Notes under the pieces: model-generated | What the model was told of the DNA's origin: nothing | The model's input: the letters and a program-made list of their open reading frames with translations, nothing else | The model's database searches: none | Shown: one piece after another, positions 1 to 33,608 of the stretch | Numbering within the stretch: position 1 is the stretch's first letter | How the letters are laid out: each line of letters starts with the position of its first letter | Source of the DNA: an uncultured Gammaproteobacteria bacterium | Lineage (GTDB): Bacteria > Patescibacteriota > Patescibacteriia > Magasanikbacterales > UBA922 | Assembly (NCBI GenBank): GCA_964496615.1 | Contig: CAZCAB010000002.1 | Span: 1-33,608, forward strand | Direction of reading: 5' to 3' | Length of the DNA: 33,608 bases | Program-made: the position numbers and the translations under genes

Positions 1-1206
1 ACTTCTAAAACTCCGTCCAAATGATCCTCCTTCCGCTACGCTGATGATATCGTCTATATCATATGAATTGACGAGGTCAACGAGAATGGGTAAATAGAAC
101 TTAACATCTAATTTGTATGGATAAATTTCAAGACCACCTCTCCCAAGCGCAGCAATGAGCCGGGCCATTGCTAATCCATTTTCATGTGCAAGAACGTGAT
201 CTGAAAACGCATCAATACCACGACTATGTCCTCGAAACGTATACAAAAAATGCCGAATTTCATCACGATCATCATCACTCAGAGCAAAATAGGTATCAAG
301 AGCTTCGTCAGACGCATCAAGAAGCTCATCATTAATCCCAGATAAAAGATTATGCTTAAGTTCGATCGACGACATTTGATATATCTGAAAAAAATCAGGG
401 TGGTCACCGAGCACTGACCCTATTTCGTCTGTGATTCTTTGGTACATGGATTCTCTTTGTCGAAGTTCTTCCCGGCTATCAACGGTTGGAAGTTGCCCAT
501 CGGGAGCATCCGGGTGACTGCTGATCAAACCGTCCACAATGTCGTGCATGGCACGCCCTTTATACCTACTCTCCATTGGTATGAGATGCCAAAAAAAGAG
601 CATTTGATCTATGTCTCCAATATGCGCGAATTCACGTGCTGAATCACGAATTTTGGCAAGAAGCAGTGAATCTGTGCTCTCCCACCTACTCTCATCGCGC
701 CGTGTGGCTTTATTACGATCATCAATCGCTGATCTCAAAAGCGCCTGCACCTCTTTATCAAGTAGAGCAGTACCATAATATTCTTCCCTATTCTCACCGG
801 ACGGATCAACTTTTTTGTACTGCCGCTTGAGGGCAAGCACTTTGTAATTTATTCTTTGTATCTTATCGTAAATACGGTCCATGACGTTCGGATTGTCCGG
901 TATAGCAAACTCGGCATCATCCTTTGACTGTTTACGCCTCTCGAATGCGAGACCTGGATTTTCAAAAATTGCCTGCAGGCGAGAAAGAAAGGATCTCTGA
1001 AGCTCCTCTACTTCCTCCGTCAGTCGCGTCACCTCTTCTTGATGTTCCGGAGCTTCTTGTGCAAGCCTCTCATTTTGCTTTTGCATCTCATATACCTCGT
1101 CTCGAACCATTGCAACAATTTCATCATACGAAAACTCATGCTCTGTTTCCTGAGCGCTCGCTATAGCTCTTTTGTCTCCCTTCGGTCTCCCTCTGTTTGT
1201 GTCCAT
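1..1206 (-). CDS. hypothetical protein, partial (N-terminal 402 aa; C-terminus lies beyond the left window edge)
   Basis: Hand check of the minus-strand frame found no stop from the ATG at 1206-1204 down to base 1. It is absent from the ORF track because it is open-ended. N-terminus MDTNRGRPKGDKR is followed by an acidic heptad-like stretch (EEVTRLTEEVEELQRSF). No family motif recognised. Only short patchy ORFs on the opposite strand. Confidence 0.6.
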   Translation of the reverse strand, partial: MDTNRGRPKGDKRAIASAQETEHEFSYDEIVAMVRDEVYEMQKQNERLAQEAPEHQEEVTRLTEEVEELQRSFLSRLQAIFENPGLAFERRKQSKDDAEFAIPDNPNVMDRIYDKIQRINYKVLALKRQYKKVDPSGENREEYYGTALLDKEVQALLRSAIDDRNKATRRDESRWESTDSLLLAKIRDSAREFAHIGDIDQMLFFWHLIPMESRYKGRAMHDIVDGLISSHPDAPDGQLPTVDSREELRQRESMYQRITDEIGSVLGDHPDFFQIYQMSSIELKHNLLSGINDELLDASDEALDTYFALSDDDRDEIRHFLYTFRGHSRGIDAFSDHVLAHENGLAMARLIAALGRGGLEIYPYKLDVKFYLPILVDLVNSYDIDDIISVAEGGSFGRSFRS

Positions 1207-1207
1207 G

Positions 1208-1375
1208 TTACAATTCCTTTATGGATTCTTTTACATTACTGAGCTTTTGATCTTCCTTTACTGATCTGACCTGACGCGTTAGTTCAAGCTGACGCCTGCG
1301 AAGCTCACTCATCTTCTTCTGATACCAGACACGAAGAGCATGGACTGCCTTCAATTGCTTCTCGGTGACCCTCAT
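1208..1375 (-). CDS. small (55 aa) charged, coiled-coil-like hypothetical protein
   Basis: Internal ATG of the 1208..1441 track ORF (MRVTEKQLKAVHALRVWYQKKMSELRRRQLEL...). This ATG overlaps the uppP stop as ATGA (1372-1375). Its TAA stop (1208-1210) lies 1 nt before the next ATG (1206). The packing suggests a real, coupled micro-ORF, but no homology is recognised. Confidence 0.4.
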   Translation of the reverse strand: MRVTEKQLKAVHALRVWYQKKMSELRRRQLELTRQVRSVKEDQKLSNVKESIKEL

Positions 1376-2160
1376 ACAAGTATAAGTAGAATACCCAGTC
1401 CAACAAGTACTCGATACACTGCAAATGGCATAAAAGACCATTTCTGTATTATTTTCATGAGTCCCCAGATGGCGAAAAGTCCGGAAATCGTTGCTGCGAT
1501 CAATCCCATGACTAGAGGACCGCTCGATGCGACGGCCTGTCCAGATGCAACAATCTGAACAAGTTTAAGTCCACCAGCTGCTGTTATAACAGGAATGCTC
1601 ATGAGAAAAGAAAATTCAGCAGCCACGCTTCGAGAAAGCTTAGAAAAAAGACCGGCAGTCATCGTAATGCCGGAACGACTAGTCCCTGGGATAAGTGCAA
1701 GTGCCTGGGCGCAGGCAATAAACGCAGTTTTACCAAACGTGAGACTCTCAAGTCCGTTACCTCGTTTTCCATAGTGATCAGCAATACCAAGCACAATTCC
1801 CCAAACAATGAGATGTATCGCAATCACAACTGGTGATCGAATTTCGATGAGCAAAACCTCCTGCAACAAAAAACCAACGATAAGTGCAGGTACAATGGAT
1901 ATAAGCACAAAAAACAGCAATCTTCTGTCTTCCCTACTTCCTTCTTTCTTCAAACTCAAAATCAATGAAAGAATTCTCGCCCTAAAATACAAAATAACTG
2001 CAAGAAGTGTGCCCAAATGAATAATTGCATCAAATGCTAAACCTTGATCAGCCCATCCCAAAAATTGGGGAATAAAAATAAGATGTCCAGAGCTGGATAT
2101 CGGAAGGAATTCTGTTATTCCTTGAATAACCCCAATAAAGATCGCTTGTGTGATCGTCAT
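1372..2160 (-). CDS. uppP: undecaprenyl-diphosphate phosphatase (UppP/BacA)
   Basis: 262 aa multi-pass membrane protein carrying the UppP signatures EFLPISSSGHL and PGTSRSG. Confidence 0.93.
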   Translation of the reverse strand: MTITQAIFIGVIQGITEFLPISSSGHLIFIPQFLGWADQGLAFDAIIHLGTLLAVILYFRARILSLILSLKKEGSREDRRLLFFVLISIVPALIVGFLLQEVLLIEIRSPVVIAIHLIVWGIVLGIADHYGKRGNGLESLTFGKTAFIACAQALALIPGTSRSGITMTAGLFSKLSRSVAAEFSFLMSIPVITAAGGLKLVQIVASGQAVASSGPLVMGLIAATISGLFAIWGLMKIIQKWSFMPFAVYRVLVGLGILLILV

Positions 2161-2205
2161 GCATTCATGATATCAAAAAAAAGGTGCTGAAGCAACGTAA
2201 ATATA

Positions 2206-2234
2206 TTGACAAAATGACCCATACGCCCTATACT
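2206..2234 (+). promoter_or_regulatory. sigma70-type promoter for tRNA-Glu (and possibly the downstream ORF)
   Basis: TTGACA (2206-2211), 17-nt spacer, TATACT (2229-2234). The tRNA 5' end is 15 nt downstream. Confidence 0.5.
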
Positions 2235-2248
2235 GAGCGAGCTTTCAT

Positions 2249-2320
2249 GGCCCGTTCGTCTAGTGGTTAGGACGCTGGGTTCTCATCCCAGTAACAGGGG
2301 TTCGATTCCCCTACGGGCTG
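2249..2320 (+). tRNA. tRNA-Glu (anticodon CUC), no encoded CCA
   Basis: Cloverleaf folded by hand. Acceptor GGCCCGT/ACGGGCT (G1-U72 wobble), D stem GTCT/AGGA... with GG loop, anticodon stem CTGGG/CCCAG, loop TTCTCAT, 4-nt variable loop, T arm AGGGG-TTCGATT-CCCCT, discriminator G. Confidence 0.85.
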
Positions 2321-2358
2321 CATGTGACCTCTCGTTTGTGAGGTCAATTAAAACCTGT

Positions 2359-3396
2359 ATGTCAGTGGAACAAATAGATCCAAGAGAAATCGAATCACTC
2401 AGAATGACAATCGAGCAACAAGTTCGACAATCTTGGGATGCCTTTCATAGTCCTAAGCTCAAAGAGCAAATAGCTAGACTGACACCAGAGCAAAAAAAGA
2501 TTGTGGAAAACATGGCAACATGGTTTGTTTTAGAGGAAAAATTGCGGTTTCTCTCAAAAGATAAGGAACGAAAAAAACTTCATCATGATTTTGTATTTAC
2601 GTCAGTAAAACCGTTAGGTGGCACAACAGAGGATGGAGAGTATTCGGGCATAGAACACCACAGAGCTAGGCTTGTTCACCGCCATGCCCCGAAAAACTTC
2701 TTTACCAGCTATGATCAAAGATTTACTCATAGTATTGATCCTCGCTTCTTTAGAGTGATGCAATTACCTGGGGCAACGAGAGACACTTCATATGCTCAAA
2801 TAATTCCACTACAGGATAACAGAGCGATCATCAACTACGAAGGATTTGCAGATGACTGTCCTGTAGATTCAAGAGGATCACACTGGTCATTTCGTCTGCT
2901 CACCCAAGAGGGCGACAAATCGATTGTTAATCTCCTGAGAACGAAAAGTGCAATGCTGCTACCATATGTGGCTCGGCTCGTTGTTACAACAATAGACCCA
3001 GAAGCTGCTGTCTACTGTGATGGAGGAATCCCTACAAAAAAATTAACTGTTATTGACTTTGAAAAACTCGCTGTTGCGCACCACAGTGGTGGCGCAAGCT
3101 CTGGTCCTCATGATGATGTTAAAGGTACTAGGTTCAGAGATGCTGACCGATTCGTAGAACACTTAAGGCCAGCATCTTCAGGACCTTACGCAAACACTCT
3201 AGGACAACCAGTCTTCAAACACGAAGTTGCTACTAACGACAAAGGGAGACGATTTGTCACTTTCTTTAGCGGTGCTCCTCCTGTATATCCCAAAAGCGAA
3301 TTTAAGAATAGTTTAGATATTGATGAAATGCAGCGAAGATATCCACCAACGCATCCAAAATATTTCTATTCTGAAAGGCACGAGCAGGAATCATAA
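2359..3396 (+). CDS. hypothetical protein (345 aa), orphan ORF between two tRNA genes
   Basis: Long ORF. The track start (2263, GTG) lies inside tRNA-Glu, so the first ATG after the tRNA (MSVEQIDPREIESL...) is used. No recognisable motif, signal peptide or TM segment. Confidence 0.55.
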   Translation: MSVEQIDPREIESLRMTIEQQVRQSWDAFHSPKLKEQIARLTPEQKKIVENMATWFVLEEKLRFLSKDKERKKLHHDFVFTSVKPLGGTTEDGEYSGIEHHRARLVHRHAPKNFFTSYDQRFTHSIDPRFFRVMQLPGATRDTSYAQIIPLQDNRAIINYEGFADDCPVDSRGSHWSFRLLTQEGDKSIVNLLRTKSAMLLPYVARLVVTTIDPEAAVYCDGGIPTKKLTVIDFEKLAVAHHSGGASSGPHDDVKGTRFRDADRFVEHLRPASSGPYANTLGQPVFKHEVATNDKGRRFVTFFSGAPPVYPKSEFKNSLDIDEMQRRYPPTHPKYFYSERHEQES

Positions 3397-3491
3397 ACTT
3401 AGAAAAGGGAGAGTGGATCAGTTGTATAGACGGCGCCACCAGGTGCTGTTTTTAATCCCCTACCAAGATACCGCTCCAACGAAAGACATAC

Positions 3492-3520
3492 TTGACATTA
3501 GCCCTTCAAACCATTATATT
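3492..3520 (+). promoter_or_regulatory. sigma70-type promoter for tRNA-Met
   Basis: TTGACA (3492-3497), 17-nt spacer, TATATT (3515-3520). The tRNA starts 25 nt downstream. Confidence 0.45.
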
Positions 3521-3544
3521 GTTTAGCATAATTTAGCTCAAAGA

Positions 3545-3618
3545 GTCAGGGTAGCTCAGTTGGTAAGAGCGTAGGATTCATAACCCTAAGGTCGGGAGTT
3601 CGATTCTCCCCCCTGACA
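3545..3618 (+). tRNA. tRNA with anticodon CAU (elongator Met, or Ile2 if lysidine-modified), no encoded CCA
   Basis: Acceptor GTCAGGG/CCCTGAC, D arm GCTC-AGTTGGTAA-GAGC, anticodon loop TTCATAA, variable loop AGGTC, T arm GGGAG-TTCGATT-CTCCC. G1-C72 is paired and there is no GGG/CCC anticodon stem, which argues against an initiator. Confidence 0.85.
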
Positions 3619-3619
3619 C

Positions 3620-3644
3620 AAAAACCGCCGATTGGCGGTTTTTT
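3620..3644. terminator. bidirectional rho-independent terminator
   Basis: AAAA-CCGCC-GATT-GGCGG-TTTTTT hairpin directly after tRNA-Met and 1 nt from the PBP stop codon on the other strand. A-run and T-run flanks allow function in both directions. Confidence 0.6.
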
Positions 3645-3645
3645 A

Positions 3646-5415
3646 CTACCTGCCGGGTGGGACGGCGTAATAATCGAGTATCATTTTTGCTATATCTCCA
3701 AAAACGGGCGCTGCTGTCATTGAAGAAAAATCACGCTGCGGTTTTTCATATTTTACAATCATAGCAAATTTTGGATTATCAATAGGAGCAAATCCTACAA
3801 AAGAATGATTCGTCTCTTCAGTGTAGCCGCCAGGACCAGGAATCTGCGCGGTTCCAGTTTTCCCTGCCACATAATAGCCGGGTACTTTAGCTCCACCAGC
3901 CTGACCTGAATCAACAACGCGAACCATCATTCCAGAAAGTAGTGAAGCGGCTCGATGATCGAGTACTTCGTGGATGGGTTCTGTCTTCTTTTTTTCCACC
4001 GTACCGTCAGCATGCCTGATCGCATCGATGATAAGTGGTCTCATGAGTGTCCCACCATTAGCAATAGCACCAAATGCGCTCACCATTTGAAGTGGTGTCG
4101 CGGTTATCCCTTGCCCAAACGAGGCTGTAGCACCATAACAGTCCAGTTTATCTCCCCTATTTTTTCTCAGTGAATCAACCGTTCCAGCCCCTTCACTATC
4201 AAGTTCAATACCAGTTTTGAGTCCAAAGCCAAATTTATCGACATAATGGGACAGCTTCTTTTTCCCGAGAAGCTCTGCCACATACACCATTCCGGTATTA
4301 ATTGAATACTCAAGTACCCCAGTCATGGTTTGGTCTCCTCGTATTTTGCCCCCAGCATTTTTAATAGGTGTATCACAAATATCTTCTTTTACTCCAGTAT
4401 CATGAAAAACGTGTGTCGGGCGGACCAGTCCCTCATCAAGTGCTGCCCCCATCACTATGGGCTTAAAGATGCTTCCAGGCTCATATGCTGTAAAAATAGC
4501 CTCATTGTTGTACACCTGGATATTCTCTACTTCATTATAGGTATTTGGATCAAATTCAGGCAGGCTACACATTGCACGTATCTTTCCTGTATGAGGCTCA
4601 AGAATAACGAGTGCGGCTGACTGCGCTTCATATTCCTCCATCCCCTCTTTGAGGCGCTCACAAGCGCGAAACTGAAGCGTCCTATCAATGGTGAGTACGA
4701 TATCAACACCATCTTTTGCCGGTCTAAAAAAACGGCCTGCACGAGGAATCCAGCTTCCTGCTGCTCCGCGAACTCCCTCTAAAAAGCCACCTGTCCCTGC
4801 AAGCTCTTTTTGCCAATATCCTTCTATACCATATCTTCCTTCACGATGCCCATCTTCATTTTGCCCCAAAAAACCAATAACCGTCGATGCAAACGGACCC
4901 TCGGGATACAGACGCTCGGTTTGTCTTACAAAACCGATACCAGGAAGCTCTTTTCTTTCAAGTTGCTCTTTGAGAGCTTCGCTCACATTTTTCTCTATCG
5001 GTTCATATGGATCGTCAATTTTGGCGATAGTTACACGCACTTGCTCTTTTCGCTGTTCATCATATCCAAATGTTTCGCTCAGCACATCAAGCACCTGTTT
5101 TTGATGATCAGCGCGAGTAAGCTCTCGCGTATCAACGAAGAGCAAAAAAACATCGTGATTGATGGCGAGTGGGTACTCAGTCTCTGTCCGGGAGTCTTGG
5201 ATATATACCGTACCTCTTTGCGGAAGCAGCTCAGCAGAAATTTCGTGTGTACCGCTTGCAAGCGCTGTGTAGAAACCATGCTGCAGGATCATCAAAACAA
5301 AAAGTCTGGCTATAACCAAACTGAATGCGGTTATACACAAAAGACTCGCAATTCGAATGCGAGGATCGGCAGATGTGGTGATTGCCGTAATGGTCTTTCG
5401 TGCACGTGTTCGCAT
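3646..5415 (-). CDS. class B penicillin-binding protein (peptidoglycan D,D-transpeptidase, PBP2/FtsI type)
   Basis: 589 aa with an N-terminal TM anchor and the transpeptidase motifs SIFK (SxxK), SIN (SxN) and KTGTA (KTG). Confidence 0.9.
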   Translation of the reverse strand: MRTRARKTITAITTSADPRIRIASLLCITAFSLVIARLFVLMILQHGFYTALASGTHEISAELLPQRGTVYIQDSRTETEYPLAINHDVFLLFVDTRELTRADHQKQVLDVLSETFGYDEQRKEQVRVTIAKIDDPYEPIEKNVSEALKEQLERKELPGIGFVRQTERLYPEGPFASTVIGFLGQNEDGHREGRYGIEGYWQKELAGTGGFLEGVRGAAGSWIPRAGRFFRPAKDGVDIVLTIDRTLQFRACERLKEGMEEYEAQSAALVILEPHTGKIRAMCSLPEFDPNTYNEVENIQVYNNEAIFTAYEPGSIFKPIVMGAALDEGLVRPTHVFHDTGVKEDICDTPIKNAGGKIRGDQTMTGVLEYSINTGMVYVAELLGKKKLSHYVDKFGFGLKTGIELDSEGAGTVDSLRKNRGDKLDCYGATASFGQGITATPLQMVSAFGAIANGGTLMRPLIIDAIRHADGTVEKKKTEPIHEVLDHRAASLLSGMMVRVVDSGQAGGAKVPGYYVAGKTGTAQIPGPGGYTEETNHSFVGFAPIDNPKFAMIVKYEKPQRDFSSMTAAPVFGDIAKMILDYYAVPPGR

Positions 5416-5418
5416 CGA

Positions 5419-5751
5419 CTATTTTTTCTTTTTGCCCTTTTTGAGGTCCTTTTTGATATTCCCCCACTGAGAAGAAAGAAGTTTAATAACTCCTTGTTTT
5501 ACATTCTGCGCTAACTTGTTATCAACTGCATAACGATTGACCACCTGCGTCACAACCTGTACGTATTCATGCTTGGTCATCTTCTCCCAGCTGCCAGATT
5601 TTTTAACGGCATCCTCAACTTGCGAATATAGATCTGCTGCGGTATCGAGCATTTTCTTTCGCATTTGCTTTCCTTTATCTGTGGTGTGCAACCAGGTAAG
5701 ACCCGCACCAAGAAGACCGCCCAAAAAAATACCTTTTTTAAATTTACCCAT
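5419..5751 (-). CDS. YtxH-like small membrane-associated protein
   Basis: 110 aa. Gly-rich N-terminal helix (GIFLGGLLGAGLTW) is followed by a charged helical region and a Lys-rich tail, resembling the YtxH domain architecture. Confidence 0.5.
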   Translation of the reverse strand: MGKFKKGIFLGGLLGAGLTWLHTTDKGKQMRKKMLDTAADLYSQVEDAVKKSGSWEKMTKHEYVQVVTQVVNRYAVDNKLAQNVKQGVIKLLSSQWGNIKKDLKKGKKKK

Positions 5752-5792
5752 ATGCTTTTTTTAGTGTTATGTGCTCAGTATAGCAAACAACC

Positions 5793-7010
5793 CTACACAC
5801 CTTCAACCAACTCTTCATATATTTTTTCTAGGCGTGCCACGATAGGGTCCCATGCATATTTTTCATCCGCTATAGTGCGTGCTTTTTCTTTCCACGCCTG
5901 TATATCGTTCTCCTTTGTATAATAGCCCATAATTGCCTCGGCAAAATCCTCGTGTGACCCAACTTGCGCTAAAATTCCCCCATCTTTCGCTACCGTGCGC
6001 ACACCAGGAAGATCGCTCGCAAGCACGGGTACCCCAGAACTCATTGCTTCTAAAAGCACCATACCAAAAGCCTCACCAACTGTTGTTGACGGAAGGACAC
6101 ACAAATCACCCATGCGATAATAAATTGGGAGGTCATCATCTGAAACCTTTCCAACAAAAACAGTTGTTTCTTCTATCCCCAACTGCTTTGTCATGGTGAT
6201 ATATTTTTGCCGCAAAGAACCGCCTCCCACCAAAACTGCTTGGACCGGCTTTGACCTATCTTTGACCATGGAAAGCGCACGAAGGAGCACGGGCACTCCT
6301 TTAAAATAGTGAGCAGGATCCATGCCCCCAACAAAAATAAGGGTAGGTTGGGTATGATCAAGTCCATACCTTTCAAAAAGCTCCTGCGGTTTGTCATCCG
6401 GAAAAAATCGATTTGTATCAACACCGAATGGCAATTCTCGCCATTTTGCCTTGTTTTTTTTATAAAAATCACCGACATCACTTTCTTGTATGTAATCAAA
6501 TGAACTTCCAATGATCATATCCGCGGCATCAAGAACCTTTGGCATCACACGATGCGCATAGTATTTGAATACAAGCCCCTTCCAACCCGGACCGCGCGTA
6601 TCCATGTGATATGTAATCACCAGCGCTTTATCAGGATGTCGTTGTTTCCATCGCCGCACGACGTTTGCGGTGCCAAAAAAAGGATAGTGCAAATGAACAA
6701 TATCGCTGTCCATGAGCTCATCTGAGATATTTGGTATGTACGCAGCATTGCCGTATTGCAGTTTTGGCGCTATGCGCTTTGCTACATCAATACGCTCTTG
6801 CACTTCAAAGCTATGTTCAACAAGCGGCTGCTCCTGCTTCGGTCGAATTTCCTTTCTCCCGAAATAATCAGGTGTTAGCACTTGCACCTCATGACCGCGA
6901 TCACCCAGATGCTGCGCCATCTGAAACACAACATTACCCATCCCCCCAAAATATGGTGGATAGGTAGATACGATGTGGGTTATCTTCATACCACTATTCT
7001 TTCCTGTCAT
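5793..7010 (-). CDS. GT4-family (GT-B, glycosyl transferase group 1) glycosyltransferase
   Basis: 405 aa with the C-terminal EAFGMVLLEAMSSGVPVLASDLPG (E-x7-E type) motif. An alternative start at 6989 (MKITHIV...) would remove the 17-nt overlap with the upstream gene. Confidence 0.85.
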   Translation of the reverse strand: MTGKNSGMKITHIVSTYPPYFGGMGNVVFQMAQHLGDRGHEVQVLTPDYFGRKEIRPKQEQPLVEHSFEVQERIDVAKRIAPKLQYGNAAYIPNISDELMDSDIVHLHYPFFGTANVVRRWKQRHPDKALVITYHMDTRGPGWKGLVFKYYAHRVMPKVLDAADMIIGSSFDYIQESDVGDFYKKNKAKWRELPFGVDTNRFFPDDKPQELFERYGLDHTQPTLIFVGGMDPAHYFKGVPVLLRALSMVKDRSKPVQAVLVGGGSLRQKYITMTKQLGIEETTVFVGKVSDDDLPIYYRMGDLCVLPSTTVGEAFGMVLLEAMSSGVPVLASDLPGVRTVAKDGGILAQVGSHEDFAEAIMGYYTKENDIQAWKEKARTIADEKYAWDPIVARLEKIYEELVEGV

Positions 7011-7326
7011 CTAAAGCTTTTTTCCGAACTATCTTGGTTAATTGCCTATTAATACCGTCAAGCTTCACATTGAGCTTAAAGAGAAGGTAAAAAATGACCA
7101 CAATCGAAAAATATAGTACCAAATCTGTTCCACGTCCAATACCAAGTAGATCTGCAGCAACTTGCGTACTATTTGGCCACATGACAGCTATAGCTGCGGC
7201 AACCCAAAATAAAACCCAAAAGAATGAACCCTTCGTGCCAAGCACACCTTCCTTTTTACGCTTCAAAACTGCAAGAATAGCAGCAACGGCAAAAAGAACA
7301 AAGAGTGTCTGAAAAATAATAAGCAT
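6994..7326 (-). CDS. small integral membrane protein, DUF2304-like GT2 partner
   Basis: 110 aa, about 3-4 TM helices, charged tail. Sits 1 nt downstream of a GT2 gene, the usual context of DUF2304-type proteins. Confidence 0.5.
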   Translation of the reverse strand: MLIIFQTLFVLFAVAAILAVLKRKKEGVLGTKGSFFWVLFWVAAAIAVMWPNSTQVAADLLGIGRGTDLVLYFSIVVIFYLLFKLNVKLDGINRQLTKIVRKKALDDRKE

Positions 7327-7327
7327 A

Positions 7328-7984
7328 TTAGCGCATTTTATGTACCAAAAGATCTCTTACAATCCTCACACCGCCAGAAATCCCCTGTCCGAATTGATCG
7401 TAACGTACTTTAACCGGAAATTCAATATGTGTGAGATTATGACGCGTTATCAATTGCAAAATCTCAGTCGCGTGAGCCATTCCATCTTGCTCGAGCGACA
7501 TCTTAGAAAGTGCTCGTGGACCCAAGATACGAAAACCATTATGTACATCAGATATGGCAGGTGCGCCAGAGAGCAGATTAACCAATCTCCCTATGGGAAA
7601 AAGGATGTGTTTTTTGAAAAATGGAATATCTGATCGTGAGTCTAGAAAACGCGAGCCTAAAAGGACATCTGCGCCAGATTCCTCCAGTGAGTTGAGCGCA
7701 TGTGGGATATCTGCCGAGTCGAACTGTCCGTCACCATCAAAATGAATAACGTATTTCGTATCAATACGACGTGCATGCTCATGTCCGGTCTGAAGCGCTG
7801 CTCCCTGCCCTCTGTTGATGACATGTGTAAGCACGCTCGCCCCTGCTTGCTTTGCGATATGAGATGTTCTATCCTGTGAGCCATCATCAATAACGACCAC
7901 TTGATCGACATGTTCAAAAAGGTCCCGGACAACGGAACCTATATTTTTTTCTTCGTTATATGCTGGAACAAGTGCTATGATCAT
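7328..7984 (-). CDS. GT2-family glycosyltransferase (polyprenyl-phosphate sugar synthase-like)
   Basis: 218 aa with PAYNEE, VVVIDDGSQDRT and DGDGQ (DxD) motifs. The start overlaps the upstream stop as ATGA (7981-7984). Confidence 0.85.
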   Translation of the reverse strand: MIIALVPAYNEEKNIGSVVRDLFEHVDQVVVIDDGSQDRTSHIAKQAGASVLTHVINRGQGAALQTGHEHARRIDTKYVIHFDGDGQFDSADIPHALNSLEESGADVLLGSRFLDSRSDIPFFKKHILFPIGRLVNLLSGAPAISDVHNGFRILGPRALSKMSLEQDGMAHATEILQLITRHNLTHIEFPVKVRYDQFGQGISGGVRIVRDLLVHKMR

Positions 7985-9000
7985 CTGAGTATGTCTTTAT
8001 GAGCCGACGTAAAGTCAACCGTCTTTTGCAATCCATCCTGTAGGCGGATAAGCGGAATCCATCCAAGATACTCTTTTGCCTTTTTCAAATCTGGAATACC
8101 TTTTTTTGTAAGAAACACAATTGGATCCTCAAAACGTAGTTGCGAGCTTGAGCCGGTCAGTTGAATAATCGCCCGTGCCACATCCGCCATCCTCACTTTC
8201 TCCTCTGACCCGAGATTAACAATGTCGATATTCGGTCCGGTGCGCATCAGACGCATTAATCCATCAATCACGTCAGTCACATAGCAGAGGGAATATTCGA
8301 GTGTTTCATCACCATATATGACCAAATCTCGTCCGTCAAGCGCATCTAAGATAAAATCAGGGATCAAAAACCCATGGCCGATTCGCATGCGAGGTCCATA
8401 CGTCGAAAAAATACGTGCGATCTTTGCATCGATGCCATACACTTGTCGATACGTCGCACATGCAGTTTCTGCAAATCGTTTCCCCTCATCATAACAGGCT
8501 CTCTCAGACATGTGATTGAGAAAGCCAATATCACTTTCAGTAAATACATTTTTCTGATCATGTGGCTCACCATACACGACTGAGCTTGATCCAAATACAT
8601 ACTTTGCTTTGTACTTTACCGCAAGTTCGAGCGTTGAAATAACCGCCTTTGAGTTTGCCCAGAGTGTCTGAATTTTCAGCTGCTCAAATTCCTGTGGACT
8701 TGTTGGACATGCAAGATGATAGATTTCTTGAATACCTTGAAACGGAACTTTGAATTTGGATAACTCTGGAAAACTCTCAAGATCGATGTGCTCATTGATG
8801 TCGACCTTAAGAAACTCAAAATCCGGATACTGCAAGAGGTGTTCAATATTGGTAATCTCTGAATTTGACAGATCATCCATGCAAATAACTTTTGCTTCTT
8901 GCAAGAGTTTTTCACACAAATGAGAACCGATAAAGCCTGCGCCACCGGTTACAATCACGTTCTTTTTTTCAAAAATGGGAGACTGATCCATATCTACCAT
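7981..9000 (-). CDS. extended SDR, UDP-glucuronate decarboxylase (UDP-xylose synthase)-like
   Basis: VTGGAGFIGSHL Rossmann motif and CYDEGKRFAET, which closely matches the UXS/ArnA-decarboxylase catalytic YxxxK region. Alternative ATG at 8991. Confidence 0.72.
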   Translation of the reverse strand: MVDMDQSPIFEKKNVIVTGGAGFIGSHLCEKLLQEAKVICMDDLSNSEITNIEHLLQYPDFEFLKVDINEHIDLESFPELSKFKVPFQGIQEIYHLACPTSPQEFEQLKIQTLWANSKAVISTLELAVKYKAKYVFGSSSVVYGEPHDQKNVFTESDIGFLNHMSERACYDEGKRFAETACATYRQVYGIDAKIARIFSTYGPRMRIGHGFLIPDFILDALDGRDLVIYGDETLEYSLCYVTDVIDGLMRLMRTGPNIDIVNLGSEEKVRMADVARAIIQLTGSSSQLRFEDPIVFLTKKGIPDLKKAKEYLGWIPLIRLQDGLQKTVDFTSAHKDILR

Positions 9001-11042
9001 GTTACCATGAATGTCTTTCCAATTGAAGCATCGTCAACAATCTGCCATTCATCAACAAGTTTTGATTTATGATTCCACAGTTTAACTGGTAAATCTGTAA
9101 ATCGAGAATGGACAAGCACCGTACCCTGCCCAGTACCTTCAAAATCAATAACTTCAAGATCAAGAGCCGTAAAATTATGTTTCTTGAAAGTCATAAAACG
9201 CCGTGTCCAATTACCAAAGCGCTCATAATATGCTACTTTCGGACCATCGACCGTACCCCCACTCAGCACAAATTCATCATATCCGTCACCATCTATGTCC
9301 CCAATAGCCATATCGCCCACCTCGCTATACAAACCTACGTCAAATTCTGTGATAGATCGGTCGAATTTATCAAACCGATGCACTTGTGGACCAGACGCAT
9401 CTGAAAAATATGTTGCAATCTGACTACCATTTTCTTGCTCCTTAAAGATACCAAGACGAACGCCATTGTGAAGGCTTTCATGACGATGGCCACCTATTCT
9501 ATCACCAGAAAGAGAGTATGTGTCATAGATCACATCTGATCGGTACTGCGGCGCCAAAATAATCTCGGGATTTTCATCGCTCCGCACATCACCTACAGCT
9601 ATTTCAAGGGGGCCGGCTGAAGGAACATGCCAACTATCAACTAGCCTCCACTTCTCAGTAAAAAGCTTTACCAAACGCGTTTTTCCATCTCTTCTTTGAA
9701 CAAGCGCATATTTTTTTTCTCCGTTGTGGATGAACTGTTCAACATCATCGATATTGATAAGGCCTATACGGCGATACCGGGCCACACGATCAGTACCTAT
9801 TTTTTGTTCAAAAATGGTACCAGTTTGAGGATTGACAAGCAATATTTTCTCAGCGCGAGGACTCCCTTTTTCCCTTGCATATGTGATTGCCCTGTCAACG
9901 CGAAGCAGCCCATTACCAAAATAGTTCGCGTACGTTACCTCATCCTGCCCAGGTGTCTTGTGTGTACTTTCTAAAAGAGCGGTATATATTTCATCCGGTG
10001 TCCACAACGGCTGCACGCTCTTGATCAGAGCTGCTGCACCACTCACAAACGGCGCAGCAAAAGATGTCCCGCTCCACCCGGATGAAAAACTGAGATGTAG
10101 ATTATTTTTAGGTGAATACCGAACCGTCGAATTAATCTCAGTGGATGGTGCAGTAATATCTATGCATTCAGACCCGGTGTTGGAAAAATTTGCTAACCGG
10201 CGTGATCTTTGAATGCCGCTGACACCTAAAACCTTCTGAACAGATAAATTTTTGTCTCCACACACAGGGTACTGCGGACTGGCATTTAGCAGCACGCGCT
10301 CGTTCCCAGCTGCCGCAACCACAATGACACCTTTTTTATATGCATAATCGATAGCCTCAGTAAATCCTGAATCCGCATTCCCAACGATGCTGACATTAAT
10401 CACGTCTGCTCCATTATCTACTGCATACTCTATCGCCTCTCTCACAGAGAGAATACTCCCGCGACCCTCCCTGTCCACGACGCGCAGATTCATGAGTCTT
10501 ACATTCCAATTAATCCCCGCGCCGTCTCTTTTGTTATTCCCGACTGCACCAATGAGTCCAGCCACAAGCGTTCCGTGATTAAACGTACCTTCTTGCAGCT
10601 CTTCTGGCTGCAAATCATCAACATTCGGCCGAGGATTGTTATTTCCCTTGGTTTCATCCTCAGAAATAACTCCATCACCATCAGTATCTTCCTGAACAAA
10701 ATTCCATCCATATACATCGTCAATATATCCATTTTTATCATCATCAATACCATTATCAGGACGTTCATTTACATTTCTCCACGCATTTGCGCGAAGATCA
10801 GGATGAAAGGTATCAAAACCATTGTCTATGATGGCAACAACAGTGTCCCTGGAACCAATACTCACATTCCACGCATCGTAGACGCCAGTATCGTGAAATC
10901 CCCATTGTTGAACAAATGGATCATTAGGTATTTTAGCGTGGACATTCGGAACACCTACGAGCACTAAACCGAGCGTAAACATTAAAAAGCGGGCCTGTAT
11001 TCTCGCCCGAAATGGATGGTCTTGAGCTTGCTTTTTTCGCAT
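8994..11042 (-). CDS. secreted subtilisin-like (S8) serine protease with FG-GAP-like repeat C-terminal region
   Basis: Catalytic triad contexts VVAIIDNGFD (Asp), HGTLVAGLIG (His) and GTSFAAPFVSGAAAL (Ser). Signal-like N-terminus (FLMFTLGLVLVGVPNVHA). C-terminal GDVRSDENPEIIL and GDIDGDGYDEFVL repeats. The track start at 11096 is TTG, so the ATG at 11042 (MRKKQAQ...) is preferred. Confidence 0.85.
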   Translation of the reverse strand: MRKKQAQDHPFRARIQARFLMFTLGLVLVGVPNVHAKIPNDPFVQQWGFHDTGVYDAWNVSIGSRDTVVAIIDNGFDTFHPDLRANAWRNVNERPDNGIDDDKNGYIDDVYGWNFVQEDTDGDGVISEDETKGNNNPRPNVDDLQPEELQEGTFNHGTLVAGLIGAVGNNKRDGAGINWNVRLMNLRVVDREGRGSILSVREAIEYAVDNGADVINVSIVGNADSGFTEAIDYAYKKGVIVVAAAGNERVLLNASPQYPVCGDKNLSVQKVLGVSGIQRSRRLANFSNTGSECIDITAPSTEINSTVRYSPKNNLHLSFSSGWSGTSFAAPFVSGAAALIKSVQPLWTPDEIYTALLESTHKTPGQDEVTYANYFGNGLLRVDRAITYAREKGSPRAEKILLVNPQTGTIFEQKIGTDRVARYRRIGLINIDDVEQFIHNGEKKYALVQRRDGKTRLVKLFTEKWRLVDSWHVPSAGPLEIAVGDVRSDENPEIILAPQYRSDVIYDTYSLSGDRIGGHRHESLHNGVRLGIFKEQENGSQIATYFSDASGPQVHRFDKFDRSITEFDVGLYSEVGDMAIGDIDGDGYDEFVLSGGTVDGPKVAYYERFGNWTRRFMTFKKHNFTALDLEVIDFEGTGQGTVLVHSRFTDLPVKLWNHKSKLVDEWQIVDDASIGKTFMVTW

Positions 11043-11100
11043 AATTTTGCTATCTTGTCTAGGCATAAGTATAGGCAAAAAAGCCTTTTTTTGCAATCAC

Positions 11101-12489
11101 ATGAAGTTTGTATATCATTTAAAACAATCTATCATAGCTGCGGGCGATCTCATCAGTTTTACAATCGGTTTTTTTCTTGCATTAAGTATCCGTCATTGGG
11201 AGCTCCCACTCATTTCCAATATCACACCTCTTGCGGGTATCTTTCTCACTGTTTTTTTGATATGGGTAGTCATCAACTACATTAATGCTCTGTACGATTT
11301 GTCCCCTCCGACGGATAAAATCTTCGCAAGGAGATTCATGGAAGCTGCCGTGATTTCGCTGATGGTGGGAATTGCTTTTTTCTATCTCGTACCGGAAAGA
11401 GGCATAACCCCAAAGACAATACTTGTTTTGAATGTCCTTCTCGGATATTCTCTTGCGTATGGCTGGCGGTGGCTGTATCACTACATGATAGGTGCTCGCA
11501 AACTTCAACTCAACATATTACTTCTTGGCGTAAGCCAAGAAGCTCTTGAAATAGTAGCTATCGCCCAAAAACATCCCGAAAAAGGCTATTCCGCGGTTGC
11601 AATTGTTGACCCGACAAAAGAGGTAAAAAACGGAGCGCATCACGGCATTGATGTCTATCACAGTCTAAGCGCACTCAGACCGGCAATTACAACACATAAC
11701 GTCCATATGGTTGTGGTGGCAGAGCAGTTTGAAAACAAGCGCGAAATGCTTACTGAGCTCTACCATCTTCTCTTTTGGCCGGTACAGATTATGGATGTCA
11801 CTTCATTTTATGAAAACTTAACAGGTCGCATTCCTCCATCAATTTTCTCCGAATCGTGGTTCCTACGCAACCTTAACACCGCAGAGAGGCCCATATACGA
11901 AAAAGCTAGACGAATAATCGACTCGATACTCACTATTATGCTAGGTATATTGTTTCTCATCTTATTCCCATTTGTTGCGTTCATGATTAAAGTAACATCC
12001 AAAGGACCAATCCTCTACACACAAAAAAGGGTTGGACAATTTGGAGAAATTTTTATTATTTACAAGTTTAGAACAATGTACGCGCTTGCTGATGACGGCT
12101 CCGCCGAACCAACAGGTGCCCAGTTTGCGAAAAAAAATGACAAACGAGTGACCCCAGTGGGTAAATTTCTTCGCAAAACTCGAATAGATGAATTCCCGCA
12201 GGTCATTAACCTACTCAAGGGTGAACTGAGTTTTATTGGCCCTCGACCAGAACGACCCGAAATTGTAGAAAAACTCGAAATTCAAATGCCGTATTATTCC
12301 TTAAGGCACATAGCTAAACCAGGTATTACAGGATGGGCTGCAATAAATCAGCATTATACGGATACACTTGAGACCTCGCTGCAAAAATTGCAGTATGATT
12401 TATTTTACATAAAAAATAGATCCTTGTTATTGGATCTATCAATTCTTCTTAAGACAATAAATGTTGTGATCAGAAGAATGGGGCAGTAA
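11101..12489 (+). CDS. polyprenyl-phosphate sugar-1-phosphate transferase (WbaP/PssY-type initiating phosphoglycosyltransferase)
   Basis: N-terminal TM helices, a central Rossmann-like region, and a C-terminal bacterial sugar transferase domain (KFRTM, DEFPQ, LKGELSFIGPRPERPE). The track start at 11047 is TTG, so the ATG at 11101 is preferred. Confidence 0.88.
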   Translation: MKFVYHLKQSIIAAGDLISFTIGFFLALSIRHWELPLISNITPLAGIFLTVFLIWVVINYINALYDLSPPTDKIFARRFMEAAVISLMVGIAFFYLVPERGITPKTILVLNVLLGYSLAYGWRWLYHYMIGARKLQLNILLLGVSQEALEIVAIAQKHPEKGYSAVAIVDPTKEVKNGAHHGIDVYHSLSALRPAITTHNVHMVVVAEQFENKREMLTELYHLLFWPVQIMDVTSFYENLTGRIPPSIFSESWFLRNLNTAERPIYEKARRIIDSILTIMLGILFLILFPFVAFMIKVTSKGPILYTQKRVGQFGEIFIIYKFRTMYALADDGSAEPTGAQFAKKNDKRVTPVGKFLRKTRIDEFPQVINLLKGELSFIGPRPERPEIVEKLEIQMPYYSLRHIAKPGITGWAAINQHYTDTLETSLQKLQYDLFYIKNRSLLLDLSILLKTINVVIRRMGQ

Positions 12490-12495
12490 TTGATA

Positions 12496-13404
12496 CTACC
12501 TAATACCCCAATCAACTTTGAGCTGATCTATACCGTCTTTCAATGATATCTTTGGTTCCCAGCCGAGCAGCTCTTTCGCTCTTGCATTATCGGCGCATGC
12601 ATATCGAGGATCTCCTGGTCTCGGATCGATAAACGTTTTGTCCCCGCCTATCAATTCAGCAAGTTGATTAACAGAAAAGGGACTATTGTTGCCTATATTT
12701 ATCATCTCTCCTCTGCCGACATTTGGACTCGTCATTGCAAGGATGTTGGCCTCCACCGCATCATCTATGTGCGTATAATCTCGATAATACTCCCCATCAC
12801 CGCAAATCGTCATTGGCTTGCCCTCAGATCGTTGTTTCAAAAATTTTCCAATGACTAAGGCGTACGCTCCATCCGGATCCATATGTGGACCGTAGATGTT
12901 AAAATAACACAAAGATGCTGTCTCAAGATCGTACAGCTCTGAAAAAATACGGCAGTACTCCTGACCGGTAAGTTTTTGAAGTGCGTACGGACTTTTGGGA
13001 CGTTTCGGCATATCCTCCTTCAGTTCAACCTTTTCATCCGATCCATACACTGAAGAAGACGTCGCAAAAAGTACACGCTTTACTCCAGCCTGACGTGCCG
13101 CAGACAAAACATTGAGCGTTCCAACCACATTGTGGTCGTTTGTTTCTTGAGGATGCTCCACTGAATATGTTACACGAGGTACAGCAGCCTGGTGAAACAC
13201 GCCGTCAATACCATCCATGACTTTTTCAACATCCTGAACGTTTCGAATATCCCCAGTGACATATTCGACTCCATCAACAACGCGGTCATCTTTTTTGCCG
13301 GCAATGTAATTGTCAATGACGCGCACAGCATGTCCATCAGCAATCAGACGCTTAACTATGTTAGTGCCTATAAATCCGGCACCACCGGTAACCAAATATT
13401 TCAT
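12496..13404 (-). CDS. NAD-dependent nucleotide-sugar epimerase (GalE/WbpP-like extended SDR)
   Basis: VTGGAGFIGTNIV and SPYALQK (YxxxK) motifs. The start at 13404 (MKYLVTGG) lies 1 nt after the upstream stop. Confidence 0.8.
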   Translation of the reverse strand: MKYLVTGGAGFIGTNIVKRLIADGHAVRVIDNYIAGKKDDRVVDGVEYVTGDIRNVQDVEKVMDGIDGVFHQAAVPRVTYSVEHPQETNDHNVVGTLNVLSAARQAGVKRVLFATSSSVYGSDEKVELKEDMPKRPKSPYALQKLTGQEYCRIFSELYDLETASLCYFNIYGPHMDPDGAYALVIGKFLKQRSEGKPMTICGDGEYYRDYTHIDDAVEANILAMTSPNVGRGEMINIGNNSPFSVNQLAELIGGDKTFIDPRPGDPRYACADNARAKELLGWEPKISLKDGIDQLKVDWGIR

Positions 13405-13405
13405 A

Positions 13406-14518
13406 CTACTTAATATCATCAATTCCGATAGGATCAAATTTCTTTAAATCATGTATCACCTCTCTCCCAATGATACTATCATACTTTTCAGATGGTAGTC
13501 CATCTATATCAGCTTGTGGACGCATTGCATATATCATCTGCGGCTTGATACCTGTTCCTGTTGGTATATCCTGCCCTGCGACAAGCGACTTTCTAAAAAC
13601 TGGACGGAATGCCTGCTCTTCATCTTGTAATAGCTTCTCTTCTTGTGAGAGCGCCTTCTTGGCAAACGCTGATTCGAGCATTCTCTCTTTTTTTAAGGGA
13701 TTAGAAGCGAGTTCATCAAGACTACTTCTCAGTAACTTTAGCTCATTGGGTGTCATCGACACCTTATGGTCTGGCCCCCAGGCATCGCGAGACAATGTGA
13801 AGTGTTTCTCGACAACACTTGCGCCTGCAGCGTAGGCCACTAAAGCTGATTCTATCCCAAGGGAGTGATCAGAAAACCCTATCGGTATGCCTAATCGTTG
13901 TCTCAAAGTCTTAATTGTCCCAAGACGCAGATCCTCAGGTGGACATGGATATTGGGACACACAATGCAGTACCATCACCAGAGCATTTTTTTTCATCACG
14001 AATGATACCGCTTGCTCCACTTCCGCAAAAGTACTCATTCCTGAAGACAGGATGATGGGTTTTCCTGTATTTCGCAAGTAATCTAGAAGAACGAAATCAA
14101 GAATATCCGCTGAGCCAACTTTCCATACCGATATATCCAAGTCCTCAACACGCTGCGCTGCACCCCGACTCATTGGTGTCGTCATGAAGACTATTCCCAA
14201 ATCGTCACAATACGTTTTAAGCGGCCTCCAAAATGTATCCAGCGGTGTTGATATGGTATTACGCCGTACCCATTCGTATCGTTCAAGTCCCTGATAATGG
14301 GGAGAATCTACATCACGACCAAGTTGTTCATCCTCTACGTTGTGCGTTTGCCACTTGATTGCATCAGCTCCACCTGCCACAGCTTCGTCAACAATTTTTT
14401 TTGCAGTATTCAGATACTCCTCCACCGATTTTTGCTCAGCTGATTGAATAAAATTCTTACCTGCCTCTGCGATAAGAAAAGGTCCATCAATCATCTTTTG
14501 CCATACGTCACCTGTCAT
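13406..14518 (-). CDS. divergent NeuB-family (PEP-dependent nonulosonate synthase-like) protein with C-terminal SAF-like domain
   Basis: FLIAEAGKNF...ADAIKWQTH N-terminal region, HCVSQYP and GFSDHS metal-ligand contexts, VEKHFTL, and a C-terminal LVAGQDIPTGTGI SAF-like segment. The track start at 14542 is TTG, so the ATG at 14518 (with upstream GGTGA) is preferred. Confidence 0.68.
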   Translation of the reverse strand: MTGDVWQKMIDGPFLIAEAGKNFIQSAEQKSVEEYLNTAKKIVDEAVAGGADAIKWQTHNVEDEQLGRDVDSPHYQGLERYEWVRRNTISTPLDTFWRPLKTYCDDLGIVFMTTPMSRGAAQRVEDLDISVWKVGSADILDFVLLDYLRNTGKPIILSSGMSTFAEVEQAVSFVMKKNALVMVLHCVSQYPCPPEDLRLGTIKTLRQRLGIPIGFSDHSLGIESALVAYAAGASVVEKHFTLSRDAWGPDHKVSMTPNELKLLRSSLDELASNPLKKERMLESAFAKKALSQEEKLLQDEEQAFRPVFRKSLVAGQDIPTGTGIKPQMIYAMRPQADIDGLPSEKYDSIIGREVIHDLKKFDPIGIDDIK

Positions 14519-14529
14519 ATCAATCACCA

Positions 14530-15834
14530 CTACAAACTCCAATATTCCAGACCCTCTTGCTCCACTTCTTCTCTAGAGAAGATATTCTTTAAATCAGCAC
14601 AGAGCAATTTCCCCTCATTCATTAAACCTTTCAGTTCTTGAGCTGTAATCTTCTTGAACTCATCGTGGGCCACTGCGATGATAAGAACGTCTGCTTTTGG
14701 TAAATCATCTTTGTCAGACAACACTATTCCATACTCACGCTCAACCTCCGCTGGATCAGCAAGTGGGTCATAGACGACAGGCTGGACACCAAAATCAATT
14801 AATTCGTGGTACAACGAAGCCACCTTGGAATTTCGCACATCACGCACATTTTCCTTAAAAGTAACACCATAAATTAAGAATTGGGACGATTTTACATCTT
14901 TGCCCATGCGAACCATGGTCTTAATGATCTGACGAGCAACAAACTTATGCATGGTATTGTTTATTCCTCTGCCAGCTAATATGACCTCTGGTGTGTGTCC
15001 AACAGACTCCGCCTTATACGTCAGATAGTATGGATCAACACCAATGCAATGTCCGCCCACAAGACCAGGAGTAAATTTTAGAAAATTCCACTTAGTTCCC
15101 GCGGCCTCTAGTACGTCGTGCGTATTAATGTCCATTTTGTTAAACAAAATAGCAAGCTCATTCATCAAAGCAATGTTTAAATCACGCTGCGTGTTTTCGA
15201 TGACTTTTGCTGCCTCTGCAACTTTAATAGATGACGCACGAAATACGTTGGTGATTGTCCCGTACACTTGAGCAATTGCATGCGTCGTCTGATCATCCAT
15301 CCCAGCCACCACTTTTGTTACGCGATCAATAGTATGTTCAGCATCACCAGGATTAACCCGCTCAGGAGAATAGCCAACAAAAAAATCTTCGCCTGCAACT
15401 AAGCTGGATTCGCCTTCCAATGCAGGTATGCATTCTTCTTCGGTTGCACCTGGGTACACTGTTGATTCAAATACTACTATGGCACCTTTCGAAAGATGTT
15501 CTCCAACGAGAGCACTTGCGCGTCTGAGAATTGTTAAATCAGGTACATTTTTTTCATCAACGGGAGTTGGAACCGCTACGATGATAAATTTAGAACGAGT
15601 AATCACTGATGGATCGACACTAAAATTAATTCCGGAATTGCAAATCGTTTCAGAATCGAGCTCCCCGGTCCCGTCATGGCCCTGTTTCAACAGGTCGACC
15701 TTCTTCTCATCAATATCAAATCCAAAAACTGAAAAAGTTTTAGAAAGAAGTACTGCTAAAGGTAAACCTACGTAACCGAGACCGACCACACAAACATGCT
15801 CTCTCCTTTGTGTCAAATCCTCAAACAAACTCAT
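14530..15834 (-). CDS. UDP-N-acetyl-hexosamine 6-dehydrogenase (WbpO/TviB/CapL-like nucleotide-sugar dehydrogenase)
   Basis: VVGLGYVGLPLAV Rossmann motif and the GGHCIGVDPYYL catalytic Cys motif typical of this subfamily. The start at 15834 overlaps the ugd stop as ATGA. Confidence 0.8.
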   Translation of the reverse strand: MSLFEDLTQRREHVCVVGLGYVGLPLAVLLSKTFSVFGFDIDEKKVDLLKQGHDGTGELDSETICNSGINFSVDPSVITRSKFIIVAVPTPVDEKNVPDLTILRRASALVGEHLSKGAIVVFESTVYPGATEEECIPALEGESSLVAGEDFFVGYSPERVNPGDAEHTIDRVTKVVAGMDDQTTHAIAQVYGTITNVFRASSIKVAEAAKVIENTQRDLNIALMNELAILFNKMDINTHDVLEAAGTKWNFLKFTPGLVGGHCIGVDPYYLTYKAESVGHTPEVILAGRGINNTMHKFVARQIIKTMVRMGKDVKSSQFLIYGVTFKENVRDVRNSKVASLYHELIDFGVQPVVYDPLADPAEVEREYGIVLSDKDDLPKADVLIIAVAHDEFKKITAQELKGLMNEGKLLCADLKNIFSREEVEQEGLEYWSL

Positions 15835-17216
15835 ATTATTGGCTCGAGATATTGAGATCCAACGGCCACAATCGAACATCCCGCTTTACGCAAATCATCG
15901 TAGCGAGTAGTAAGCATGCGCCTCCCGTCCATAATGAGAGGTTTTGAACCTTGTGAAATCAACATATCACCAAGTGCTTTAAACTGCGGCCAATCCGTGG
16001 AGATGATAACGGCATCAGCGTTTTTTATGCTTGTTGCTTCATCCGTGCAAAATACAACTCTCTCAGAATCGGGCATTTGGCGCTTAAAATGTTCAGAGGC
16101 AGCGGGGTCAAACAAAGAAATACTTTTCACCCCTTTCTTAAGAAGAAATCTCACTATTTCGAAAGCTGGTGAATTACGCACATCATTCGTATTTTGTTTA
16201 AAAGAAAGCCCCAATACTGCAACCGTTTTATCTTCCCACAAAAAATTAGCTTCTGTCTCTGCTCTGCTCAAAAACAACTCGAGCTGCCGTTTATTCGCAA
16301 GATACACCTCGTTAACAAGCACTGCCTCTTTACCTGCCGTTTGAAGCTGATGCGAAAGTGAACGAGCGTCTTTTATAAGACAACTACCCCCCGCATACAA
16401 ACTATTGTAAAATCCCCAATTAGAGATCCTTTTGTCAGTCGTTATGATGCGCCTTAAATTCTCAAATTCTACTTCCGGGAATGTTTCTGAGACTCGCCCA
16501 ATGACATCAAAACATGCTGCTATCTTCATGAACAAATAGTAATTCGCCAAAAGCTTTCCTGCTTCAGCTTCTCTGGGAGTAACTTCAATGTACTGCACGG
16601 TGGATGAATCGTAAAAACGCTGGTAGATACGTCGAACCACTTCGAAATCCGTCTCCGATGTTGCTCCAACAACGACTCGATCTGGACGTACCGAACCTTC
16701 AATTGCTTTGCTCTCAACAAGAAACTCAGGATTGGATACTATGCCAAAATTTTTCGCACCACAATCCTCAAGGAGTTTCTGGACAATATCCACCATATCC
16801 ACTGGGACTGTGCTCTTATTGATGACGACTATGTATTTACTCTGGGAGCCGCCATTTCTCTCTTTCATCGCGTTTCCAAGTTGCTCAGCGGCCTTCCTGT
16901 AATACGATAAATCGGTTTCACCAGTTTCATCCACCTCTGGAGTTGGCACACACATAAAGACCGCATCGCAATTTTCAAGAAAACTCTTTACATCCGATAT
17001 ATCCGTAGTAAATCGAATACGAGAGCCATTGCGAACCAGCATATCACCGAGTCCCTCTTCAAAAATACATTCCTCTATCACATCTCGATTGCCAGATCCA
17101 AGCTTTCTCACCTTTTCTTCATCTATATCAAAAACAAGAGTGTTATGCCCTGAATCAGCTGATACAGCAGCAGAGCACGCACCCACAAATCCTCCTCCTA
17201 TGTATAGAATATTCAT
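15831..17216 (-). CDS. ugd: UDP-glucose 6-dehydrogenase family protein
   Basis: 461 aa with IGGGFVGACSAAV Rossmann motif, GGSCLIKD catalytic Cys motif and a C-terminal UDP-binding domain. Confidence 0.8.
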   Translation of the reverse strand: MNILYIGGGFVGACSAAVSADSGHNTLVFDIDEEKVRKLGSGNRDVIEECIFEEGLGDMLVRNGSRIRFTTDISDVKSFLENCDAVFMCVPTPEVDETGETDLSYYRKAAEQLGNAMKERNGGSQSKYIVVINKSTVPVDMVDIVQKLLEDCGAKNFGIVSNPEFLVESKAIEGSVRPDRVVVGATSETDFEVVRRIYQRFYDSSTVQYIEVTPREAEAGKLLANYYLFMKIAACFDVIGRVSETFPEVEFENLRRIITTDKRISNWGFYNSLYAGGSCLIKDARSLSHQLQTAGKEAVLVNEVYLANKRQLELFLSRAETEANFLWEDKTVAVLGLSFKQNTNDVRNSPAFEIVRFLLKKGVKSISLFDPAASEHFKRQMPDSERVVFCTDEATSIKNADAVIISTDWPQFKALGDMLISQGSKPLIMDGRRMLTTRYDDLRKAGCSIVAVGSQYLEPII

Positions 17217-17293
17217 AGAAATATGTGCTACATACTCTATATGAAATAAGGCAATAAATCAAGCCATCACTGTGAGTAATTCTGCAGAAAAAC

Positions 17294-17322
17294 TTGACAA
17301 CAAAGGAAAAAAATGCAATCAT
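17294..17322 (+). promoter_or_regulatory. candidate promoter of the GC-rich gene
   Basis: TTGACA (17294-17299), 17-nt spacer ending in TGC (extended -10 like), AATCAT (17317-17322). A GGAGGA Shine-Dalgarno at 17350-17355 precedes the ATG at 17360. Confidence 0.35.
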
Positions 17323-17359
17323 GTTCTTGTATCGATCCACACCTATCTTGGAGGAAGCC

Positions 17360-18697
17360 ATGCGTCGAGTCATGACGATCACCTTTTTTGTTGTCTCGAT
17401 GCCTGGATGCGTCGAGAAATTCGAGCCTGCTGGCCAGTCCCTTGATGAGAACTCGGGTGACGAAGGCGGGCAGGAAGGCGACGAGGGAAACGCAGAACCC
17501 GATCCTGACGAAGGCGGGCAGGAAGGCGACGAGGGAAACGCAGAACCCGATCCTGACCCCGATCCTGACGAAGGCGGGCAGGAAGGCGACGAGGGAGAAG
17601 GTGAAGGGGAGGGCGAGGATGACCGCGTGATCAACTGCGGTGACGACAGTCACTGTGTCGACATCACGAACATCTGTTCGTGCGATGACGACAACAGCAT
17701 CTATTGCGAGCGTAAGACCGGCACGTGCACCGCAGGTCGCTGCGACCTTGAGCCGGTGCTCGTCAGTGCTTGCCCGTTTGGTTGCGATCACGAGCTCAAT
17801 CAATGCCGCCCCGCACCGTGTCCCGAAGGTGACACTTGCTGCGAAGGTGATGAGGAAGAGCCCCCATGTAACGGATGTCCCGAAGGGACAATCGTGCCCG
17901 AAGGCACGGTCTGCGTACCAGGAGGTGAATTCCGAATGGGTAGCCCAGAGGACGAAAATGGTCGGGACGGTGCGAACGAACGCCAGATCGCAGTCGCCCT
18001 CACCAACGCCTTACTGGTCGCGCGTACAGAAATCACGCAGTTCGAGTGGGAGCTCGTGATGGACCATCGCCCATCGTCACGGGAAGACTGTGACAACTGC
18101 CCGGTCGAGCAAATCGCCTGGGCTGACGTGGTCGCCTACGCCAATAGCCTCTCGACTCAGGATGAGCTGAATCCCTGCTATCTGAACGAAGATGGTGAGG
18201 TCTACGGCTCGCAAGACGCCGAGAATCGTCGAGCAGTGGTGTGGCAAAATGGGTATGATTGCGAAGGGTGGAGGCTCCCAACGGAAGCTGAGTGGGAGTA
18301 TGCCACACGGGCAGGAACAACCACACCCTGGTGGTGCGGTGAGGATCCTGAATGCCTCGAGCAAACCGAATGGTACCTGCGAAATGCCCAGAACGGATCT
18401 CATGAAGTCTGCCTCAAAGAGGAAAACGCATGGGGCCTGTGCGACACCGTCGGCAACGTCATCGAGTGGGTCTGGAACTGGTATGGACCTCATCCGGACT
18501 TGGAGGAGACACTCATCAATCCGCGAGGACCAGAAGGTGACGGGAACAACCCGAAGGTGTTTAAGGGGTGCGGTTACGTACTCCCGGCGGAATCATGTCG
18601 TAGCGCGAGTCGCCTGTCAGGTCGACCGTTCGAGGAGATCGCCCCCCACGTCGGCGCACGTCTCGTGAGGAAGGCATCGCAGATCGGCAATCTGTAG
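17360..18697 (+). CDS. putative lipoprotein with acidic repeat linker, Cys-rich region and FGE/SUMF1 (formylglycine-generating enzyme family) domain
   Basis: Signal plus lipobox-like MRRVMTITFFVVSMPGC. A DEGGQEGDEGNAEPDP repeat linker and many Cys residues follow. FGE-sulfatase signatures GGEFRMGS, WRLPTEAEWEYATRAGTTTPW and GNVIEWVWNWY are present. G+C is far above the flanks. A strong SD supports the ATG at 17360. Confidence 0.85.
   Translation: MRRVMTITFFVVSMPGCVEKFEPAGQSLDENSGDEGGQEGDEGNAEPDPDEGGQEGDEGNAEPDPDPDPDEGGQEGDEGEGEGEGEDDRVINCGDDSHCVDITNICSCDDDNSIYCERKTGTCTAGRCDLEPVLVSACPFGCDHELNQCRPAPCPEGDTCCEGDEEEPPCNGCPEGTIVPEGTVCVPGGEFRMGSPEDENGRDGANERQIAVALTNALLVARTEITQFEWELVMDHRPSSREDCDNCPVEQIAWADVVAYANSLSTQDELNPCYLNEDGEVYGSQDAENRRAVVWQNGYDCEGWRLPTEAEWEYATRAGTTTPWWCGEDPECLEQTEWYLRNAQNGSHEVCLKEENAWGLCDTVGNVIEWVWNWYGPHPDLEETLINPRGPEGDGNNPKVFKGCGYVLPAESCRSASRLSGRPFEEIAPHVGARLVRKASQIGNL
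17459..17596 (+). repeat. in-frame 48-bp tandem repeat: two perfect copies, a 12-bp spacer, then a 30-bp partial third copy
   Basis: 17459-17506 and 17507-17554 are identical (gacgaaggcgggcaggaaggcgacgagggaaacgcagaacccgatcct). 17555-17566 is gaccccgatcct. 17567-17596 repeats the first 30 nt. Confidence 0.92.
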
Positions 18698-18797
18698 GGT
18701 GCCTCTCCAAAAAAGCTCCACAAACCAACGAGGGTCAGGAGCGCCCTCATTCACCTGCGATATTGATATATAATAAATCGATGGTGCAGGAGAATAT

Positions 18798-18821
18798 AAA
18801 AAATCTCTGTTGAGATTTTTT
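18798..18821. terminator. bidirectional hairpin terminator between convergent genes
   Basis: AAAAAATCTC-TGTT-GAGATTTTTT lies between the FGE-like gene (+) and the end of the long minus-strand operon, overlapping the HAD stop codon by 2 nt. Confidence 0.5.
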
Positions 18822-19488
18822 ATATTTGTCTAATATTACTTGAAACTTTCAAAAATAGGTCAGAAAGCGAATCGACTATTACTTCTCTTTCTGAAATGAC
18901 TCCAGGTTGCCATTTGTTAAACTGATTCGCAAGACCAAAAAAAGGAATATTGCAAGATTGCGCTGCAAGCATATCACTCTCACCATCACCGACCATGCAC
19001 GCCCGTTCCCTGTCATATCCGTTCTCTAAAAGAATCAGGTTAATGACGTCAGTTTTTTTTCTCGGACTCCCATAGCATCCCTTAAAGAAATTTCGTATCT
19101 CAAGTCCATCAATAGTTTCCTGCACTTGCTCTTCAGGCGTGCCCGTGATTATGTACAAATCAGCATCATGTGAAATTTCCTTGAGGAGCTCTTGGACGCC
19201 CGGGTTGAGACCCCTGCTAAGTATCTGCCGCTGAATACAATCGTTGTATGCTTTCGCATAGTGTTCAACCGTACGATCAATATCGTCTTTACCTACACCG
19301 CAAGCAGTAAATGTTCGCTCCAATATCTCATAGCGAGATTTTTCTCTATGAGTAAAGAGTACATCGTCCATTGCACGATGTAACCTCTCATCATCTGCAG
19401 GGAGAATGTCAAAAAATGCATCAAATTTGAGTTGATTAGAATCAACTATAATACCATCAAAGTCGAAGAAGACAGACCGAGAAGGCAT
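18820..19488 (-). CDS. HAD-superfamily phosphatase (subfamily IA-like)
   Basis: Motif I FFDFDGIIVDS, motif II IITGT, motif IV MVGDGESD. It is the last gene of the operon, 6 nt after the NeuB-cupin gene. Confidence 0.8.
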   Translation of the reverse strand: MPSRSVFFDFDGIIVDSNQLKFDAFFDILPADDERLHRAMDDVLFTHREKSRYEILERTFTACGVGKDDIDRTVEHYAKAYNDCIQRQILSRGLNPGVQELLKEISHDADLYIITGTPEEQVQETIDGLEIRNFFKGCYGSPRKKTDVINLILLENGYDRERACMVGDGESDMLAAQSCNIPFFGLANQFNKWQPGVISEREVIVDSLSDLFLKVSSNIRQI

Positions 19489-19494
19489 ACTGGA

Positions 19495-21030
19495 CTACTC
19501 AAATTGATACCTACCCCAGTTGACCAGCTTTGTCTTTCTATCCTCCCGTTTCATGTTATTAATTGAATGATCCTCATATATTGAATCATTATTGTAGTGA
19601 GTTGTTGACACCTCCTCAAAAACAACACCCGTCTCTGTTGAGAATCCATGACGAACACCTCTTTGAACAAGTAAAGTATCCCCTGGATACAAACGGCGGA
19701 CACGACCTTCAATGTCAACATCAAGCTCTCCCCACAAAATTTGAAATGACTCTTCTTTCTTCTTGTGGTGGTGAGATGGATTCCGTTGTCCAGCCATTTG
19801 AACAAGTATTTTCTTACAATACTCACGATTGATACACGTAATGATCGCAACACCAGCTTCGTGAAAATTCTCAAGTCCATAATGATGCGATAGCTCGAGA
19901 TCAAAATCATACCCTACATGAATTTTTGCGATGTTAAGCATTCCTCGAATCTCGTGAATAGAATGATAGATAATTTCTGCATTCGTCTTCTTAAGACCTT
20001 TGAGTGCATCACTACTCACAGGATCATTCTTCTTGTATGATCTATCAGCTATATGTCCTGTGCTCCACTCCCCACTCGTCAGTTGACCCTCCTGAAGTGG
20101 AATTGAAAAGAAAACATCTTCATCTTGAATGACTTCTCCTGCTTGGATATCCTTTTTTACATAAACACCACGAAGTAATGTCTTAAGAGATGCCATCTCG
20201 CTCTCTGCGGCCGCAGGCCTTATATCACTCCCACAGGATTCTTTCGCTTCTTTATACGCTCGTATCCACTGCTCGAGTTGTTGTGGTGTTGAAGAATATG
20301 CATTTAGATTGATCTCACTTGTCGCTACGCCAACATGTCTTTCAAAAAGCTTTGCACCCTTTGCACACGCTATCTGAACTGCTGACATGTTATCCGGATG
20401 TTCATGAGTTGAAAATCCGATCGGCACATGATGATACCGTGCACGCAAATTATCTATCTGATTGAGCTGAAGCTGATCATGAGGTGTCGGATATATAGCA
20501 ATGCAGTGCATGAGTGCAAACTGCACATCCTTATGATCTAAAAAGCTTACCAACTTATCAATATCCTTGATCGACAGACCTCCAGTTGAGACAATCATCG
20601 GCTTACCTGTGGCTGCCGCCTTTTCTAAAAGGGGCCAATCGCGAGCAGAACAACTCCCAATCTTCAATATTTCAACACCGAGTTTCACAAGTGTATCAAC
20701 TGAATCCTCATCAAATGGTGTACTCATGGTAACTAATCCACGCGCGCGCGTATGCTCGACCAAGGCCTTAAATTCATCTTCGCTTAGGCGAGTCGAAAGA
20801 AAACGTTGTACATGCTTGACATCGTCCCTTTCTCTAAAATCAGGATGGATAAATGTATCCAAATTTCGAAATTGCAACTTAACAGCAGCCTGAACCCCCA
20901 TGTTCTTTGTTACTCCTCCGTGCTCATCAATTATCCTCTTACCATGCTCAACACTACCCTGATGGTTGTTAGCCATCTCGAGTATAAACAGGTCAGAGAA
21001 AATTGAATTGTCCTTGTTCTGAATCGCCAT
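19495..21030 (-). CDS. NeuB-family synthase fused to SAF and C-terminal cupin domains (511 aa)
   Basis: N-terminal ILEMANNHQGS...VKLQFR, then CIAIYP, GFSTHE and FERHVG NeuB motifs. A SAF-like VYVKKDIQAGEVI segment follows. The C-terminal cupin motif 1 fits G-x5-HxH-x4-E-x6-G (GQRNPSHHHKKKEESFQILWG, G codon at 19789-19791), and motif 2 is approximated by PGDTLLVQRGVRH. Confidence 0.8.
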   Translation of the reverse strand: MAIQNKDNSIFSDLFILEMANNHQGSVEHGKRIIDEHGGVTKNMGVQAAVKLQFRNLDTFIHPDFRERDDVKHVQRFLSTRLSEDEFKALVEHTRARGLVTMSTPFDEDSVDTLVKLGVEILKIGSCSARDWPLLEKAAATGKPMIVSTGGLSIKDIDKLVSFLDHKDVQFALMHCIAIYPTPHDQLQLNQIDNLRARYHHVPIGFSTHEHPDNMSAVQIACAKGAKLFERHVGVATSEINLNAYSSTPQQLEQWIRAYKEAKESCGSDIRPAAAESEMASLKTLLRGVYVKKDIQAGEVIQDEDVFFSIPLQEGQLTSGEWSTGHIADRSYKKNDPVSSDALKGLKKTNAEIIYHSIHEIRGMLNIAKIHVGYDFDLELSHHYGLENFHEAGVAIITCINREYCKKILVQMAGQRNPSHHHKKKEESFQILWGELDVDIEGRVRRLYPGDTLLVQRGVRHGFSTETGVVFEEVSTTHYNNDSIYEDHSINNMKREDRKTKLVNWGRYQFE

Positions 21031-21077
21031 AATTAAAGGGTGTGAATCAATGTGAGTAAAGAGTTAATACATCCTCC

Positions 21078-21815
21078 TCATTTAATCTTATGTTTCGTTA
21101 GGTATAGTTCGACAAGGTCAAAATCTATTGGCGTATCTATGTCGATACAATTTTCGCTCGGCATCTCAAAATATCCTATATCTTTACCAACCACCGTGTC
21201 AAATTGATCTATCGTCTTGGTGTATATCACATCAACAGCGCCATGCACATATGCTTTAGGCAATACTTGTCTTGGCATATCATACGGATGCTCAAAACCC
21301 GTAAATGATGGCGGAACTAATGATTCGATCCTTCCATCTTTTTCACTTTTTTTCCATGCTTTATACGGATGACTCGGGGCAGATGAAATAGATCTAACAC
21401 AATCGAGAATTGGGTCAGCAAGGAGTGTACAAATACCCTGATCAATATGTTCTGAAGTCCTCAACGGGAATGTGGGAGCCAATCGCAACACGACGTCGGG
21501 ATGATATTGCTGATTCTGATCAAGCCACGTGAGCGCGTGCTTTATGAACTCAATATCAGTTGAATCGTCCTGTGCTAGTTCTGCAGGCCGCAAGAAAGGT
21601 ACATCAGCGCCATGTTGCCTGGCTACATCCGCTATCTCTTCATCATCTGTCGTCACAATAATGCGATCGATATGCTCAGATTTTTTTGCTGCATCGATAG
21701 TCCATGCAATAAGTGGTTTTCCTGCTATTGGCAATATGTTTTTTCTAGGAACGCCTTTAGAGCCACCGCGTGCTGGTATAATCGCCAGCACTTCGACATT
21801 GCTTTGAACAACCAT
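21078..21815 (-). CDS. acylneuraminate (nonulosonate) cytidylyltransferase, NeuA-like paralog 1
   Basis: CTP_transf_3 signature IIPARGGSKGVPRKNI...GKPLIAWTI. The track start at 21824 is TTG, so the ATG at 21815 is preferred. Confidence 0.87.
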   Translation of the reverse strand: MVVQSNVEVLAIIPARGGSKGVPRKNILPIAGKPLIAWTIDAAKKSEHIDRIIVTTDDEEIADVARQHGADVPFLRPAELAQDDSTDIEFIKHALTWLDQNQQYHPDVVLRLAPTFPLRTSEHIDQGICTLLADPILDCVRSISSAPSHPYKAWKKSEKDGRIESLVPPSFTGFEHPYDMPRQVLPKAYVHGAVDVIYTKTIDQFDTVVGKDIGYFEMPSENCIDIDTPIDFDLVELYLTKHKIK

Positions 21816-21825
21816 ATACAACAAA

Positions 21826-22173
21826 TTATCTAATGATCACGTCAACTACTGTATAATCTTGAGTAACTACTGGAATCATATGAACAGCAGAATTCTGTAA
21901 AAGAATTTCCTCTGCATCTTTTTTGTATTCATCTCCAGAAACAGCTATTGGATTACGATTCACAATTGACTCAATAGGTGAAAAAACTGTCTGACCTCTT
22001 ACCAATGCTCGTCGAATATCCCCGTCCGCAGCAACACCGATAAGTTCTGCTTTTTCACCAACTACAATTACAGCACCTCTATGGTTATCACTCATTGCAA
22101 TCATGGCGTCTTTTATCGTCGCGTTGCTATAGACGATATAATTTTTGTCTATCAATTCTTGTATGGAAGCCAT
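21826..22173 (-). CDS. stand-alone CBS-domain pair protein
   Basis: 115 aa. ATIKDAMIAM...GAVIVV...LIGVAADGDIRRAL is a typical CBS pattern. It is packed between neuC and a NeuA-like gene with 1-3 nt gaps. Confidence 0.75.
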   Translation of the reverse strand: MASIQELIDKNYIVYSNATIKDAMIAMSDNHRGAVIVVGEKAELIGVAADGDIRRALVRGQTVFSPIESIVNRNPIAVSGDEYKKDAEEILLQNSAVHMIPVVTQDYTVVDVIIR

Positions 22174-22176
22174 ATA

Positions 22177-23328
22177 CTAATATGTTATTTTTTTGACCAG
22201 TAAATCTTCGTCTATAGAAATATTACCAAGCACATCAACAATCCGACGTGATGAATTTCCGTCACCATACGGATTCTTGCAATTCTTTAGCTTCTCTTTA
22301 AACGAAGGATCCAACGCTTTTTGTATGGCATCCTGAATTTCCTCTCGCACACAACCTACATTTATCACGTTTTCCCCTTGCACTCTGCCATTTTGTCTGT
22401 TACCAATATTAACAACTGGCAATCCAAAGGTTGGTGCTTCGATAAGACCACTAGACGAATTACCCACCAACAGATCAACAACATTCATCAGTCCTGCATA
22501 ATCTTCACGAGGGATGTTAGGGTAAATTTTCATGTTTGACTTCCTGTGTTCTTGTATCTTTCTACGCACTATCCCGCTTCCTGCGTCTGAATTATTCAAA
22601 ATGATTGTAACTGTCCCATCAAACGAACAGACTGCGGACATTACCTCATCCATGTGCGTGTCAAGATCGCCAATTTCCTCAGTCGTGGAGTGATACACAA
22701 ACAGCATGTTCAGGCCATCTGGTTGCAAGCTATATTTGCGAATAATTTCATCTTGTGGTGTCATTCTTCCATTCACCAGTTCATCAAGCATCGGAGCTCC
22801 AACATTGTGCACGCGGTGTTCTTGTTCACCCATTTTGAGTAAACGTTGCGCAGCATCATCGTTAGCCGCAAAATGAATATGTGCATACTTTGTAATAGCA
22901 TGACGTGTGGTCCCGTCTATATTTCCGGATACCTCACCGGCCTGAATATGCGCAACCGGTATATACATATGTGCGCCAGCCATCGCAGCCACCATCTGCT
23001 CTCCGCGATCTCCAGATATAAGTATGAAATCAGCTCCCATCTGATTAATAATTTCCGGAAGCTGTAGCATAAATACTGCCAGAGATTTAACCATGGTTAT
23101 GTGATTGTACCCATCAATAGTATTGTGAACGGTTGCAGCAATTTTAAAATTATCTTTCTTGATCTGCTCAATACTTGCCCCAAAGGACTCAAGCAAGTGC
23201 ATATTGGTGACAACTATGGCGTAATCCATGTCTTCCCTTTTTTCGATCTCTTCAATGATCGGCCTAAAATAACCGTATTCTCCGCGAGACCCAGCTATGA
23301 TTGCCACTTTTCTTTTCTTTACTTCCAT
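22177..23328 (-). CDS. neuC: UDP-N-acetylglucosamine 2-epimerase, hydrolysing type (NeuC-like) paralog 1
   Basis: HIQAGEVSGNIDGTTRHAITKYAHIHF matches the hydrolysing NeuC pattern (H-x-x-G-E/D...D...RH.I.K..H.HF). 383 aa. Confidence 0.83.
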   Translation of the reverse strand: MEVKKRKVAIIAGSRGEYGYFRPIIEEIEKREDMDYAIVVTNMHLLESFGASIEQIKKDNFKIAATVHNTIDGYNHITMVKSLAVFMLQLPEIINQMGADFILISGDRGEQMVAAMAGAHMYIPVAHIQAGEVSGNIDGTTRHAITKYAHIHFAANDDAAQRLLKMGEQEHRVHNVGAPMLDELVNGRMTPQDEIIRKYSLQPDGLNMLFVYHSTTEEIGDLDTHMDEVMSAVCSFDGTVTIILNNSDAGSGIVRRKIQEHRKSNMKIYPNIPREDYAGLMNVVDLLVGNSSSGLIEAPTFGLPVVNIGNRQNGRVQGENVINVGCVREEIQDAIQKALDPSFKEKLKNCKNPYGDGNSSRRIVDVLGNISIDEDLLVKKITY

Positions 23329-23333
23329 ACCAT

Positions 23334-24392
23334 CTATGATTCGACATCAGACCATTGAACAATGGTGCTCACTTGCATATCTTTACTCGCCTTTTTACCC
23401 AAAAAAGAGCCACTATATCTTTCATCCAAGTACTTTGCAGGTATTCCTGTTCCTGGCCGACGAGGCTCAACATTATCGAGTGTAAACTCATCCCCTTGAG
23501 TTATCTGCTTCGAAGTTACCACGCTATGATGGGCCCAATCCCGCACTGTTTGCTCCTCAGCACTTATTTCTTTTTTACAACCAAGCGAAGCCTCAATTTT
23601 TGATACTCCCTCGACTAAATCCACTAAATCTGCCGGCTCCAAGGAAATAAAGTGATCAGGTCCTGATTGATCGCGTGACAGTGTAAAATGCTTTTCCACA
23701 CAAGCTGCACCCAAAGCCGTTGCAGCATACGCCGTGAAATTATCGATCGTGTGATCGGACAGACCTACAGGCACATCAAAAGTGCTCTTCATTTTCTCTA
23801 TCATGCCAAGATTGATGTGGCTGTAATCTTTTGGAGGATACTCGGAAACGCAGTACATGAGTACAAGATGATCTTTAGCGCCTACCTCTTCATAGATACT
23901 GACTGTTTCTGCTATTTCTTCAAAAGTTGACATCCCAGTTGATACAATGATGGTTTTACCAGAACTCTTTGCAATAGTTGCTAATTTCCTATGCATCGGT
24001 AAATGTGTAAGCTCTCCGGATCCAACTTTGTATCCTGCCACACCAATGTCTTCCAACACATCAATCGCTGCGGGACAAAAAGGAGTACAAAGATATTGAA
24101 TGCCGACCTGCTCACAATAGTCTTTTATTTCTCTATGCATTTCAGGAGTGAACAAATTTTTCTTGAGAATATCATATAGTGGTCCATCCCACATCTGAAT
24201 TGACCCTGGCACCATTTCAACATCTGGAAGATGGAGCTGAAATTTGGCAACATGTGCGCCCGCTTTTTTAGCCTCATCCACCATTCGTTTTGCCGTCTGC
24301 ATGTCCCCATTATGAGAATCTGCTATCTCCACAATGATAGCTGTTGGTGCATCAGATCCTATTGATATATTTCCTAATTGACGAGTATGCAT
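23334..24392 (-). CDS. neuB: N-acylneuraminate (nonulosonate) synthase, canonical-length NeuB with SAF domain
   Basis: IIVEIADSHNGDMQTAKRMVDEAKKAGAHVAKFQ, YCVSEYP, GLSDHT and VEKHFTL motifs, plus C-terminal SAF (VVTSKQITQGDEF). Confidence 0.88.
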   Translation of the reverse strand: MHTRQLGNISIGSDAPTAIIVEIADSHNGDMQTAKRMVDEAKKAGAHVAKFQLHLPDVEMVPGSIQMWDGPLYDILKKNLFTPEMHREIKDYCEQVGIQYLCTPFCPAAIDVLEDIGVAGYKVGSGELTHLPMHRKLATIAKSSGKTIIVSTGMSTFEEIAETVSIYEEVGAKDHLVLMYCVSEYPPKDYSHINLGMIEKMKSTFDVPVGLSDHTIDNFTAYAATALGAACVEKHFTLSRDQSGPDHFISLEPADLVDLVEGVSKIEASLGCKKEISAEEQTVRDWAHHSVVTSKQITQGDEFTLDNVEPRRPGTGIPAKYLDERYSGSFLGKKASKDMQVSTIVQWSDVES

Positions 24393-24393
24393 A

Positions 24394-25113
24394 TTATTTT
24401 TTCTGAATGATTTCCTTCATTATAAGCTCTGCATAATCAAAATCTCTTTGCGTATCGATATCAAGGGCATACACACTATCCATCTCGTATCCATAGGTAT
24501 TCTCACCCCAGAGCGTCTTAGTACTATACATGCTACTAACTTTAAATGCATAAATTGCTGAATTGATATAGTATGATTCAGACACATCTTGATTTCTGTG
24601 TTTCATATCCTTCACCTGAGCCCCATCAATGACTCTCGTGAGCATATGCGATGTATCAATTTTCAACTGCTTGTATACACTGTATTTTGGATCAACAAGC
24701 GAGACACCAACAACAGAATCAATACCATCATGGTTTTGTATGATTTGTGCGACATCCTGAATGTGATTCACTTGTCTACCTGGGCATGAAGGCTCCAGAA
24801 GGACAACCCAATCAGGGTCATAATTATCATGCTCTTTAAGCCAAGTAACTGCGTGAAATATGGGATCAAAAGAAGATGATGTATCAGTCGCATATTCAGG
24901 TGGGCGCATGAACGGAACTTCGAGACCACAATCTAGACCAACTTGAGCAATCTGCTCATCGTCTGTTGAAAGTATGAATCGATCCAGCACGTTACTTTCT
25001 AGACCAACAGATGCTGTCCAAGCAAGAAGTGGTTTACCCAAAAACGACCTGATATTCTTTCCCGGCAGTCTTTTTGACCCTCCTCGTGCTGTTACGATTC
25101 CTAGGATATTCAT
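24394..25113 (-). CDS. neuA: acylneuraminate cytidylyltransferase, NeuA-like paralog 2
   Basis: IVTARGGSKRLPGKNI...GKPLLAWT. The track start at 25119 is TTG, so the ATG at 25113 (MNILGIV) is preferred. Confidence 0.85.
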   Translation of the reverse strand: MNILGIVTARGGSKRLPGKNIRSFLGKPLLAWTASVGLESNVLDRFILSTDDEQIAQVGLDCGLEVPFMRPPEYATDTSSSFDPIFHAVTWLKEHDNYDPDWVVLLEPSCPGRQVNHIQDVAQIIQNHDGIDSVVGVSLVDPKYSVYKQLKIDTSHMLTRVIDGAQVKDMKHRNQDVSESYYINSAIYAFKVSSMYSTKTLWGENTYGYEMDSVYALDIDTQRDFDYAELIMKEIIQKK

Positions 25114-25156
25114 GAACAATATGTCGATATATAATACAATAAAGTATCAAGAAGTG

Positions 25157-25309
25157 TCAACTAGTGCCATTTCTCTGATTTGCCTTATTGTAAACTATGT
25201 CAAACATTCGTTTTCCTGACTGCCCATCAATCATATAACAAAACTGTTCAATGAGTTTTTGTCTGTTCGCCTTGTCGACATTTGGATTATAAATATATGT
25301 ATCAATCGC
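25157..25309 (-). other. out-of-frame C-terminal continuation (50 codons plus stop) of the upstream GT-B-like gene
   Basis: Hand translation of the -1 frame gives AIDTYIYNPNVDKANRQKLIEQFCYMIDGQSGKRMFDIVYNKANQRNGTS*, a typical glycosyltransferase C-terminal helix region with no start codon of its own. It joins the 25302..26552 frame if the A8 tract loses one A. Confidence 0.6.
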
Positions 25310-26552
25310 TTTTTTTTAGCTGTTCTTCACTTTCAACAACCTGTGCAGCCTTCACAGAAAGAATCTCCGTGAAATAATCAGTCAAATACCACCGCTTAAC
25401 ACTTCTATGAAAAGGTTTTGGAGTGGGTCCATCAAAGTTAATTAAAATCACAGGCTTACCCATAGCAGCACCATCTAATGTTAAAGTTGAACACGTATTG
25501 ATAACAACATCTGAGTGATACAGAGAATTCAAAAAATGATTCATTTGCTTATCTGAGTAATCCCATCTGTCTCTAAAATTGCTTGACGGATTATTTTGTC
25601 GATCAACAACGACATTTGGTCGATCGAAATAGTCCTTGAACTTAAGGTGATCATCCTTGTGTGCAAAGTGCGGTCTAATGAGGAGTTGCGCAGGTTGTTT
25701 GAATGCATCCTGGTCAATGAGATCTGCAATGACACCAGCCACATCTGGATCAGTAGGAACGTACTTACCTTCAGACCCAAAGAAGATAATTTTTTTATTT
25801 GGATCAAGACCAAGCGAGGCACAAAAATCTTCTCGAGATTCGATCAGGGCGTTATCGCTGTAATAATCAAACTGTGGAACACCGGTAATAGCTATCTGTG
25901 ACGGATGGTAATCCTGCAATGTCTGCATCTGCTTTTTCATGAAGTGACTCCACACGACTACCGTGTCAGCCTTCGCCCTAAAGTAGAGCTTTGAAGGATT
26001 ATCCCATGACTTCGGCATAGCTACGGATGGCACCTTGAGCCTGCGTGCTGCCTTAAGTAGCGCGGATTCGCTATCCTCACCCATGCTCGTTGAAAAAATC
26101 ACAGATGGCTCATGAGCTAGTATCATTGACGTGTATTGACGCACCATGTCCTTTTGCAATAAAAGGTAATCAAGCCATCGCAAGAACTTTCTCACAAATT
26201 GCACTTTTGAAAGTGGATAAAAAAGTGATTTTATGACAACATATTTTACTTTCGAAGGAGGCTCCAAAGAATCCCCGACCGTATCATACCGGATCAACTT
26301 TTCCGTTGTTTTATTGTAGATAATATATTTGTTCACCTTATGAATGAGCAGACGTAGCAGTGTGTTTTCTGATGGTAACATTGGAAGAAAAGTCACATTC
26401 TCCGCTCCAAATTCAGAGATGAATCTTTCATCATTATTTGCGGGGGTAACGATGAAAACCTGGTCAAAGTTCTTCTTCAATTCTTTAAAAAAAGTATTCT
26501 TGAGAAGATTTCTGGCAGTACCGCCGCGAGATATGGTGATCATTACATTCAT
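25302..26552 (-). CDS. unassigned GT-B-like / capsule-type transferase candidate (416 aa as called, probably C-terminally truncated by frameshift)
   Basis: Two Rossmann-like halves (MNVMITISRGGTARNLL... and DVVINTCSTLTLDGAAMGKPVILINF) resemble TagF/capsule-synthesis-type GT-B proteins. No specific CAZy-family motif recognised. The start overlaps the upstream stop as ATGA (26549-26552). Confidence 0.5.
   Translation of the reverse strand: MNVMITISRGGTARNLLKNTFFKELKKNFDQVFIVTPANNDERFISEFGAENVTFLPMLPSENTLLRLLIHKVNKYIIYNKTTEKLIRYDTVGDSLEPPSKVKYVVIKSLFYPLSKVQFVRKFLRWLDYLLLQKDMVRQYTSMILAHEPSVIFSTSMGEDSESALLKAARRLKVPSVAMPKSWDNPSKLYFRAKADTVVVWSHFMKKQMQTLQDYHPSQIAITGVPQFDYYSDNALIESREDFCASLGLDPNKKIIFFGSEGKYVPTDPDVAGVIADLIDQDAFKQPAQLLIRPHFAHKDDHLKFKDYFDRPNVVVDRQNNPSSNFRDRWDYSDKQMNHFLNSLYHSDVVINTCSTLTLDGAAMGKPVILINFDGPTPKPFHRSVKRWYLTDYFTEILSVKAAQVVESEEQLKKSD
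25310..25317 (-). repeat. A8 (T8 on plus strand) homopolymer at the frameshift point
   Basis: Counted directly: ...cgc tttttttt agc... The current frame reads CTA AAA AAA AGC GAT TGA. Confidence 0.9.
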
Positions 26553-27511
26553 ATACTCTGACTAGTTTTATAAAAGCTCTCGATCTTCTGCGCAATAAAC
26601 ATATCTGTCTTCTCTCGAGATTCATGGGTCACCCCACCAATATGAGGAACGATAATACAGTTGTCGCTTTTTTGCGCGTATGCAATAAGCGGGTGAGAGA
26701 CATTCTCCGTATCAAACGATAGTTCTCCTGACAGAACATCAGCCGCATAGCCAGCGATTAATCCTTCTTCTAGAGCATTGAGCAGATCTTTTTCATTTAC
26801 GATTTCGCCGCGAGATGTGTTGATAAGATAGGCGCTCTTCTTCATGCGACCAAACGAGTCAGCATTAATCATTGCGCGCGTCTCATCATTTAGATGGACA
26901 TGTATCGATATGATATCACTGTTTTTAAGCAGGTCCCGAAAATCTGACCGCATCTCACCATGTTGAGGTGCATTCTCTACATATGGATCATATACTATTA
27001 CTTTCATGTCAAAGGCTCGAGCATATCTTGCCATCATTTTCCCCAACCGACCATGTCCGATAAGACCTAACGTTTTACCCTGTAATGTGTGCCCTCTAAA
27101 ATTCTCACGCTTCCAGTTTTCTTTCTTTACTGAAAAAAAGCTGTGACTCATCTTTCTCATGATATCGATCATGAGGCCCCATGCAAGTTCGGCAGTGCCA
27201 GTTATAGTATCCAAAAATTCAGTCTCGCCTCGCAGACTCAAAATGGCAACCCCCTTATCTTGTGCAGCATCCATGTCTATATGATCGAGTCCTGTCGTTG
27301 GCGTCGCAAGCACCTGTAGCTGACTCGCGCTATCAAAAACGTCTTTATCAAAAGTTACACCAAGAGATGTGATGATAGCATGATAATGCGCGACTTGCTG
27401 CTTCAACTGCTCCTGAGTCATATCCGCATAATCAACAGATCCAATTTTATCAAGTATCTTCTTGGCAGAATCTGTAAAGTTGGGGACCAAATTGAGGATG
27501 CGAATAGACAT
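26549..27511 (-). CDS. D-isomer-specific 2-hydroxyacid dehydrogenase (SerA/glycerate dehydrogenase-like)
   Basis: GKTLGLIGHGRLGKMMA NAD-binding motif, NTSRG, and the catalytic PHIGGVTHES context. Confidence 0.85.
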   Translation of the reverse strand: MSIRILNLVPNFTDSAKKILDKIGSVDYADMTQEQLKQQVAHYHAIITSLGVTFDKDVFDSASQLQVLATPTTGLDHIDMDAAQDKGVAILSLRGETEFLDTITGTAELAWGLMIDIMRKMSHSFFSVKKENWKRENFRGHTLQGKTLGLIGHGRLGKMMARYARAFDMKVIVYDPYVENAPQHGEMRSDFRDLLKNSDIISIHVHLNDETRAMINADSFGRMKKSAYLINTSRGEIVNEKDLLNALEEGLIAGYAADVLSGELSFDTENVSHPLIAYAQKSDNCIIVPHIGGVTHESREKTDMFIAQKIESFYKTSQSI

Positions 27512-27514
27512 ACT

Positions 27515-28237
27515 CTAATTATTTTCATTACGCTTCAACAAAAAAGAAGCAAACTCAAAATCGATCGGCTCGTTTATATCCACTGATCGATCCTCTGGCA
27601 TAACATACGCACGAGAATCCGCCCCAAAAATATCACCTTCCATAACCAGATCAGTGCGAGTCAGATATATAGCACAGTTTCTTTTATATATAGGCTCTGC
27701 ATCCTGCCTCCGAGCTGATGCGGTACCTTCATTACTCACAGCAGATGTAATAACGCCATTTTCAATATATTTAAGTTTGGCCAGTGACATGTCAGTCAAC
27801 TCATACATACTCATCACCGAATCTGCGCCCGAATCCACAATCATTTCTATGCAAGCATCAATATCTTCACTTGTTCTCAATGGCGAAGTGGGCTGCAGAA
27901 CCATGACATAATCATATGAGATATCATCTAAATCAGCGAGTGATGTTACTGCATGCTGCATAAACTCTATTGCTGTGCTCCTATCCTGCGAAATTTCATC
28001 TGGCCTCATAAACGGAACTTCAGCTCCAGCCGCTCGCGATAATTCGGCTATTTGCACATCATCCGTGGAAACTATGCATCTGGTTAAGAAAGCGCTTTTT
28101 TGAGCGGCCTCTATCGTCCAATATATGAGAGGTTTACCAAGAAGCGGCCTAATATTTTTTTGGGCAATACCTTTAGAACCACCGCGAGCCGGGATGATAC
28201 CAAGGACCTTTTTGTTTTTGTACATTCCAGAATTCAT
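27515..28237 (-). CDS. acylneuraminate cytidylyltransferase, NeuA-like paralog 3
   Basis: IIPARGGSKGIAQKNI...GKPLIYWTI. The track ORF extends into the upstream gene, so the first ATG after that gene's stop (28237) is used. 28225 is an alternative. Confidence 0.85.
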   Translation of the reverse strand: MNSGMYKNKKVLGIIPARGGSKGIAQKNIRPLLGKPLIYWTIEAAQKSAFLTRCIVSTDDVQIAELSRAAGAEVPFMRPDEISQDRSTAIEFMQHAVTSLADLDDISYDYVMVLQPTSPLRTSEDIDACIEMIVDSGADSVMSMYELTDMSLAKLKYIENGVITSAVSNEGTASARRQDAEPIYKRNCAIYLTRTDLVMEGDIFGADSRAYVMPEDRSVDINEPIDFEFASFLLKRNENN

Positions 28238-28244
28238 ACTGCGA

Positions 28245-29978
28245 TTACAACTGGTATTTTGCTCCAATACCCAAGCCATCATAGTGAACATGGTCGATTG
28301 ATTGAAAATCAAAATCCACGAAAATAGCCCATCCATCAAATAGCAAGCTCGGTCGCGCAAGTGTCTTCACTAATGAATAAATTCCTAGATCATAAAAAGA
28401 ATGATGGTTATTAAGAACCACAACACAGTCTGCATTCATGAATCCATTTTCAACCGATGTTGGGGTCACATCAAGTGTCTGTAACTCTTCATCAGCGACA
28501 ACAGGATCATGGACATATATGTTCTTATATTCTTTTTGTATCTCCTGCATGATTTCAACTCCAGTGGACGATCGCAAATCAGAAGTTTCAGGTTGTCCCT
28601 TAAAGGCAAGTCCCATTATGAAGATTTTAGGGTCTGTCACACCTCGTTTATGAGTACGCAGAAAAGTAATTACTTTTTGGGCAACAAATGAAATCATGCT
28701 CTCATTTATATCACGACCAACGATCGGTAGCTTAGGTGTGTACGATATAGACTCGGATGATTTCATAAAGATGAAGGGATCCTTAGTAAGACATGCCCCG
28801 CCCACACCCGGGCTTGGTACTGGAATATTGTTTCGGGGATACCCCAAATTTGCGGCCTCAATAACCTCATACGTATTGAGTGAAAAGCCATCCATAACTT
28901 GTGATAATTCGTTGGAATATGCGAATGTTAAATCCCTGTACGTGTTATTCACGAGCTTTACAGCTTCTGCAGCCTCCAGCGTACTTACCATGCGGATCGA
29001 TCTCACAAATTCTTTAAAGAGATTAGCAGCTAAGTCTGAACTTGCTTTGTCATATCCACCAATTACTTGAGGAATGCTACGTATCTCTTGAAGCGCCACC
29101 CCTTCGGCTGTACGCTCCGGCGCAAATGCAACAAAGAAATCTCTGCCCGCTTTGTAATCGGTTTCTCTCTCAAGAATCGGAATAACAAAGTTTCGACATG
29201 TACCAATTGGTACTGTCGAACGCAAGACAATCAGATCATTTGGTTTGAGTATCTTTGAGATAACCTTTAGCGAGCTTTCCAAATATTGCATTTGGACTGT
29301 ATTTGTATCATCGACAGGAGTTCCAACACATATGATGTAAACATCACTTACACCCTCTTGAAATTCACTCGTAACAATAAATCTGTTATCAATATGGCGT
29401 TGCAGTAATTCATCAAGACCCTTTTCAAAAAAATGTGATTTTCCGGTGCGCAGCTGCGCAACCACGGACTCCTTAATATCAACGCCAATAACCTCAAAAC
29501 CGACTTCCGCCAAGGTGAGTGCAAGCGTGAGACCCACGTAACCTAATCCGATGACTCCAACACGGCGAGTTTTAACCTCACTCATCTTCCATAGCTCAAA
29601 AAAAGAGTACACATCAGTTGGTCTTCTTTGATCATCCACCAAGATCACTTTATCAATTGCATTGTATGGAATATTTCGTGCACGTATCTGTTCAAATACA
29701 CGTGGTAGCATGTTATGGACAGGCACATCGGATTCGATCGTGATTGGATCTGTTGTCATTATCTCGCCCACAGAAACATCGAGGTTAAATCCACTTAATA
29801 GTGCTCGACGAATATCGCCATCAGTAACAACACCTTCAAGTATGCTATTGCTATCAACAACAAGTACTATTCCGTGCAGCACCTCTGAATCACCGCCCAC
29901 ACCATGAGTTATCATACTCATGACTTCCTTTATTGTGGCATGTCGATTTGTTTGTAGATGATTGTTTCTGATCTTCAT
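28245..29978 (-). CDS. CBS-pair fused to a UDP-sugar 6-dehydrogenase (WecC/UDP-ManNAc dehydrogenase-like)
   Basis: N-terminal approx 130 aa carry CBS motifs (ATIKEVMSM...GIVLVVD...LEGVVTDGDIRRALL). These are followed by VGVIGLGYVGLTLALTLAE Rossmann and GVGGACLTKDP catalytic Cys motifs. Confidence 0.8.
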   Translation of the reverse strand: MKIRNNHLQTNRHATIKEVMSMITHGVGGDSEVLHGIVLVVDSNSILEGVVTDGDIRRALLSGFNLDVSVGEIMTTDPITIESDVPVHNMLPRVFEQIRARNIPYNAIDKVILVDDQRRPTDVYSFFELWKMSEVKTRRVGVIGLGYVGLTLALTLAEVGFEVIGVDIKESVVAQLRTGKSHFFEKGLDELLQRHIDNRFIVTSEFQEGVSDVYIICVGTPVDDTNTVQMQYLESSLKVISKILKPNDLIVLRSTVPIGTCRNFVIPILERETDYKAGRDFFVAFAPERTAEGVALQEIRSIPQVIGGYDKASSDLAANLFKEFVRSIRMVSTLEAAEAVKLVNNTYRDLTFAYSNELSQVMDGFSLNTYEVIEAANLGYPRNNIPVPSPGVGGACLTKDPFIFMKSSESISYTPKLPIVGRDINESMISFVAQKVITFLRTHKRGVTDPKIFIMGLAFKGQPETSDLRSSTGVEIMQEIQKEYKNIYVHDPVVADEELQTLDVTPTSVENGFMNADCVVVLNNHHSFYDLGIYSLVKTLARPSLLFDGWAIFVDFDFQSIDHVHYDGLGIGAKYQL

Positions 29979-29998
29979 ATAAGTGGCTTCTTCAAGAT

Positions 29999-31150
29999 TT
30001 AATCACAAAATCTCTTTTGTGTGTAAAGAGGGAGAGTTGCTAATAGATGTGCAATCTGGCTACTCGTACCGGGCTTATAGTACATATCACTCTGAGCATA
30101 GCATCCACGGCGAAGTTGAGTTTCAATTGCATCTTGTATCCGTGTTGCATCATATTCAGCATCAATAATGTGCTCTCCTCGCATGCGACCTGACTGTCTG
30201 GTACCAATATTTACAACTGGTGTACCAAAATATGAAGCTTCCTTTATCCCTGCAGATGAATTACCGACAAGACAAGCTGCGTTCTTAAGCAAGTACGCAA
30301 AATGCCCTGGCTCAATATGCTTGATAAAACGTATTTGATGAGTATCCTGCTCCTCTCTGAAGACACGCAACGCTTTACTCACCTCGTCAGTCCCCGCATC
30401 CACATTTGGCCAAAACCAAATTGCTGGTGTATTACTTTTGCTAACAGCGTCCAATGTTTGTTCAGTGTTAAACCTGTTATCACCTATCTCACTCGTAACA
30501 GGATGTTGCACAACCATGAGATACGGCTGGGTAAGATCAATCTCGCTACCAACCCCAGTCGTATTAATTAATTCTCGTGAGACGTCCTTAGTCTCTTTTG
30601 CAATAAATTCAATCCCAGGACAACCAACATTAAAGACATACTCAGGCTGTTCCCCCATACGGATCAAACGGTCCTTAGATACATTATTGGTTGGGAAATG
30701 AATATGCGCTAACTTAGAAATCGCATGACGAACACTCTCGTCAATCGTGCCGGTCACATCTCCCCCTTCAATATGTGCTACCGGAATATTAAGGTATGCA
30801 GCAGACACGGCCGCAGACAAAACTTCATACCTATCCCCTCTCACGACGACAACATCTGGCTTAATATTGTCAAAAGCAGTTGCAAATTCGGCTATTCCAA
30901 TACCTGTAGTTTTAGCCATTGCCACAGCAGAACCACCTTCAAGTGTCATGGTAATCTTTGCACTACAGGTAAAGCCATCCTTCTCAATGAGCGTTAATAC
31001 ATCCCCATAATTAGGTAAGATAGCAGAGGCTCCAACGATAATACTCAGATCTAGAGCATCATTTTTCTTTATTTCGTCTAAAATAAGTTTGCTCCGAGCA
31101 TAATGAATTTTGGAGGTGATGATAAACGCAATTTTTCTTTTCTTTGACAT
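29999..31150 (-). CDS. UDP-N-acetylglucosamine 2-epimerase, hydrolysing type (NeuC-like) paralog 2
   Basis: HIEGGDVTGTIDESVRHAISKLAHIHF. 383 aa and strongly diverged from paralog 1. Confidence 0.8.
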   Translation of the reverse strand: MSKKRKIAFIITSKIHYARSKLILDEIKKNDALDLSIIVGASAILPNYGDVLTLIEKDGFTCSAKITMTLEGGSAVAMAKTTGIGIAEFATAFDNIKPDVVVVRGDRYEVLSAAVSAAYLNIPVAHIEGGDVTGTIDESVRHAISKLAHIHFPTNNVSKDRLIRMGEQPEYVFNVGCPGIEFIAKETKDVSRELINTTGVGSEIDLTQPYLMVVQHPVTSEIGDNRFNTEQTLDAVSKSNTPAIWFWPNVDAGTDEVSKALRVFREEQDTHQIRFIKHIEPGHFAYLLKNAACLVGNSSAGIKEASYFGTPVVNIGTRQSGRMRGEHIIDAEYDATRIQDAIETQLRRGCYAQSDMYYKPGTSSQIAHLLATLPLYTQKRFCD

Positions 31151-31158
31151 AAATAAGG

Positions 31159-32250
31159 TTAATGGGGGTTTGGTCTGTCCTGATCACTATCCCCTTTTGT
31201 TAGGAACCAATTTGCTGGATTATGAAATGCATCTTGATTAATCTGAGTATCTTGATTCCATACCGCATAGTTAATGTAGTTCTTTGAATATGAAATCGGA
31301 TTGAAAAATAATGGTAGATCTTTATATACCGTTTTGTATACATCTACAAAACCAAGTGATTCAAGCGTGCTTTTATACATGAACCCTGAAAACATAAATT
31401 CAAGCATGTCCACTTCAAGCGATCCAAGCTCATTCATACAAACGAGCAATATCTCCTGCTCGGCATGCTCATACGCAATAAAATCTATCATACGCGCAAC
31501 TCGATACTCTTCCACAGCCTCAATGCGATAGATGACGTATCCAACGATTATTCCTTGGCTATCCCGCGCGACAAGTATTTTATAATCTAAGTATGGATGA
31601 TCAACATAGCGCCACTTTAAATAAGCATATGAACGCTCCACAGTATTTTGATAGCGCGCCTTAACTTGTGACCAAAATTCATCTATCTGACTATCAAACT
31701 CGGTGCTATAAACATACTCTTTCGAAGATGACTGTAGCGGAGGAACATCTCCTGCGACCATATCTTTTGCCTGGGCTTTTTTCGGCAACAAACTGTTCAC
31801 TTTTTCTGCATTATATATGTATACAAAACGATTGAAATTGCCCATGTTATGCCAATCTCCAAGCTTTTCATATATTGAAAAACTGTCAGGATTAAAACCT
31901 TCTATAAAAGCAATATCAGAACGATTCATCGCTGCTTTGATCAGAAGAGCGCCGGCACCAAACGCCCGGAGACGCTCATCAACATACAAATTGACGTAAT
32001 TACAAACAAGTCGAGAATCGCCCGAAATAGTATATGGCATAGGTATCAAACCAACTGATCCATATATAGTATCTGCTTCTTTGAGAATATAAAACTCATA
32101 ATCTTCTGCATACGGATTCGCGGCGAATTGCCAATCAAAAAATACTGGATCGCTCAAGATGTACTTGTCATGAAAATGTGTACGCGCGAATGCCTGGTAC
32201 AGTGGATAATCTGCTTTAGTCAGCTTTTGTACATTTTTCATTCCAATCAT
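31159..32250 (-). CDS. two-lobed GNAT/FemAB-like (Acetyltransf_6-like) acyltransferase candidate
   Basis: 363 aa. GNAT motif-A-like RLRAFGAGALLIKAA sits in the first half, and YLKWRY with a second alpha/beta lobe in the second. The assignment is by weak pattern only. Confidence 0.4.
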   Translation of the reverse strand: MIGMKNVQKLTKADYPLYQAFARTHFHDKYILSDPVFFDWQFAANPYAEDYEFYILKEADTIYGSVGLIPMPYTISGDSRLVCNYVNLYVDERLRAFGAGALLIKAAMNRSDIAFIEGFNPDSFSIYEKLGDWHNMGNFNRFVYIYNAEKVNSLLPKKAQAKDMVAGDVPPLQSSSKEYVYSTEFDSQIDEFWSQVKARYQNTVERSYAYLKWRYVDHPYLDYKILVARDSQGIIVGYVIYRIEAVEEYRVARMIDFIAYEHAEQEILLVCMNELGSLEVDMLEFMFSGFMYKSTLESLGFVDVYKTVYKDLPLFFNPISYSKNYINYAVWNQDTQINQDAFHNPANWFLTKGDSDQDRPNPH

Positions 32251-32255
32251 ATCTT

Positions 32256-32960
32256 TTATAAATGGCTCCCGCCGGTTACGTGCATATTCTCACCTGTTAT
32301 AAACTCTGCCTCATCTGATGCTAGGAAAAGAACTGCATTTGCAACATCAATAGGCCTCGTGGTTCTCCCCAGTGGTGTGCCATGGACAACAACTTCTGTG
32401 AGCTTCTCAGGAAATACACTCGAAAAATCGTTTGAAACTAAACCAGGCGAAACTGCATTGACTGTAATCCCAAATCTACCAAGCTCCTTTGCCATACAGC
32501 GAGTTAACCCCAGGAGCGCATATTTTGCAGCAACATAATCAGCGACATACGATGGTGTCTCATTTTCTGCATACGTGGTCAGAACATTTATTATGCGTCC
32601 ATATCTTTTTTCCTTCATGCTCGGAAGAAGTTGAGGCAGTACTTCCACCGCGGCCTTGAGCTGCACATTCATCTGCGCTTCAAAATCAGACCATATCTTC
32701 GATCCGATCGGTCCAATTTTAAGAGGAGCGCTTAGTGCATTAACTAATATATCTATCCCATCTGACTGGGACAAAACTGTATCCATGAGCTGACTCAATT
32801 GACCTGAATCACGTACGTCCGCAGCGTATGGCTGCTGTGATCTGCTATGCGAGAAGACTTCAGCGCCAGATCGTTCAAACTGTGAAACCACTTCGGATCC
32901 AATGTCCCCATCGCCACCCAGAACAAGGACCTTCTTGCTTTCGAAATCTATATTTTTCAT
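32256..32960 (-). CDS. short-chain dehydrogenase/reductase (FabG/3-oxoacyl reductase-like)
   Basis: VLGGDGDIGSEVV cofactor motif and the YVAAKYALLGL (YxxxK) catalytic motif. The start overlaps the MaoC stop as ATGA (32957-32960). Confidence 0.85.
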   Translation of the reverse strand: MKNIDFESKKVLVLGGDGDIGSEVVSQFERSGAEVFSHSRSQQPYAADVRDSGQLSQLMDTVLSQSDGIDILVNALSAPLKIGPIGSKIWSDFEAQMNVQLKAAVEVLPQLLPSMKEKRYGRIINVLTTYAENETPSYVADYVAAKYALLGLTRCMAKELGRFGITVNAVSPGLVSNDFSSVFPEKLTEVVVHGTPLGRTTRPIDVANAVLFLASDEAEFITGENMHVTGGSHL

Positions 32961-33394
32961 ATGTCTCTAACTTTTACACGTGCACAGCCGTCTACTGACA
33001 ATTCACCATTTGATCCTAATACTTGTGTACGCAATTCAACCATATTTAGTGCTTCCACTGTGTTTATGACCTCTGCTCTCACGTGTACCGTACTATCAAC
33101 TAAAACAGGTTGGCGATACTGAGTATCTTGTGATATATACAGACTCCTCTCCCCTGGACACATCATGCCGATTATCTGAGAAAAGAATGCGCTGAGTAAA
33201 GCCCCGTGCACAACTCGAAATCCAAATTCCGAATTGGTCGCATATGCTTCATCCACGTGTAGTGGATTATAATCACCAGTCAATGCGGCGAACGCGTCTA
33301 CCATCTCTTCAGTTATATGCTGTGTAAACTCAAACACATCCCCAACGGTTATCTGATCAAAACGTAATGTCTGAGCTTTTTCCTTAACTTGCAT
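32957..33394 (-). CDS. MaoC-like hotdog-fold (R)-specific enoyl-thioester hydratase/dehydratase
   Basis: 145 aa with the GDYNPLHVDEAYA hydratase motif and VVHGALL. Confidence 0.85.
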   Translation of the reverse strand: MQVKEKAQTLRFDQITVGDVFEFTQHITEEMVDAFAALTGDYNPLHVDEAYATNSEFGFRVVHGALLSAFFSQIIGMMCPGERSLYISQDTQYRQPVLVDSTVHVRAEVINTVEALNMVELRTQVLGSNGELSVDGCARVKVRDI

Positions 33395-33395
33395 A

Positions 33396-33608
33396 CTATA
33401 TATTTACGCCATGCTTTCTAAGTGCTGATTTAATATCGCCAACATTCGTTACACTAACAACTTCATCCATGCTAAATGAAACGTCAAAATTTTTCTCAAG
33501 TTCAGTGACTAAAATAAGACCATTAAATGAATCCCAACTCTCAGTATTCTGTGGCGACATATCCTCATTGATATTTTCGACTGGTACTGCAAGTACTCGC
33601 GAGAGTAT
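33396..33608 (-). CDS. acyl carrier protein-like, partial (C-terminal 70 aa; N-terminus beyond the right edge)
   Basis: Hand translation gives ...VENINEDMSPQNTESWDSFNGLILVTELEKNFDVSFSMDEVVSVTNVGDIKSALRKHGVNI*. WDSF fits the phosphopantetheine-attachment DS(L/F) context of small carrier proteins from polysaccharide loci. Confidence 0.65.
   Translation of the reverse strand: MLSRVLAVPVENINEDMSPQNTESWDSFNGLILVTELEKNFDVSFSMDEVVSVTNVGDIKSALRKHGVNI

Follow-up and report, generated by a model that had tools for sequence, protein, structure and literature searches.

Why would a single CPR bacterium carry, in one surface-glycan locus, three synthases of the NeuB family together with three cytidylyltransferases (CTs) and two NeuC-type epimerases? 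We addressed this question in a window of 33,608 nucleotides, which corresponds to an entire 33.6-kb metagenomic contig. The reading that we favour, and consider reasonably probable, is that of a lipid-linked surface-glycan locus from a Magasanikbacteria-like CPR bacterium, with three routes to CMP-activated 2-keto-3-deoxy (sialic acid-like) sugars. These routes (modules A, B and C) would be distributed over one minus-strand gene array, running from position 33608 down to 18820, and one outlying synthase, NeuB1. Our analysis established the gene families, the intactness of their motifs, the fold of a cupin domain and the conservation of the gene neighbourhoods; the nearest characterised enzymes are no closer than about 30–40% identity, and we infer the substrates and products of all three modules. 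Each product would be a nine-carbon sugar, and the three would presumably differ from one another. The locus also encodes, on the plus strand (11047–12489), the polyprenyl-phosphate glycosylphosphotransferase that initiates the glycan (TIGR03025, 350 bits for a cut-off of 295.6). A perfect 15-nt hairpin located between convergent genes (18793–18826) probably marks the end of the operon.

The initial annotation had proposed a multi-branch nonulosonic acid gene set, which our results support, and profile searches recovered exactly the numbers of family members that it had claimed. Three ORFs matched the Pfam NeuB family PF03102 (13406–14542, 7.6e-67; 19495–21030, 1.3e-47; 23334–24392, 1.1e-68), three matched CTP_transf_3 PF02348 (21078–21824, 24394–25119 and 27515–28360) and two matched Epimerase_2 PF02350 (22177–23328 and 29999–31150). 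Both epimerases, NeuC1 and NeuC2, exceeded the curated cut-off (235.9 bits) of the hydrolysing NeuC model TIGR03568, with 390 and 379.5 bits, respectively, and both remained far under the wecB cut-off. By contrast, none of the three NeuBs or of the three CTs reached its curated equivalog cut-off (164–287 bits against 400 for NeuB_NnaB and 139–152 bits against 206 for PseF). The similarity of the CTs to CMP-sialic/pseudaminic synthetases was still much greater than that to KdsB, for which they showed only 46–58 bits.

Module A (25119–22177, minus strand) is the canonical neuA-neuB-neuC set. It comprises CT2 (24394–25119; PF02348 1.5e-20; PseF 145 bits versus KdsB 47 bits), the NeuB+SAF synthase NeuB3 (23334–24392; SAF domain present; 9e-55 with NmNeuB, 1xuu) and NeuC1 (22177–23328). 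NeuB3 conserves E25, K53, Q55, K129, E134, H215, E234, H236, D247 and R314, that is, every catalytic and ManNAc-binding residue of NmNeuB, such that the canonical triad previously placed at 22177–25113 is borne out. This module would follow the standard bacterial route, in which ManNAc, formed from UDP-GlcNAc by hydrolysis and epimerisation, is condensed with phosphoenolpyruvate (PEP) to yield Neu5Ac, the sugar that is then activated with CTP. The 183-bp gap that precedes it contains a promoter-like site on the minus strand (25131–25160; TTGACA-18-TATTAT, 11 of 12 positions), which is a consensus match only. On the other side, a stand-alone CBS-pair protein (21826–22173, minus strand; CBS 4.5e-11), matching the CBS region of KpsF/GutQ, separates module A from module C; it adjoins the cassette described below in just one of 80 loci and is not a conserved neighbour.

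Module C (21824–18820, minus strand) had been described as a pair formed by a NeuA-like gene and a NeuB-SAF-cupin gene (19495–21815). The NeuB-cupin fusion stands, although Pfam did not call any SAF domain in this protein, and a third member had been missed, a HAD-IA phosphatase (18820–19488; HAD_2 9.7e-18) with intact DFDG and GDGESD motifs. CT1 (21078–21824; PF02348 4.8e-26) resembles CMP-Neu5Ac synthetases of the PDB (6ifd, 1e-34; 1eyr, 2e-23) much more than KdsB (1e-9), and shares 51–56% identity with the CTs located ahead of NeuB-cupin genes in CPR loci. The fusion protein (19495–21030) consists of a NeuB-family synthase (amino acids 1 to ~345), which matches PDB 3g8r at 1e-92, and a D-lyxose/D-mannose isomerase-like cupin (amino acids ~345–511; nucleotides 19495–20013). 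The protein has a region homologous to the SAF region of 3g8r and NmNeuB but without Arg314; its substitutions are E134S, D247N and R314I, whereas the metal and PEP ligands are retained. The AF2 model of the cupin domain (pLDDT 90) retrieved D-lyxose isomerases as all of its top 10 Foldseek matches (2y0o at TM 0.71); for isomerase structures that had been crystallised with fructose or mannose, the agreement was TM 0.65–0.71. The cupin profile also matched 2y0o, at 1e-12, and a His-His-Glu-His motif is invariant in the domain. This profile matched 214 representative clusters at E<=1e-30, nearly all of them with the domain at around residues 345–510 of proteins of ~510 amino acids. More than 566 species possess the cassette. 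Among the 80 loci compared, a CT was found within 3 kb of NeuB-cupin in 68 and a HAD gene in 54, but NeuC in only three. Triple NeuB-cupin-CT fusions also exist (P0072, P0096), and in one locus (L081) a His_Phos_1 phosphatase takes the place of the HAD protein and an APH-type kinase is added. Module C is thus a self-contained, NeuC-independent cassette.

The most likely product of this cassette is CMP-KDN or a closely related deaminated sugar, with a ketose or ketose phosphate as the starting material. The fused isomerase-like domain would convert this starting material (most simply fructose-6-P or fructose) into a manno-aldose, which the NeuB domain, devoid of the acetamido-binding Arg314, would condense with PEP. 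The HAD phosphatase would remove the phosphate before or after condensation, and CT1 would produce the CMP-sugar, most likely CMP-KDN. The same gene logic is found in Bacteroides thetaiotaomicron, where KDN synthesis involves a Kdn-9-P synthase of the NeuB family along with a phosphatase and a CT (PMC6200933), and in Serratia marcescens, which does so with only neuA and a neuB carrying an extra sugar-phosphate isomerase domain (PMC9000132). These two precedents weigh against a product other than KDN, as does the similarity of CT1 to CMP-sialate synthetases; in addition, to our knowledge, the characterised NeuB-family enzymes yield nine-carbon acids in every case. Still, D-lyxose isomerases use unphosphorylated sugars and some of them strongly prefer lyxose, so that an eight-carbon product or another order of steps is conceivable. 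The closest folds of the cupin being these isomerases, and the sugar pocket of the NeuB domain being altered (E134S, D247N, no R314), the cassette might use xylulose-5-P or lyxose to make a 3-deoxy-octulosonate, with eight carbons, or its product might be an ulosonic acid that has undergone additional oxidation or epimerisation. Many relatives possess a Gfo/Idh/MocA oxidoreductase gene beside the cassette, and their product may differ from plain KDN. We regard this alternative as possible but rather doubtful for module C, and retain CMP-KDN or a close analogue as its most likely product.

Module B comprises four minus-strand genes (31150–26549) plus the outlying NeuB1 (14518–13406). The initial annotation had recognised here a synthase-less module of NeuC, CBS-dehydrogenase and NeuA-like genes (27515–31150); the CBS-dehydrogenase fusion was confirmed, but a further gene belongs to the module and the CT start had to be revised. 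NeuC2 (29999–31150) matched human GNE at 3e-66 (227 bits) and the hydrolysing diNAcBac 2-epimerase of Acinetobacter baumannii (5xvs) at 4e-63 (217 bits), and is as similar to this legionaminic-pathway epimerase as to GNE. CBS-DH (28245–29978) fuses a CBS pair to an NDP-sugar 6-dehydrogenase (N-terminal, central and C-terminal UDPG_MGDP_dh domains; TIGR03026, 362 bits) whose catalytic Cys396 is invariant in our alignment (A3). CT3 (27515–28237; PF02348 6.7e-27; PseF 152 bits versus KdsB 54 bits) probably starts at 28237, Met42 of the long ORF, and not at 28360. The additional member, 2HADH (26549–27511; 2-Hacid_dh_C 1.8e-52), is a D-isomer-specific 2-hydroxyacid dehydrogenase that follows the CT in a conserved order. 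Indeed, among 83 loci with CBS-DH homologs, a CT was present within 4 kb in 54, a NeuB-family gene in 50, 2HADH in 25 and NeuC in only three, with the recurring order DH, CT, 2HADH, NeuB. CBS-DH/CT/2HADH is therefore a conserved cassette, normally accompanied by a short NeuB of its own that the window lacks; CT3 itself fits neither the cassette type nor the triad type cleanly.

We propose, from sequence comparison, that NeuB1 is the synthase partner of NeuC2. This detached minus-strand gene (13406–14518), located 12 kb from the operon, proved to be a genuine NeuB+SAF family member; it keeps R314, shows E134D and has an insertion following the E25 motif. Its distance from the operon weighs against the pairing, and its neighbours are uronic acid genes, namely a TviC-like 4-epimerase (12496–13437), a TviB-like UDP-GlcNAc 6-dehydrogenase (14530–15879) and a UGDH-like dehydrogenase (15831–17216), all within 12496–17216 on the minus strand, and an ortholog occupies the same position in a contig of a related species (L166). 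In three other loci (L019, L072, L105), NeuB1-like (46–51% identical), NeuC2-like and CT genes form adjacent triads. NeuC2 and NeuB1 would thus synthesise a Neu- or Leg-type nonulosonate, CT3 would activate it, and the NAD-dependent dehydrogenases that flank CT3 (CBS-DH and 2HADH) would probably tailor the sugar by oxidation. ElaABC provides a precedent, as a CT and two oxidoreductases can tailor a CMP-nonulosonate (PMC13656337); we liken the two dehydrogenases to ElaA and ElaC, which act on CMP-legionaminic acid.

Upstream of NeuC2, also on the minus strand, lie a putative acyltransferase of 363 amino acids (31159–32250) with two weak GNAT-like regions (Acetyltransf_7, Acetyltransf_1, Acetyltransf_17) and no NCBIfam match, a FabG-like short-chain dehydrogenase/reductase (SDR; 32256–32960; adh_short_C2 2.5e-44; best matches to FabG models), a MaoC-type (R)-hydratase/dehydratase (32957–33394; PF01575 1.2e-18) and a 5'-truncated acyl carrier protein (ACP) gene (33398–33608; motif WDSFNGLILVTELEKNF; Pfam PP-binding 23.4 bits, cut-off 20.8). 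The operon continues past the contig end through the latter gene.

This acyl-ACP module directly upstream of NeuC2, the comparable scores of NeuC2 against 5xvs and GNE, and the fact that TIGR03568 spans both NeuC and LegG would suit a legionaminic acid-type pathway with an unusual N-acyl group. NeuC2, NeuB1 and CT3 would then be LegG, LegI and LegF, the acyl group, a 3-hydroxyacyl or enoyl, would come from the ACP, MaoC, FabG-like and GNAT-like proteins, which would also transfer it, and the genes for a 4,6-dehydratase and an aminotransferase would be situated past the contig end. However, LegB, LegC, LegH and DegT are all missing from the window. In agreement with the initial annotation, family profile searches found no DegT, LegB or PseB member among its 30 main ORFs, and its two SDRs reached only 154 and 68 bits for a LegB cut-off of 475. 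Moreover, the triads of L019, L072 and L003 contain no dehydratase or aminotransferase in the family-scanned subset of their flanking genes, and such a pathway leaves CBS-DH and 2HADH unexplained. We infer that branch B is not of this type, which we consider unlikely.

Still less credible is that NeuC2 and CBS-DH form a WecB/WecC-like pair making UDP-ManNAcA for the glycan backbone, with CT3 as a spare NeuA, which would leave only two ulosonic acid branches. An epimerase beside a UDP-ManNAc dehydrogenase-like gene is the classic wecB-wecC arrangement, UDP-ManNAc dehydrogenases are the best specific models for CBS-DH, and there are other uronic acid genes in the locus. Yet NeuC2 scored only 65.7 bits with wecB, its best match to WecB types in the PDB was 8e-11, and CBS-DH homologs adjoin CT and NeuB genes far more often than NeuC. 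This makes such a pair quite improbable, and we maintain oxidative tailoring of a CMP-nonulosonate as the predicted role of module B.

The minus-strand gene GTq (25302–26552) encodes a putative CMP-ulosonic acid glycosyltransferase, with weak matches to Glyphos_transf (TagF-like) and to BFO_1060 (50.9 bits), the family of the Tannerella forsythia Pse/Leg transferases. Of the 80 NeuB-cupin loci, 22 have a GTq homolog no more than 3 kb from the fusion gene, and GTq is likely the transferase for at least one of the three sugars.

The paralogs share only 26–32% (NeuB), 34–41% (CTs) and 34% (NeuC) identity and are thus neither recent duplicates nor assembly artefacts, as had been anticipated. There was also no sign of inactivation: the metal-binding His215 and His236, together with E25, E234, K53, Q55 and K129, are kept in all three NeuBs, and the ARGGSK..KN and DID..DF motifs are intact in all three CTs. 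That they are redundant or partly decayed copies all making Neu5Ac, as the recurrence of the same three families and the lack of any NeuB or CT at its equivalog cut-off might suggest, is highly improbable given this divergence, the differing sugar-pocket residues, the intact ORFs, the location of every extra copy in a distinct cassette conserved across phyla and the fact that redundancy would be unexpected in CPR genomes, which have been described as small and streamlined.

An uncultured CPR bacterium thus possesses three gene sets for activated sialic acid-like sugars in one surface-glycan locus. As previously suspected, its two extra branches do not look like textbook pathways; both match conserved non-textbook cassettes found in hundreds of other genomes, and modules B and C represent widespread cassettes whose chemistry is a prediction.

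Family scans of the 30 substantial ORFs in the window, the majority on the minus strand, bore out the gene counts of the initial annotation. They recovered three NeuB-family synthases (PF03102; NeuB1 at 13406-14542, a NeuB-cupin fusion at 19495-21030 and NeuB3 at 23334-24392), three CTP_transf_3 CMP-sugar cytidylyltransferases (CTs, PF02348; CT1 at 21078-21824, CT2 at 24394-25119 and CT3 at 27515-28360) and two NeuC-type Epimerase_2 proteins (TIGR03568; NeuC1 at 22177-23328 and NeuC2 at 29999-31150). Also as claimed there, no DegT aminotransferase and no LegB or PseB dehydratase was detected among the 30 ORFs. The strong divergence reported between paralogs holds as well, with pairwise identities of 26–32% for NeuB, 34–41% for the CTs and 34% for NeuC. 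The original observation was therefore correct and the copies are, judging from their sequences, old; identities of 26–41% rule out a recent duplication or an assembly artefact.

The window comprises a complete contig of 33,608 bp. The penicillin-binding protein encoded at 3646-5415 shares 57–62% identity with proteins from Candidatus Magasanikbacteria and further Patescibacteria, and the top matches of the NeuB-cupin protein and of a CBS-fused nucleotide-sugar dehydrogenase (CBS-DH) likewise belong to the candidate phyla radiation (CPR). The related contig L166 has 75% nucleotide identity to the window and a penicillin-binding protein 87% identical, with synteny traced over positions 3515-14234. 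Its NeuB1 ortholog (67% identical) lies at the same position, adjoining the TviC-like epimerase gene, and we rejected the idea that NeuB1 is a recently displaced gene because this position is conserved in a related species. Synteny with L166 breaks between the genes for tRNA-Glu(CTC) (2249-2321) and tRNA-Met(CAT) (3545-3619); this interval (2249-3619) is a variable spot, since L166 carries a PemK toxin gene there. In the window it contains a 377-aa ORF (2263-3396) without family match whose start lies inside the tRNA-Glu gene.

The locus is a lipid-linked acidic surface-glycan locus, encoding an initiating polyprenyl-phosphate glycosylphosphotransferase that scores above its cut-off, together with glycosyltransferases and three NDP-sugar dehydrogenases. 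These three nucleotide-sugar 6-dehydrogenases (TviB-like, UGDH-like and CBS-fused), along with a TviC-like 4-epimerase, are encoded at 12496-17216 and 28245-29978, and, ulosonic acids aside, the glycan is probably still very acidic. The glycan locus is interrupted by a gene with an FGE-sulfatase domain in the opposite orientation (17294-18697, plus strand), which has 52.6% GC as against ~42% elsewhere and contains 48-nt tandem repeats (17458-17613) encoding an acidic linker. This gene is a possible insertion gained by horizontal transfer. Between this gene and the convergent gene for a HAD phosphatase, a perfect 15-nt inverted repeat with a 4-nt loop (18793-18826) is likely a bidirectional terminator ending the nonulosonate operon. 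Among related loci, L081 and L083 contain sulfotransferase genes and L081 also an ATP-sulfurylase/APS-kinase gene (L081 1123-1971 and 18799-20445; L083 1-261), which suggests that the surface glycans of related CPR bacteria are sulfated as well as sialylated.

We aligned the three NeuB proteins with N. meningitidis NeuB (NmNeuB), B. subtilis SpsE and PDB 3g8r, taking the sequences from PDB alignments and the roles of the residues as given in PMC8208679. All three are members of PF03102 (225.7, 162.7 and 231.7 bits; cut-off 22.1) and keep the metal ligands His215 and His236 as well as E25, E234, K53, Q55, K129 and S132 (NmNeuB numbering). In NeuB3, E134, D247 and Arg314, which binds the acetamido group, are kept as well. 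NeuB1 has E134D and retains Arg314 in its SAF domain, and the NeuB-cupin protein has E134S, D247N and R314I; 3g8r has the same E134S and D247N changes and is also without Arg314. The ARGGSK..KN and DID..DF motifs are kept in all three CTs, and the HAD protein retains its DxDG and GDGxSD motifs. The CTs scored 139–152 bits against PseF, all below its equivalog cut-off of 206, versus 46–58 bits against KdsB models, and CT1 matched CMP-Neu5Ac synthetases at 1e-34 to 2e-23 versus 1e-9 for KdsB. On these scores and matches we rejected CTs of the KdsB type; PF02348 membership, the CTP loop ARGGSK..KN and the greater proximity to NeuA/PseF than to KdsB are those of CMP-nonulosonate cytidylyltransferases. 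The reservations attached to the initial annotation, inactivated paralogs or KdsB-like CTs among them, were thus not borne out: the NeuB and CT motifs are intact, and the CTs are closer to PseF and CMP-Neu5Ac synthetases.

Of the pathways to nonulosonic acids (NulOs), neither the pseudaminic nor the legionaminic set was recovered in the window. Against the N-acetylneuraminate synthase equivalog TIGR03569, NeuB3 scored 287, NeuB1 252 and NeuB-cupin 164 bits, all under the cut-off of 399.65, and against the PseI model TIGR03586 the window NeuBs reached 149–243 bits (cut-off 340). PseB scored 44 bits (cut-off 408); with no DegT or Glyco_tran_28 member in the window, the pseudaminic set (PseB, PseC, PseH, PseG) is not present there. 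Of the legionaminic set (the dehydratase LegB, the aminotransferase LegC and the acetyltransferase LegH, along with LegG, LegI and LegF), the window yielded no LegB (TIGR04180 154 and 68 bits, cut-off 475) and no DegT member, with the caveat that the operon runs off the contig. Both NeuC proteins passed the hydrolysing NeuC/LegG model TIGR03568 (NeuC1 390, NeuC2 379 bits; cut-off 236), and both failed the non-hydrolysing wecB model (115 and 66 bits, the latter against a cut-off of 210). Among solved structures, NeuC2 is closest to human GNE (3e-66) and to the hydrolysing diNAcBac 2-epimerase of A. baumannii (4e-63), with WecB types at best at 8e-11. NeuC1 and NeuC2 are therefore predicted to be hydrolysing-type 2-epimerases.

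CT2, NeuB3 and NeuC1 (25119-22177), preceded in a 183-bp gap by a strong sigma-70-like match (TTGACA-18-TATTAT), are a textbook neuA-neuB-neuC triad, and the most economical reading of their product is CMP-Neu5Ac. The three enzyme families are those of the N. meningitidis and E. coli K1 neuA-neuB-neuC systems; NeuB3 has all of the residues that serve catalysis and ManNAc binding in NmNeuB (1xuu), Arg314 included, and NeuC1 passes the curated NeuC model. Unlike in those systems, NeuB3 and CT2 fall below their equivalog cut-offs, the host is a CPR bacterium and the triad shares its operon with two further ulosonic-acid modules.

The first of these modules (21824-18820) consists of CT1, the NeuB-cupin fusion and the HAD phosphatase. 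Residues 10-342 of the fusion match 3g8r at 1e-92; this structural-genomics entry, a 'probable spore coat polysaccharide biosynthesis protein E', is the nearest solved relative of the NeuB part, but has 350 aa and no cupin domain. The C-terminal 170 residues were modelled by AF2 with a pLDDT of 90, and the top 10 Foldseek matches of the model were all D-lyxose isomerases, some of them crystallised with fructose or mannose (best 2y0o, TM 0.71, rmsd 1.8). A profile of the domain matched 2y0o at 1e-12 and 7nzo at 4e-9, and Pfam Lyx_isomer gave 28.2 bits against a cut-off of 20.8, yet no single stretch passes alone. The domain shares with D-lyxose/D-mannose isomerases (B. subtilis YdaE 2y0o, E. 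coli Z5688 3kmh/3mpb, Thermofilum 7nzo-q) a full-length fold (TM 0.65–0.71), a His-His-Glu-His metal motif, invariant in the cupin domain, and a Lys before the Glu; the likeness extends to only 18–23% identity, and the cupin differs in being fused C-terminally to NeuB in nearly all clusters. From its modelled fold, the cupin is predicted to be of the D-lyxose/D-mannose isomerase type (PF07385).

Searching its profile against 1.84 billion representatives yielded 214 clusters at E<=1e-30, in nearly all of which the cupin occupies residues ~345-510 of ~510-aa proteins; this cupin subfamily is thus found essentially only in fusion with NeuB. In a genome scan, at least 566 species carried the fusion; they span many phyla, Nitrospira, Verrucomicrobia and CPR among them. 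Within 3 kb of the fusion gene, the best 80 loci contained a CT in 68 cases, a homolog of the window HAD in 54 and a NeuC in only 3. The order CT, NeuB-cupin, HAD in CPR genomes is exactly that of the window, and NeuB-cupin-CT triple fusions exist. The closest relative, L081, has a His_Phos_1 phosphatase instead of the HAD, together with an added APH-type kinase; this non-orthologous replacement argues that the phosphatase step is integral to the cassette. In several relatives a Gfo/Idh/MocA oxidoreductase gene adjoins the cassette (L081 11550-15125, the locus with the APH-type kinase; L082 11639-12715; L019 12275-13408; L072 11572-12654; L003 12283-13335), and no such gene occurs in the window. 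These enzymes belong to the same family as ElaA, an oxidiser of CMP-legionaminic acid, which hints that the cassette product is tailored in the genomes concerned.

We propose that this module makes KDN, the deaminated sialic acid, because its logic matches two known KDN cases. In the Bacteroides route, mannose-6-P is condensed with PEP, followed by a phosphatase and a CT, the B. thetaiotaomicron enzymes being the Kdn-9-P synthase BT1714, a Kdn-9-P phosphatase and a CMP-Kdn synthetase (PMC6200933). The module likewise combines a NeuB-family synthase, a HAD-superfamily phosphatase and a CTP_transf_3 CT without NeuC, and in a comparison of gene content only, these features and its NeuC-independence fit a pathway of the B. 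thetaiotaomicron type. Unlike in that species, where the phosphatase is a capless YrbI-like HAD, the phosphatase here is of the HAD_2/IA type and the synthase is fused to a lyxose/mannose-isomerase-like cupin. In the Serratia marcescens KL1/KL2 capsules, KDN is produced with only neuA and a neuB carrying an extra sugar(-phosphate) isomerase domain, without neuC, and a phosphatase is unmentioned for them in the paper (PMC9000132). A synthase-isomerase fusion is thus common to both, but the 747-aa Serratia NeuB carries a COG1082 (TIM-barrel) isomerase/epimerase and not a cupin. In the proposed scheme, the cupin would convert a ketose(-phosphate) to a manno-aldose, the NeuB domain would condense the latter with PEP, the HAD would remove the phosphate and CT1 would form CMP-KDN. 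A lyxose-derived eight-carbon acid is a possible product too, the ten best structural matches of the cupin being D-lyxose isomerases.

The remaining genes, NeuC2, CBS-DH, CT3, a D-2-hydroxyacid dehydrogenase (2HADH) (31150-26549) and the outlying NeuB1 (14518-13406), form a proposed third module. We scanned metagenomes with a CBS-DH profile and compared 83 loci within a radius of 4 kb. A CT was present in 54/83, a NeuB-family gene in 50/83 and a homolog of the window 2HADH in 25/83, with NeuC in only 3/83. The order CBS-DH, CT, 2HADH, NeuB is recurrent (e.g., L103, L112-114, L122, L125, L127, L147), and the accompanying NeuB belongs to a separate, shorter type of ~316-322 aa that has E134D and lacks Arg314. 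In the window, CBS-DH, CT3 and 2HADH keep the conserved order, with a glycosyltransferase in place of the short NeuB, while NeuB1-like genes (46–51% identity) directly adjoin NeuC2-like genes and a CT in L019, L072 and L105. For these reasons it looks as if, in the remaining genes, a NeuB/NeuC/CT triad had merged with the dehydrogenase cassette, one CT being shared; in a neighbour-joining tree of CTs, CT3 was separable neither as cassette type nor as triad type.

Directly before NeuC2 lie an acyl carrier protein (ACP) gene truncated at its 5' end by the contig end (33398-33608, minus strand; PP-binding match above cut-off), then genes for a MaoC protein, for which an exact look-up returned no second record, a FabG-like reductase and a protein in which two regions are weakly GNAT-like. 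Together the four look like an acyl-transfer module. Such a module upstream of NeuC2, with the ACP running off the contig, would be compatible with a branch of legionaminic type that has its early genes beyond the contig end; however, no dehydratase or aminotransferase appeared in the scanned subset of flanking genes of three relatives with the same triad type. A WecB/WecC pair making UDP-ManNAcA was rejected on the wecB scores, the failure of CBS-DH against both UDP-ManNAc dehydrogenase equivalogs (270 vs 750 and 230 vs 459 bits), the PDB ranking of NeuC2 and the CBS-DH neighbourhoods. Unannotated proteins of 378-386 aa are encoded downstream of CBS-DH in L083 (9741-10877, directly after it), L084 (10474-11634) and L085 (12667-13803); that of L084 has a weak Glyco_tran_28_C (PseG-like) match, and those of L083 and L085 have no Pfam match. 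They may be nucleotide-sugar hydrolases standing in for NeuC. The 363-aa GNAT-like protein of the window is not their equivalent.

For the merged triad and cassette, we suggest by analogy that CBS-DH and 2HADH may tailor the activated sugar, which is the weakest part of our model. The analogy is with ElaABC of Acinetobacter baumannii KL49 and Vibrio vulnificus, a CMP-legionaminic acid 8-epimerase made up of a CT and two oxidoreductases (PMC13656337). In both systems a CTP_transf_3 enzyme stands between two NAD(P)-dependent oxidoreductases, which in ElaABC act on a CMP-nonulosonate. However, ElaA is a Gfo/Idh/MocA protein and ElaC an SDR, whereas the window has a 6-dehydrogenase of the UDPG_MGDP_dh family that carries a CBS pair, along with a D-2-hydroxyacid dehydrogenase, so that the chemistry likely differs; the CT is not flanked by a Gfo/Idh/MocA oxidase and an SDR reductase, and the analogy is one of logic only. 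A bolder reading, which we consider improbable, is that the CBS-DH/CT/2HADH cassette, usually with the short NeuB lacking Arg314, makes an undescribed class of sugar, a CMP-ulosonic acid with its terminal CH2OH oxidised to a second carboxylate (a 'nonulosaric' acid), fed in the window by NeuC2 and NeuB1, so that one CPR bacterium would display Neu5Ac, KDN and a dicarboxylic sialic-acid analogue. The dehydrogenase might then act on the CMP-sugar itself, or a free hexuronic acid might be condensed with PEP; by either route, 2HADH would work on the new alpha-hydroxy-acid end.

Transfer of the CMP-activated ulosonic acids could involve GTq, a putative transferase of 416 aa (25302-26552) with weak matches to BFO_1060, the family of the pseudaminic/legionaminic acid transferases of Tannerella forsythia, and to TagF-like Glyphos_transf. 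No sequence relative of GTq was found in the PDB. Its homologs accompany both cassettes in many loci, and it is a reasonable candidate for a CMP-ulosonate transferase.

Several NulO pathways per genome occur, for example, in Campylobacter jejuni, with Neu5Ac, legionaminic and pseudaminic synthases, and in Leptospira. The extra branches in these bacteria are textbook legionaminic and pseudaminic pathways with dehydratase and aminotransferase genes, whereas those of the window look like neither and correspond to two broadly distributed cassettes. Literature searches retrieved no experimental characterisation of the NeuB-cupin/phosphatase/CT or CBS-DH/CT/2HADH/short-NeuB cassettes, those on NeuB and cupin found nothing, and the search results listed for nonulosonic or sialic acid biosynthesis in CPR/Patescibacteria included nothing relevant. 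Further CPR genomes contain loci that have several branches and the same composition (L003, L019, L035, L100, L102, L105), and the arrangement is therefore a real biological pattern and not a one-off.

Sialic-acid-like sugars decide cell-surface recognition, and their biosynthesis, by the Neu, Leg and Pse routes and the KDN route of Bacteroides type, is considered well mapped. The two cassettes to which this locus draws attention are large and phylogenetically broad. If the NeuB-cupin cassette makes KDN, its genes would serve as a marker of deaminated sialic acid among environmental bacteria; should the CBS-DH cassette oxidise a CMP-nonulosonate, a new sugar class would be added. A handful of recombinant proteins would suffice to test the whole proposal. 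The genomes of CPR bacteria are small and streamlined, and many of these bacteria appear to be attached to host cells; that ~15 kb is devoted to three activated acidic sugars suggests that these sugars matter for the CPR lifestyle.

Follow-up and report, generated by a model that had tools for sequence, protein, structure and literature searches.

The gene described here is likely an old horizontal acquisition that has since become a fast-evolving accessory surface protein, probably derived from a high-GC bacterium. It encodes a 445-residue FGE-like protein (P0001), is oriented antisense within a sugar-synthesis cluster of Patescibacteria, and was analysed in a window of 33,608 bp that comprises the whole contig; the only database copy of the identical protein comes from this same contig. 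Comparison with related contigs shows that, as judged from the aligned genes, the acquisition was not recent: at least two lineages separated after it, and the genes that they have in common have since reached saturation at synonymous sites. According to the same alignments, the protein has since then apparently evolved at 2-5 times the rate of its neighbours. The coding DNA most likely arrived by horizontal transfer along with a GC-rich 3' hairpin and was put under AT-rich local signals.

The host is, as far as the glycan-cluster genes tell, a member of the Patescibacteria (Minisyncoccota); such genes are themselves readily transferred. The best species-representative matches of the adjacent UDP-glucose dehydrogenase are Ca. 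Paceibacter (63%), a Patescibacteria MAG (61%) and Magasanikiibacteriota (54%), and the block of peptidase S8, sugar transferase, epimerase and dehydrogenase genes is syntenic with those relatives.

The GC content per 300-nt bin is 0.57-0.61 over positions 17401-18600 and 0.35-0.48 in the rest of the window. The ORF has a GC content of 0.591 and a GC3 of 0.637, as compared to 0.426 ± 0.017 and 0.374 ± 0.024 in the 25 other ORFs of the window (z = 9.5 and 10.8, respectively), and the tetranucleotide distance of the island is 0.693 versus 0.249 ± 0.026 in 85 other 1.4-kb windows (z = 17). These values bear out the original prediction that the gene is compositionally foreign and that its third codon positions are heavy in G and C. 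The prediction had also put the GC content at 62-67%; the strong elevation is confirmed but the level is not, the mean being 59%, with 62-67% reached in some 40-nt bins only. When the same protein is back-translated with the codon usage of the window, a GC content of 0.498 and a GC3 of 0.379 are obtained, so amino acid composition accounts for less than half of the GC excess and for none of the GC3 excess. The GC-rich block begins inside the codons of the signal peptide and ends 62 nt beyond the stop codon (Table 1).

Table 1. Features of the GC-rich gene and its borders, with their positions in the window.
Feature	Position	Strand	Evidence
Sigma-70-like promoter candidate, TTGACA-17 nt-(TG)AATCAT	17294-17322	+	Consensus scan, 10/12 matches
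Shine-Dalgarno sequence GGAGGA, 4 nt before ATG 17360	17350-17355	+	Sequence
CDS, 445 aa (P0001), FGE-like (SUMF1/EgtB/PvdO superfamily) probable lipoprotein	17360-18697	+	ORF list; Pfam PF03781
Signal peptide MRRVMTITFFVVSMPG and Cys17 (putative lipidation site), then conserved VEKFEP	17360-17410	+	
GC-rich block, ~59% GC in ~42% GC DNA	17392-18759	+	Cumulative (GC-0.5) change points; 40-nt and 300-nt GC profiles
Acidic D/E/G/P-rich linker, predicted disordered	17411-17620	+	AF2 pLDDT <50, residues 12-86
Cys-rich module, aa 88-185, ~20 Cys, beta-hairpins	17621-17914	+	AF2 pLDDT 69-89
FGE-sulfatase / C-type-lectin-like fold domain, aa 182-437	17903-18670	+	Pfam PF03781, E = 2e-35
GC-rich 3'-UTR hairpin (GAGGGU...GCCCUC), then CATTCACC	18730-18748	+	Fold; kept in L001 by alignment
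AT-rich perfect palindrome, likely bidirectional terminator common to convergent HAD gene	18792-18827	.	MFE fold
HAD gene, convergent	18820-19488	minus	

The gene is, as the original prediction stated, the sole plus-strand gene beyond 12.5 kb, which holds for ORFs of at least 150 aa. The predicted AT-rich, host-like expression signals and the shared terminator were also found. The consensus scan yielded 3 promoter-like sites in the region versus 1.5 expected, which makes it weak evidence for the promoter candidate; a TTGACA(A) element lies upstream of the gene in every relative, and the related contig L001 has the identical arrangement of GGAGGA, 4 nt and ATG. At the 3' side the palindrome forms a 16-bp stem in the minimum free energy fold (z = -4.7 for the whole UTR), and in L001 the terminator stem is retained through compensatory changes (TCTC/GAGA to TCCC/GGGA). 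A scan of the UTRs for known RNA families returned none. We also noted a 9-mer, TCATTCACC, that is found at the 3' boundaries in the window and L001 and in the 5' region of another contig, L018; it occurs once in the window, about 0.03 occurrences are expected in L018, and we treat it as possibly due to chance.

P0001 is a probable lipoprotein, judging from its N-terminal sequence. In MRRVMTITFFVVSMPG-C the n-region is positive, the core is hydrophobic and position -1 is Gly; position -2, however, is Pro, i.e. SMPGC is a non-canonical lipobox by the criterion [LVI][ASTVI][GAS]C. Canonical lipoboxes are present in the relatives P0002 (LATSC) and P0090 (LIGC), and a Cys-x-x-x-F-x-P motif is common to P0001, P0002, P0090, P0135 and P0146. 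The acidic linker contains a 48-nt tandem repeat with two perfect copies (17458-17553) and a third, 79% copy (17566-17613) detected by TRF and a repeat finder. The Cys-rich module gave no match in Pfam or NCBIfam at E values up to 1-10, and among 1.84 billion cluster representatives P0002 was its only real homologue; all of its cysteines are conserved between the two proteins. The linker, the module and the FGE domain of the predicted architecture were recovered as described, and the lipobox departs from the canonical form at -2.

P0002 is the only full-length homologue of P0001 among ~15 billion proteins (99% coverage, 41-45% identity). Its gene occupies the syntenic position in a related contig of Patescibacteria, which was recovered in two independent assemblies (L001/L002), it is also antisense, and it has a GC content of 0.576 and a GC3 of 0.623 versus 0.39-0.44 GC in the flanks. 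The locus in L001 matches that of the window in the junction, the relative strand, the spacing of the Shine-Dalgarno sequence, the motif after the lipobox, the 3' hairpin and the terminator. Six flanking genes are common to both contigs, with 67-87% protein identity and dN values of 0.09-0.28; their NG86 dS is not computable or above 3, and their four-fold sites are 0.23-0.38 identical, i.e. saturated. The FGE genes have a dN of 0.53, four-fold GC values of 0.62 and 0.52, and a four-fold identity of 0.38. The gene is absent from the more distant relatives L003, L007 and L010, whose UDP-glucose dehydrogenases are 61-63% identical. In a third lineage (L005/L008/L009) the equivalent junction holds an antisense ORF that is GC-rich but unrelated, which means that this junction has taken foreign DNA more than once; defence-system models matched neither P0001 nor the ORF of L005.

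The same architecture is found in a second clade of low-GC, Magasanikbacteria-like contigs, termed clade B (L018, L020, L021 and L022), where the GC content of the gene is 0.605-0.621 versus 0.41-0.49 in the flanks. Clade B is syntenic internally, the neighbours being a T4SS-like ATPase and a CysRS that is 62-71% identical to those of named Magasanikbacteria, and its FGE proteins are 48-62% identical as compared to 65-83% for the flanks. An empty site was found in L024, which has no such gene and whose flanks are 84-99% identical to those of L021 (91-99% excluding CysRS). The L021/L024 locus is a recombination mosaic, with a DNA identity of 95% in the left flank and 85% in the right. By these alignments, Patescibacteria apparently have a small family of single-gene islets, GC-rich, antisense and polymorphic for presence/absence, of which the locus is a member.

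The original prediction regarded the gene as a recent, unameliorated acquisition, and a related view would be that two independent recent acquisitions took place at a common insertion hot spot. The strongly atypical composition speaks for recency, as do the lack of the gene in L003, L007 and L010, the unrelated ORF at the equivalent junction, the empty site in clade B, and a GC3 above the level predicted from passive decay since the split. Nevertheless, the recent reading fails because a diverged relative has an equally GC-rich gene at the same site, an outcome that the original prediction had itself named as refuting it. All the shared details of the two loci, from the junction to the terminator, are against it, and so are the sister position of the two FGE domains and a module that is common to P0001 and P0002 and found nowhere else. 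The four-fold sites of the two genes are nearly randomised, like those of the flanks. Moreover, searches of 5.8 billion clusters and of plasmids, phages and viral contigs yielded no donor closer than 41% identity. We thus regard a recent origin, whether single or double, as improbable. The metagenomic source of the contig raises the further question of an assembly chimera, i.e. a high-GC fragment mis-joined into a low-GC contig. This is effectively excluded since the junctions are conserved: both are kept in L001 and L002, contigs of two further samples. The same pattern is also seen in four more contigs of other assemblies, the ORF crosses the 5' composition boundary in frame, and the Shine-Dalgarno sequence and the terminator fit the gene.

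An old acquisition leaves the persistence of the GC3, about 0.25 above the host level, to be accounted for. A relaxation model (F81/HKY, with a per-lineage dS of at least ~1) gives a GC3 of at most ~0.50-0.57 even when starting from 0.95-1.0 at the split; the observed values of 0.62-0.64 lie above this, so an old transfer followed by passive decay fits uncomfortably. Amelioration may have been slow and have started from a very GC-rich ancestor; other candidate causes are selection, GC-biased conversion and re-import of alleles. It is possible, if on balance unlikely, that the GC-richness is actively maintained, be it by selection on mRNA or DNA, by GC-biased gene conversion at a recombination-prone locus, or by overwriting from a GC-rich pool. 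In agreement with this, six genes in two clades have GC3 values of 0.62-0.68, which is +0.20 to +0.28 over their hosts (flank GC3 0.33-0.50), and this offset is near-constant despite saturated divergence within each clade. The amino acids are still of the high-GC type (GARP/FYMINK 1.7-2.4 versus a host median of 0.84), and the mosaic of L021 and L024 indicates recombination at the locus. On the other hand, synonymous changes polarised to tell amelioration from equilibrium (S>W:W>S of 33:9, 31:13 and 18:1) run towards a net loss of GC, as ongoing amelioration would predict, with the caveat that the outgroups bias these counts in the same direction: a saturated GC-rich outgroup alone skews the ratio to ~1.9:1, and two outgroups to ~3.8:1. 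There are also no paralogous copies or silent cassettes in the window, and GC-biased gene conversion in bacteria has reported effects well below 25 points. A literature search for earlier descriptions of such a GC-rich family in Patescibacteria returned nothing relevant.

As to the donor, the FGE domains of P0001 and P0002 group as sisters, with bootstrap counts of 192/200 and 147/200, in trees that were built by neighbour joining only and have large distances (Kimura 0.8-0.9). Adjoining branches with readable DNA are natively high in GC (0.62 for the contig of P0004 and 0.73 for P0054), and the further homologue P0018 has a native GC content of 0.68. The named relatives that share the lipoprotein/Cys-rich/FGE architecture belong to Myxococcota, Bradymonadia or 'Deltaproteobacteria'. 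The architecture had been predicted to be typical of high-GC lineages such as Myxococcota or Actinomycetota: Myxococcota is indeed among the named relatives, with natives of 62-73% GC in or near the adjoining branches, and Actinomycetota as donor lineage found no support. The ~15 billion proteins contain no donor with the same Cys-rich module, and the donor lineage is thus deduced from the FGE domain and the general architecture only.

The expectation that no integrase, transposase or flanking repeats would be visible was upheld, as the 26 ORFs of the window include neither an integrase nor a transposase, and no direct or inverted repeats beyond chance flank the gene. A mobile carrier was considered and set aside: viral contigs yielded one weak match of 84 residues, and relatives in plasmid and phage records are at most 34% identical, in the FGE domain only. 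With regard to an integron cassette, which would have an attC site after the ORF, IntI and a cassette array, GC-rich 3' hairpins are present, there is no integrase or array, and the gene has its own candidate promoter and Shine-Dalgarno sequence.

The FGE-like domain matches PF03781 with 123 bits (cut-off 23.3) over profile positions 4-255 of 255, and its AF2 model has a pLDDT above 90. The best PDB match by sequence is TvpA of Treponema denticola (2Y3C, E = 6e-25, 26% identity), which is also the best structural match by Foldseek (E = 2e-21, TM 0.80 normalised to the target). At the positions of human C336/C341, P0001 has Leu/Cys and P0002 has Ser/Leu, and in the alignment no member of clade B has the first cysteine of this copper-binding pair. 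Judging from these residues, the P0001 head cannot make formylglycine because the pair is absent, and a head of this kind is most likely a binding module.

Two other functions were weighed. A true FGE, or a PvdO/EgtB-type enzyme, might serve the glycan cluster, e.g. by maturing a sulfatase for sulfated sugars; the Pfam assignment would agree with this, as would the sulfotransferase and ATP-sulfurylase/APS kinase encoded in the downstream operon of L001. We consider it highly improbable, given that the cysteine pair is absent from P0001, P0002 and all members of clade B, that no sulfatase family is represented among the 26 ORFs of the window, and that the NCBIfam scores fall well short of the cut-offs (PvdO 53/500, EgtB 32/360, OvoA 11/400, SenA 12/420). 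The unrelated contexts of the clade B genes, beside a T4SS-like ATPase and CysRS, and the predicted export and stalk of P0001 are further arguments against an enzyme. The variable regions of diversity-generating retroelements (DGRs) usually lie in the C-terminal part of their proteins. P0001 could be the target of a DGR, as TvpA is, with the retroelement located elsewhere in the genome: TvpA, a DGR variable protein, is the top match by sequence and structure, the C-terminal ~70 residues align poorly between P0001 and P0002, and DGRs are reported in Patescibacteria (PMC11661182). However, no reverse transcriptase was detected in the 26 window ORFs or in 21 kb of L001, no part of the gene has a copy resembling a template repeat within the 33.6 kb, and the divergence of the orthologues is spread across the whole protein, which makes a DGR target a very remote prospect.

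P0001 most likely functions as a surface binding protein, a role suggested by its sequence and model. It would be exported by a Sec-type signal peptide and lipid-anchored, probably at Cys17; the disordered acidic linker of ~70 residues would space it from the membrane, and it would end in a disulfide-rich stalk and an FGE-like head of C-type-lectin fold. The head most likely binds a ligand, which could be on a partner cell or a glycan.

Taken alone, the gene is an ordinary case of a horizontally derived accessory surface protein. Its foreign composition has persisted through a divergence in which the synonymous sites of the neighbours became randomised, and the same is seen in a second clade at another locus; the P0001 family is therefore a small, clean counter-example to the use of GC deviation as a clock of transfer recency. 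As an exported, stalked, lectin-fold, fast-evolving and presence/absence-variable family, these proteins are reasonable candidates for cell-contact proteins of ultra-small episymbiotic bacteria. The hosts of such bacteria are mostly unknown, and if the Myxococcota/Bradymonadia affinity reflects physical association, it would be a testable lead on host identity. A more speculative proposal, which we hold as rather doubtful, is that Patescibacteria have lineage-specific, fast-evolving surface lectin-fold lipoproteins whose genes are kept GC-rich by selection, GC-biased conversion or re-import. If it were true, re-import would mean that alleles come from high-GC, Myxococcota/Bradymonadia-like partners whose DNA is taken up by competent episymbionts; the gene would have a role in host contact, with a composition that points to the hosts of Paceibacteria and Magasanikbacteria.

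Several known systems resemble P0001 in part. FGEs such as human SUMF1 and those of Streptomyces coelicolor and Thermomonospora curvata share the PF03781 family and the fold (Foldseek E ~1e-14), and the motif NxWGLxDxxGNVxEW, similar to the calcium site of FGE, is conserved in P0001; the sequence match to FGE is, however, confined to residues 302-423 (E ~1e-9), and the copper-binding pair and a nearby sulfatase gene are absent. PorK/GldK and GldJ of the T9SS/gliding machinery of Bacteroidota are also lipoproteins with a non-catalytic FGE-like domain, and P0001 has partial NCBIfam matches to them and a Foldseek match to PorK. It misses their cut-offs by far (37 versus 350 bits for TIGR03525 and 25 versus 458 for TIGR03524), and neither PorN nor other T9SS partner genes are among the 26 ORFs of the window; the patescibacterial host presumably has no outer membrane. 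TvpA (Treponema denticola variable protein 1) is like P0001 in being exported, in having an FGE-like fold without FGE chemistry, and in the variable C-terminal part of the domain. It is a DGR-diversified surface lipoprotein, whereas the window has no reverse transcriptase or template repeat and P0001 has an additional acidic linker and a unique module of 20 cysteines.

The MopE-like FGE proteins of Myxococcota/Bradymonadia (e.g. P0054, P0068 and P0171) have a lipoprotein signal, an acidic/GE-rich linker, a MopE-like Cys-rich region and a C-terminal FGE domain, in the order seen in P0001; in the FGE domain no outgroup is nearer than they are, and in GC content they agree with the P0001 gene. 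In them the GC content of the gene equals that of the genome, unlike the case of P0001. The Cys-rich module of P0001 differs from the MopE motif and is without a homologue in these proteins, and the identity of the FGE domains is at most ~40-45%; a related MopE-repeat protein, P0183, is without an FGE domain. Finally, the classical islets of horizontal transfer, as treated in the amelioration framework of Lawrence and Ochman, are similar in being single genes of atypical GC, GC3 and tetranucleotide composition with a patchy distribution, and the P0001 islet differs from them in having no tRNA, integrase or repeats. This framework does not predict that an atypical composition outlasts the synonymous saturation of the neighbouring genes, which is the pattern observed here.

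The FGE-like gene (formylglycine-generating enzyme fold) differs sharply in composition from the rest of the window, a complete metagenomic contig of 33,608 bp; the sole database entry for the encoded protein is from a contig of just this length. GC content is 0.57-0.61 between 17401 and 18600, and 0.35-0.48 in all remaining 300-nt bins. The ORF has a GC of 0.591 vs 0.426 ± 0.017 for the 25 other ORFs of the window (z 9.5), a GC3 of 0.637 vs 0.374 ± 0.024 (z 10.8) and a tetranucleotide distance of 0.693 vs 0.249 ± 0.026 (z 17), which confirms the anomaly described in the original prediction; its figure of 62-67% GC was slightly too high. If the encoded protein (P0001) is back-translated using the codon frequencies of the contig itself, GC is 0.498 and GC3 0.379, so amino-acid content accounts for part of the GC excess and for none of the synonymous bias. 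As predicted, no other plus-strand ORF past 12.5 kb reaches 150 aa, and neither integrase nor transposase was found among the window ORFs; these include no reverse transcriptase either. The TTGACA promoter-like site, the GGAGGA Shine-Dalgarno (SD) sequence and the likely terminator shared with the convergent gene were all present. The 3' UTR carries a GC-rich hairpin followed by CATTCACC, a second hairpin and an AT-rich 16-bp palindrome.

Features of the window and of related loci
Feature	Locus	Position	Strand	Remarks
FGE-like ORF	window	17294-18697	+	likely start ATG 17360, GGAGGA 4 nt before
Promoter-like site TTGACA-17-AATCAT	window	17294-17322	+	weak evidence: 3 sites vs 1.5 expected
GC-rich block (change points)	window	17392-18759		begins within signal-peptide codons, ends 62 nt past stop codon
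Linker repeat	window	17458-17613		two perfect 48-nt tandem copies, third at 79%; encodes DEGGQEGDEGNAEPDP
3' UTR	window	18730-18827		fold of three hairpins, z = -4.7
Second hairpin	window	18754-18790		
AT-rich perfect palindrome	window	18792-18827		common to FGE-like gene and convergent HAD gene
9-mer TCATTCACC	window	18746-18755		3' edge of GC-rich block
9-mer TCATTCACC	L001	11468-11476		3' edge of GC-rich block
9-mer TCATTCACC	L018	1626-1634		5' intergenic
377-aa ORF	window	2263-3396	+	GTG start, no Pfam match
Sugar transferase	window	11047-12489	+	
Nonulosonic-acid gene region	window	12496-32960		
NeuB-family synthase	window	13406-14542		
NeuB-family synthase fused to cupin	window	19495-21030		
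NeuB-family synthase	window	23334-24392		
UDP-sugar dehydrogenase	window	28245-29978		N-terminal CBS domain
3' UTR with GC-rich hairpin then CATTCACC	L001	11450-11520		
Operon convergent with FGE-like gene	L001	11553-17094		
3' UTR stem-loop region	L021	6543-6665		
3' UTR stem-loop region	L022	3020-3140		
3' UTR stem-loop region	L020	1842-1965		
3' UTR stem-loop region	L018	3428-3506		
Partial tRNA	L020	1-46	-	Rfam 29.9 bits, clipped by contig end
FGE cassette (2.3 kb)	L021	4478-6787		
Empty site (63 bp)	L024	4548-4610		reverse complement
GC-rich 372-aa ORF	L005	7316-8434	-	
Same ORF	L008	~5700-6900		

The sole full-length homologue of P0001 among 5.8 billion protein clusters is P0002 (41-45% identity, 99% coverage). 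Its gene is found on two contigs assembled independently from two samples (L001, 72 kb, and L002), directly after the same dehydrogenase pair and, as in the window, on the strand opposite to all neighbours. It is also GC-rich (GC 0.576, GC3 0.623; 16 neighbours 0.39-0.44 and 0.30-0.42, respectively). The window and L001 share the SD with its 4-nt spacing, a C-V-E-x-F-E-P motif after the lipobox, the GC-rich 3' hairpin with its CATTCACC and an AT-rich terminator whose stem is kept via compensatory changes, and every stalk cysteine is retained between the two proteins. Six common flanking genes have 67-87% protein identity, and a seventh, cut by the locus end, has 91%; at 4-fold sites the identity of the flanks is just 0.23-0.38, i.e. 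near random, with NG86 dS undefined or above 3. The dN of the FGE pair is 0.53 vs 0.09-0.28 in the flanks, and its 4-fold GC is 0.62 and 0.52 vs 0.22-0.44. P0001 and P0002 are sisters in NJ trees (192/200 bootstraps with 70 FGE domains, 147/200 with 100). L001 and L002 carry the gene; nothing comparable, nor any GC-rich bin, is present in the more distant relatives L003, L007 and L010.

Five further proteins (P0090, P0135, P0146, P0138, P0210) form one group in the FGE tree. Four of their contigs were readable as DNA, and in all four the gene runs opposite to the genes around it. Gene GC is 0.608 in L018, 0.605 in L020, 0.621 in L021 and 0.606 in L022 (GC3 0.670, 0.654, 0.681 and 0.628), with flanks at 0.41-0.43, 0.47, 0.44-0.49 and 0.43, respectively. 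L018 and L021 share the order T4SS-like ATPase, small ORF, FGE, and L021 and L022 share FGE, CysRS; protein identity within this clade is 48-62% for FGE and 65-83% for the flanks. The CysRS of L021 shares 62-71% identity with enzymes from named Ca. Magasanikbacteria. A Cys followed by x-x-x-F-x-P is present in P0090, P0135 and P0146, GE-rich linkers in P0090 and P0135, and MopE-like Cys repeats precede the FGE domain in all but P0210. The 3' UTRs have a common GC-rich stem-loop, GGGCTCGCA-CGTCTCAnCAACGTC-TGCGAGCCC, with three compensatory pairs and then ATCAACAT, for which Rfam gave no match. We also note a 5' leader of ~150 nt conserved between L021 and L022, and a partial tRNA ~175 nt upstream of the L020 gene. 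The 9-mer TCATTCACC (~0.03 hits expected by chance in L018) may be a chance match or a remnant of a common boundary sequence.

L024 is an empty site: the FGE gene is absent and the flanks are 91-99% protein-identical to those of L021 (CysRS 84%). The cassette is replaced by 63 bp, with the left break directly after ATATTGACAAA. DNA identity is 95% in the left flank and 85% in the right flank (CysRS), which suggests a recombination mosaic. Moreover, in a lineage from the Hainich aquifer (L005, L008, L009) an unrelated GC-rich (0.62-0.70) ORF, antisense to all neighbours, lies at the junction equivalent to that of the window, where AbiEi and AbiEii adjoin it. An SD and an AT-rich promoter of its own precede this ORF, and three GC-rich hairpins lie past the stop codon; on L005, a Patescibacteria contig with GC 0.38-0.42, only weak TPR hits were obtained for it.

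A syntenic GC-rich orthologue between saturated flanks effectively excludes a chimeric assembly as the source of the arrangement. Together with the sister position of P0002 it also contradicts the proposal of a recent, unameliorated acquisition, being the very pattern that the original prediction had named as evidence against it, and the data fit an old transfer. Relaxation (F81 or HKY) towards the host 4-fold GC of ~0.37 was modelled with a per-lineage dS of at least ~1, a minimum set by the flanks, whose 4-fold identity averages 0.32. Under this crude model the starting deviation should have fallen to ~0.2-0.3 of itself since the window/L001 split, so that even a gene that started out with GC3 0.95-1.0 would be at ~0.50-0.57 today; the observed values are 0.62-0.64. 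The same gap is seen for L018 and L021, and the GC3 offset over the host is near constant in six genes (+0.20 to +0.28). The composition may be decaying slowly, or selection, biased conversion or the re-import of alleles may uphold it. When synonymous changes between L021 and L022 are polarised, GC-to-AT changes exceed the reverse (33:9, 31:13, and 18:1 with two outgroups), as ongoing decay predicts. Saturated GC-rich outgroups alone would produce ~1.9:1 and, with two of them, 3.8:1, so the excess is compatible with either reading. The persistence of the composition is the sole unusual aspect of the gene.

As for the source, DNA was readable for two proteins on neighbouring branches of the tree and for one more homologue, and each of them is at home in high-GC DNA: P0004 (contig 0.62, gene 0.61), which has the GEGEGEG...PPCNGCP junction as well, P0018 (0.68, 0.70) and P0054 (0.73, 0.73), which adjoins PEGA and Ser/Thr kinase genes. 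The MopE-plus-FGE architecture is found, among relatives with taxon names, in Bradymonadia, Myxococcota or 'Deltaproteobacteria'. In amino-acid composition the Patescibacterial FGE domains (GARP/FYMINK ratio 1.7-2.4) agree with the family median of 2.0 and not with the host proteins (0.84). Judged from these sequence comparisons, there is good support in broad outline for horizontal transfer from a high-GC lineage, probably one like Myxococcota; the databases searched contained no specific donor. The original prediction is thus supported in part, namely for the foreign origin, the high-GC affinities and the use of local expression signals, and nothing pointed to Actinomycetota. The GC-rich 3' hairpins would most simply be the donor's own terminators, brought along with the gene.

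The host is placed by the adjoining dehydrogenase, whose closest species-representative relatives are from Ca. Paceibacter (63%; a member of Minisyncoccota, previously called Patescibacteria or CPR), a Patescibacteria MAG (61%) and Magasanikiibacteriota (54%), with the surrounding block syntenic in those contigs. The window encodes BacA, a class B PBP, glycosyltransferases and a subtilase. It also has three NeuB-family synthases, three CMP-sugar cytidylyltransferases, two UDP-GlcNAc 2-epimerases and three UDP-sugar dehydrogenases, a nonulosonic-acid gene density unusual for a Patescibacteria contig. Apart from the FGE-like gene, its only sizeable plus-strand genes are the 377-aa ORF and the sugar transferase. 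The convergent L001 operon (sulfotransferase, fused ATP-sulfurylase/pyruvate-kinase-like protein, APS kinase) points to a sulfated glycan; in the window the HAD and NeuB-cupin genes lie there instead. The right flank is variable.

In P0001 Pfam detects one FGE-sulfatase domain (aa 182-437, E = 2e-35). Before it come the signal peptide, whose last residue is Cys17, an acidic linker of D/E/G/P type and a module of ~20 cysteines. P0001 is likely a lipoprotein, short of proof because of Pro at lipobox -2. The perfect 48-nt tandem duplication in its linker is missing from P0002 and is thus a recent slippage duplication; linker length may vary. The Cys-rich module matches no Pfam or NCBIfam model, and P0002 was its only real homologue when 1.84 billion cluster representatives were scanned exhaustively with HMMER. 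The superfamily is known and the stalk module is novel. The AlphaFold model (mean pLDDT 82.5) exceeds 90 in the FGE domain and reaches 69-89 in the Cys-rich part, with residues 12-86 disordered. NCBIfam equivalog scores for PvdO, EgtB, GldK and GldJ are far under the cut-offs. The gene is best read as one for an accessory surface lipoprotein with a lectin fold, long resident in a Patescibacteria bacterium and fast-evolving, and as part of a small family of antisense islets that have stayed GC-rich.

True FGEs have two copper-binding cysteines, whereas P0001, P0002 and the second clade lack the full pair: at the positions of human C336/C341 they carry Leu/Cys, Ser/Leu and X/Cys or X/Ile, respectively. 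This, and the lack of any equivalog near its cut-off, argues for P0001 as a predicted exported, stalked, non-catalytic lectin-fold protein. Its best solved relative by sequence (E = 6e-25, true FGEs ~1e-9) and by structure (TM 0.80) is TvpA of Treponema denticola, the variable protein of a diversity-generating retroelement.

Follow-up and report, generated by a model that had tools for sequence, protein, structure and literature searches.

Which sugar is made by a NeuB-family synthase that carries a cupin domain at its own C-terminus, and does the cupin supply the substrate? The question is raised by a 511-residue protein encoded on a 33,608-nucleotide stretch of DNA from the Patescibacteriota (hereafter, the window). 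A sequence-only reading had described the protein as a NeuB-SAF-cupin fusion, with a gene for a HAD phosphatase following 6 nt later and a NeuA-like gene preceding it, a layout which the open reading frames, Pfam and the sequence itself bear out. It had proposed that a cupin of the phosphomannose isomerase (PMI) type could provide a phosphorylated sugar to the synthase. The analysis presented here points to a real, widely conserved and uncharacterised enzyme which, with the help of the phosphatase and the CMP-transferase, is likely to yield a nitrogen-free, KDN-like sialic acid directly from glycolytic intermediates.

Gene arrangement in the window

The module lies on the minus strand, where the open reading frames place the cytidylyltransferase gene (21078..21824, 248 aa) ahead of the fusion gene (19495..21030, 511 aa, ATG start) and the HAD gene (18820..19488, 222 aa) last. 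The TAG codon of the synthase is separated from the ATG of the HAD gene by a 6 nt spacer. These genes end a seven-gene minus-strand block, running from 25119 to 18820 with intergenic gaps of 1-47 nt throughout, upstream of which is found the best promoter-like site (25131..25160, minus strand, 11/12). Directly 3' of the HAD stop codon, an AT-rich hairpin (AAAATCTC-aaca-GAGATTTT) followed by a T-run (18798..18819, minus strand) is a possible operon terminator; it was not flagged by a consensus scan because its stem has only two G-C pairs. Rfam and tRNA scans gave no match in or near the module. A canonical NeuA-NeuB-NeuC set stands directly ahead of the module and in one operon with it, and thus the organism's repertoire probably includes two or more distinct nonulosonic acids.

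The 248-residue protein is predicted to be the CMP-activating enzyme for the product. It matches CTP_transf_3 in Pfam at 92.4 bits and the PseF equivalog TIGR03584 at 139 bits, under the cut-off of 205.7. The 222-residue protein is a C1-capped HAD-IA phosphatase of the COG0546 type (Pfam HAD_2, 65.3 bits), and its translation displays the HAD motifs FDFDG (with D9 and D11 as the DxD pair), ITGT, K143/K144 and GDGESD. NCBIfam returned weak phosphoglycolate-phosphatase and HAD-IA matches and 20 bits to the NANP-related CTE7 family, but no match to the KdsC/YrbI type (C0, 8KDO-phosphatase); the closest PDB entries are 2ah5 and the TM_1254 sugar phosphatase. As the assignment is to generic COG0546/HAD-IA only, the HAD subtype is uninformative as to where in the pathway the phosphatase step falls.

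The two halves of the fusion protein

The NeuB-family PEP-condensing TIM barrel occupies approximately residues 10-270 (20221..21003), with the Pfam NeuB match (PF03102, 162.7 bits, cut-off 22.1) at residues 43-269. It is followed by a SAF, or antifreeze-like, capping domain at approximately residues 280-345 (19996..20193), which scores 19.1 bits in Pfam, just under the cut-off of 21, and is confirmed by structure: in the AlphaFold model of the whole protein (pLDDT 90), the alignments to 3g8r, to the Neu5Ac synthase NmNeuB and to PseI found by Foldseek span the domain. The closest solved relative of this half, and the best PDB match of the NeuB domain (E=1e-92), is 3G8R, annotated as 'SpsE' of Chromobacterium violaceum, with 45% identity and 331 aligned columns, SAF domain included, at a TM-score of 0.92. 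However, 3G8R is a 350-residue protein that has no cupin, and as a structural-genomics entry it allows no transfer of function; the literature searched cites it only as a modelling template.

NmNeuB (1XUZ) shares the TIM barrel and AFP-like architecture with the window's synthase at ~25% identity. The residues that bind PEP and metal are all kept, E18, K51, Q53, T104, K123, S126, S148, Y180, S207, H209 and H232 corresponding, in this order, to E25, K53, Q55, T110, K129, S132, S154, Y186, S213, H215 and H236 of NmNeuB. The ManNAc-specific R314, E134 and D247, in contrast, are not conserved. In NmNeuB, Arg314 of the AFP-like domain forms a hydrogen bond with the acetyl carbonyl of ManNAc (PMC11339185); its counterpart here is I310, and the position is hydrophobic throughout the clade (I, F, V or M), while S128, T208 and N243 stand in place of E134, D214 and D247. 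3G8R has the same clade replacements, with S for E134, T for D214, N for D247 and F for R314. Two paralogues encoded in the same window, NeuB352 and NeuB378, retain the equivalents of R314, E134, D214 and D247 along with the PEP and metal residues. Thus, the acetamido-binding arginine has been lost from the synthase half of the fusion while the PEP and metal residues stay. The protein also falls well under the equivalog cut-offs for Neu5Ac synthase (TIGR03569, 163.7 bits against 399.65) and pseudaminic acid synthase (TIGR03586, 148.8 bits against 340.25) in NCBIfam. As a lead only, human NANS appears closer to NmNeuB than to the fusion-synthase clade.

Residues 346-511 (19498..19995) form the cupin. 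The metal-binding motif quoted in the sequence-only reading, G414-x5-H420-x-H422-x4-E427-x6-G434, is present exactly as given (19729..19791), and the alignment of homologues places the metal ligands and a catalytic lysine within it (H420-x-H422-x2-K425-x-E427). Pfam recognises Cupin_2 (34 bits, cut-off 27.2) and Lyx_isomer (PF07385, 28.2 bits, cut-off 20.8), the latter across just profile positions 56-110 of 222, and the NCBIfam equivalog for D-lyxose/D-mannose isomerase, NF051472, reaches 18 bits against a cut-off of 350. The fold gives a fuller picture. With the isolated domain modelled at a pLDDT of 92, Foldseek ranks 1-10 are all D-lyxose/D-mannose isomerases (TM 0.66-0.73), led by 2y0o (TM 0.72, rmsd 1.9 A, 167 columns), and only D-lyxose isomerases match the entire domain including its N-terminal helix. 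A family profile searched against the PDB finds 2y0o (E=3e-13) and 7nzo (E=5e-9), both across the full domain. By profile and by structural model, therefore, the cupin is predicted to be a complete D-lyxose/D-mannose ketol-isomerase domain. The PMI assignment did not survive this comparison: the archaeal cupin PMI 7zvm, at rank 12, fits only the 88-column barrel core, and none of the PMI, RmlC and WxcM families, the last two also named for comparison, was found at E<=0.01 in Pfam or NCBIfam.

The likeness to B. subtilis YdaE (2Y0O), Thermofilum TsLI (7NZO-Q) and E. coli O157 Z5688 (3KMH/3MPB) extends from the whole-domain fold (TM 0.70-0.73) to the 3His+Glu metal site, the catalytic lysine and glutamate, and the YCxK and KxE motifs. 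The eight residues of TsLI that contact sugar or metal are K62, H75, H77, K86, E88, H143, E156 and D163 (PMC8378251). Its Mn site (H75, H77, E88, H143) corresponds to H420, H422, E427 and H461, invariant among 40 homologues of 54-61% identity, and K62, K86 and E156 correspond to the invariant K407, K425 and E473, so that seven of the eight contacts align to invariant residues. The eighth, D163, aligns to the variable N480, with an invariant D482 two positions away in what is an ambiguous stretch of the sequence alignment. The aligned catalytic residues of the cupin, not only the metal site, are invariant down to 35% overall identity, and the built-in isomerase of the sequence-only reading is thereby upheld as a predicted, intact, metal-binding sugar ketol isomerase.

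There are differences too. The known isomerases are stand-alone catabolic proteins, whereas the cupin sits at the C-terminal end of a biosynthetic synthase; only 18-23% of its residues are identical to theirs, and six residues are deleted between the HxH and KxE motifs. Unlike them, it has invariant H382, H383, K406 and R457 and, at the C-terminus, a basic tail that is conserved (R495, R498, K499 and R507), of which the first three are also invariant. Further extra invariant basic residues (R55, H62, K72, H73 and R76) are located in the beta2-alpha2 loop of the NeuB domain, which in NmNeuB touches the C6-OH of ManNAc (PMC11339185). R175, the residue that limits TsLI to pentoses (PMC8378251), is missing from the cupin, in which the variable N492 takes its place in the alignment.

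Distribution, neighbours and fusions

The NeuB-cupin fusion family is large: clustered at 50% identity, it has over 100 representatives. A scan of GTDB species genomes yielded 80 verified loci, which come from Patescibacteria and from no fewer than 12 further lineages, and the architecture is full-length in all 80. The observation is far beyond chance. A tblastn search of a plasmid collection turned up nothing beyond ordinary PseI/NeuB homologues of <32% identity, none of them spanning the cupin. The sequence-only reading did not recognise the architecture as characterised, and full-text literature searches likewise found no published characterisation of a NeuB fusion with a lyxose-isomerase cupin.

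Among the 57 loci with complete flanks, a cytidylyltransferase adjoins the fusion gene in 51-52 (~90%), its orthologues in most loci being 50-57% identical, and a HAD gene is near in 36-40 (~65-70%). A Gfo/Idh/MocA oxidoreductase is near the fusion gene in 50 of the 57 (~88%); the window has none, the only Rossmann-fold matches being weak ones inside a UDP-sugar dehydrogenase gene. The association with HAD genes suspected at the outset is present in the survey: in 48 of 75 loci the HAD lies directly downstream (43 syntenic) or in the same ORF (5), and in most loci the gap from synthase to HAD is ~-49 to +70 nt. All three activities are tied together by fusion proteins, two of them (P0121 and L062) joining NeuB, cupin and HAD, and another (P0072) joining the cytidylyltransferase to NeuB and cupin. 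Synthases of the same clade that have no cupin also occur, T4-like phage contigs being one source, and are accompanied only by a cytidylyltransferase, a Gfo/Idh/MocA oxidoreductase or both. A separate cupin gene was found in none of six such contexts; a HAD gene was found in one, and so co-variation of HAD and cupin cannot be established from a sample of six.

Candidate routes and products

On balance, we lean towards reading the three genes as a self-contained pathway to a CMP-activated, 5-hydroxy nonulosonic acid of the KDN type, whichever way the phosphatase step is ordered. The cupin, as a Mn- or divalent-metal-dependent ketol isomerase, would convert a 2-ketose of fructose configuration to a manno-configured aldose, and the SAF-capped NeuB domain would condense this with PEP. 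The upstream cytidylyltransferase would activate the condensation product with CTP, and the HAD protein would strip the phosphate through which the pathway connects to central metabolism. Since a ketol isomerase yields only a 2-OH aldose, the product would carry 5-OH and not 5-NHAc, in agreement with the loss of the Arg314 equivalent and the replacement of E134, D214 and D247. A KDN-like product, already envisaged in the sequence-only reading, would be the logical outcome of such a module.

The domain identities, the conserved catalytic residues, the missing acetamido-binding arginine and the recurring synteny and fusions are observed; which substrate is used, what is produced and where the phosphatase acts, we infer. 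In one order, Fru-6-P would be hydrolysed to fructose by the HAD protein, fructose isomerised to mannose by the cupin, and mannose condensed with PEP by NeuB to give KDN, then CMP-KDN. This order is slightly favoured over that of the sequence-only reading, which runs from Fru-6-P through Man-6-P and KDN-9-P to KDN. It would fit with the use of free sugars by the cupin's characterised relatives, with the acidic E473 and D482 being kept in the distal pocket, and with the generic sugar-phosphatase type of the HAD protein; the extra basic residues of the cupin and of the beta2-alpha2 loop could form a phosphate site, which counts against it. If the pathway is as proposed, three small genes would suffice to turn PEP and a fructose-type ketose (free or phosphorylated) into a CMP-activated sialic-acid-like sugar, with neither amino-sugar metabolism nor a separate mannose supply. 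This would explain how Patescibacteria, with their reduced genomes, and many further uncultured lineages can carry nonulosonic acids on their surfaces. It would also provide a sequence marker, a NeuB with a D-lyxose-isomerase cupin and without Arg314, that predicts, in metagenomes, products of the KDN type as opposed to Neu5Ac, legionaminic or pseudaminic ones, and a one-enzyme route from fructose to KDN useful for biocatalysis.

The best functional analogue is the NeuB of the Serratia marcescens KL1/KL2 capsule loci (747 aa), in which a synthase is also fused to an isomerase domain, with a cytidylyltransferase present and no NeuC. The locus has only neuA and neuB; the strains mainly make KDN (KDN:Neu5Ac ~20:1), and neuB is required (PMC9000132). 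The extra domain there is COG1082, a 'sugar phosphate isomerase/epimerase' with a xylose-isomerase-like TIM barrel, whereas that of the window is a cupin. As the folds differ, any relationship would be convergent, and the window's enzyme, if correctly read, would be a second case, besides the Serratia capsule enzyme, of a synthase fused to its substrate-making isomerase. No HAD gene is reported for the Serratia locus, and its enzyme is without biochemical characterisation (PMC9000132).

The order with phosphorylated intermediates, in which an adapted cupin would convert Fru-6-P to Man-6-P, NeuB would make KDN-9-P and the HAD protein would be a KDN-9-P phosphatase, is possible and only slightly less favoured. 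Its probability is counted within that of the KDN-type pathway as a whole, the product being the same and only the point of dephosphorylation different. All characterised dedicated KDN pathways, in B. thetaiotaomicron, P. parvum and vertebrates, proceed via Man-6-P and KDN-9-P with the phosphatase last; in BT1714/BT1713/BT1715, as with the Kdn-9-P synthetase of P. parvum and with NANS/NANP, a NeuB-family synthase, a HAD protein and a CMP-transferase lead from glycolytic intermediates to CMP-KDN (PMC6200933). The same clustering of synthase, HAD and CMP-transferase is present in the window and conserved elsewhere. Synthase-then-HAD gene order, and a HAD on the C-terminus in P0121 and L062, would suit a late phosphatase, as would the basic residues of the cupin tail and of the loop that contacts C6-OH; mammalian 9-phosphate synthases likewise lack an Arg314 equivalent (PMC11339185). 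Man-6-P, being ubiquitous, could serve the clade's cupin-less synthases, and futile hydrolysis of Fru-6-P would be avoided. The synthases of the 9-phosphate route, however, have no isomerase domain and obtain Man-6-P from a separate PMI, the window's synthase belongs to a different deep clade, and BT1713 is a KdsC-type (C0) HAD whereas the window's protein is C1-capped, its match to the NANP-related CTE7 family amounting to 20 bits. In about 30% of loci no HAD gene adjoins the fusion gene, and PMI structures align with the barrel core only. To our knowledge, characterised D-lyxose isomerases act on unphosphorylated sugars and no phosphosugar-using member is known; the cupin appears to keep their neutral-sugar contacts, E473 and D482 included.

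Returning to the KDN-type pathway, the carbon skeleton and the part played by the cupin must also be considered. The isomerase family canonically acts on D-lyxose, a pentose, which makes a product of eight carbons conceivable: xylulose, obtained from Xu5P via the HAD protein, would give lyxose, or a heptulose would be used, leading to an 8- or 10-carbon 3-deoxy-ulosonic acid undescribed in nature. We consider this improbable, even though most characterised D-lyxose isomerases work best on D-lyxose, the Thermofilum enzyme being almost specific for it (PMC8378251), and the synthase belongs to a deep uncharacterised clade (that of 3g8r) with a remodelled sugar pocket and scores far under the Neu5Ac and Pse equivalogs. 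The pentose-restricting R175 of TsLI is not conserved, and the adjacent cytidylyltransferase is of the nonulosonic-acid type (CTP_transf_3/PseF-like). All NeuB-family enzymes known to us take 6-carbon aldoses, and KDN is made in the Serratia precedent (PMC9000132). Equally improbable is a cupin that supplies no substrate, being instead a regulatory sugar-binding domain or one acting on the product (KdgF-like ring opening, or epimerisation with the Gfo/Idh/MocA protein), the HAD being an unrelated housekeeping enzyme and the aldose made elsewhere. KdgF and other small cupins do match the barrel, cupin-less clade members manage with only a cytidylyltransferase and/or oxidoreductase nearby, and the oxidoreductase rather than the HAD is the most constant neighbour. 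But the full-domain match, N-terminal helix included, is confined to D-lyxose isomerases, the aligned catalytic residues are invariant down to 35% overall identity, the window has the cupin without the oxidoreductase, and the NeuB-cupin-HAD fusions point to a common pathway.

The Gfo/Idh/MocA oxidoreductase, the clade's most constant neighbour, is given no role in the KDN scheme and is missing from the window, which counts against that scheme. An undescribed route to a new ulosonic acid, with a D-lyxose-isomerase-type domain feeding the deep-branching NeuB clade, we think unlikely; it would yield either an 8-carbon 3-deoxy-octulosonic acid from D-lyxose or, in the ~88% of genomes with this oxidoreductase, an oxidised or epimerised KDN, and many Patescibacteria (CPR) and some T4-like phages would have such a sugar as their main acidic surface sugar.

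The gene block around the fusion synthase

The 511-aa NeuB-cupin fusion (19495-21030, minus strand) is the sixth member of a seven-gene block that runs from 25119 to 18820 on the minus strand with intergenic gaps of 1-47 nt, as delineated by ORF calls and Pfam/NCBIfam annotation. The block opens with a cytidylyltransferase (CTP_transf_3; 241 aa, 24394-25119), followed by a canonical NeuB (352 aa, 23334-24392), NeuC (383 aa, 22177-23328), a stand-alone CBS pair (115 aa, 21826-22173) that stops 1 nt short of the next gene, and a second cytidylyltransferase (CTP_transf_3; 248 aa, 21078-21824). After the fusion gene comes a HAD hydrolase (222 aa, 18820-19488), the last in the block, whose start codon lies 6 nt past the synthase stop. 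The succession of NeuB-cupin synthase and HAD gene described in an earlier, sequence-only reading is confirmed by the Pfam domains found and by this spacing, and the cupin motif quoted there occurs letter for letter in the 511-aa protein. Immediately 5' of the block is the region's highest-scoring promoter-like site (11/12; 25160-25131), and an AT-rich hairpin leading into a T-run can be read from the sequence 3' of the HAD stop codon. The closest likeness of the CBS pair is to the one at the C-terminus of KpsF/GutQ arabinose-5-phosphate isomerases (E=4e-16); as its homologues occur in only 2 of 80 related loci, it lies outside the conserved module.

The fusion is widespread. In a protein search, 120 full-length homologues came up with 55-62% identity, mainly from Patescibacteria MAGs and named only generically as ‘N-acetylneuraminate synthase family protein’. 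An exhaustive search of representatives at E<=1e-30 gave 330 clusters. Full-length fusions make up more than 100 of these, with identity down to 35%, and a minority are shorter proteins of 335-370 aa that lack the cupin. In a GTDB species-genome scan, 415 stretches matched, from which 80 loci were kept; all 80 carry the complete fusion, 37 of them in Patescibacteria and 43 in at least 12 other lineages. MAGs of Prosthecobacter, Azospirillum and Tagaea are among the carriers of the fusion.

Synteny extends to the phosphatase and the cytidylyltransferase. Of the 75 loci with enough downstream sequence, 43 have a HAD gene on the synthase's strand with its start -49 to +266 nt from the synthase stop, and in 5 more the HAD is part of the synthase ORF itself. 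Neighbours were also counted at the 57 loci whose two flanks each extend 3 kb or more, a gene being scored if it fell within 3 kb; a cytidylyltransferase was present at 51-52 and a HAD gene at 36-40 of these. NeuB-cupin-HAD fusions (the database protein P0121, 723 aa, and locus L062, 760 aa), a CTP_transf_3-NeuB-cupin fusion (P0072, 747 aa) and a PF01467-NeuB-cupin fusion (P0102) tie NeuB-cupin, HAD and cytidylyltransferase together. The neighbourhood counts and fusion proteins therefore provide a positive answer to the question, raised in that reading, whether NeuB-cupin and HAD co-occur in other genomes, and substantiate the link to the phosphatase. In several Patescibacteria loci a small PF01467 cytidylyltransferase-like protein or domain lies between the NulO cytidylyltransferase and the synthase (ORFs of ~156-188 aa in loci L004, L007, L008, L024 and L025) or is fused to them, with P0102 and L012:97-3105 as further examples of insertion or fusion; this protein is absent from the window.

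The cupin and synthase domains

Pfam scores on the 511-aa protein exceed the gathering thresholds for NeuB (162.7 bits), Cupin_2 (34 bits) and Lyx_isomer (28.2 bits), with SAF slightly under its own. The C-terminal 181 residues align by phmmer over the whole domain with the D-lyxose isomerase YdaE of B. subtilis (2Y0O), and a profile of 16 family members matches 2Y0O at 3e-13 and the Thermofilum D-lyxose isomerase TsLI (7NZO) at 5e-9, end to end. AlphaFold models (pLDDT 90 for the entire protein, 92 for residues 345-511) were compared with the PDB by Foldseek. The top ten matches to the cupin domain are all D-lyxose isomerases (2Y0O, 7NZO/P/Q, 3KMH/3MPB; TM ~0.7), 2Y0O superposing with an rmsd of 1.9 A over 167 columns, and L-ribose isomerases rank next. 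A small archaeal phosphomannose isomerase aligns over an 88-column barrel core alone. Cupins of the PMI type, which had been suggested from sequence, and of the RmlC and WxcM types are accordingly rejected, profile and structure both pointing to D-lyxose isomerase across the whole domain.

In TsLI, contacts to mannose/fructose and Mn2+ are made by K62, H75, H77, K86, E88, H143, E156 and D163; activity is lost when the counterparts of K86, E156 and D163 are mutated, and R175 is the arginine that confines TsLI to pentoses (PMC8378251). HMM alignments place the first seven at K407, H420, H422, K425, E427, H461 and E473 of the 511-aa protein, all invariant in 40 homologues at 54-61% identity. In the HMM alignment D163 falls on a variable position, with an invariant aspartate, D482, two residues off. 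R175 is not conserved. With seven of the eight TsLI contact residues matched by invariant ones and the pentose-restricting arginine not conserved, the cupin is equipped as an active aldose-ketose isomerase for lyxo/manno-configured sugars would be, and such activity is predicted. A non-catalytic or product-modifying cupin is unlikely given this invariance.

The closest solved relative of the synthase half is 3G8R (E=1e-92, TM 0.92), an uncharacterised structural-genomics ‘SpsE’ from Chromobacterium violaceum; next come the Neisseria meningitidis Neu5Ac synthase (NmNeuB) and PseI, at ~25% identity each. Against the NCBIfam equivalogs of Neu5Ac and pseudaminic acid synthases, the 511-aa protein scores far under the cut-offs. 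When it is aligned by MAFFT to NmNeuB, 3G8R, the two further NeuB paralogues of the window and eleven members of its family, all PEP- and metal-binding residues are retained in the fusion synthase, while the sugar-side pocket is altered throughout the clade (E134->S, D214->T, D247->N and R314->I/F/V/M in NmNeuB numbering); the window's canonical paralogues have all four residues. Arg314 hydrogen-bonds the acetyl carbonyl of ManNAc, and is reported to be completely conserved in bacterial Neu5Ac synthases but missing from mammalian 9-phosphate synthases (PMC11339185). Its loss is as expected for a substrate that would lack a 2-acetamido group.

A proposed isomerase-coupled route to a KDN-type sugar

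On balance, we lean towards an isomerase-coupled KDN-type pathway made up of cytidylyltransferase, 511-aa protein and HAD hydrolase. The fused isomerase would convert a ketose (phosphate) to an aldose (phosphate), which the NeuB domain would condense with PEP, the condensation product then being CMP-activated. Because a ketol isomerase yields only an aldose with a C2 hydroxyl, the product would be a 5-hydroxy ulosonic acid. The lyxo/manno configuration preferred by the isomerase family is that used by NeuB-family enzymes, and a hexose substrate gives KDN. A precedent comes from the KL1/KL2 capsule loci of Serratia marcescens, which have only neuA and a 747-aa neuB with an extra COG1082 isomerase/epimerase domain; KL1/KL2 strains produce KDN and Neu5Ac in a ratio of ~20:1 and need neuB to do so (PMC9000132). 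That domain differs in fold from the cupin of the 511-aa protein, and the two fusions would thus be convergent. The sequence-only reading is supported in part: the built-in isomerase, the HAD link and the KDN-like logic stand, the PMI-type cupin is replaced by one of D-lyxose-isomerase type, and its phosphorylated substrate is a candidate only.

With lower probability, a pentose may instead enter the pathway, D-xylulose being converted to D-lyxose and then to an 8-carbon ulosonic acid. In its favour, D-lyxose is the canonical substrate of the isomerase family; against it, the pentose-gating arginine is missing from the fusion cupin and the known NeuB-type enzymes all use hexoses. As for where the phosphatase acts, the two orders are close to evenly balanced, with a slight inclination to phosphatase first (Fru-6-P to fructose to mannose to KDN). 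Most bacterial NeuB-family enzymes take unphosphorylated aldoses, the characterised relatives of the cupin all act on free sugars, and its neutral-sugar contact set, the acidic E473 and D482 included, is intact; moreover, the HAD protein belongs with generic COG0546/HAD-IA sugar phosphatases and not with the KdsC-type BT1713 of Bacteroides. The order originally proposed, in which the phosphatase acts last (Fru-6-P to Man-6-P to KDN-9-P to KDN), is that of all characterised dedicated KDN pathways (PMC6200933), and it agrees with the position of the HAD after the synthase or fused at its C-terminus. It is also favoured by additional invariant basic residues, missing from canonical relatives, in both the cupin (H382, H383, K406, R457, R495, R498, K499) and the NeuB beta2-alpha2 loop (R55, H62, K72, H73, R76), a loop that in NmNeuB touches the C6-OH of ManNAc (PMC11339185).

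The component families and the logic of the KDN pathway are already known; full-text literature searches found no link between a nonulosonic-acid synthase and a cupin or lyxose isomerase. The NeuB-cupin module bears on glycobiology and on the biology of uncultured bacteria.

Neighbouring genes in related loci and in the window

The most constant neighbour of the fusion gene is a Gfo/Idh/MocA oxidoreductase of ~360 aa (e.g. L001, 11.5-12.6 kb; L002, L004-L006, L013, L014), found within 3 kb at 50 of the 57 loci and absent from the window's contig. It is a distant family member: even the top PDB match, inositol dehydrogenase, reaches just 1e-4. The proposed scheme gives it no part to play; it may alter the product, for instance epimerise it via transient oxidation, in which case the sugar of most family members would differ from plain KDN and that of the window would stay unmodified. 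The gene also occurs on three T4-like phage contigs (L086-L088; Logan SRR16915464/65/75) with a cupin-less synthase of the clade (42% identity) and CTP_transf_3. The three genes immediately precede those for gp13, a neck protein, gp15 and terminase, an arrangement suggesting that the phages carry a ulosonic-acid pathway. On marine/TARA contigs (L090-L092), a HAD_2 gene is followed by a cupin-less synthase of the clade, with UbiA prenyltransferase, FAD_binding_4/ALO and SDR genes as neighbours, a layout reminiscent of decaprenyl-phosphoryl-sugar (DprE1/DprE2-type) epimerisation systems.

Where most related loci have the oxidoreductase, the window has an FGE-sulfatase/SUMF1-domain gene (17294-18697), the sole plus-strand gene of that stretch. 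The N-terminus of its protein is acidic and of low complexity, with a perfect 48-nt tandem repeat (17458-17557, 2.1 copies), and the region, at 52.6% GC against ~42% around it, may be an insertion.

The 33.6-kb contig has three NeuB-family genes (13406-14542, 19495-21030, 23334-24392), three NulO-type cytidylyltransferases (CTP_transf_3; 21078-21824, 24394-25119, 27515-28360), two NeuC-like hydrolysing-epimerase genes (22177-23328, 29999-31150) and three UDP-glucose/ManNAc-dehydrogenase-like genes (14530-15879, 15831-17216, 28245-29978). This repetition suggests several parallel acidic-sugar pathways within one glycan locus. The last dehydrogenase (28245-29978, minus strand; 577 aa) has a CBS domain at its N-terminus, and its ORF as called overlaps that of the downstream cytidylyltransferase (27515-28360, minus strand) by 116 nt, so one of the two start codons is probably mis-assigned. 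The window also has plus-strand genes for tRNA-Glu(CTC) (2249-2321) and tRNA-Met(CAT) (3545-3619). A 377-aa ORF without a Pfam match (2263-3396) overlaps the former and is probably spurious, at the least in its 5' part.

Follow-up and report, generated by a model that had tools for sequence, protein, structure and literature searches.

The stretch of DNA analysed here (33,608 nucleotides, hereafter the window) carries a transferase gene, located among nonulosonic acid (NulO) biosynthesis genes, that is split in the assembly at a run of eight adenines. The 50 codons beyond the break are, beyond reasonable doubt, real coding sequence and form the true C-terminus of the transferase. We put the probability that the run of eight adenines (A8) is a real allele in the sampled DNA, habitual on/off switching included, at about 50%. 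Under this reading, a one-base expansion from A7 to A8 in a homopolymer encoding Lys-Lys would split an otherwise intact gene. The extra A would be in the DNA of the sampled population and stem from recent strand slippage during replication, at a mutational hot spot of an ordinary kind; identical slippage could in principle undo the change, and no specially evolved switch is proposed. Measurements in bacteria show A6/A7 tracts to be hot spots for indels (PMC2831843). For annotation purposes, the region is better described as one 464-aa frameshifted gene (25157-26552) than as a 416-aa protein followed by a spacer.

As assembled, the open reading frame (ORF) lies on the minus strand at 25302-26552 and encodes 416 aa ending in ...EEQLKKSD*, with K413-K414-S-D-stop as its final positions. 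The homopolymer (25310-25317, minus strand; T8 on the plus strand) reads CTA AAA AAA plus one A, with A7 as its in-frame state, and the premature TGA (25302-25304, minus strand) falls two codons past the run, the surrounding mRNA being CUA AAA AAA AGC GAU UGA. The out-of-frame tail (25160-25309, minus strand), entered from the G at 25309, comprises 50 stop-free codons, A415-S464 (AIDTYIYNPNVDKANRQKLIEQFCYMIDGQSGKRMFDIVYNKANQRNGTS), and is closed by a TGA at 25157-25159. With A7, the whole interrupted gene, also on the minus strand and with this restored stop included in its coordinates, encodes 464 aa, a normal length for its family (about 450-480 aa). On translation, deletion of one A gave 464 aa, addition of two A's (A10) gave 465 aa and A8 gave 416 aa; a change in tract length at the run toggles the reading frame. 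The original prediction, made from the sequence by eye, had the ORF stopping straight after the A8 run and the frames fusing upon loss of one A or gain of two, and both the coordinates and the repair rule held. It had assigned the tail to the -1 frame, but in ribosomal terms one base is skipped and the frame is +1, which leaves the repair rule unaffected. The anomalous gap of ~180 bp that it expected to shrink to ~40 bp did so, the distance to the next gene falling from about 182-188 nt as assembled to 37-43 nt once the tail is included. Scanning the former gap for regulatory elements revealed no Rfam family. A single promoter-like match in the former gap sits at the restored stop codon.

Several independent comparisons identify the tail as the end of the transferase. 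Two profile matches cross the break: residues 193-454 of the fused protein match positions 133-366 of 367 in PF04464, and residues 139-454 match positions 38-361 of 365 in NF046086. Against a profile of 29 homologues, the tail alone scored 40.7 bits, compared with at most 3.7 bits for shuffled tails (n = 200), and with the same profile the fused protein scored 677.8 bits versus 622.4 bits for the truncated one. The tail is gap-free, break site included, in an alignment of 30 sequences, and it holds two of the 28 residues that are invariant there (G443 and R448) as well as the near-invariant C438, D442 and G446, with the motif FCYxxDGxSGxR. At the junction, L-K-K-A-I-D fits the consensus ELxxAIN, which identifies A7 as the in-frame state. 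A homologue search yielded 311 homologues; among the matches listed, almost all were 449-483 aa long and covered 96-100% of the 464-aa query, and the assembled 416-aa product was a singleton. In an AF2 model of the fused protein, built with the family alignment (pLDDT 93.9, pTM 0.92), the tail supplies the rest of a helix at 409-421 and two further helices at 427-437 and 445-462, with a pLDDT of 95-98 over the tail helices (residues 411-460) and of 53 only at the last four residues (461-464). The suggestion that the tail reads like a genuine glycosyltransferase C-terminus is thus borne out by its profile score, by the invariant G443 and R448 and by the gap-free alignment.

The tail shows no excess divergence. 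Its identity to homologues relative to that of the body of the protein is 0.78, compared with 0.886 ± 0.082 in intact members of the family (rank 5 of 30, inside their range). The tail is therefore no more diverged than in intact members, and the break must be recent, reversible or not real. An old pseudogene is ruled out by this same conservation ratio.

The gene is a TagB/TagF-like GT-B transferase belonging to a separate family that is largely restricted to Patescibacteria. Its score with PF04464 (Glyphos_transf) is 35.3 bits, above the gathering cut-off of 22.1, and its score with NF046086 (BFO_1060 family) is 69.4 bits, below the curated cut-off of 200. All 30 aligned family members likewise match NF046086 below threshold, over nearly the full length of the model (best E 3e-19). 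Since the score is so far under the cut-off, we consider the protein a distant relative of the BFO_1060 family and not a member of it. The TarF and TarL equivalog models reached only E ~1e-4. The family-invariant motifs PKSWDN, GxPQFD, SEGK, RPH, FxDxWDYS, STLxLD and FCYxxDGxSGxR are all present, and the closest homologue is ~50% identical. A Foldseek search of the PDB returned GT-B proteins exclusively among its top matches (UDP-GlcNAc 2-epimerases, MurG, MshA and MGD1; E to 1.5e-13, TM 0.5-0.7), that is, generic GT-B relatives with no specific sialyltransferase or TagF match, and the family profile had no meaningful sequence match among solved structures. Based on genomic context and distant homology, the gene probably encodes a CMP-nonulosonate (CMP-NulO) transferase acting on a glycan. 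Such a putative enzyme would put the CMP-activated nonulosonic acid made by the pathway of the adjacent genes onto a surface glycan.

The genes surrounding the transferase provide this context. Upstream, the stop of a D-2-hydroxyacid dehydrogenase gene (26549-27511, minus strand) overlaps the transferase start by 4 nt (ATGA), and this overlap places the two genes in one operon. Downstream, also on the minus strand, are a CMP-nonulosonate synthetase-like gene (24394-25113; PseF-like, E 2.3e-42; likely start ATG at 25113), a NeuB-like synthase (23334-24392) and a NeuC-like hydrolysing 2-epimerase (22177-23328), the last two recognized by profile matches, giving the order transferase, CMP-synthetase, NeuB, NeuC. 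A TTG-extended version of the CMP-synthetase-like ORF reaches 25119. The other apparent gap in the window, of 350 bp (21825-22176), contains a 115-aa ORF with a CBS pair. The transferase had been proposed to be the only candidate of its kind. This holds within the NulO block (18.8-33.4 kb) but not for the window as a whole, since a GT4 glycosyltransferase (5793-7010), a GT2 glycosyltransferase (7328-7984) and a Bac_transf priming transferase (11047-12489) are found outside the block.

We then compared this arrangement with 32 homologue loci from species-representative genome assemblies, nearly all of them Patescibacteria. In 24 of the 32, NulO genes lie at most 6 kb from the homologue, which shows that this transferase family of Patescibacteria travels with NulO genes. 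One locus, L001, has the identical order of transferase, CMP-synthetase, NeuB and NeuC at 54-64% identity (block identities of 54%, 64% and 64%). The C-terminal residues of the L001 transferase are identical to those of the Magasanikbacteria protein P0003. A literature search found no paper tying Patescibacteria to nonulosonic acids or to phase variation. The family's association with NulO genes and its distant relationship to the only TagB-like NulO transferases with genetic support make it a reasonable target in the search for new NulO transferases.

Truncation at the A8 run drops the last 50 residues of the protein, and with them the final two and a half helices and residues that are invariant in the family. 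The C-terminal helices of a GT-B enzyme usually fold back against its N-terminal domain. Having lost these helices and an invariant motif, the truncated 416-aa product should be inactive or unstable, and from the alignment and the structural model we infer that the A8 allele would be an OFF state. If A8 is real, the population carries a switched-off copy of the sole TagB-like transferase in an unusually rich NulO locus. It would also be a hint of surface-glycan variation, with a possible bearing on how an episymbiotic lineage attaches to its host or escapes phages.

How unusual is the tract itself? The window contains eight A8/T8 runs, compared with 4.29 ± 3.03 expected from dinucleotide shuffles, and 17 of 100 shuffles reach eight. 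Seven of the runs are coding, versus 6.3 under a synonymous-codon shuffle. Exact 7-mers are the only class of A/T run in excess, and no run of at least 9 is found in the window. The four other in-frame A8/T8 runs cited originally (6454-6461, 9711-9718, 13986-13993 and 19053-19060) are all present, and further ones occur at 12130, at 14395 and, in an intergenic position, at 2175. With run counts at the level of chance, the caution originally attached to the tract, that it is not special taken alone, proved sound. In the transferase gene the tract lies at 89% of the restored length (codons 412-414 of 464) and consists of Leu(CTA)-Lys(AAA)-Lys(AAA) plus one base, the minimum that those codons give. 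At the aligned site, all 32 homologues have at most 5 A's, and all 32 are intact in a single frame. The tract is not beyond chance; the homology of the tail is far beyond it.

The explanation that competes most closely is that the gene is whole in the organism (A7, 464 aa) and that the eighth A arose as a homopolymer miscall or through an assembly bubble resolved the wrong way. We regard this as a serious possibility, at somewhat less than even odds. The break coincides exactly with one of the window's eight longest homopolymers, the tail is undecayed, the neighbouring pathway genes and all 32 homologues are intact, and the contig, from a metagenome, is a singleton. One miscall in the homopolymer would look identical to a real A8, and the preserved tail and intact neighbours fit an artefact equally well. 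What speaks against it is the condition of the rest of the window, where the 38 other A/T runs of at least 7 (seven A8/T8 and 31 A7/T7) all keep the frame or lie between genes, and the remaining genes are unbroken, each with its domains fully covered. The assembly therefore does not, in general, go wrong at homopolymers, and an error-prone long-read assembly in particular is unlikely. An assembly with many frameshifts finds no support, as the other genes are whole and the 350-bp gap is filled by the CBS ORF. In short-read assemblies, consensus errors at 8-mers are uncommon. We also looked for the locus elsewhere: exact-protein look-ups of the 416-aa product and of the neighbouring NeuB, a metagenome scan with six peptides of the transferase, and an exact DNA pattern across the tract with its length left free between 6 and 11 each found nothing.

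A real A8 allele could, as a subset of the preferred reading, belong to an evolved phase-variable locus in which the tract persists for the sake of A7/A8 switching, an on/off control of NulO capping on the surface glycan that acts at high frequency. We consider this unlikely. The frame does switch with tract length, and the target, a surface-glycan transferase, is a classic type of phase-variable gene. Short tracts can vary reversibly, as do A6 and A7 in inlA (PMC2831843). Furthermore, some lineages of the Patescibacteria (CPR) have neither MutS nor MutL, which would raise slippage rates, and mismatch repair is present in other lineages (PMC8406219). Set against these points are the shortness of the site in every homologue (n = 32), the minimal length dictated by CTA-AAA-AAA, the chance-level number of A8 runs, and a position far from the 5' gene ends near which inactivating poly-A tracts cluster (PMC2831843). 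The absence of the tract from homologues, the chance-level counts and the 3' position therefore argue against an evolved contingency locus. Measured A6/A7 indel rates in an ordinary bacterium, ~1e-7 to 1e-8 (in Listeria inlA, ~5.5e-7 for A6-to-A7 and ~3.9e-8 for A7-to-A6; PMC2831843), are well under those of classic phase variation, and rates of the inlA type are far below them unless mismatch repair is missing. That an uncultured episymbiont of the Patescibacteria toggles terminal NulO capping of its surface glycan within a population, through slipped-strand A7/A8 switching at the 3' end of the transferase gene and perhaps helped by weak mismatch repair, is accordingly a scenario to which we give little weight. 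If true, it would give the Patescibacteria (CPR) radiation its first described phase-variable gene for a surface glycan.

Even less probable, and in our view very unlikely, is a rescue of the A8 allele by recoding, with transcriptional slippage or a +1 ribosomal frameshift restoring the full-length protein. A/T runs are a known substrate for RNA-polymerase slippage, with a frequency that rises exponentially with run length (PMC5574713), and frameshifted genes rescued by slippage are known, tssM being a reported case (PMC4256274). However, the RNA would need to lose one A or gain two, and slippage at A/T runs mostly produces single insertions, with deletions rare (PMC5574713). Transcriptional slippage would therefore be a poor rescuer here, as the required shift (-1 or +2) differs from the favoured one. 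The same study saw no transcription error that restored a reading frame (PMC5574713). Next to the run there is neither a stop nor a rare codon that could promote a +1 shift, and the tract is missing from all 32 homologues, every one of which is encoded in a single frame. A conserved recoding site is ruled out, with neither the tract nor the two-frame layout occurring in any of the 32. Finally, the idea that the 416-aa form is what functions, followed by a non-coding spacer of 150 nt, has nothing in its favour beyond the ORF as called and is ruled out for practical purposes, at odds we take to be negligible: the tail is significantly homologous to the C-terminus of the family, the Pfam domain reaches residue 454, and a comparison with orthologues, the check originally suggested for a true short form, found that 0 of 32 homologues end at that position.

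Among the known systems closest to the gene are the transferases Tanf_01245 and TFUB4_00887 of Tannerella forsythia (BFO_1060, NF046086), which are likewise TagB-like GT-B proteins encoded with NulO biosynthesis genes. Knock-outs of the T. forsythia transferases lose the terminal pseudaminic or legionaminic acid derivative of the O-glycan (PMC5420450). The protein in the window differs in belonging to a separate family, with 69 bits against a cut-off of 200 and ~50% identity at best among its own members. With the CDP-glycerol glycerophosphotransferases TagB/TagF/TarF (PF04464) it shares the GT-B fold and a Pfam match that runs to the end, including the C-terminal motif removed by the frameshift, but its context is NulO biosynthesis and not teichoic acid. 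The gene is new and uncharacterised, a relative of the TagB-like NulO transferases.

Regarding the break itself, glycan genes of Campylobacter, Neisseria and Haemophilus resemble the window in that a homopolymer in a glycan-modification gene sets the frame, and the likeness is one of analogy. A reported example of such a phase-variable glycan gene is Cj1295, involved in Pse modification of flagellin (PMC3068675). The tracts in these genera are mostly poly-G/C of at least 8, recurrent across strains and with observed length variation, whereas the window has a minimal-length poly-A at the gene's 3' end, which relatives lack and which is seen in a single sequence. Another parallel is the 5' A7/A6 tract of Listeria monocytogenes inlA, a short poly-A of Lys codons in which a single-A indel truncates a surface-related protein and can be reversed (PMC2831843). 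Coding genes of Listeria also share the pattern of the window, with 7-mers in excess and longer runs not (PMC2831843). The inlA tract lies at codons 3-8 and is polymorphic in many isolates, compared with codons 412-414 of 464 and one sequence here. Within this range of systems, the window shows a surface-glycan gene with a textbook frameshift at a homopolymer, of the ordinary slippage type.

The nonulosonic acid (NulO) locus at 13406-33394 is unusually rich, and its NulO genes all lie on the minus strand. It holds three NeuB paralogues (13406-14542, 19495-21030 and 23334-24392), two NeuC-like epimerases (22177-23328 and 29999-31150), three CMP-NulO-synthetase-like genes (21078-21824, 24394-25119 and 27515-28360) and three UDP-sugar dehydrogenases. 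This multiplicity suggests that the probable Patescibacteria contig encodes two or more NulO pathways. A literature search found no paper connecting Patescibacteria with NulO.

Two minus-strand genes of the locus carry domain fusions, and both have homologues beside relatives of the split transferase. The second NeuB paralogue (19495-21030, 511 aa) is fused to a C-terminal cupin domain; its homologue (51% identity) on a Kaiserbacteria chromosome (locus L029, 10033-11532) adjoins a transferase homologue and has CMP-synthetase and HAD neighbours, as in the window. A UDP-ManNAc-dehydrogenase-like enzyme (28245-29978) carries an N-terminal CBS domain, and homologues of 42-44% identity adjoin the transferase family in loci L005, L009, L017 and L023. 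A CBS-pair ORF of 115 aa (21826-22173) is separate from this dehydrogenase gene. GNAT-like, SDR and MaoC-dehydratase genes (31159-33394, minus strand) form the upstream edge of the cluster. The same set recurs near a transferase homologue on an Uhrbacteria contig (L020, 11089-13118), which hints at acyl modification of the sugar.

Several third-party MAG records among the homologues (L001, L002, L008, L010 and others) are titled "uncultured Gammaproteobacteria" or "Saccharibacteria", and the gene and its context in them are of Patescibacteria type. These titles look unreliable, since the L001 transferase is identical in its C-terminal residues to the Magasanikbacteria protein P0003.

A strong sigma-70-like match (TTGACA, 18-nt spacer, TATTAT; 11/12) at 25131-25160 on the minus strand spans the stop codon of the restored transferase frame, with the CMP-synthetase ATG 18 nt downstream. 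It may be an internal promoter, and the regional total of promoter-like sites is at chance level.

A plus-strand gene (17294-18697) breaks into the glycan cluster, which is elsewhere minus-strand; it encodes a C-terminal FGE-sulfatase (formylglycine-generating-enzyme-like) domain and ~200 N-terminal residues without annotation. Outside the cluster are two plus-strand tRNA genes (2249-2320 and 3545-3618) and an ORF of 377 aa (2263-3396) with no Pfam match. The called GTG start of this ORF lies inside the first tRNA gene, so translation must really begin at a later codon.

Across all coding sequences of the window, 28 exact 7-mer A/T runs were observed against 15.7 ± 3.4 expected from synonymous-codon shuffling, and none of 300 shuffles gave as many. 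The number of 8-mers matched expectation, and no run of 9 or more occurred. This excess of 7-mers but not of longer runs agrees with the general pattern described by Orsi et al. 2010 (PMC2831843).

What the first reader, a model, noticed from the sequence alone, without database searches (positions are those of the whole stretch)
31159..33608. ACP - MaoC hydratase - SDR - GNAT/FemAB-like module heading the NulO operon: candidate carrier-protein-dependent (hydroxy)acyl decoration
Four consecutive tightly coupled genes sit directly upstream of a NeuC-like gene. They encode a small carrier protein (WDSF site), a hotdog hydratase, a FabG-like reductase and a two-lobed acyltransferase-like protein. 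Together they could build a short 3-hydroxyacyl (for example 3-hydroxybutanoyl) thioester and transfer it to an amino sugar. N-(3-hydroxybutanoyl) groups are chemically documented on pseudaminic and legionaminic-type sugars of several Gram-negative glycans, but the genes responsible are poorly defined. The module is cut by the window edge, so a ligase or ketosynthase that loads the ACP may lie just upstream.
Basis: inference. Interest (0 to 1): 0.7.

Follow-up and report, generated by a model that had tools for sequence, protein, structure and literature searches.

The report
Carrier-protein acyl module for sialic-like sugars
Four tightly packed genes at the window edge are real and probably belong to a widespread, unstudied cassette that builds a three-carbon hydroxy-acid (likely lactoyl or glyceroyl, not 3-hydroxybutanoyl) on a carrier protein and attaches it to a sialic-acid-like surface sugar.

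Summary
Four minus-strand genes, spaced +1, -4, +5 and +8 nt, encode an ACP (cut by the window edge), a PhaJ-like MaoC dehydratase, an SDR and a 363-aa protein, followed by a NeuC gene. The 363-aa protein ("GNAT2") models confidently as a double-GNAT fold. It resembles N-myristoyltransferase and Eis, not FemAB.

The 3-hydroxybutanoyl reading is not supported. All seven independent related loci with the same ACP-MaoC-SDR-GNAT2 order carry an FkbH glyceryl-ACP synthase, and six an AcpS-type PPTase; none has a ketosynthase or ligase. The 11 ACPs most similar to the window's lie in FkbH loci. MaoC co-occurs with FkbH in 25 of 28 loci. Natural fusions exist: FkbH-ACP-GNAT2, ACP-GNAT2 and MaoC-SDR.

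Best model: FkbH loads glyceryl-ACP, MaoC dehydrates it to pyruvoyl-ACP, SDR reduces it to lactyl-ACP, and GNAT2 N-acylates a nonulosonic-acid intermediate, probably after removal of an N-acetyl group. No step has been tested biochemically.

The GNAT2 family is large (1,092 clusters at E<=1e-30) and has no functional annotation. N-glyceroyl and N-(R)-lactoyl pseudaminic acids are chemically known; I found no assigned genes.

The window's upstream genes are inferred from synteny, and the acceptor is unknown.

The parts
33396..33608 (-). Acyl carrier protein, N-terminally truncated by the window edge. 70 codons are present, and the phosphopantetheine Ser lies in a W-D-S-F motif.
   Evidence: PF00550, 23.4 bits against a 20.8 cutoff. 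The frame is open to the window edge. It is 45-63% identical to ACPs of FkbH-containing loci, and its 11 best matches all lie in such loci.
32957..33394 (-). MaoC / PhaJ-like hotdog dehydratase. Its proposed role is to dehydrate glyceryl-ACP to enol-pyruvoyl/pyruvoyl-ACP.
   Evidence: PF01575, E=1.2e-18. The hydratase-2 motif with catalytic Asp and His is intact. The nearest solved structures are (R)-specific enoyl-CoA hydratases 5cpg and 1iq6. It co-occurs with FkbH in 25 of 28 loci and is fused to the SDR in Acidobacteriota. The role itself is an inference.
32256..32960 (-). Classical short-chain dehydrogenase/reductase. Its proposed role is a ketoreductase converting pyruvoyl-ACP to lactyl-ACP.
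   Evidence: adh_short_C2, E=2.5e-44. The FabG models score 142.7 bits against a 296-bit cutoff, so it is not a FabG equivalog. It has the GGDGDIG and Y142-x3-K146 motifs. Orthologues are 32-47% identical and sit in the same position in seven loci. The role itself is an inference.
31159..32250 (-). GNAT2, a double-GNAT (NMT/Eis-like) acyltransferase of an unannotated family. Its proposed role is acyl-ACP:amino-sugar N-acyltransferase.
   Evidence: AlphaFold2 model with pLDDT 93.2 and pTM 0.91. Foldseek best match is NMT 7rk3_A, E=1.7e-15, followed by Eis-like 3n7z. A family profile against PDB sequences also finds NMT, E=5e-5. Invariant motifs are YLKWRYxxHP and a C-terminal TKGDSDQDRPN. Fusions to ACP, FkbH and AMP-ligase occur in other organisms.
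29999..31150 (-). NeuC-type hydrolysing UDP-sugar 2-epimerase, co-inherited with the module.
   Evidence: TIGR03568, 379.5 bits. It is 62-63% identical to the NeuC of FkbH cassettes L001 and L006.
27515..28360 (-). CMP-ulosonic acid synthetase (PseF-like, below the equivalog cutoff), co-inherited with the module. The true start is probably downstream of the TTG.
   Evidence: PF02348, E=6.7e-27. TIGR03584 scores 152 bits against a 205.7 cutoff. It is 57-61% identical to the cassette CMP-transferases of L011, L014, L006 and L001.
26549..27511 (-). D-2-hydroxyacid dehydrogenase, conserved next to the CMP-transferase in these cassettes. Its role is unexplained.
   Evidence: PF02826, E=1.8e-52. It is 51-52% identical to the L011, L014 and L001 orthologues and is present in 26 of 83 loci.
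25302..26552 (-). Putative ulosonic-acid glycosyltransferase, distantly BFO_1060/TagB-like.
   Evidence: NF046086, 50.9 bits against a 200-bit cutoff (a weak hit), and a weak Glyphos_transf hit. It is 48% identical to the gene directly after GNAT2 in L001.
13406..14542 (-). The NeuB paralogue that is orthologous to the NeuB of FkbH cassettes. It lies 17 kb from the module.
   Evidence: PF03102, E=7.6e-67. It is 51% identical to the L001 and L011 cassette NeuB, whereas the other two window NeuB paralogues are 28-31% identical to the same L001 NeuB.

Best explanation
The four genes are the downstream part of a conserved cassette that makes a short hydroxyacyl group on a dedicated carrier protein and puts it on an amino group of a nonulosonic-acid (sialic-acid-like) sugar.

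Proposed sequence of steps:
1. An AcpS-type PPTase converts the ACP to its holo form. (Inferred for the window; the gene is seen in relatives.)
2. An FkbH enzyme takes a glycolytic C3 unit (1,3-bisphosphoglycerate), dephosphorylates it and loads it as glyceryl-S-ACP. (Inferred for the window. The family function comes from established knowledge of FkbH/OzmB.)
3. The MaoC dehydratase removes the 3-OH to give enol-pyruvoyl/pyruvoyl-ACP. (Inference.)
4. The SDR reduces the 2-keto group to give lactyl-ACP. (Inference, by analogy with the DH*/KR* pair of the FR901464 starter-unit pathway; from my own knowledge.)
5. The double-GNAT enzyme GNAT2 transfers the acyl group from the ACP to a free sugar amine. 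A NodB-type deacetylase that accompanies GNAT2 in most loci probably frees that amine by removing an N-acetyl group. (Inference.)

The product would be an N-lactoyl NulO, or an N-glyceroyl NulO where MaoC and SDR are absent. It would be activated by the adjacent CMP-transferase and installed by the adjacent glycosyltransferase.
For: Shown:
- The domains and tight coupling are real.
- GNAT2 has a double-GNAT fold.
- All seven independent loci with contiguous ACP-MaoC-SDR-GNAT2 (L001, L004, L005, L006, L010, L012, L014) carry FkbH, and all but L014 have it directly after an AcpS gene. In L010 it lies downstream of GNAT2.
- The FkbH assignment was verified on three of them: TIGR01686, 302-320 bits against a 146.65 cutoff.
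- 34 FkbH homologues keep the HAD DxD motif and an S-C-R motif.
- The 11 ACPs most similar to the window ACP all lie in FkbH loci.
- MaoC co-occurs with FkbH in 25 of 28 loci.
- Fusion proteins exist. FkbH-ACP-GNAT2: L021, 1084 aa, and P0087. ACP-GNAT2: L019, P0055, P0089, P0097 and P0057. MaoC-SDR: L056 and other Acidobacteriota loci.
- The flanking NeuC, CMP-transferase, 2HADH, GT and one NeuB of the window are 48-63% identical to those of FkbH cassettes.
- NulO genes lie within 10 kb in 51 of 83 loci, and a NodB-type deacetylase in 62 of 83.

Chemistry precedent:
- FkbH loads glycerate onto carrier proteins (PMC10143770).
- An N-(R)-lactoyl pseudaminic acid exists in Psychrobacter marincola (PMC7281560).
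- An N-glyceroyl pseudaminic acid exists in Tannerella forsythia, with its genetic basis undefined (PMC5378307).
Against: - FkbH, the PPTase and the deacetylase are not visible in the window, and it could not be extended.
- Two related loci break the rule. L081 has MaoC-SDR, ACP and GNAT2 but no FkbH. L070 pairs MaoC-SDR with an unscanned 516-aa gene, the size of the AMP-ligases found elsewhere.
- No enzyme of the cassette has been assayed.
- PhaJ-like hydratases normally act on 3-hydroxyacyl thioesters without a 2-OH.
- The SDR could act on the sugar instead of the acyl-ACP.
- The acceptor is unknown. The window has no aminotransferase, so it is unclear which amine is acylated.
- 32 of 83 family loci show no NulO gene within 10 kb. 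One example is an Azospirillum polysaccharide locus.
- No homologue was traced to the organisms whose N-lactoyl or N-glyceroyl sugars are chemically known.
Confidence: 0.55

Rival explanations
1. The ACP is loaded by a ketosynthase or ligase with a C4 unit. The FabG-like SDR reduces acetoacetyl-ACP, or the MaoC enzyme hydrates crotonyl-ACP, to give (R)-3-hydroxybutanoyl-ACP. GNAT2 then transfers that group to a NulO amine.
For: - The nearest solved relatives of MaoC are PhaJ (R)-specific enoyl-CoA hydratases acting on C4-C6 substrates.
- The best NCBIfam models for the SDR are FabG and acetoacetyl-CoA reductase.
- N-3-hydroxybutanoyl NulOs are chemically documented (abbreviation list in PMC5378307; PMC8157484).
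- A few distant GNAT2 loci do carry FabH-like ketosynthases: 2 of 44 neighbouring proteins scanned.
Against: - None of the seven loci with the same four-gene order has a ketosynthase or ligase next to the ACP. All have FkbH.
- The window ACP clusters with FkbH-partnered ACPs.
- MaoC tracks FkbH in 25 of 28 loci.
- The SDR scores far below the FabG equivalog cutoffs.
- A hydratase and a ketoreductase are redundant for making 3-hydroxybutanoyl. For glyceryl to lactyl they are complementary.
Confidence: 0.1
2. The transferred group is glyceroyl (possibly O-methylated), as in T. forsythia Pse5Am7Gra or the C. jejuni di-O-methylglyceroyl-Pse. MaoC and SDR do something else: the SDR acts on the sugar, or the hotdog protein edits or hydrolyses mis-loaded ACP.
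For: - Many loci have FkbH-ACP-GNAT2 without MaoC, for example L007, L011, L016, L020 and L025. Glyceryl-ACP is therefore a competent donor for this family.
- Methyltransferases are frequent neighbours (37 of 83 loci). In L006 one lies between FkbH and the ACP.
- N-glyceroyl and di-O-methylglyceroyl Pse are known (PMC5378307, PMC3068675).
- C. jejuni cj1302 is an FkbH-domain gene in the flagellar glycosylation locus (PMC7099621).
Against: - The MaoC catalytic Asp and His are intact in 21-22 of 28 cassette copies.
- MaoC and SDR are inserted between the ACP and GNAT2 genes and are fused to each other in Acidobacteriota. This mirrors the DH-KR pairs that convert glyceryl-ACP to lactyl-ACP (own knowledge: He et al. 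2014, Angew Chem).
Confidence: 0.2
3. The module does not decorate a nonulosonic acid. GNAT2 acylates another acceptor made by the locus: a hexosamine, a uronic-acid amide or a teichoic-acid-like polymer. By analogy with NMT, the acceptor could even be a protein amine.
For: - 32 of 83 family loci have no NeuB, NeuC or CMP-transferase within 10 kb.
- The Azospirillum chromid locus has O-antigen ligase, glycosyltransferases, deacetylase, ACP, an adenylating enzyme, AsnB and GNAT2, but no NulO genes.
- L012 has the full module with TagF-like transferases and no NulO genes.
- The best structural match is a protein N-acyltransferase.
Against: - In the window and its closest relatives, GNAT2 directly abuts NeuC or the CMP-transferase. 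Those flanking genes are co-inherited at 48-63% identity.
- 31 of 39 FkbH-type loci carry NulO genes.
Confidence: 0.12

Closest known systems
FkbH-dependent glyceryl-ACP pathways of polyketide and NRPS biosynthesis. Examples: FkbGHIJK methoxymalonyl-ACP; OzmB; glycerate loading in suomilide and varlaxin AerB; the DH*/KR* lactyl-ACP starter unit of FR901464 and the BryA loading module.
   Same: A dedicated ACP is loaded by an FkbH enzyme (seen in all seven syntenic loci). A dehydratase plus a ketoreductase follow, which in FR901464 convert glyceryl-ACP to lactyl-ACP (own knowledge). O-methyltransferases are often adjacent, as in methoxymalonyl or O-methylglycerate units (PMC10143770).
   Different: There is no PKS or NRPS here. 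The acyl group is handed to a GNAT-type transferase in a sugar locus. The dehydratase is a free-standing PhaJ-like MaoC and the reductase a free-standing SDR, not PKS DH and KR domains. FkbH itself is not visible in the window.
NodF/NodE - NodB - NodA (Nod-factor N-acylation), and the LpxC/LpxD logic.
   Same: A specialised ACP carries the acyl group. A NodB-family deacetylase frees a sugar amine, and an N-acyltransferase takes the acyl group from the ACP. The deacetylase accompanies GNAT2 in 62 of 83 loci.
   Different: The acyltransferase fold is different (double GNAT, against NodA or the LpxD left-handed helix). The acyl group is C3 and hydrophilic, not a fatty acid. The acceptor is presumably a NulO pathway intermediate. 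No deacetylase gene lies inside the window. This is an analogy from established knowledge, not homology.
PseH, LegH and PglD: acetyl-CoA-dependent N-acetyltransferases of NulO pathways.
   Same: They N-acylate an amino-sugar intermediate within Pse and Leg biosynthesis.
   Different: Those are single-domain GNAT or hexapeptide enzymes that use acetyl-CoA. GNAT2 is a 360-aa double GNAT that occurs fused to ACP, FkbH or AMP-ligase. It matches no PseH or LegH model in NCBIfam.
N-myristoyltransferase and Eis-type double-GNAT acyltransferases.
   Same: Two tandem GNAT lobes. The N-lobe keeps the R-x-x-G-x-G pantetheine-binding motif. Foldseek gives E=1.7e-15 and TM about 0.57 to NMT, and an Eis-like protein (3n7z) ranks 20th.
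   Different: Sequence identity is 11-14%. There are no NMT Pfam hits. The family-specific invariant motifs YLKWRYxxHP and the C-terminal TKGDSDQDRPN are not known to me from NMT or Eis. The genomic context is glycan biosynthesis.
Chemically known N-glyceroyl and N-lactoyl NulOs: T. forsythia Pse5Am7Gra, C. jejuni di-O-methylglyceroyl-Pse, and Psychrobacter marincola Pse7Ac5-N-(R)-lactoyl.
   Same: These are exactly the products the cassette would be expected to make. The genetic basis of the Gra group was called 'a major challenge' (PMC5378307). C. jejuni has an FkbH-domain gene, cj1302, in its flagellar glycosylation locus (PMC7099621).
   Different: No homologue from these organisms was recovered in any search here, so the link is a hypothesis. 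The window organism is uncultured and its glycan is unknown.

Membership tests
Acyl carrier protein (PF00550, PP-binding) | Four-helix carrier domain matching the PP-binding model, with a conserved Ser for phosphopantetheine attachment. | tested here: met
   23.4 bits against a 20.8 cutoff; Ser in W-D-S-F. It is 45-63% identical to full-length ACPs of related loci. The N-terminus is truncated by the window edge.
MaoC / (R)-specific enoyl thioester hydratase (hydratase-2) | Hotdog fold plus the hydratase-2 motif [YF]-x(1,2)-[LVIG]-[STGC]-G-D-x-N-P-[LIV]-H-x5-[AS]. | tested here: met
   PF01575, E=1.2e-18. Exact motif FAALTGDYNPLHVDEAYA. PhaJ structures 5cpg and 1iq6 match at E=1e-21 to 1e-20.
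FabG (3-oxoacyl-ACP reductase equivalog) | Score above the NCBIfam equivalog cutoff for FabG models. | tested here: not met
   The best model, NF004198, scores 142.7 bits against a 296-bit cutoff, and TIGR01830 scores 138.4 against 297.75. It is a classical SDR with Gly-rich and Y-x3-K motifs, but not a FabG orthologue.
GNAT superfamily, double-GNAT (NMT/Eis-like) architecture | Two tandem GNAT folds, with an R/Q-x-x-G-x-G/A motif in the donor-binding lobe. | tested here: met
   AlphaFold2 model with pLDDT 93.2. Foldseek probability is 1.00 to NMT and to Eis-like 3n7z over 320-365 columns. The motif R-A-F-G-A-G is at residues 95-100. Acetyltransf_1 scores 22.6 bits against a 20.7 cutoff.
N-myristoyltransferase family proper | Matches to the NMT Pfam domains, and a protein N-terminal Gly substrate. 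| tested here: not met
   No NMT Pfam family appears among the hits. Identity to NMT is 11-13%. The context is glycan biosynthesis. The substrate was not testable.
FemAB / FemX family | FemAB Pfam domain, aminoacyl-tRNA donor, and a coiled-coil insertion in FemA. | tested here: not met
   There is no FemAB hit in Pfam or NCBIfam. FemX and FemA do not appear among the top 50 structural matches. The donor is carrier-protein linked, as shown by the fusions.
FkbH-primed glyceryl-ACP system | An FkbH (TIGR01686) gene adjacent to the ACP. | not testable with these tools
   The window ends inside the ACP gene, and no overlapping contig was found. In all seven loci with the same gene order, FkbH is present. 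It was verified on three of them at 302-320 bits against a 146.65 cutoff.
FkbH-primed glyceryl-ACP system | FkbH catalytic residues: the HAD DxD nucleophile motif and a conserved Cys in the C-terminal domain. | tested here: met
   In 34 FkbH homologues from related loci, D222-L-D224 is invariant and S490-C491-R492 is present in 33 of 34 (numbering of the L004 protein). This was tested on relatives, not on the window.
Nonulosonic-acid biosynthesis locus | NeuB-type synthase, NeuC-type epimerase and CMP-transferase in the same locus. | tested here: met
   The window has three NeuB, two NeuC and three CTP_transf_3 genes. The NeuC, CMP-transferase and NeuB orthologues co-inherited with the module are 51-63% identical to those of FkbH cassettes.

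The most novel reading that the evidence does not exclude
The conserved core of the cassette in L001 and L014 is NeuC + NeuB + CMP-transferase + NodB-type deacetylase + FkbH/ACP/GNAT2, and I identified no aminotransferase among the annotated genes of either locus. The most novel reading is therefore an N-acyl exchange pathway on a neuraminic-acid-type sugar, giving N-lactoyl or N-glyceroyl neuraminic acid. That would be a bacterial counterpart of Neu5Gc, made by deacetylation followed by ACP-dependent re-acylation. It would be widespread in Patescibacteria (CPR), Acidobacteriota and Planctomycetota. The GNAT2 family, with swappable loaders (FkbH, AMP-ligase, FabH, LuxE), would then be the general enzyme that diversifies N-acyl groups on bacterial surface sugars.
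Probability: 0.2. Interest if true: 0.85.

Novelty: new variant of a known kind. Interest (0 to 1): 0.66.

Why it matters
Nonulosonic acids carry a wide range of N-acyl groups that shape immune recognition, phage binding and flagellar assembly. Apart from acetyl and acetimidoyl, the enzymes that install them are largely unknown. In 2017 the genetic basis of the N-glyceroyl group of Tannerella Pse5Am7Gra was explicitly called a major challenge (PMC5378307). The N-lactoyl Pse reported in 2020 has, as far as I could find, no assigned genes (PMC7281560).

This analysis links a large unannotated double-GNAT family to dedicated carrier proteins and, in the window's branch, to FkbH. The family has 1,092 clusters at E<=1e-30. 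That link gives a concrete, testable biosynthetic route for C3 hydroxyacyl decorations, and a genomic marker to predict them. It also shows that FkbH glyceryl-ACP chemistry, known from polyketides, is used in glycan tailoring, including in CPR bacteria.

Tried and rejected
- **Extending the window past 33608.** An exact-protein look-up found no other contig. A 26-mer scan of metagenome contigs found nothing. A close-relative scan also found nothing.
- **Linking the family to organisms with known chemistry.** Three large protein searches returned only 'hypothetical' or 'GNAT family' names, with no Tannerella, Campylobacter or Psychrobacter. L010 was chosen as a possible Pseudomonadales relative. 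Its protein turned out to be 88% identical to a Woesebacteria protein, so the MAG is probably mis-binned.
- **Literature searches.** Two searches were badly designed and returned noise. I could not retrieve the FR901464 DH*/KR* paper from the library, so it is cited from memory.
- **My own HMM labels.** The ACP, GNAT2 and MaoC HMMs were contaminated by fusion proteins. The contamination exposed the fusions, which I then confirmed with Pfam. Counts use the best-scoring label per ORF and a crude ORF caller, so they are approximate.
- **Polyketide extender-unit reading (methoxymalonyl-ACP).** Rejected. No PKS or NRPS genes, and no FkbI- or FkbK-type dehydrogenases, were seen in any locus.
- **FemAB reading.** Rejected.
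- **Plasmid search.** It gave distant relatives only, at 19-25% identity. The Azospirillum locus supports the deacetylase-ACP-loader-GNAT2 logic but lacks NulO genes. The E. albertii plasmid copy has no informative neighbours.

Full report
**Observation**

The region 31159-33608 holds four consecutive minus-strand ORFs.

- The last ORF in window coordinates is an acyl carrier protein. The ORF list gives it as 54 aa from an ATG, but the frame stays open to base 33608, so 70 codons are present. It matches PF00550 at 23.4 bits against a 20.8 cutoff, with the Ser in W-D-S-F. Homologues are 74-81 aa, so about 5-10 codons are cut off.
- 32957-33394 is a MaoC hotdog protein (PF01575, E=1.2e-18). It has a perfect hydratase-2 motif, FAALTGDYNPLHVDEAYA. 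Its closest solved relatives are PhaJ (R)-enoyl-CoA hydratases.
- 32256-32960 is a classical SDR (adh_short_C2, E=2.5e-44). Its best NCBIfam models are FabG, but at 142.7 bits against a 296-bit cutoff.
- 31159-32250 (363 aa) has only a weak GNAT hit in its N-terminal third and no NCBIfam family.

Gene junctions are +1, -4, +5 and +8 nt. A NeuC gene follows (TIGR03568, 379.5 bits).

**The wider window**

The window is one long glycan locus, almost all on the minus strand. It holds three NeuB, two NeuC, three CMP-transferase-type genes, three nucleotide-sugar dehydrogenases, a PGDH-like 2-hydroxyacid dehydrogenase, glycosyltransferases and an initiating sugar transferase. It ends in PBP, YtxH and BacA genes. 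No aminotransferase was found in the window.

**The 363-aa protein (GNAT2)**

An alignment of 27 homologues shows two invariant signatures: YLKWRYxxHP and a C-terminal Y-x-T-K-G-D-S-D-Q-D-R-P-N. The AlphaFold2 model is confident (pLDDT 93.2, pTM 0.91). Foldseek against the PDB gives N-myristoyltransferase first (7rk3_A, E=1.7e-15, TM about 0.57), and the Eis-like B. anthracis acetyltransferase 3n7z among the top 20. A sequence profile also finds NMT first (E=5e-5).

It is NMT/Eis-like rather than FemAB-like, and no FemAB hit appears anywhere. The N-lobe keeps the R-x-x-G-x-G pantetheine-binding motif. All the family-specific invariant residues, many of them Arg or Asp, lie in the C-lobe. That fits a charged sugar or nucleotide-sugar acceptor, but this is an inference.

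**What loads the ACP**

The window cannot be extended, so I used relatives. Contigs encoding the homologues P0004 (45% identity), P0008 (35%) and P0010 (33%) all show the order AcpS-type PPTase, a 521-565-aa protein, ACP, MaoC, SDR, GNAT2. That upstream protein is an FkbH enzyme: TIGR01686 at 302-320 bits against a 146.65 cutoff, plus HAD-IIIC.

A scan of one genome per species found at least 345 loci with a GNAT2 relative, across many phyla. I annotated 83 loci with HMMs seeded from the verified proteins.

- All seven independent loci with contiguous ACP-MaoC-SDR-GNAT2 (L001, L004, L005, L006, L010, L012, L014) have FkbH, and six of the seven also have AcpS.
- None has a ketosynthase or ligase in that position.
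- The 11 ACPs most similar to the window ACP (39-63% identity) all lie in FkbH loci.
- MaoC co-occurs with FkbH in 25 of 28 loci.
- 34 FkbH homologues keep the HAD DxD motif and an S-C-R motif.

**Fusion proteins**

These were confirmed with Pfam.

- FkbH-ACP-GNAT2 occurs as a 1084-aa protein in L021 (Aureliella, Planctomycetota), and again in P0087.
- ACP-GNAT2 occurs in L019, P0055, P0089 and P0097. P0057 has an extra N-terminal region before the ACP-GNAT2 part.
- MaoC-SDR fusions of about 400-425 aa are the rule in Acidobacteriota loci (for example L056).

The fusions show that GNAT2 takes its acyl group from a phosphopantetheinyl carrier, and that MaoC and SDR act as a pair.

In loci without FkbH, GNAT2 is instead preceded by other loaders. 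Among 44 neighbouring proteins scanned, 11 were AMP-binding ligases, two were FabH-like ketosynthases and one locus had LuxC and LuxE. P0111 is an AMP-ligase-GNAT2 fusion. The family therefore looks like a general carrier-dependent N-acyltransferase with exchangeable loaders. The window belongs to the FkbH branch.

**Link to nonulosonic acids**

- NeuB, NeuC or CMP-transferase genes lie within 10 kb in 51 of 83 loci, and in 31 of 39 FkbH loci.
- The genes flanking the module in the window are orthologous to those of FkbH cassettes: NeuC 29999-31150 (62-63% identity), CMP-transferase 27515-28360 (57-61%), 2-hydroxyacid dehydrogenase (51-52%), glycosyltransferase 25302-26552 (48% to the gene directly after GNAT2 in L001), and the NeuB at 13406-14542 (51%).
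- The other NeuB, NeuC and CMP-transferase paralogues in the window are far less similar to those cassette genes (27-45% identity where comparable) and appear to serve other sugars.
- The most frequent partner of GNAT2 is a NodB-type polysaccharide deacetylase, in 62 of 83 loci. This suggests a deacetylate-then-reacylate logic.
- No deacetylase lies in the window. In L001 and L014 it sits upstream of AcpS and FkbH, so it may lie beyond the window edge.
- An independently annotated Azospirillum chromid shows deacetylase, ACP, adenylate-forming enzyme, AsnB, NadE-like protein and GNAT in a polysaccharide locus without NulO genes. The family is therefore not exclusive to NulOs.

**Mechanism (inferred)**

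1. FkbH enzymes load a glycolysis-derived C3 unit as glyceryl-S-carrier protein. This is established for FkbH and OzmB, and the suomilide and varlaxin examples are described in PMC10143770.
2. A dehydratase acting on glyceryl-ACP yields enol-pyruvoyl/pyruvoyl-ACP.
3. A ketoreductase then yields lactyl-ACP. This is the chemistry of the FR901464 DH*/KR* pair and of the bryostatin loading module (own knowledge; I could not retrieve the paper here).

The MaoC-SDR pair is inserted between the ACP and GNAT2 genes, its catalytic residues are intact, and it is fused in some lineages. All of this fits that role. GNAT2 would then N-acylate a sugar amine. Cassettes lacking MaoC and SDR would transfer glyceroyl directly.

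Both predicted products exist in nature. T. forsythia has N-glyceroyl Pse (Pse5Am7Gra), whose genetic basis was called a major challenge (PMC5378307). Psychrobacter marincola has N-(R)-2-hydroxypropanoyl Pse, reported in 2020 as the first lactic-acid-decorated Pse (PMC7281560). C. jejuni NCTC 11168 makes di-O-methylglyceroyl-Pse (PMC3068675) and has an FkbH-domain gene, cj1302, in its flagellar glycosylation locus (PMC7099621). I found no paper connecting FkbH, an ACP and a GNAT to these groups.

**Limits**

- FkbH, AcpS and the deacetylase are inferred for the window from synteny.
- Two loci are exceptions. L081 lacks FkbH, and L070 pairs MaoC-SDR with an unscanned 516-aa gene, the size of the AMP-ligases found elsewhere.
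- The acceptor amine is unknown.
- None of the searches recovered homologues from the organisms with known chemistry.
- My locus counts rest on a crude ORF caller and self-built HMMs.
- The role of the conserved 2-hydroxyacid dehydrogenase is unexplained.

**Novelty and verdict**

The GNAT2 family is large: 1,092 clusters at 50% identity with E<=1e-30, and 6,921 at E<=1e-10. Where it is named at all, it is annotated only as 'GNAT family' or 'hypothetical', and it has no dedicated Pfam or NCBIfam model.

The parts are known kinds: FkbH/ACP, a dehydratase-reductase pair, and a GNAT. Their combination as a sugar N-acyl tailoring cassette appears undescribed. I rate it a new variant of a known kind.

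Noticed in passing
window 17000-19000 (gene 17294-18697, + strand): A GC-rich island (52.5% against about 43% elsewhere). It carries the only long plus-strand gene inside the minus-strand NulO gene run, an FGE-sulfatase/SUMF1-like protein (PF03781, E=2.6e-35). It looks like a foreign insertion between the HAD and UDP-glucose dehydrogenase genes.
   Followed up: no
window 13406-14542, 19495-21030, 23334-24392 (NeuB); 22177-23328, 29999-31150 (NeuC); 21078-21824, 24394-25119, 27515-28360 (CMP-transferases): One locus holds three NeuB, two NeuC and three cytidylyltransferase paralogues, only 26-41% identical to each other. One NeuB is fused to a cupin domain. This suggests up to three different ulosonic acids. 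No aminotransferase was seen in the window.
   Followed up: partly
window 26549-27511; also L001, L011, L014, L022, L038 and others: A PGDH-like D-2-hydroxyacid dehydrogenase sits next to the CMP-transferase in 26 of 83 GNAT2 loci. This includes loci whose ACP loader is an AMP-ligase rather than FkbH. Its role in NulO biosynthesis is unexplained.
   Followed up: partly
window 28245-29978: A nucleotide-sugar dehydrogenase (UDP-ManNAc-dehydrogenase-like, below the equivalog cutoff) with an N-terminal CBS domain. It is inserted between NeuC and the CMP-transferase, and none of the closest FkbH cassettes has a counterpart (its only matches, 31-34% identity, are in distant FkbH-less loci).
   Followed up: no
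window 27515-28360: The listed TTG start makes this ORF overlap the upstream gene by 116 nt. The Pfam match begins at residue 54, so the real start is probably near the internal Met, around base 28220.
   Followed up: no
L021:1903-5157; P0087; P0111; L019:9677-11038; L056:6546-7799: Natural fusion proteins in other organisms. FkbH-ACP-GNAT2 (1084 and 1068 aa), AMP-ligase-GNAT2 (866 aa), ACP-GNAT2 (about 450 aa) and MaoC-SDR (about 417 aa).
   Followed up: yes
L010 (CAZBTU010000060.1, labelled uncultured Pseudomonadales): Its GNAT2 is 88% identical to a protein named from Candidatus Woesebacteria. The MAG assignment may be a binning error. The window's closest relatives are mostly Patescibacteria/CPR and Tara Oceans contigs.
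   Followed up: partly
L087 (Azospirillum ramasamyi plasmid NZ_CP029830.1, 256491-281546): A cultured organism carries polysaccharide deacetylase, ACP, adenylate-forming enzyme, AsnB, NadE-like protein and a GNAT2 relative, next to O-antigen ligase and glycosyltransferases and without NulO genes. It is a possible experimental system for the family.
   Followed up: partly
window 2263-3396 (+) and 8994-11096 (-): A 377-aa plus-strand ORF has no Pfam match. A 700-aa S8 subtilase is embedded among the glycan genes. Neither was examined further.
   Followed up: no
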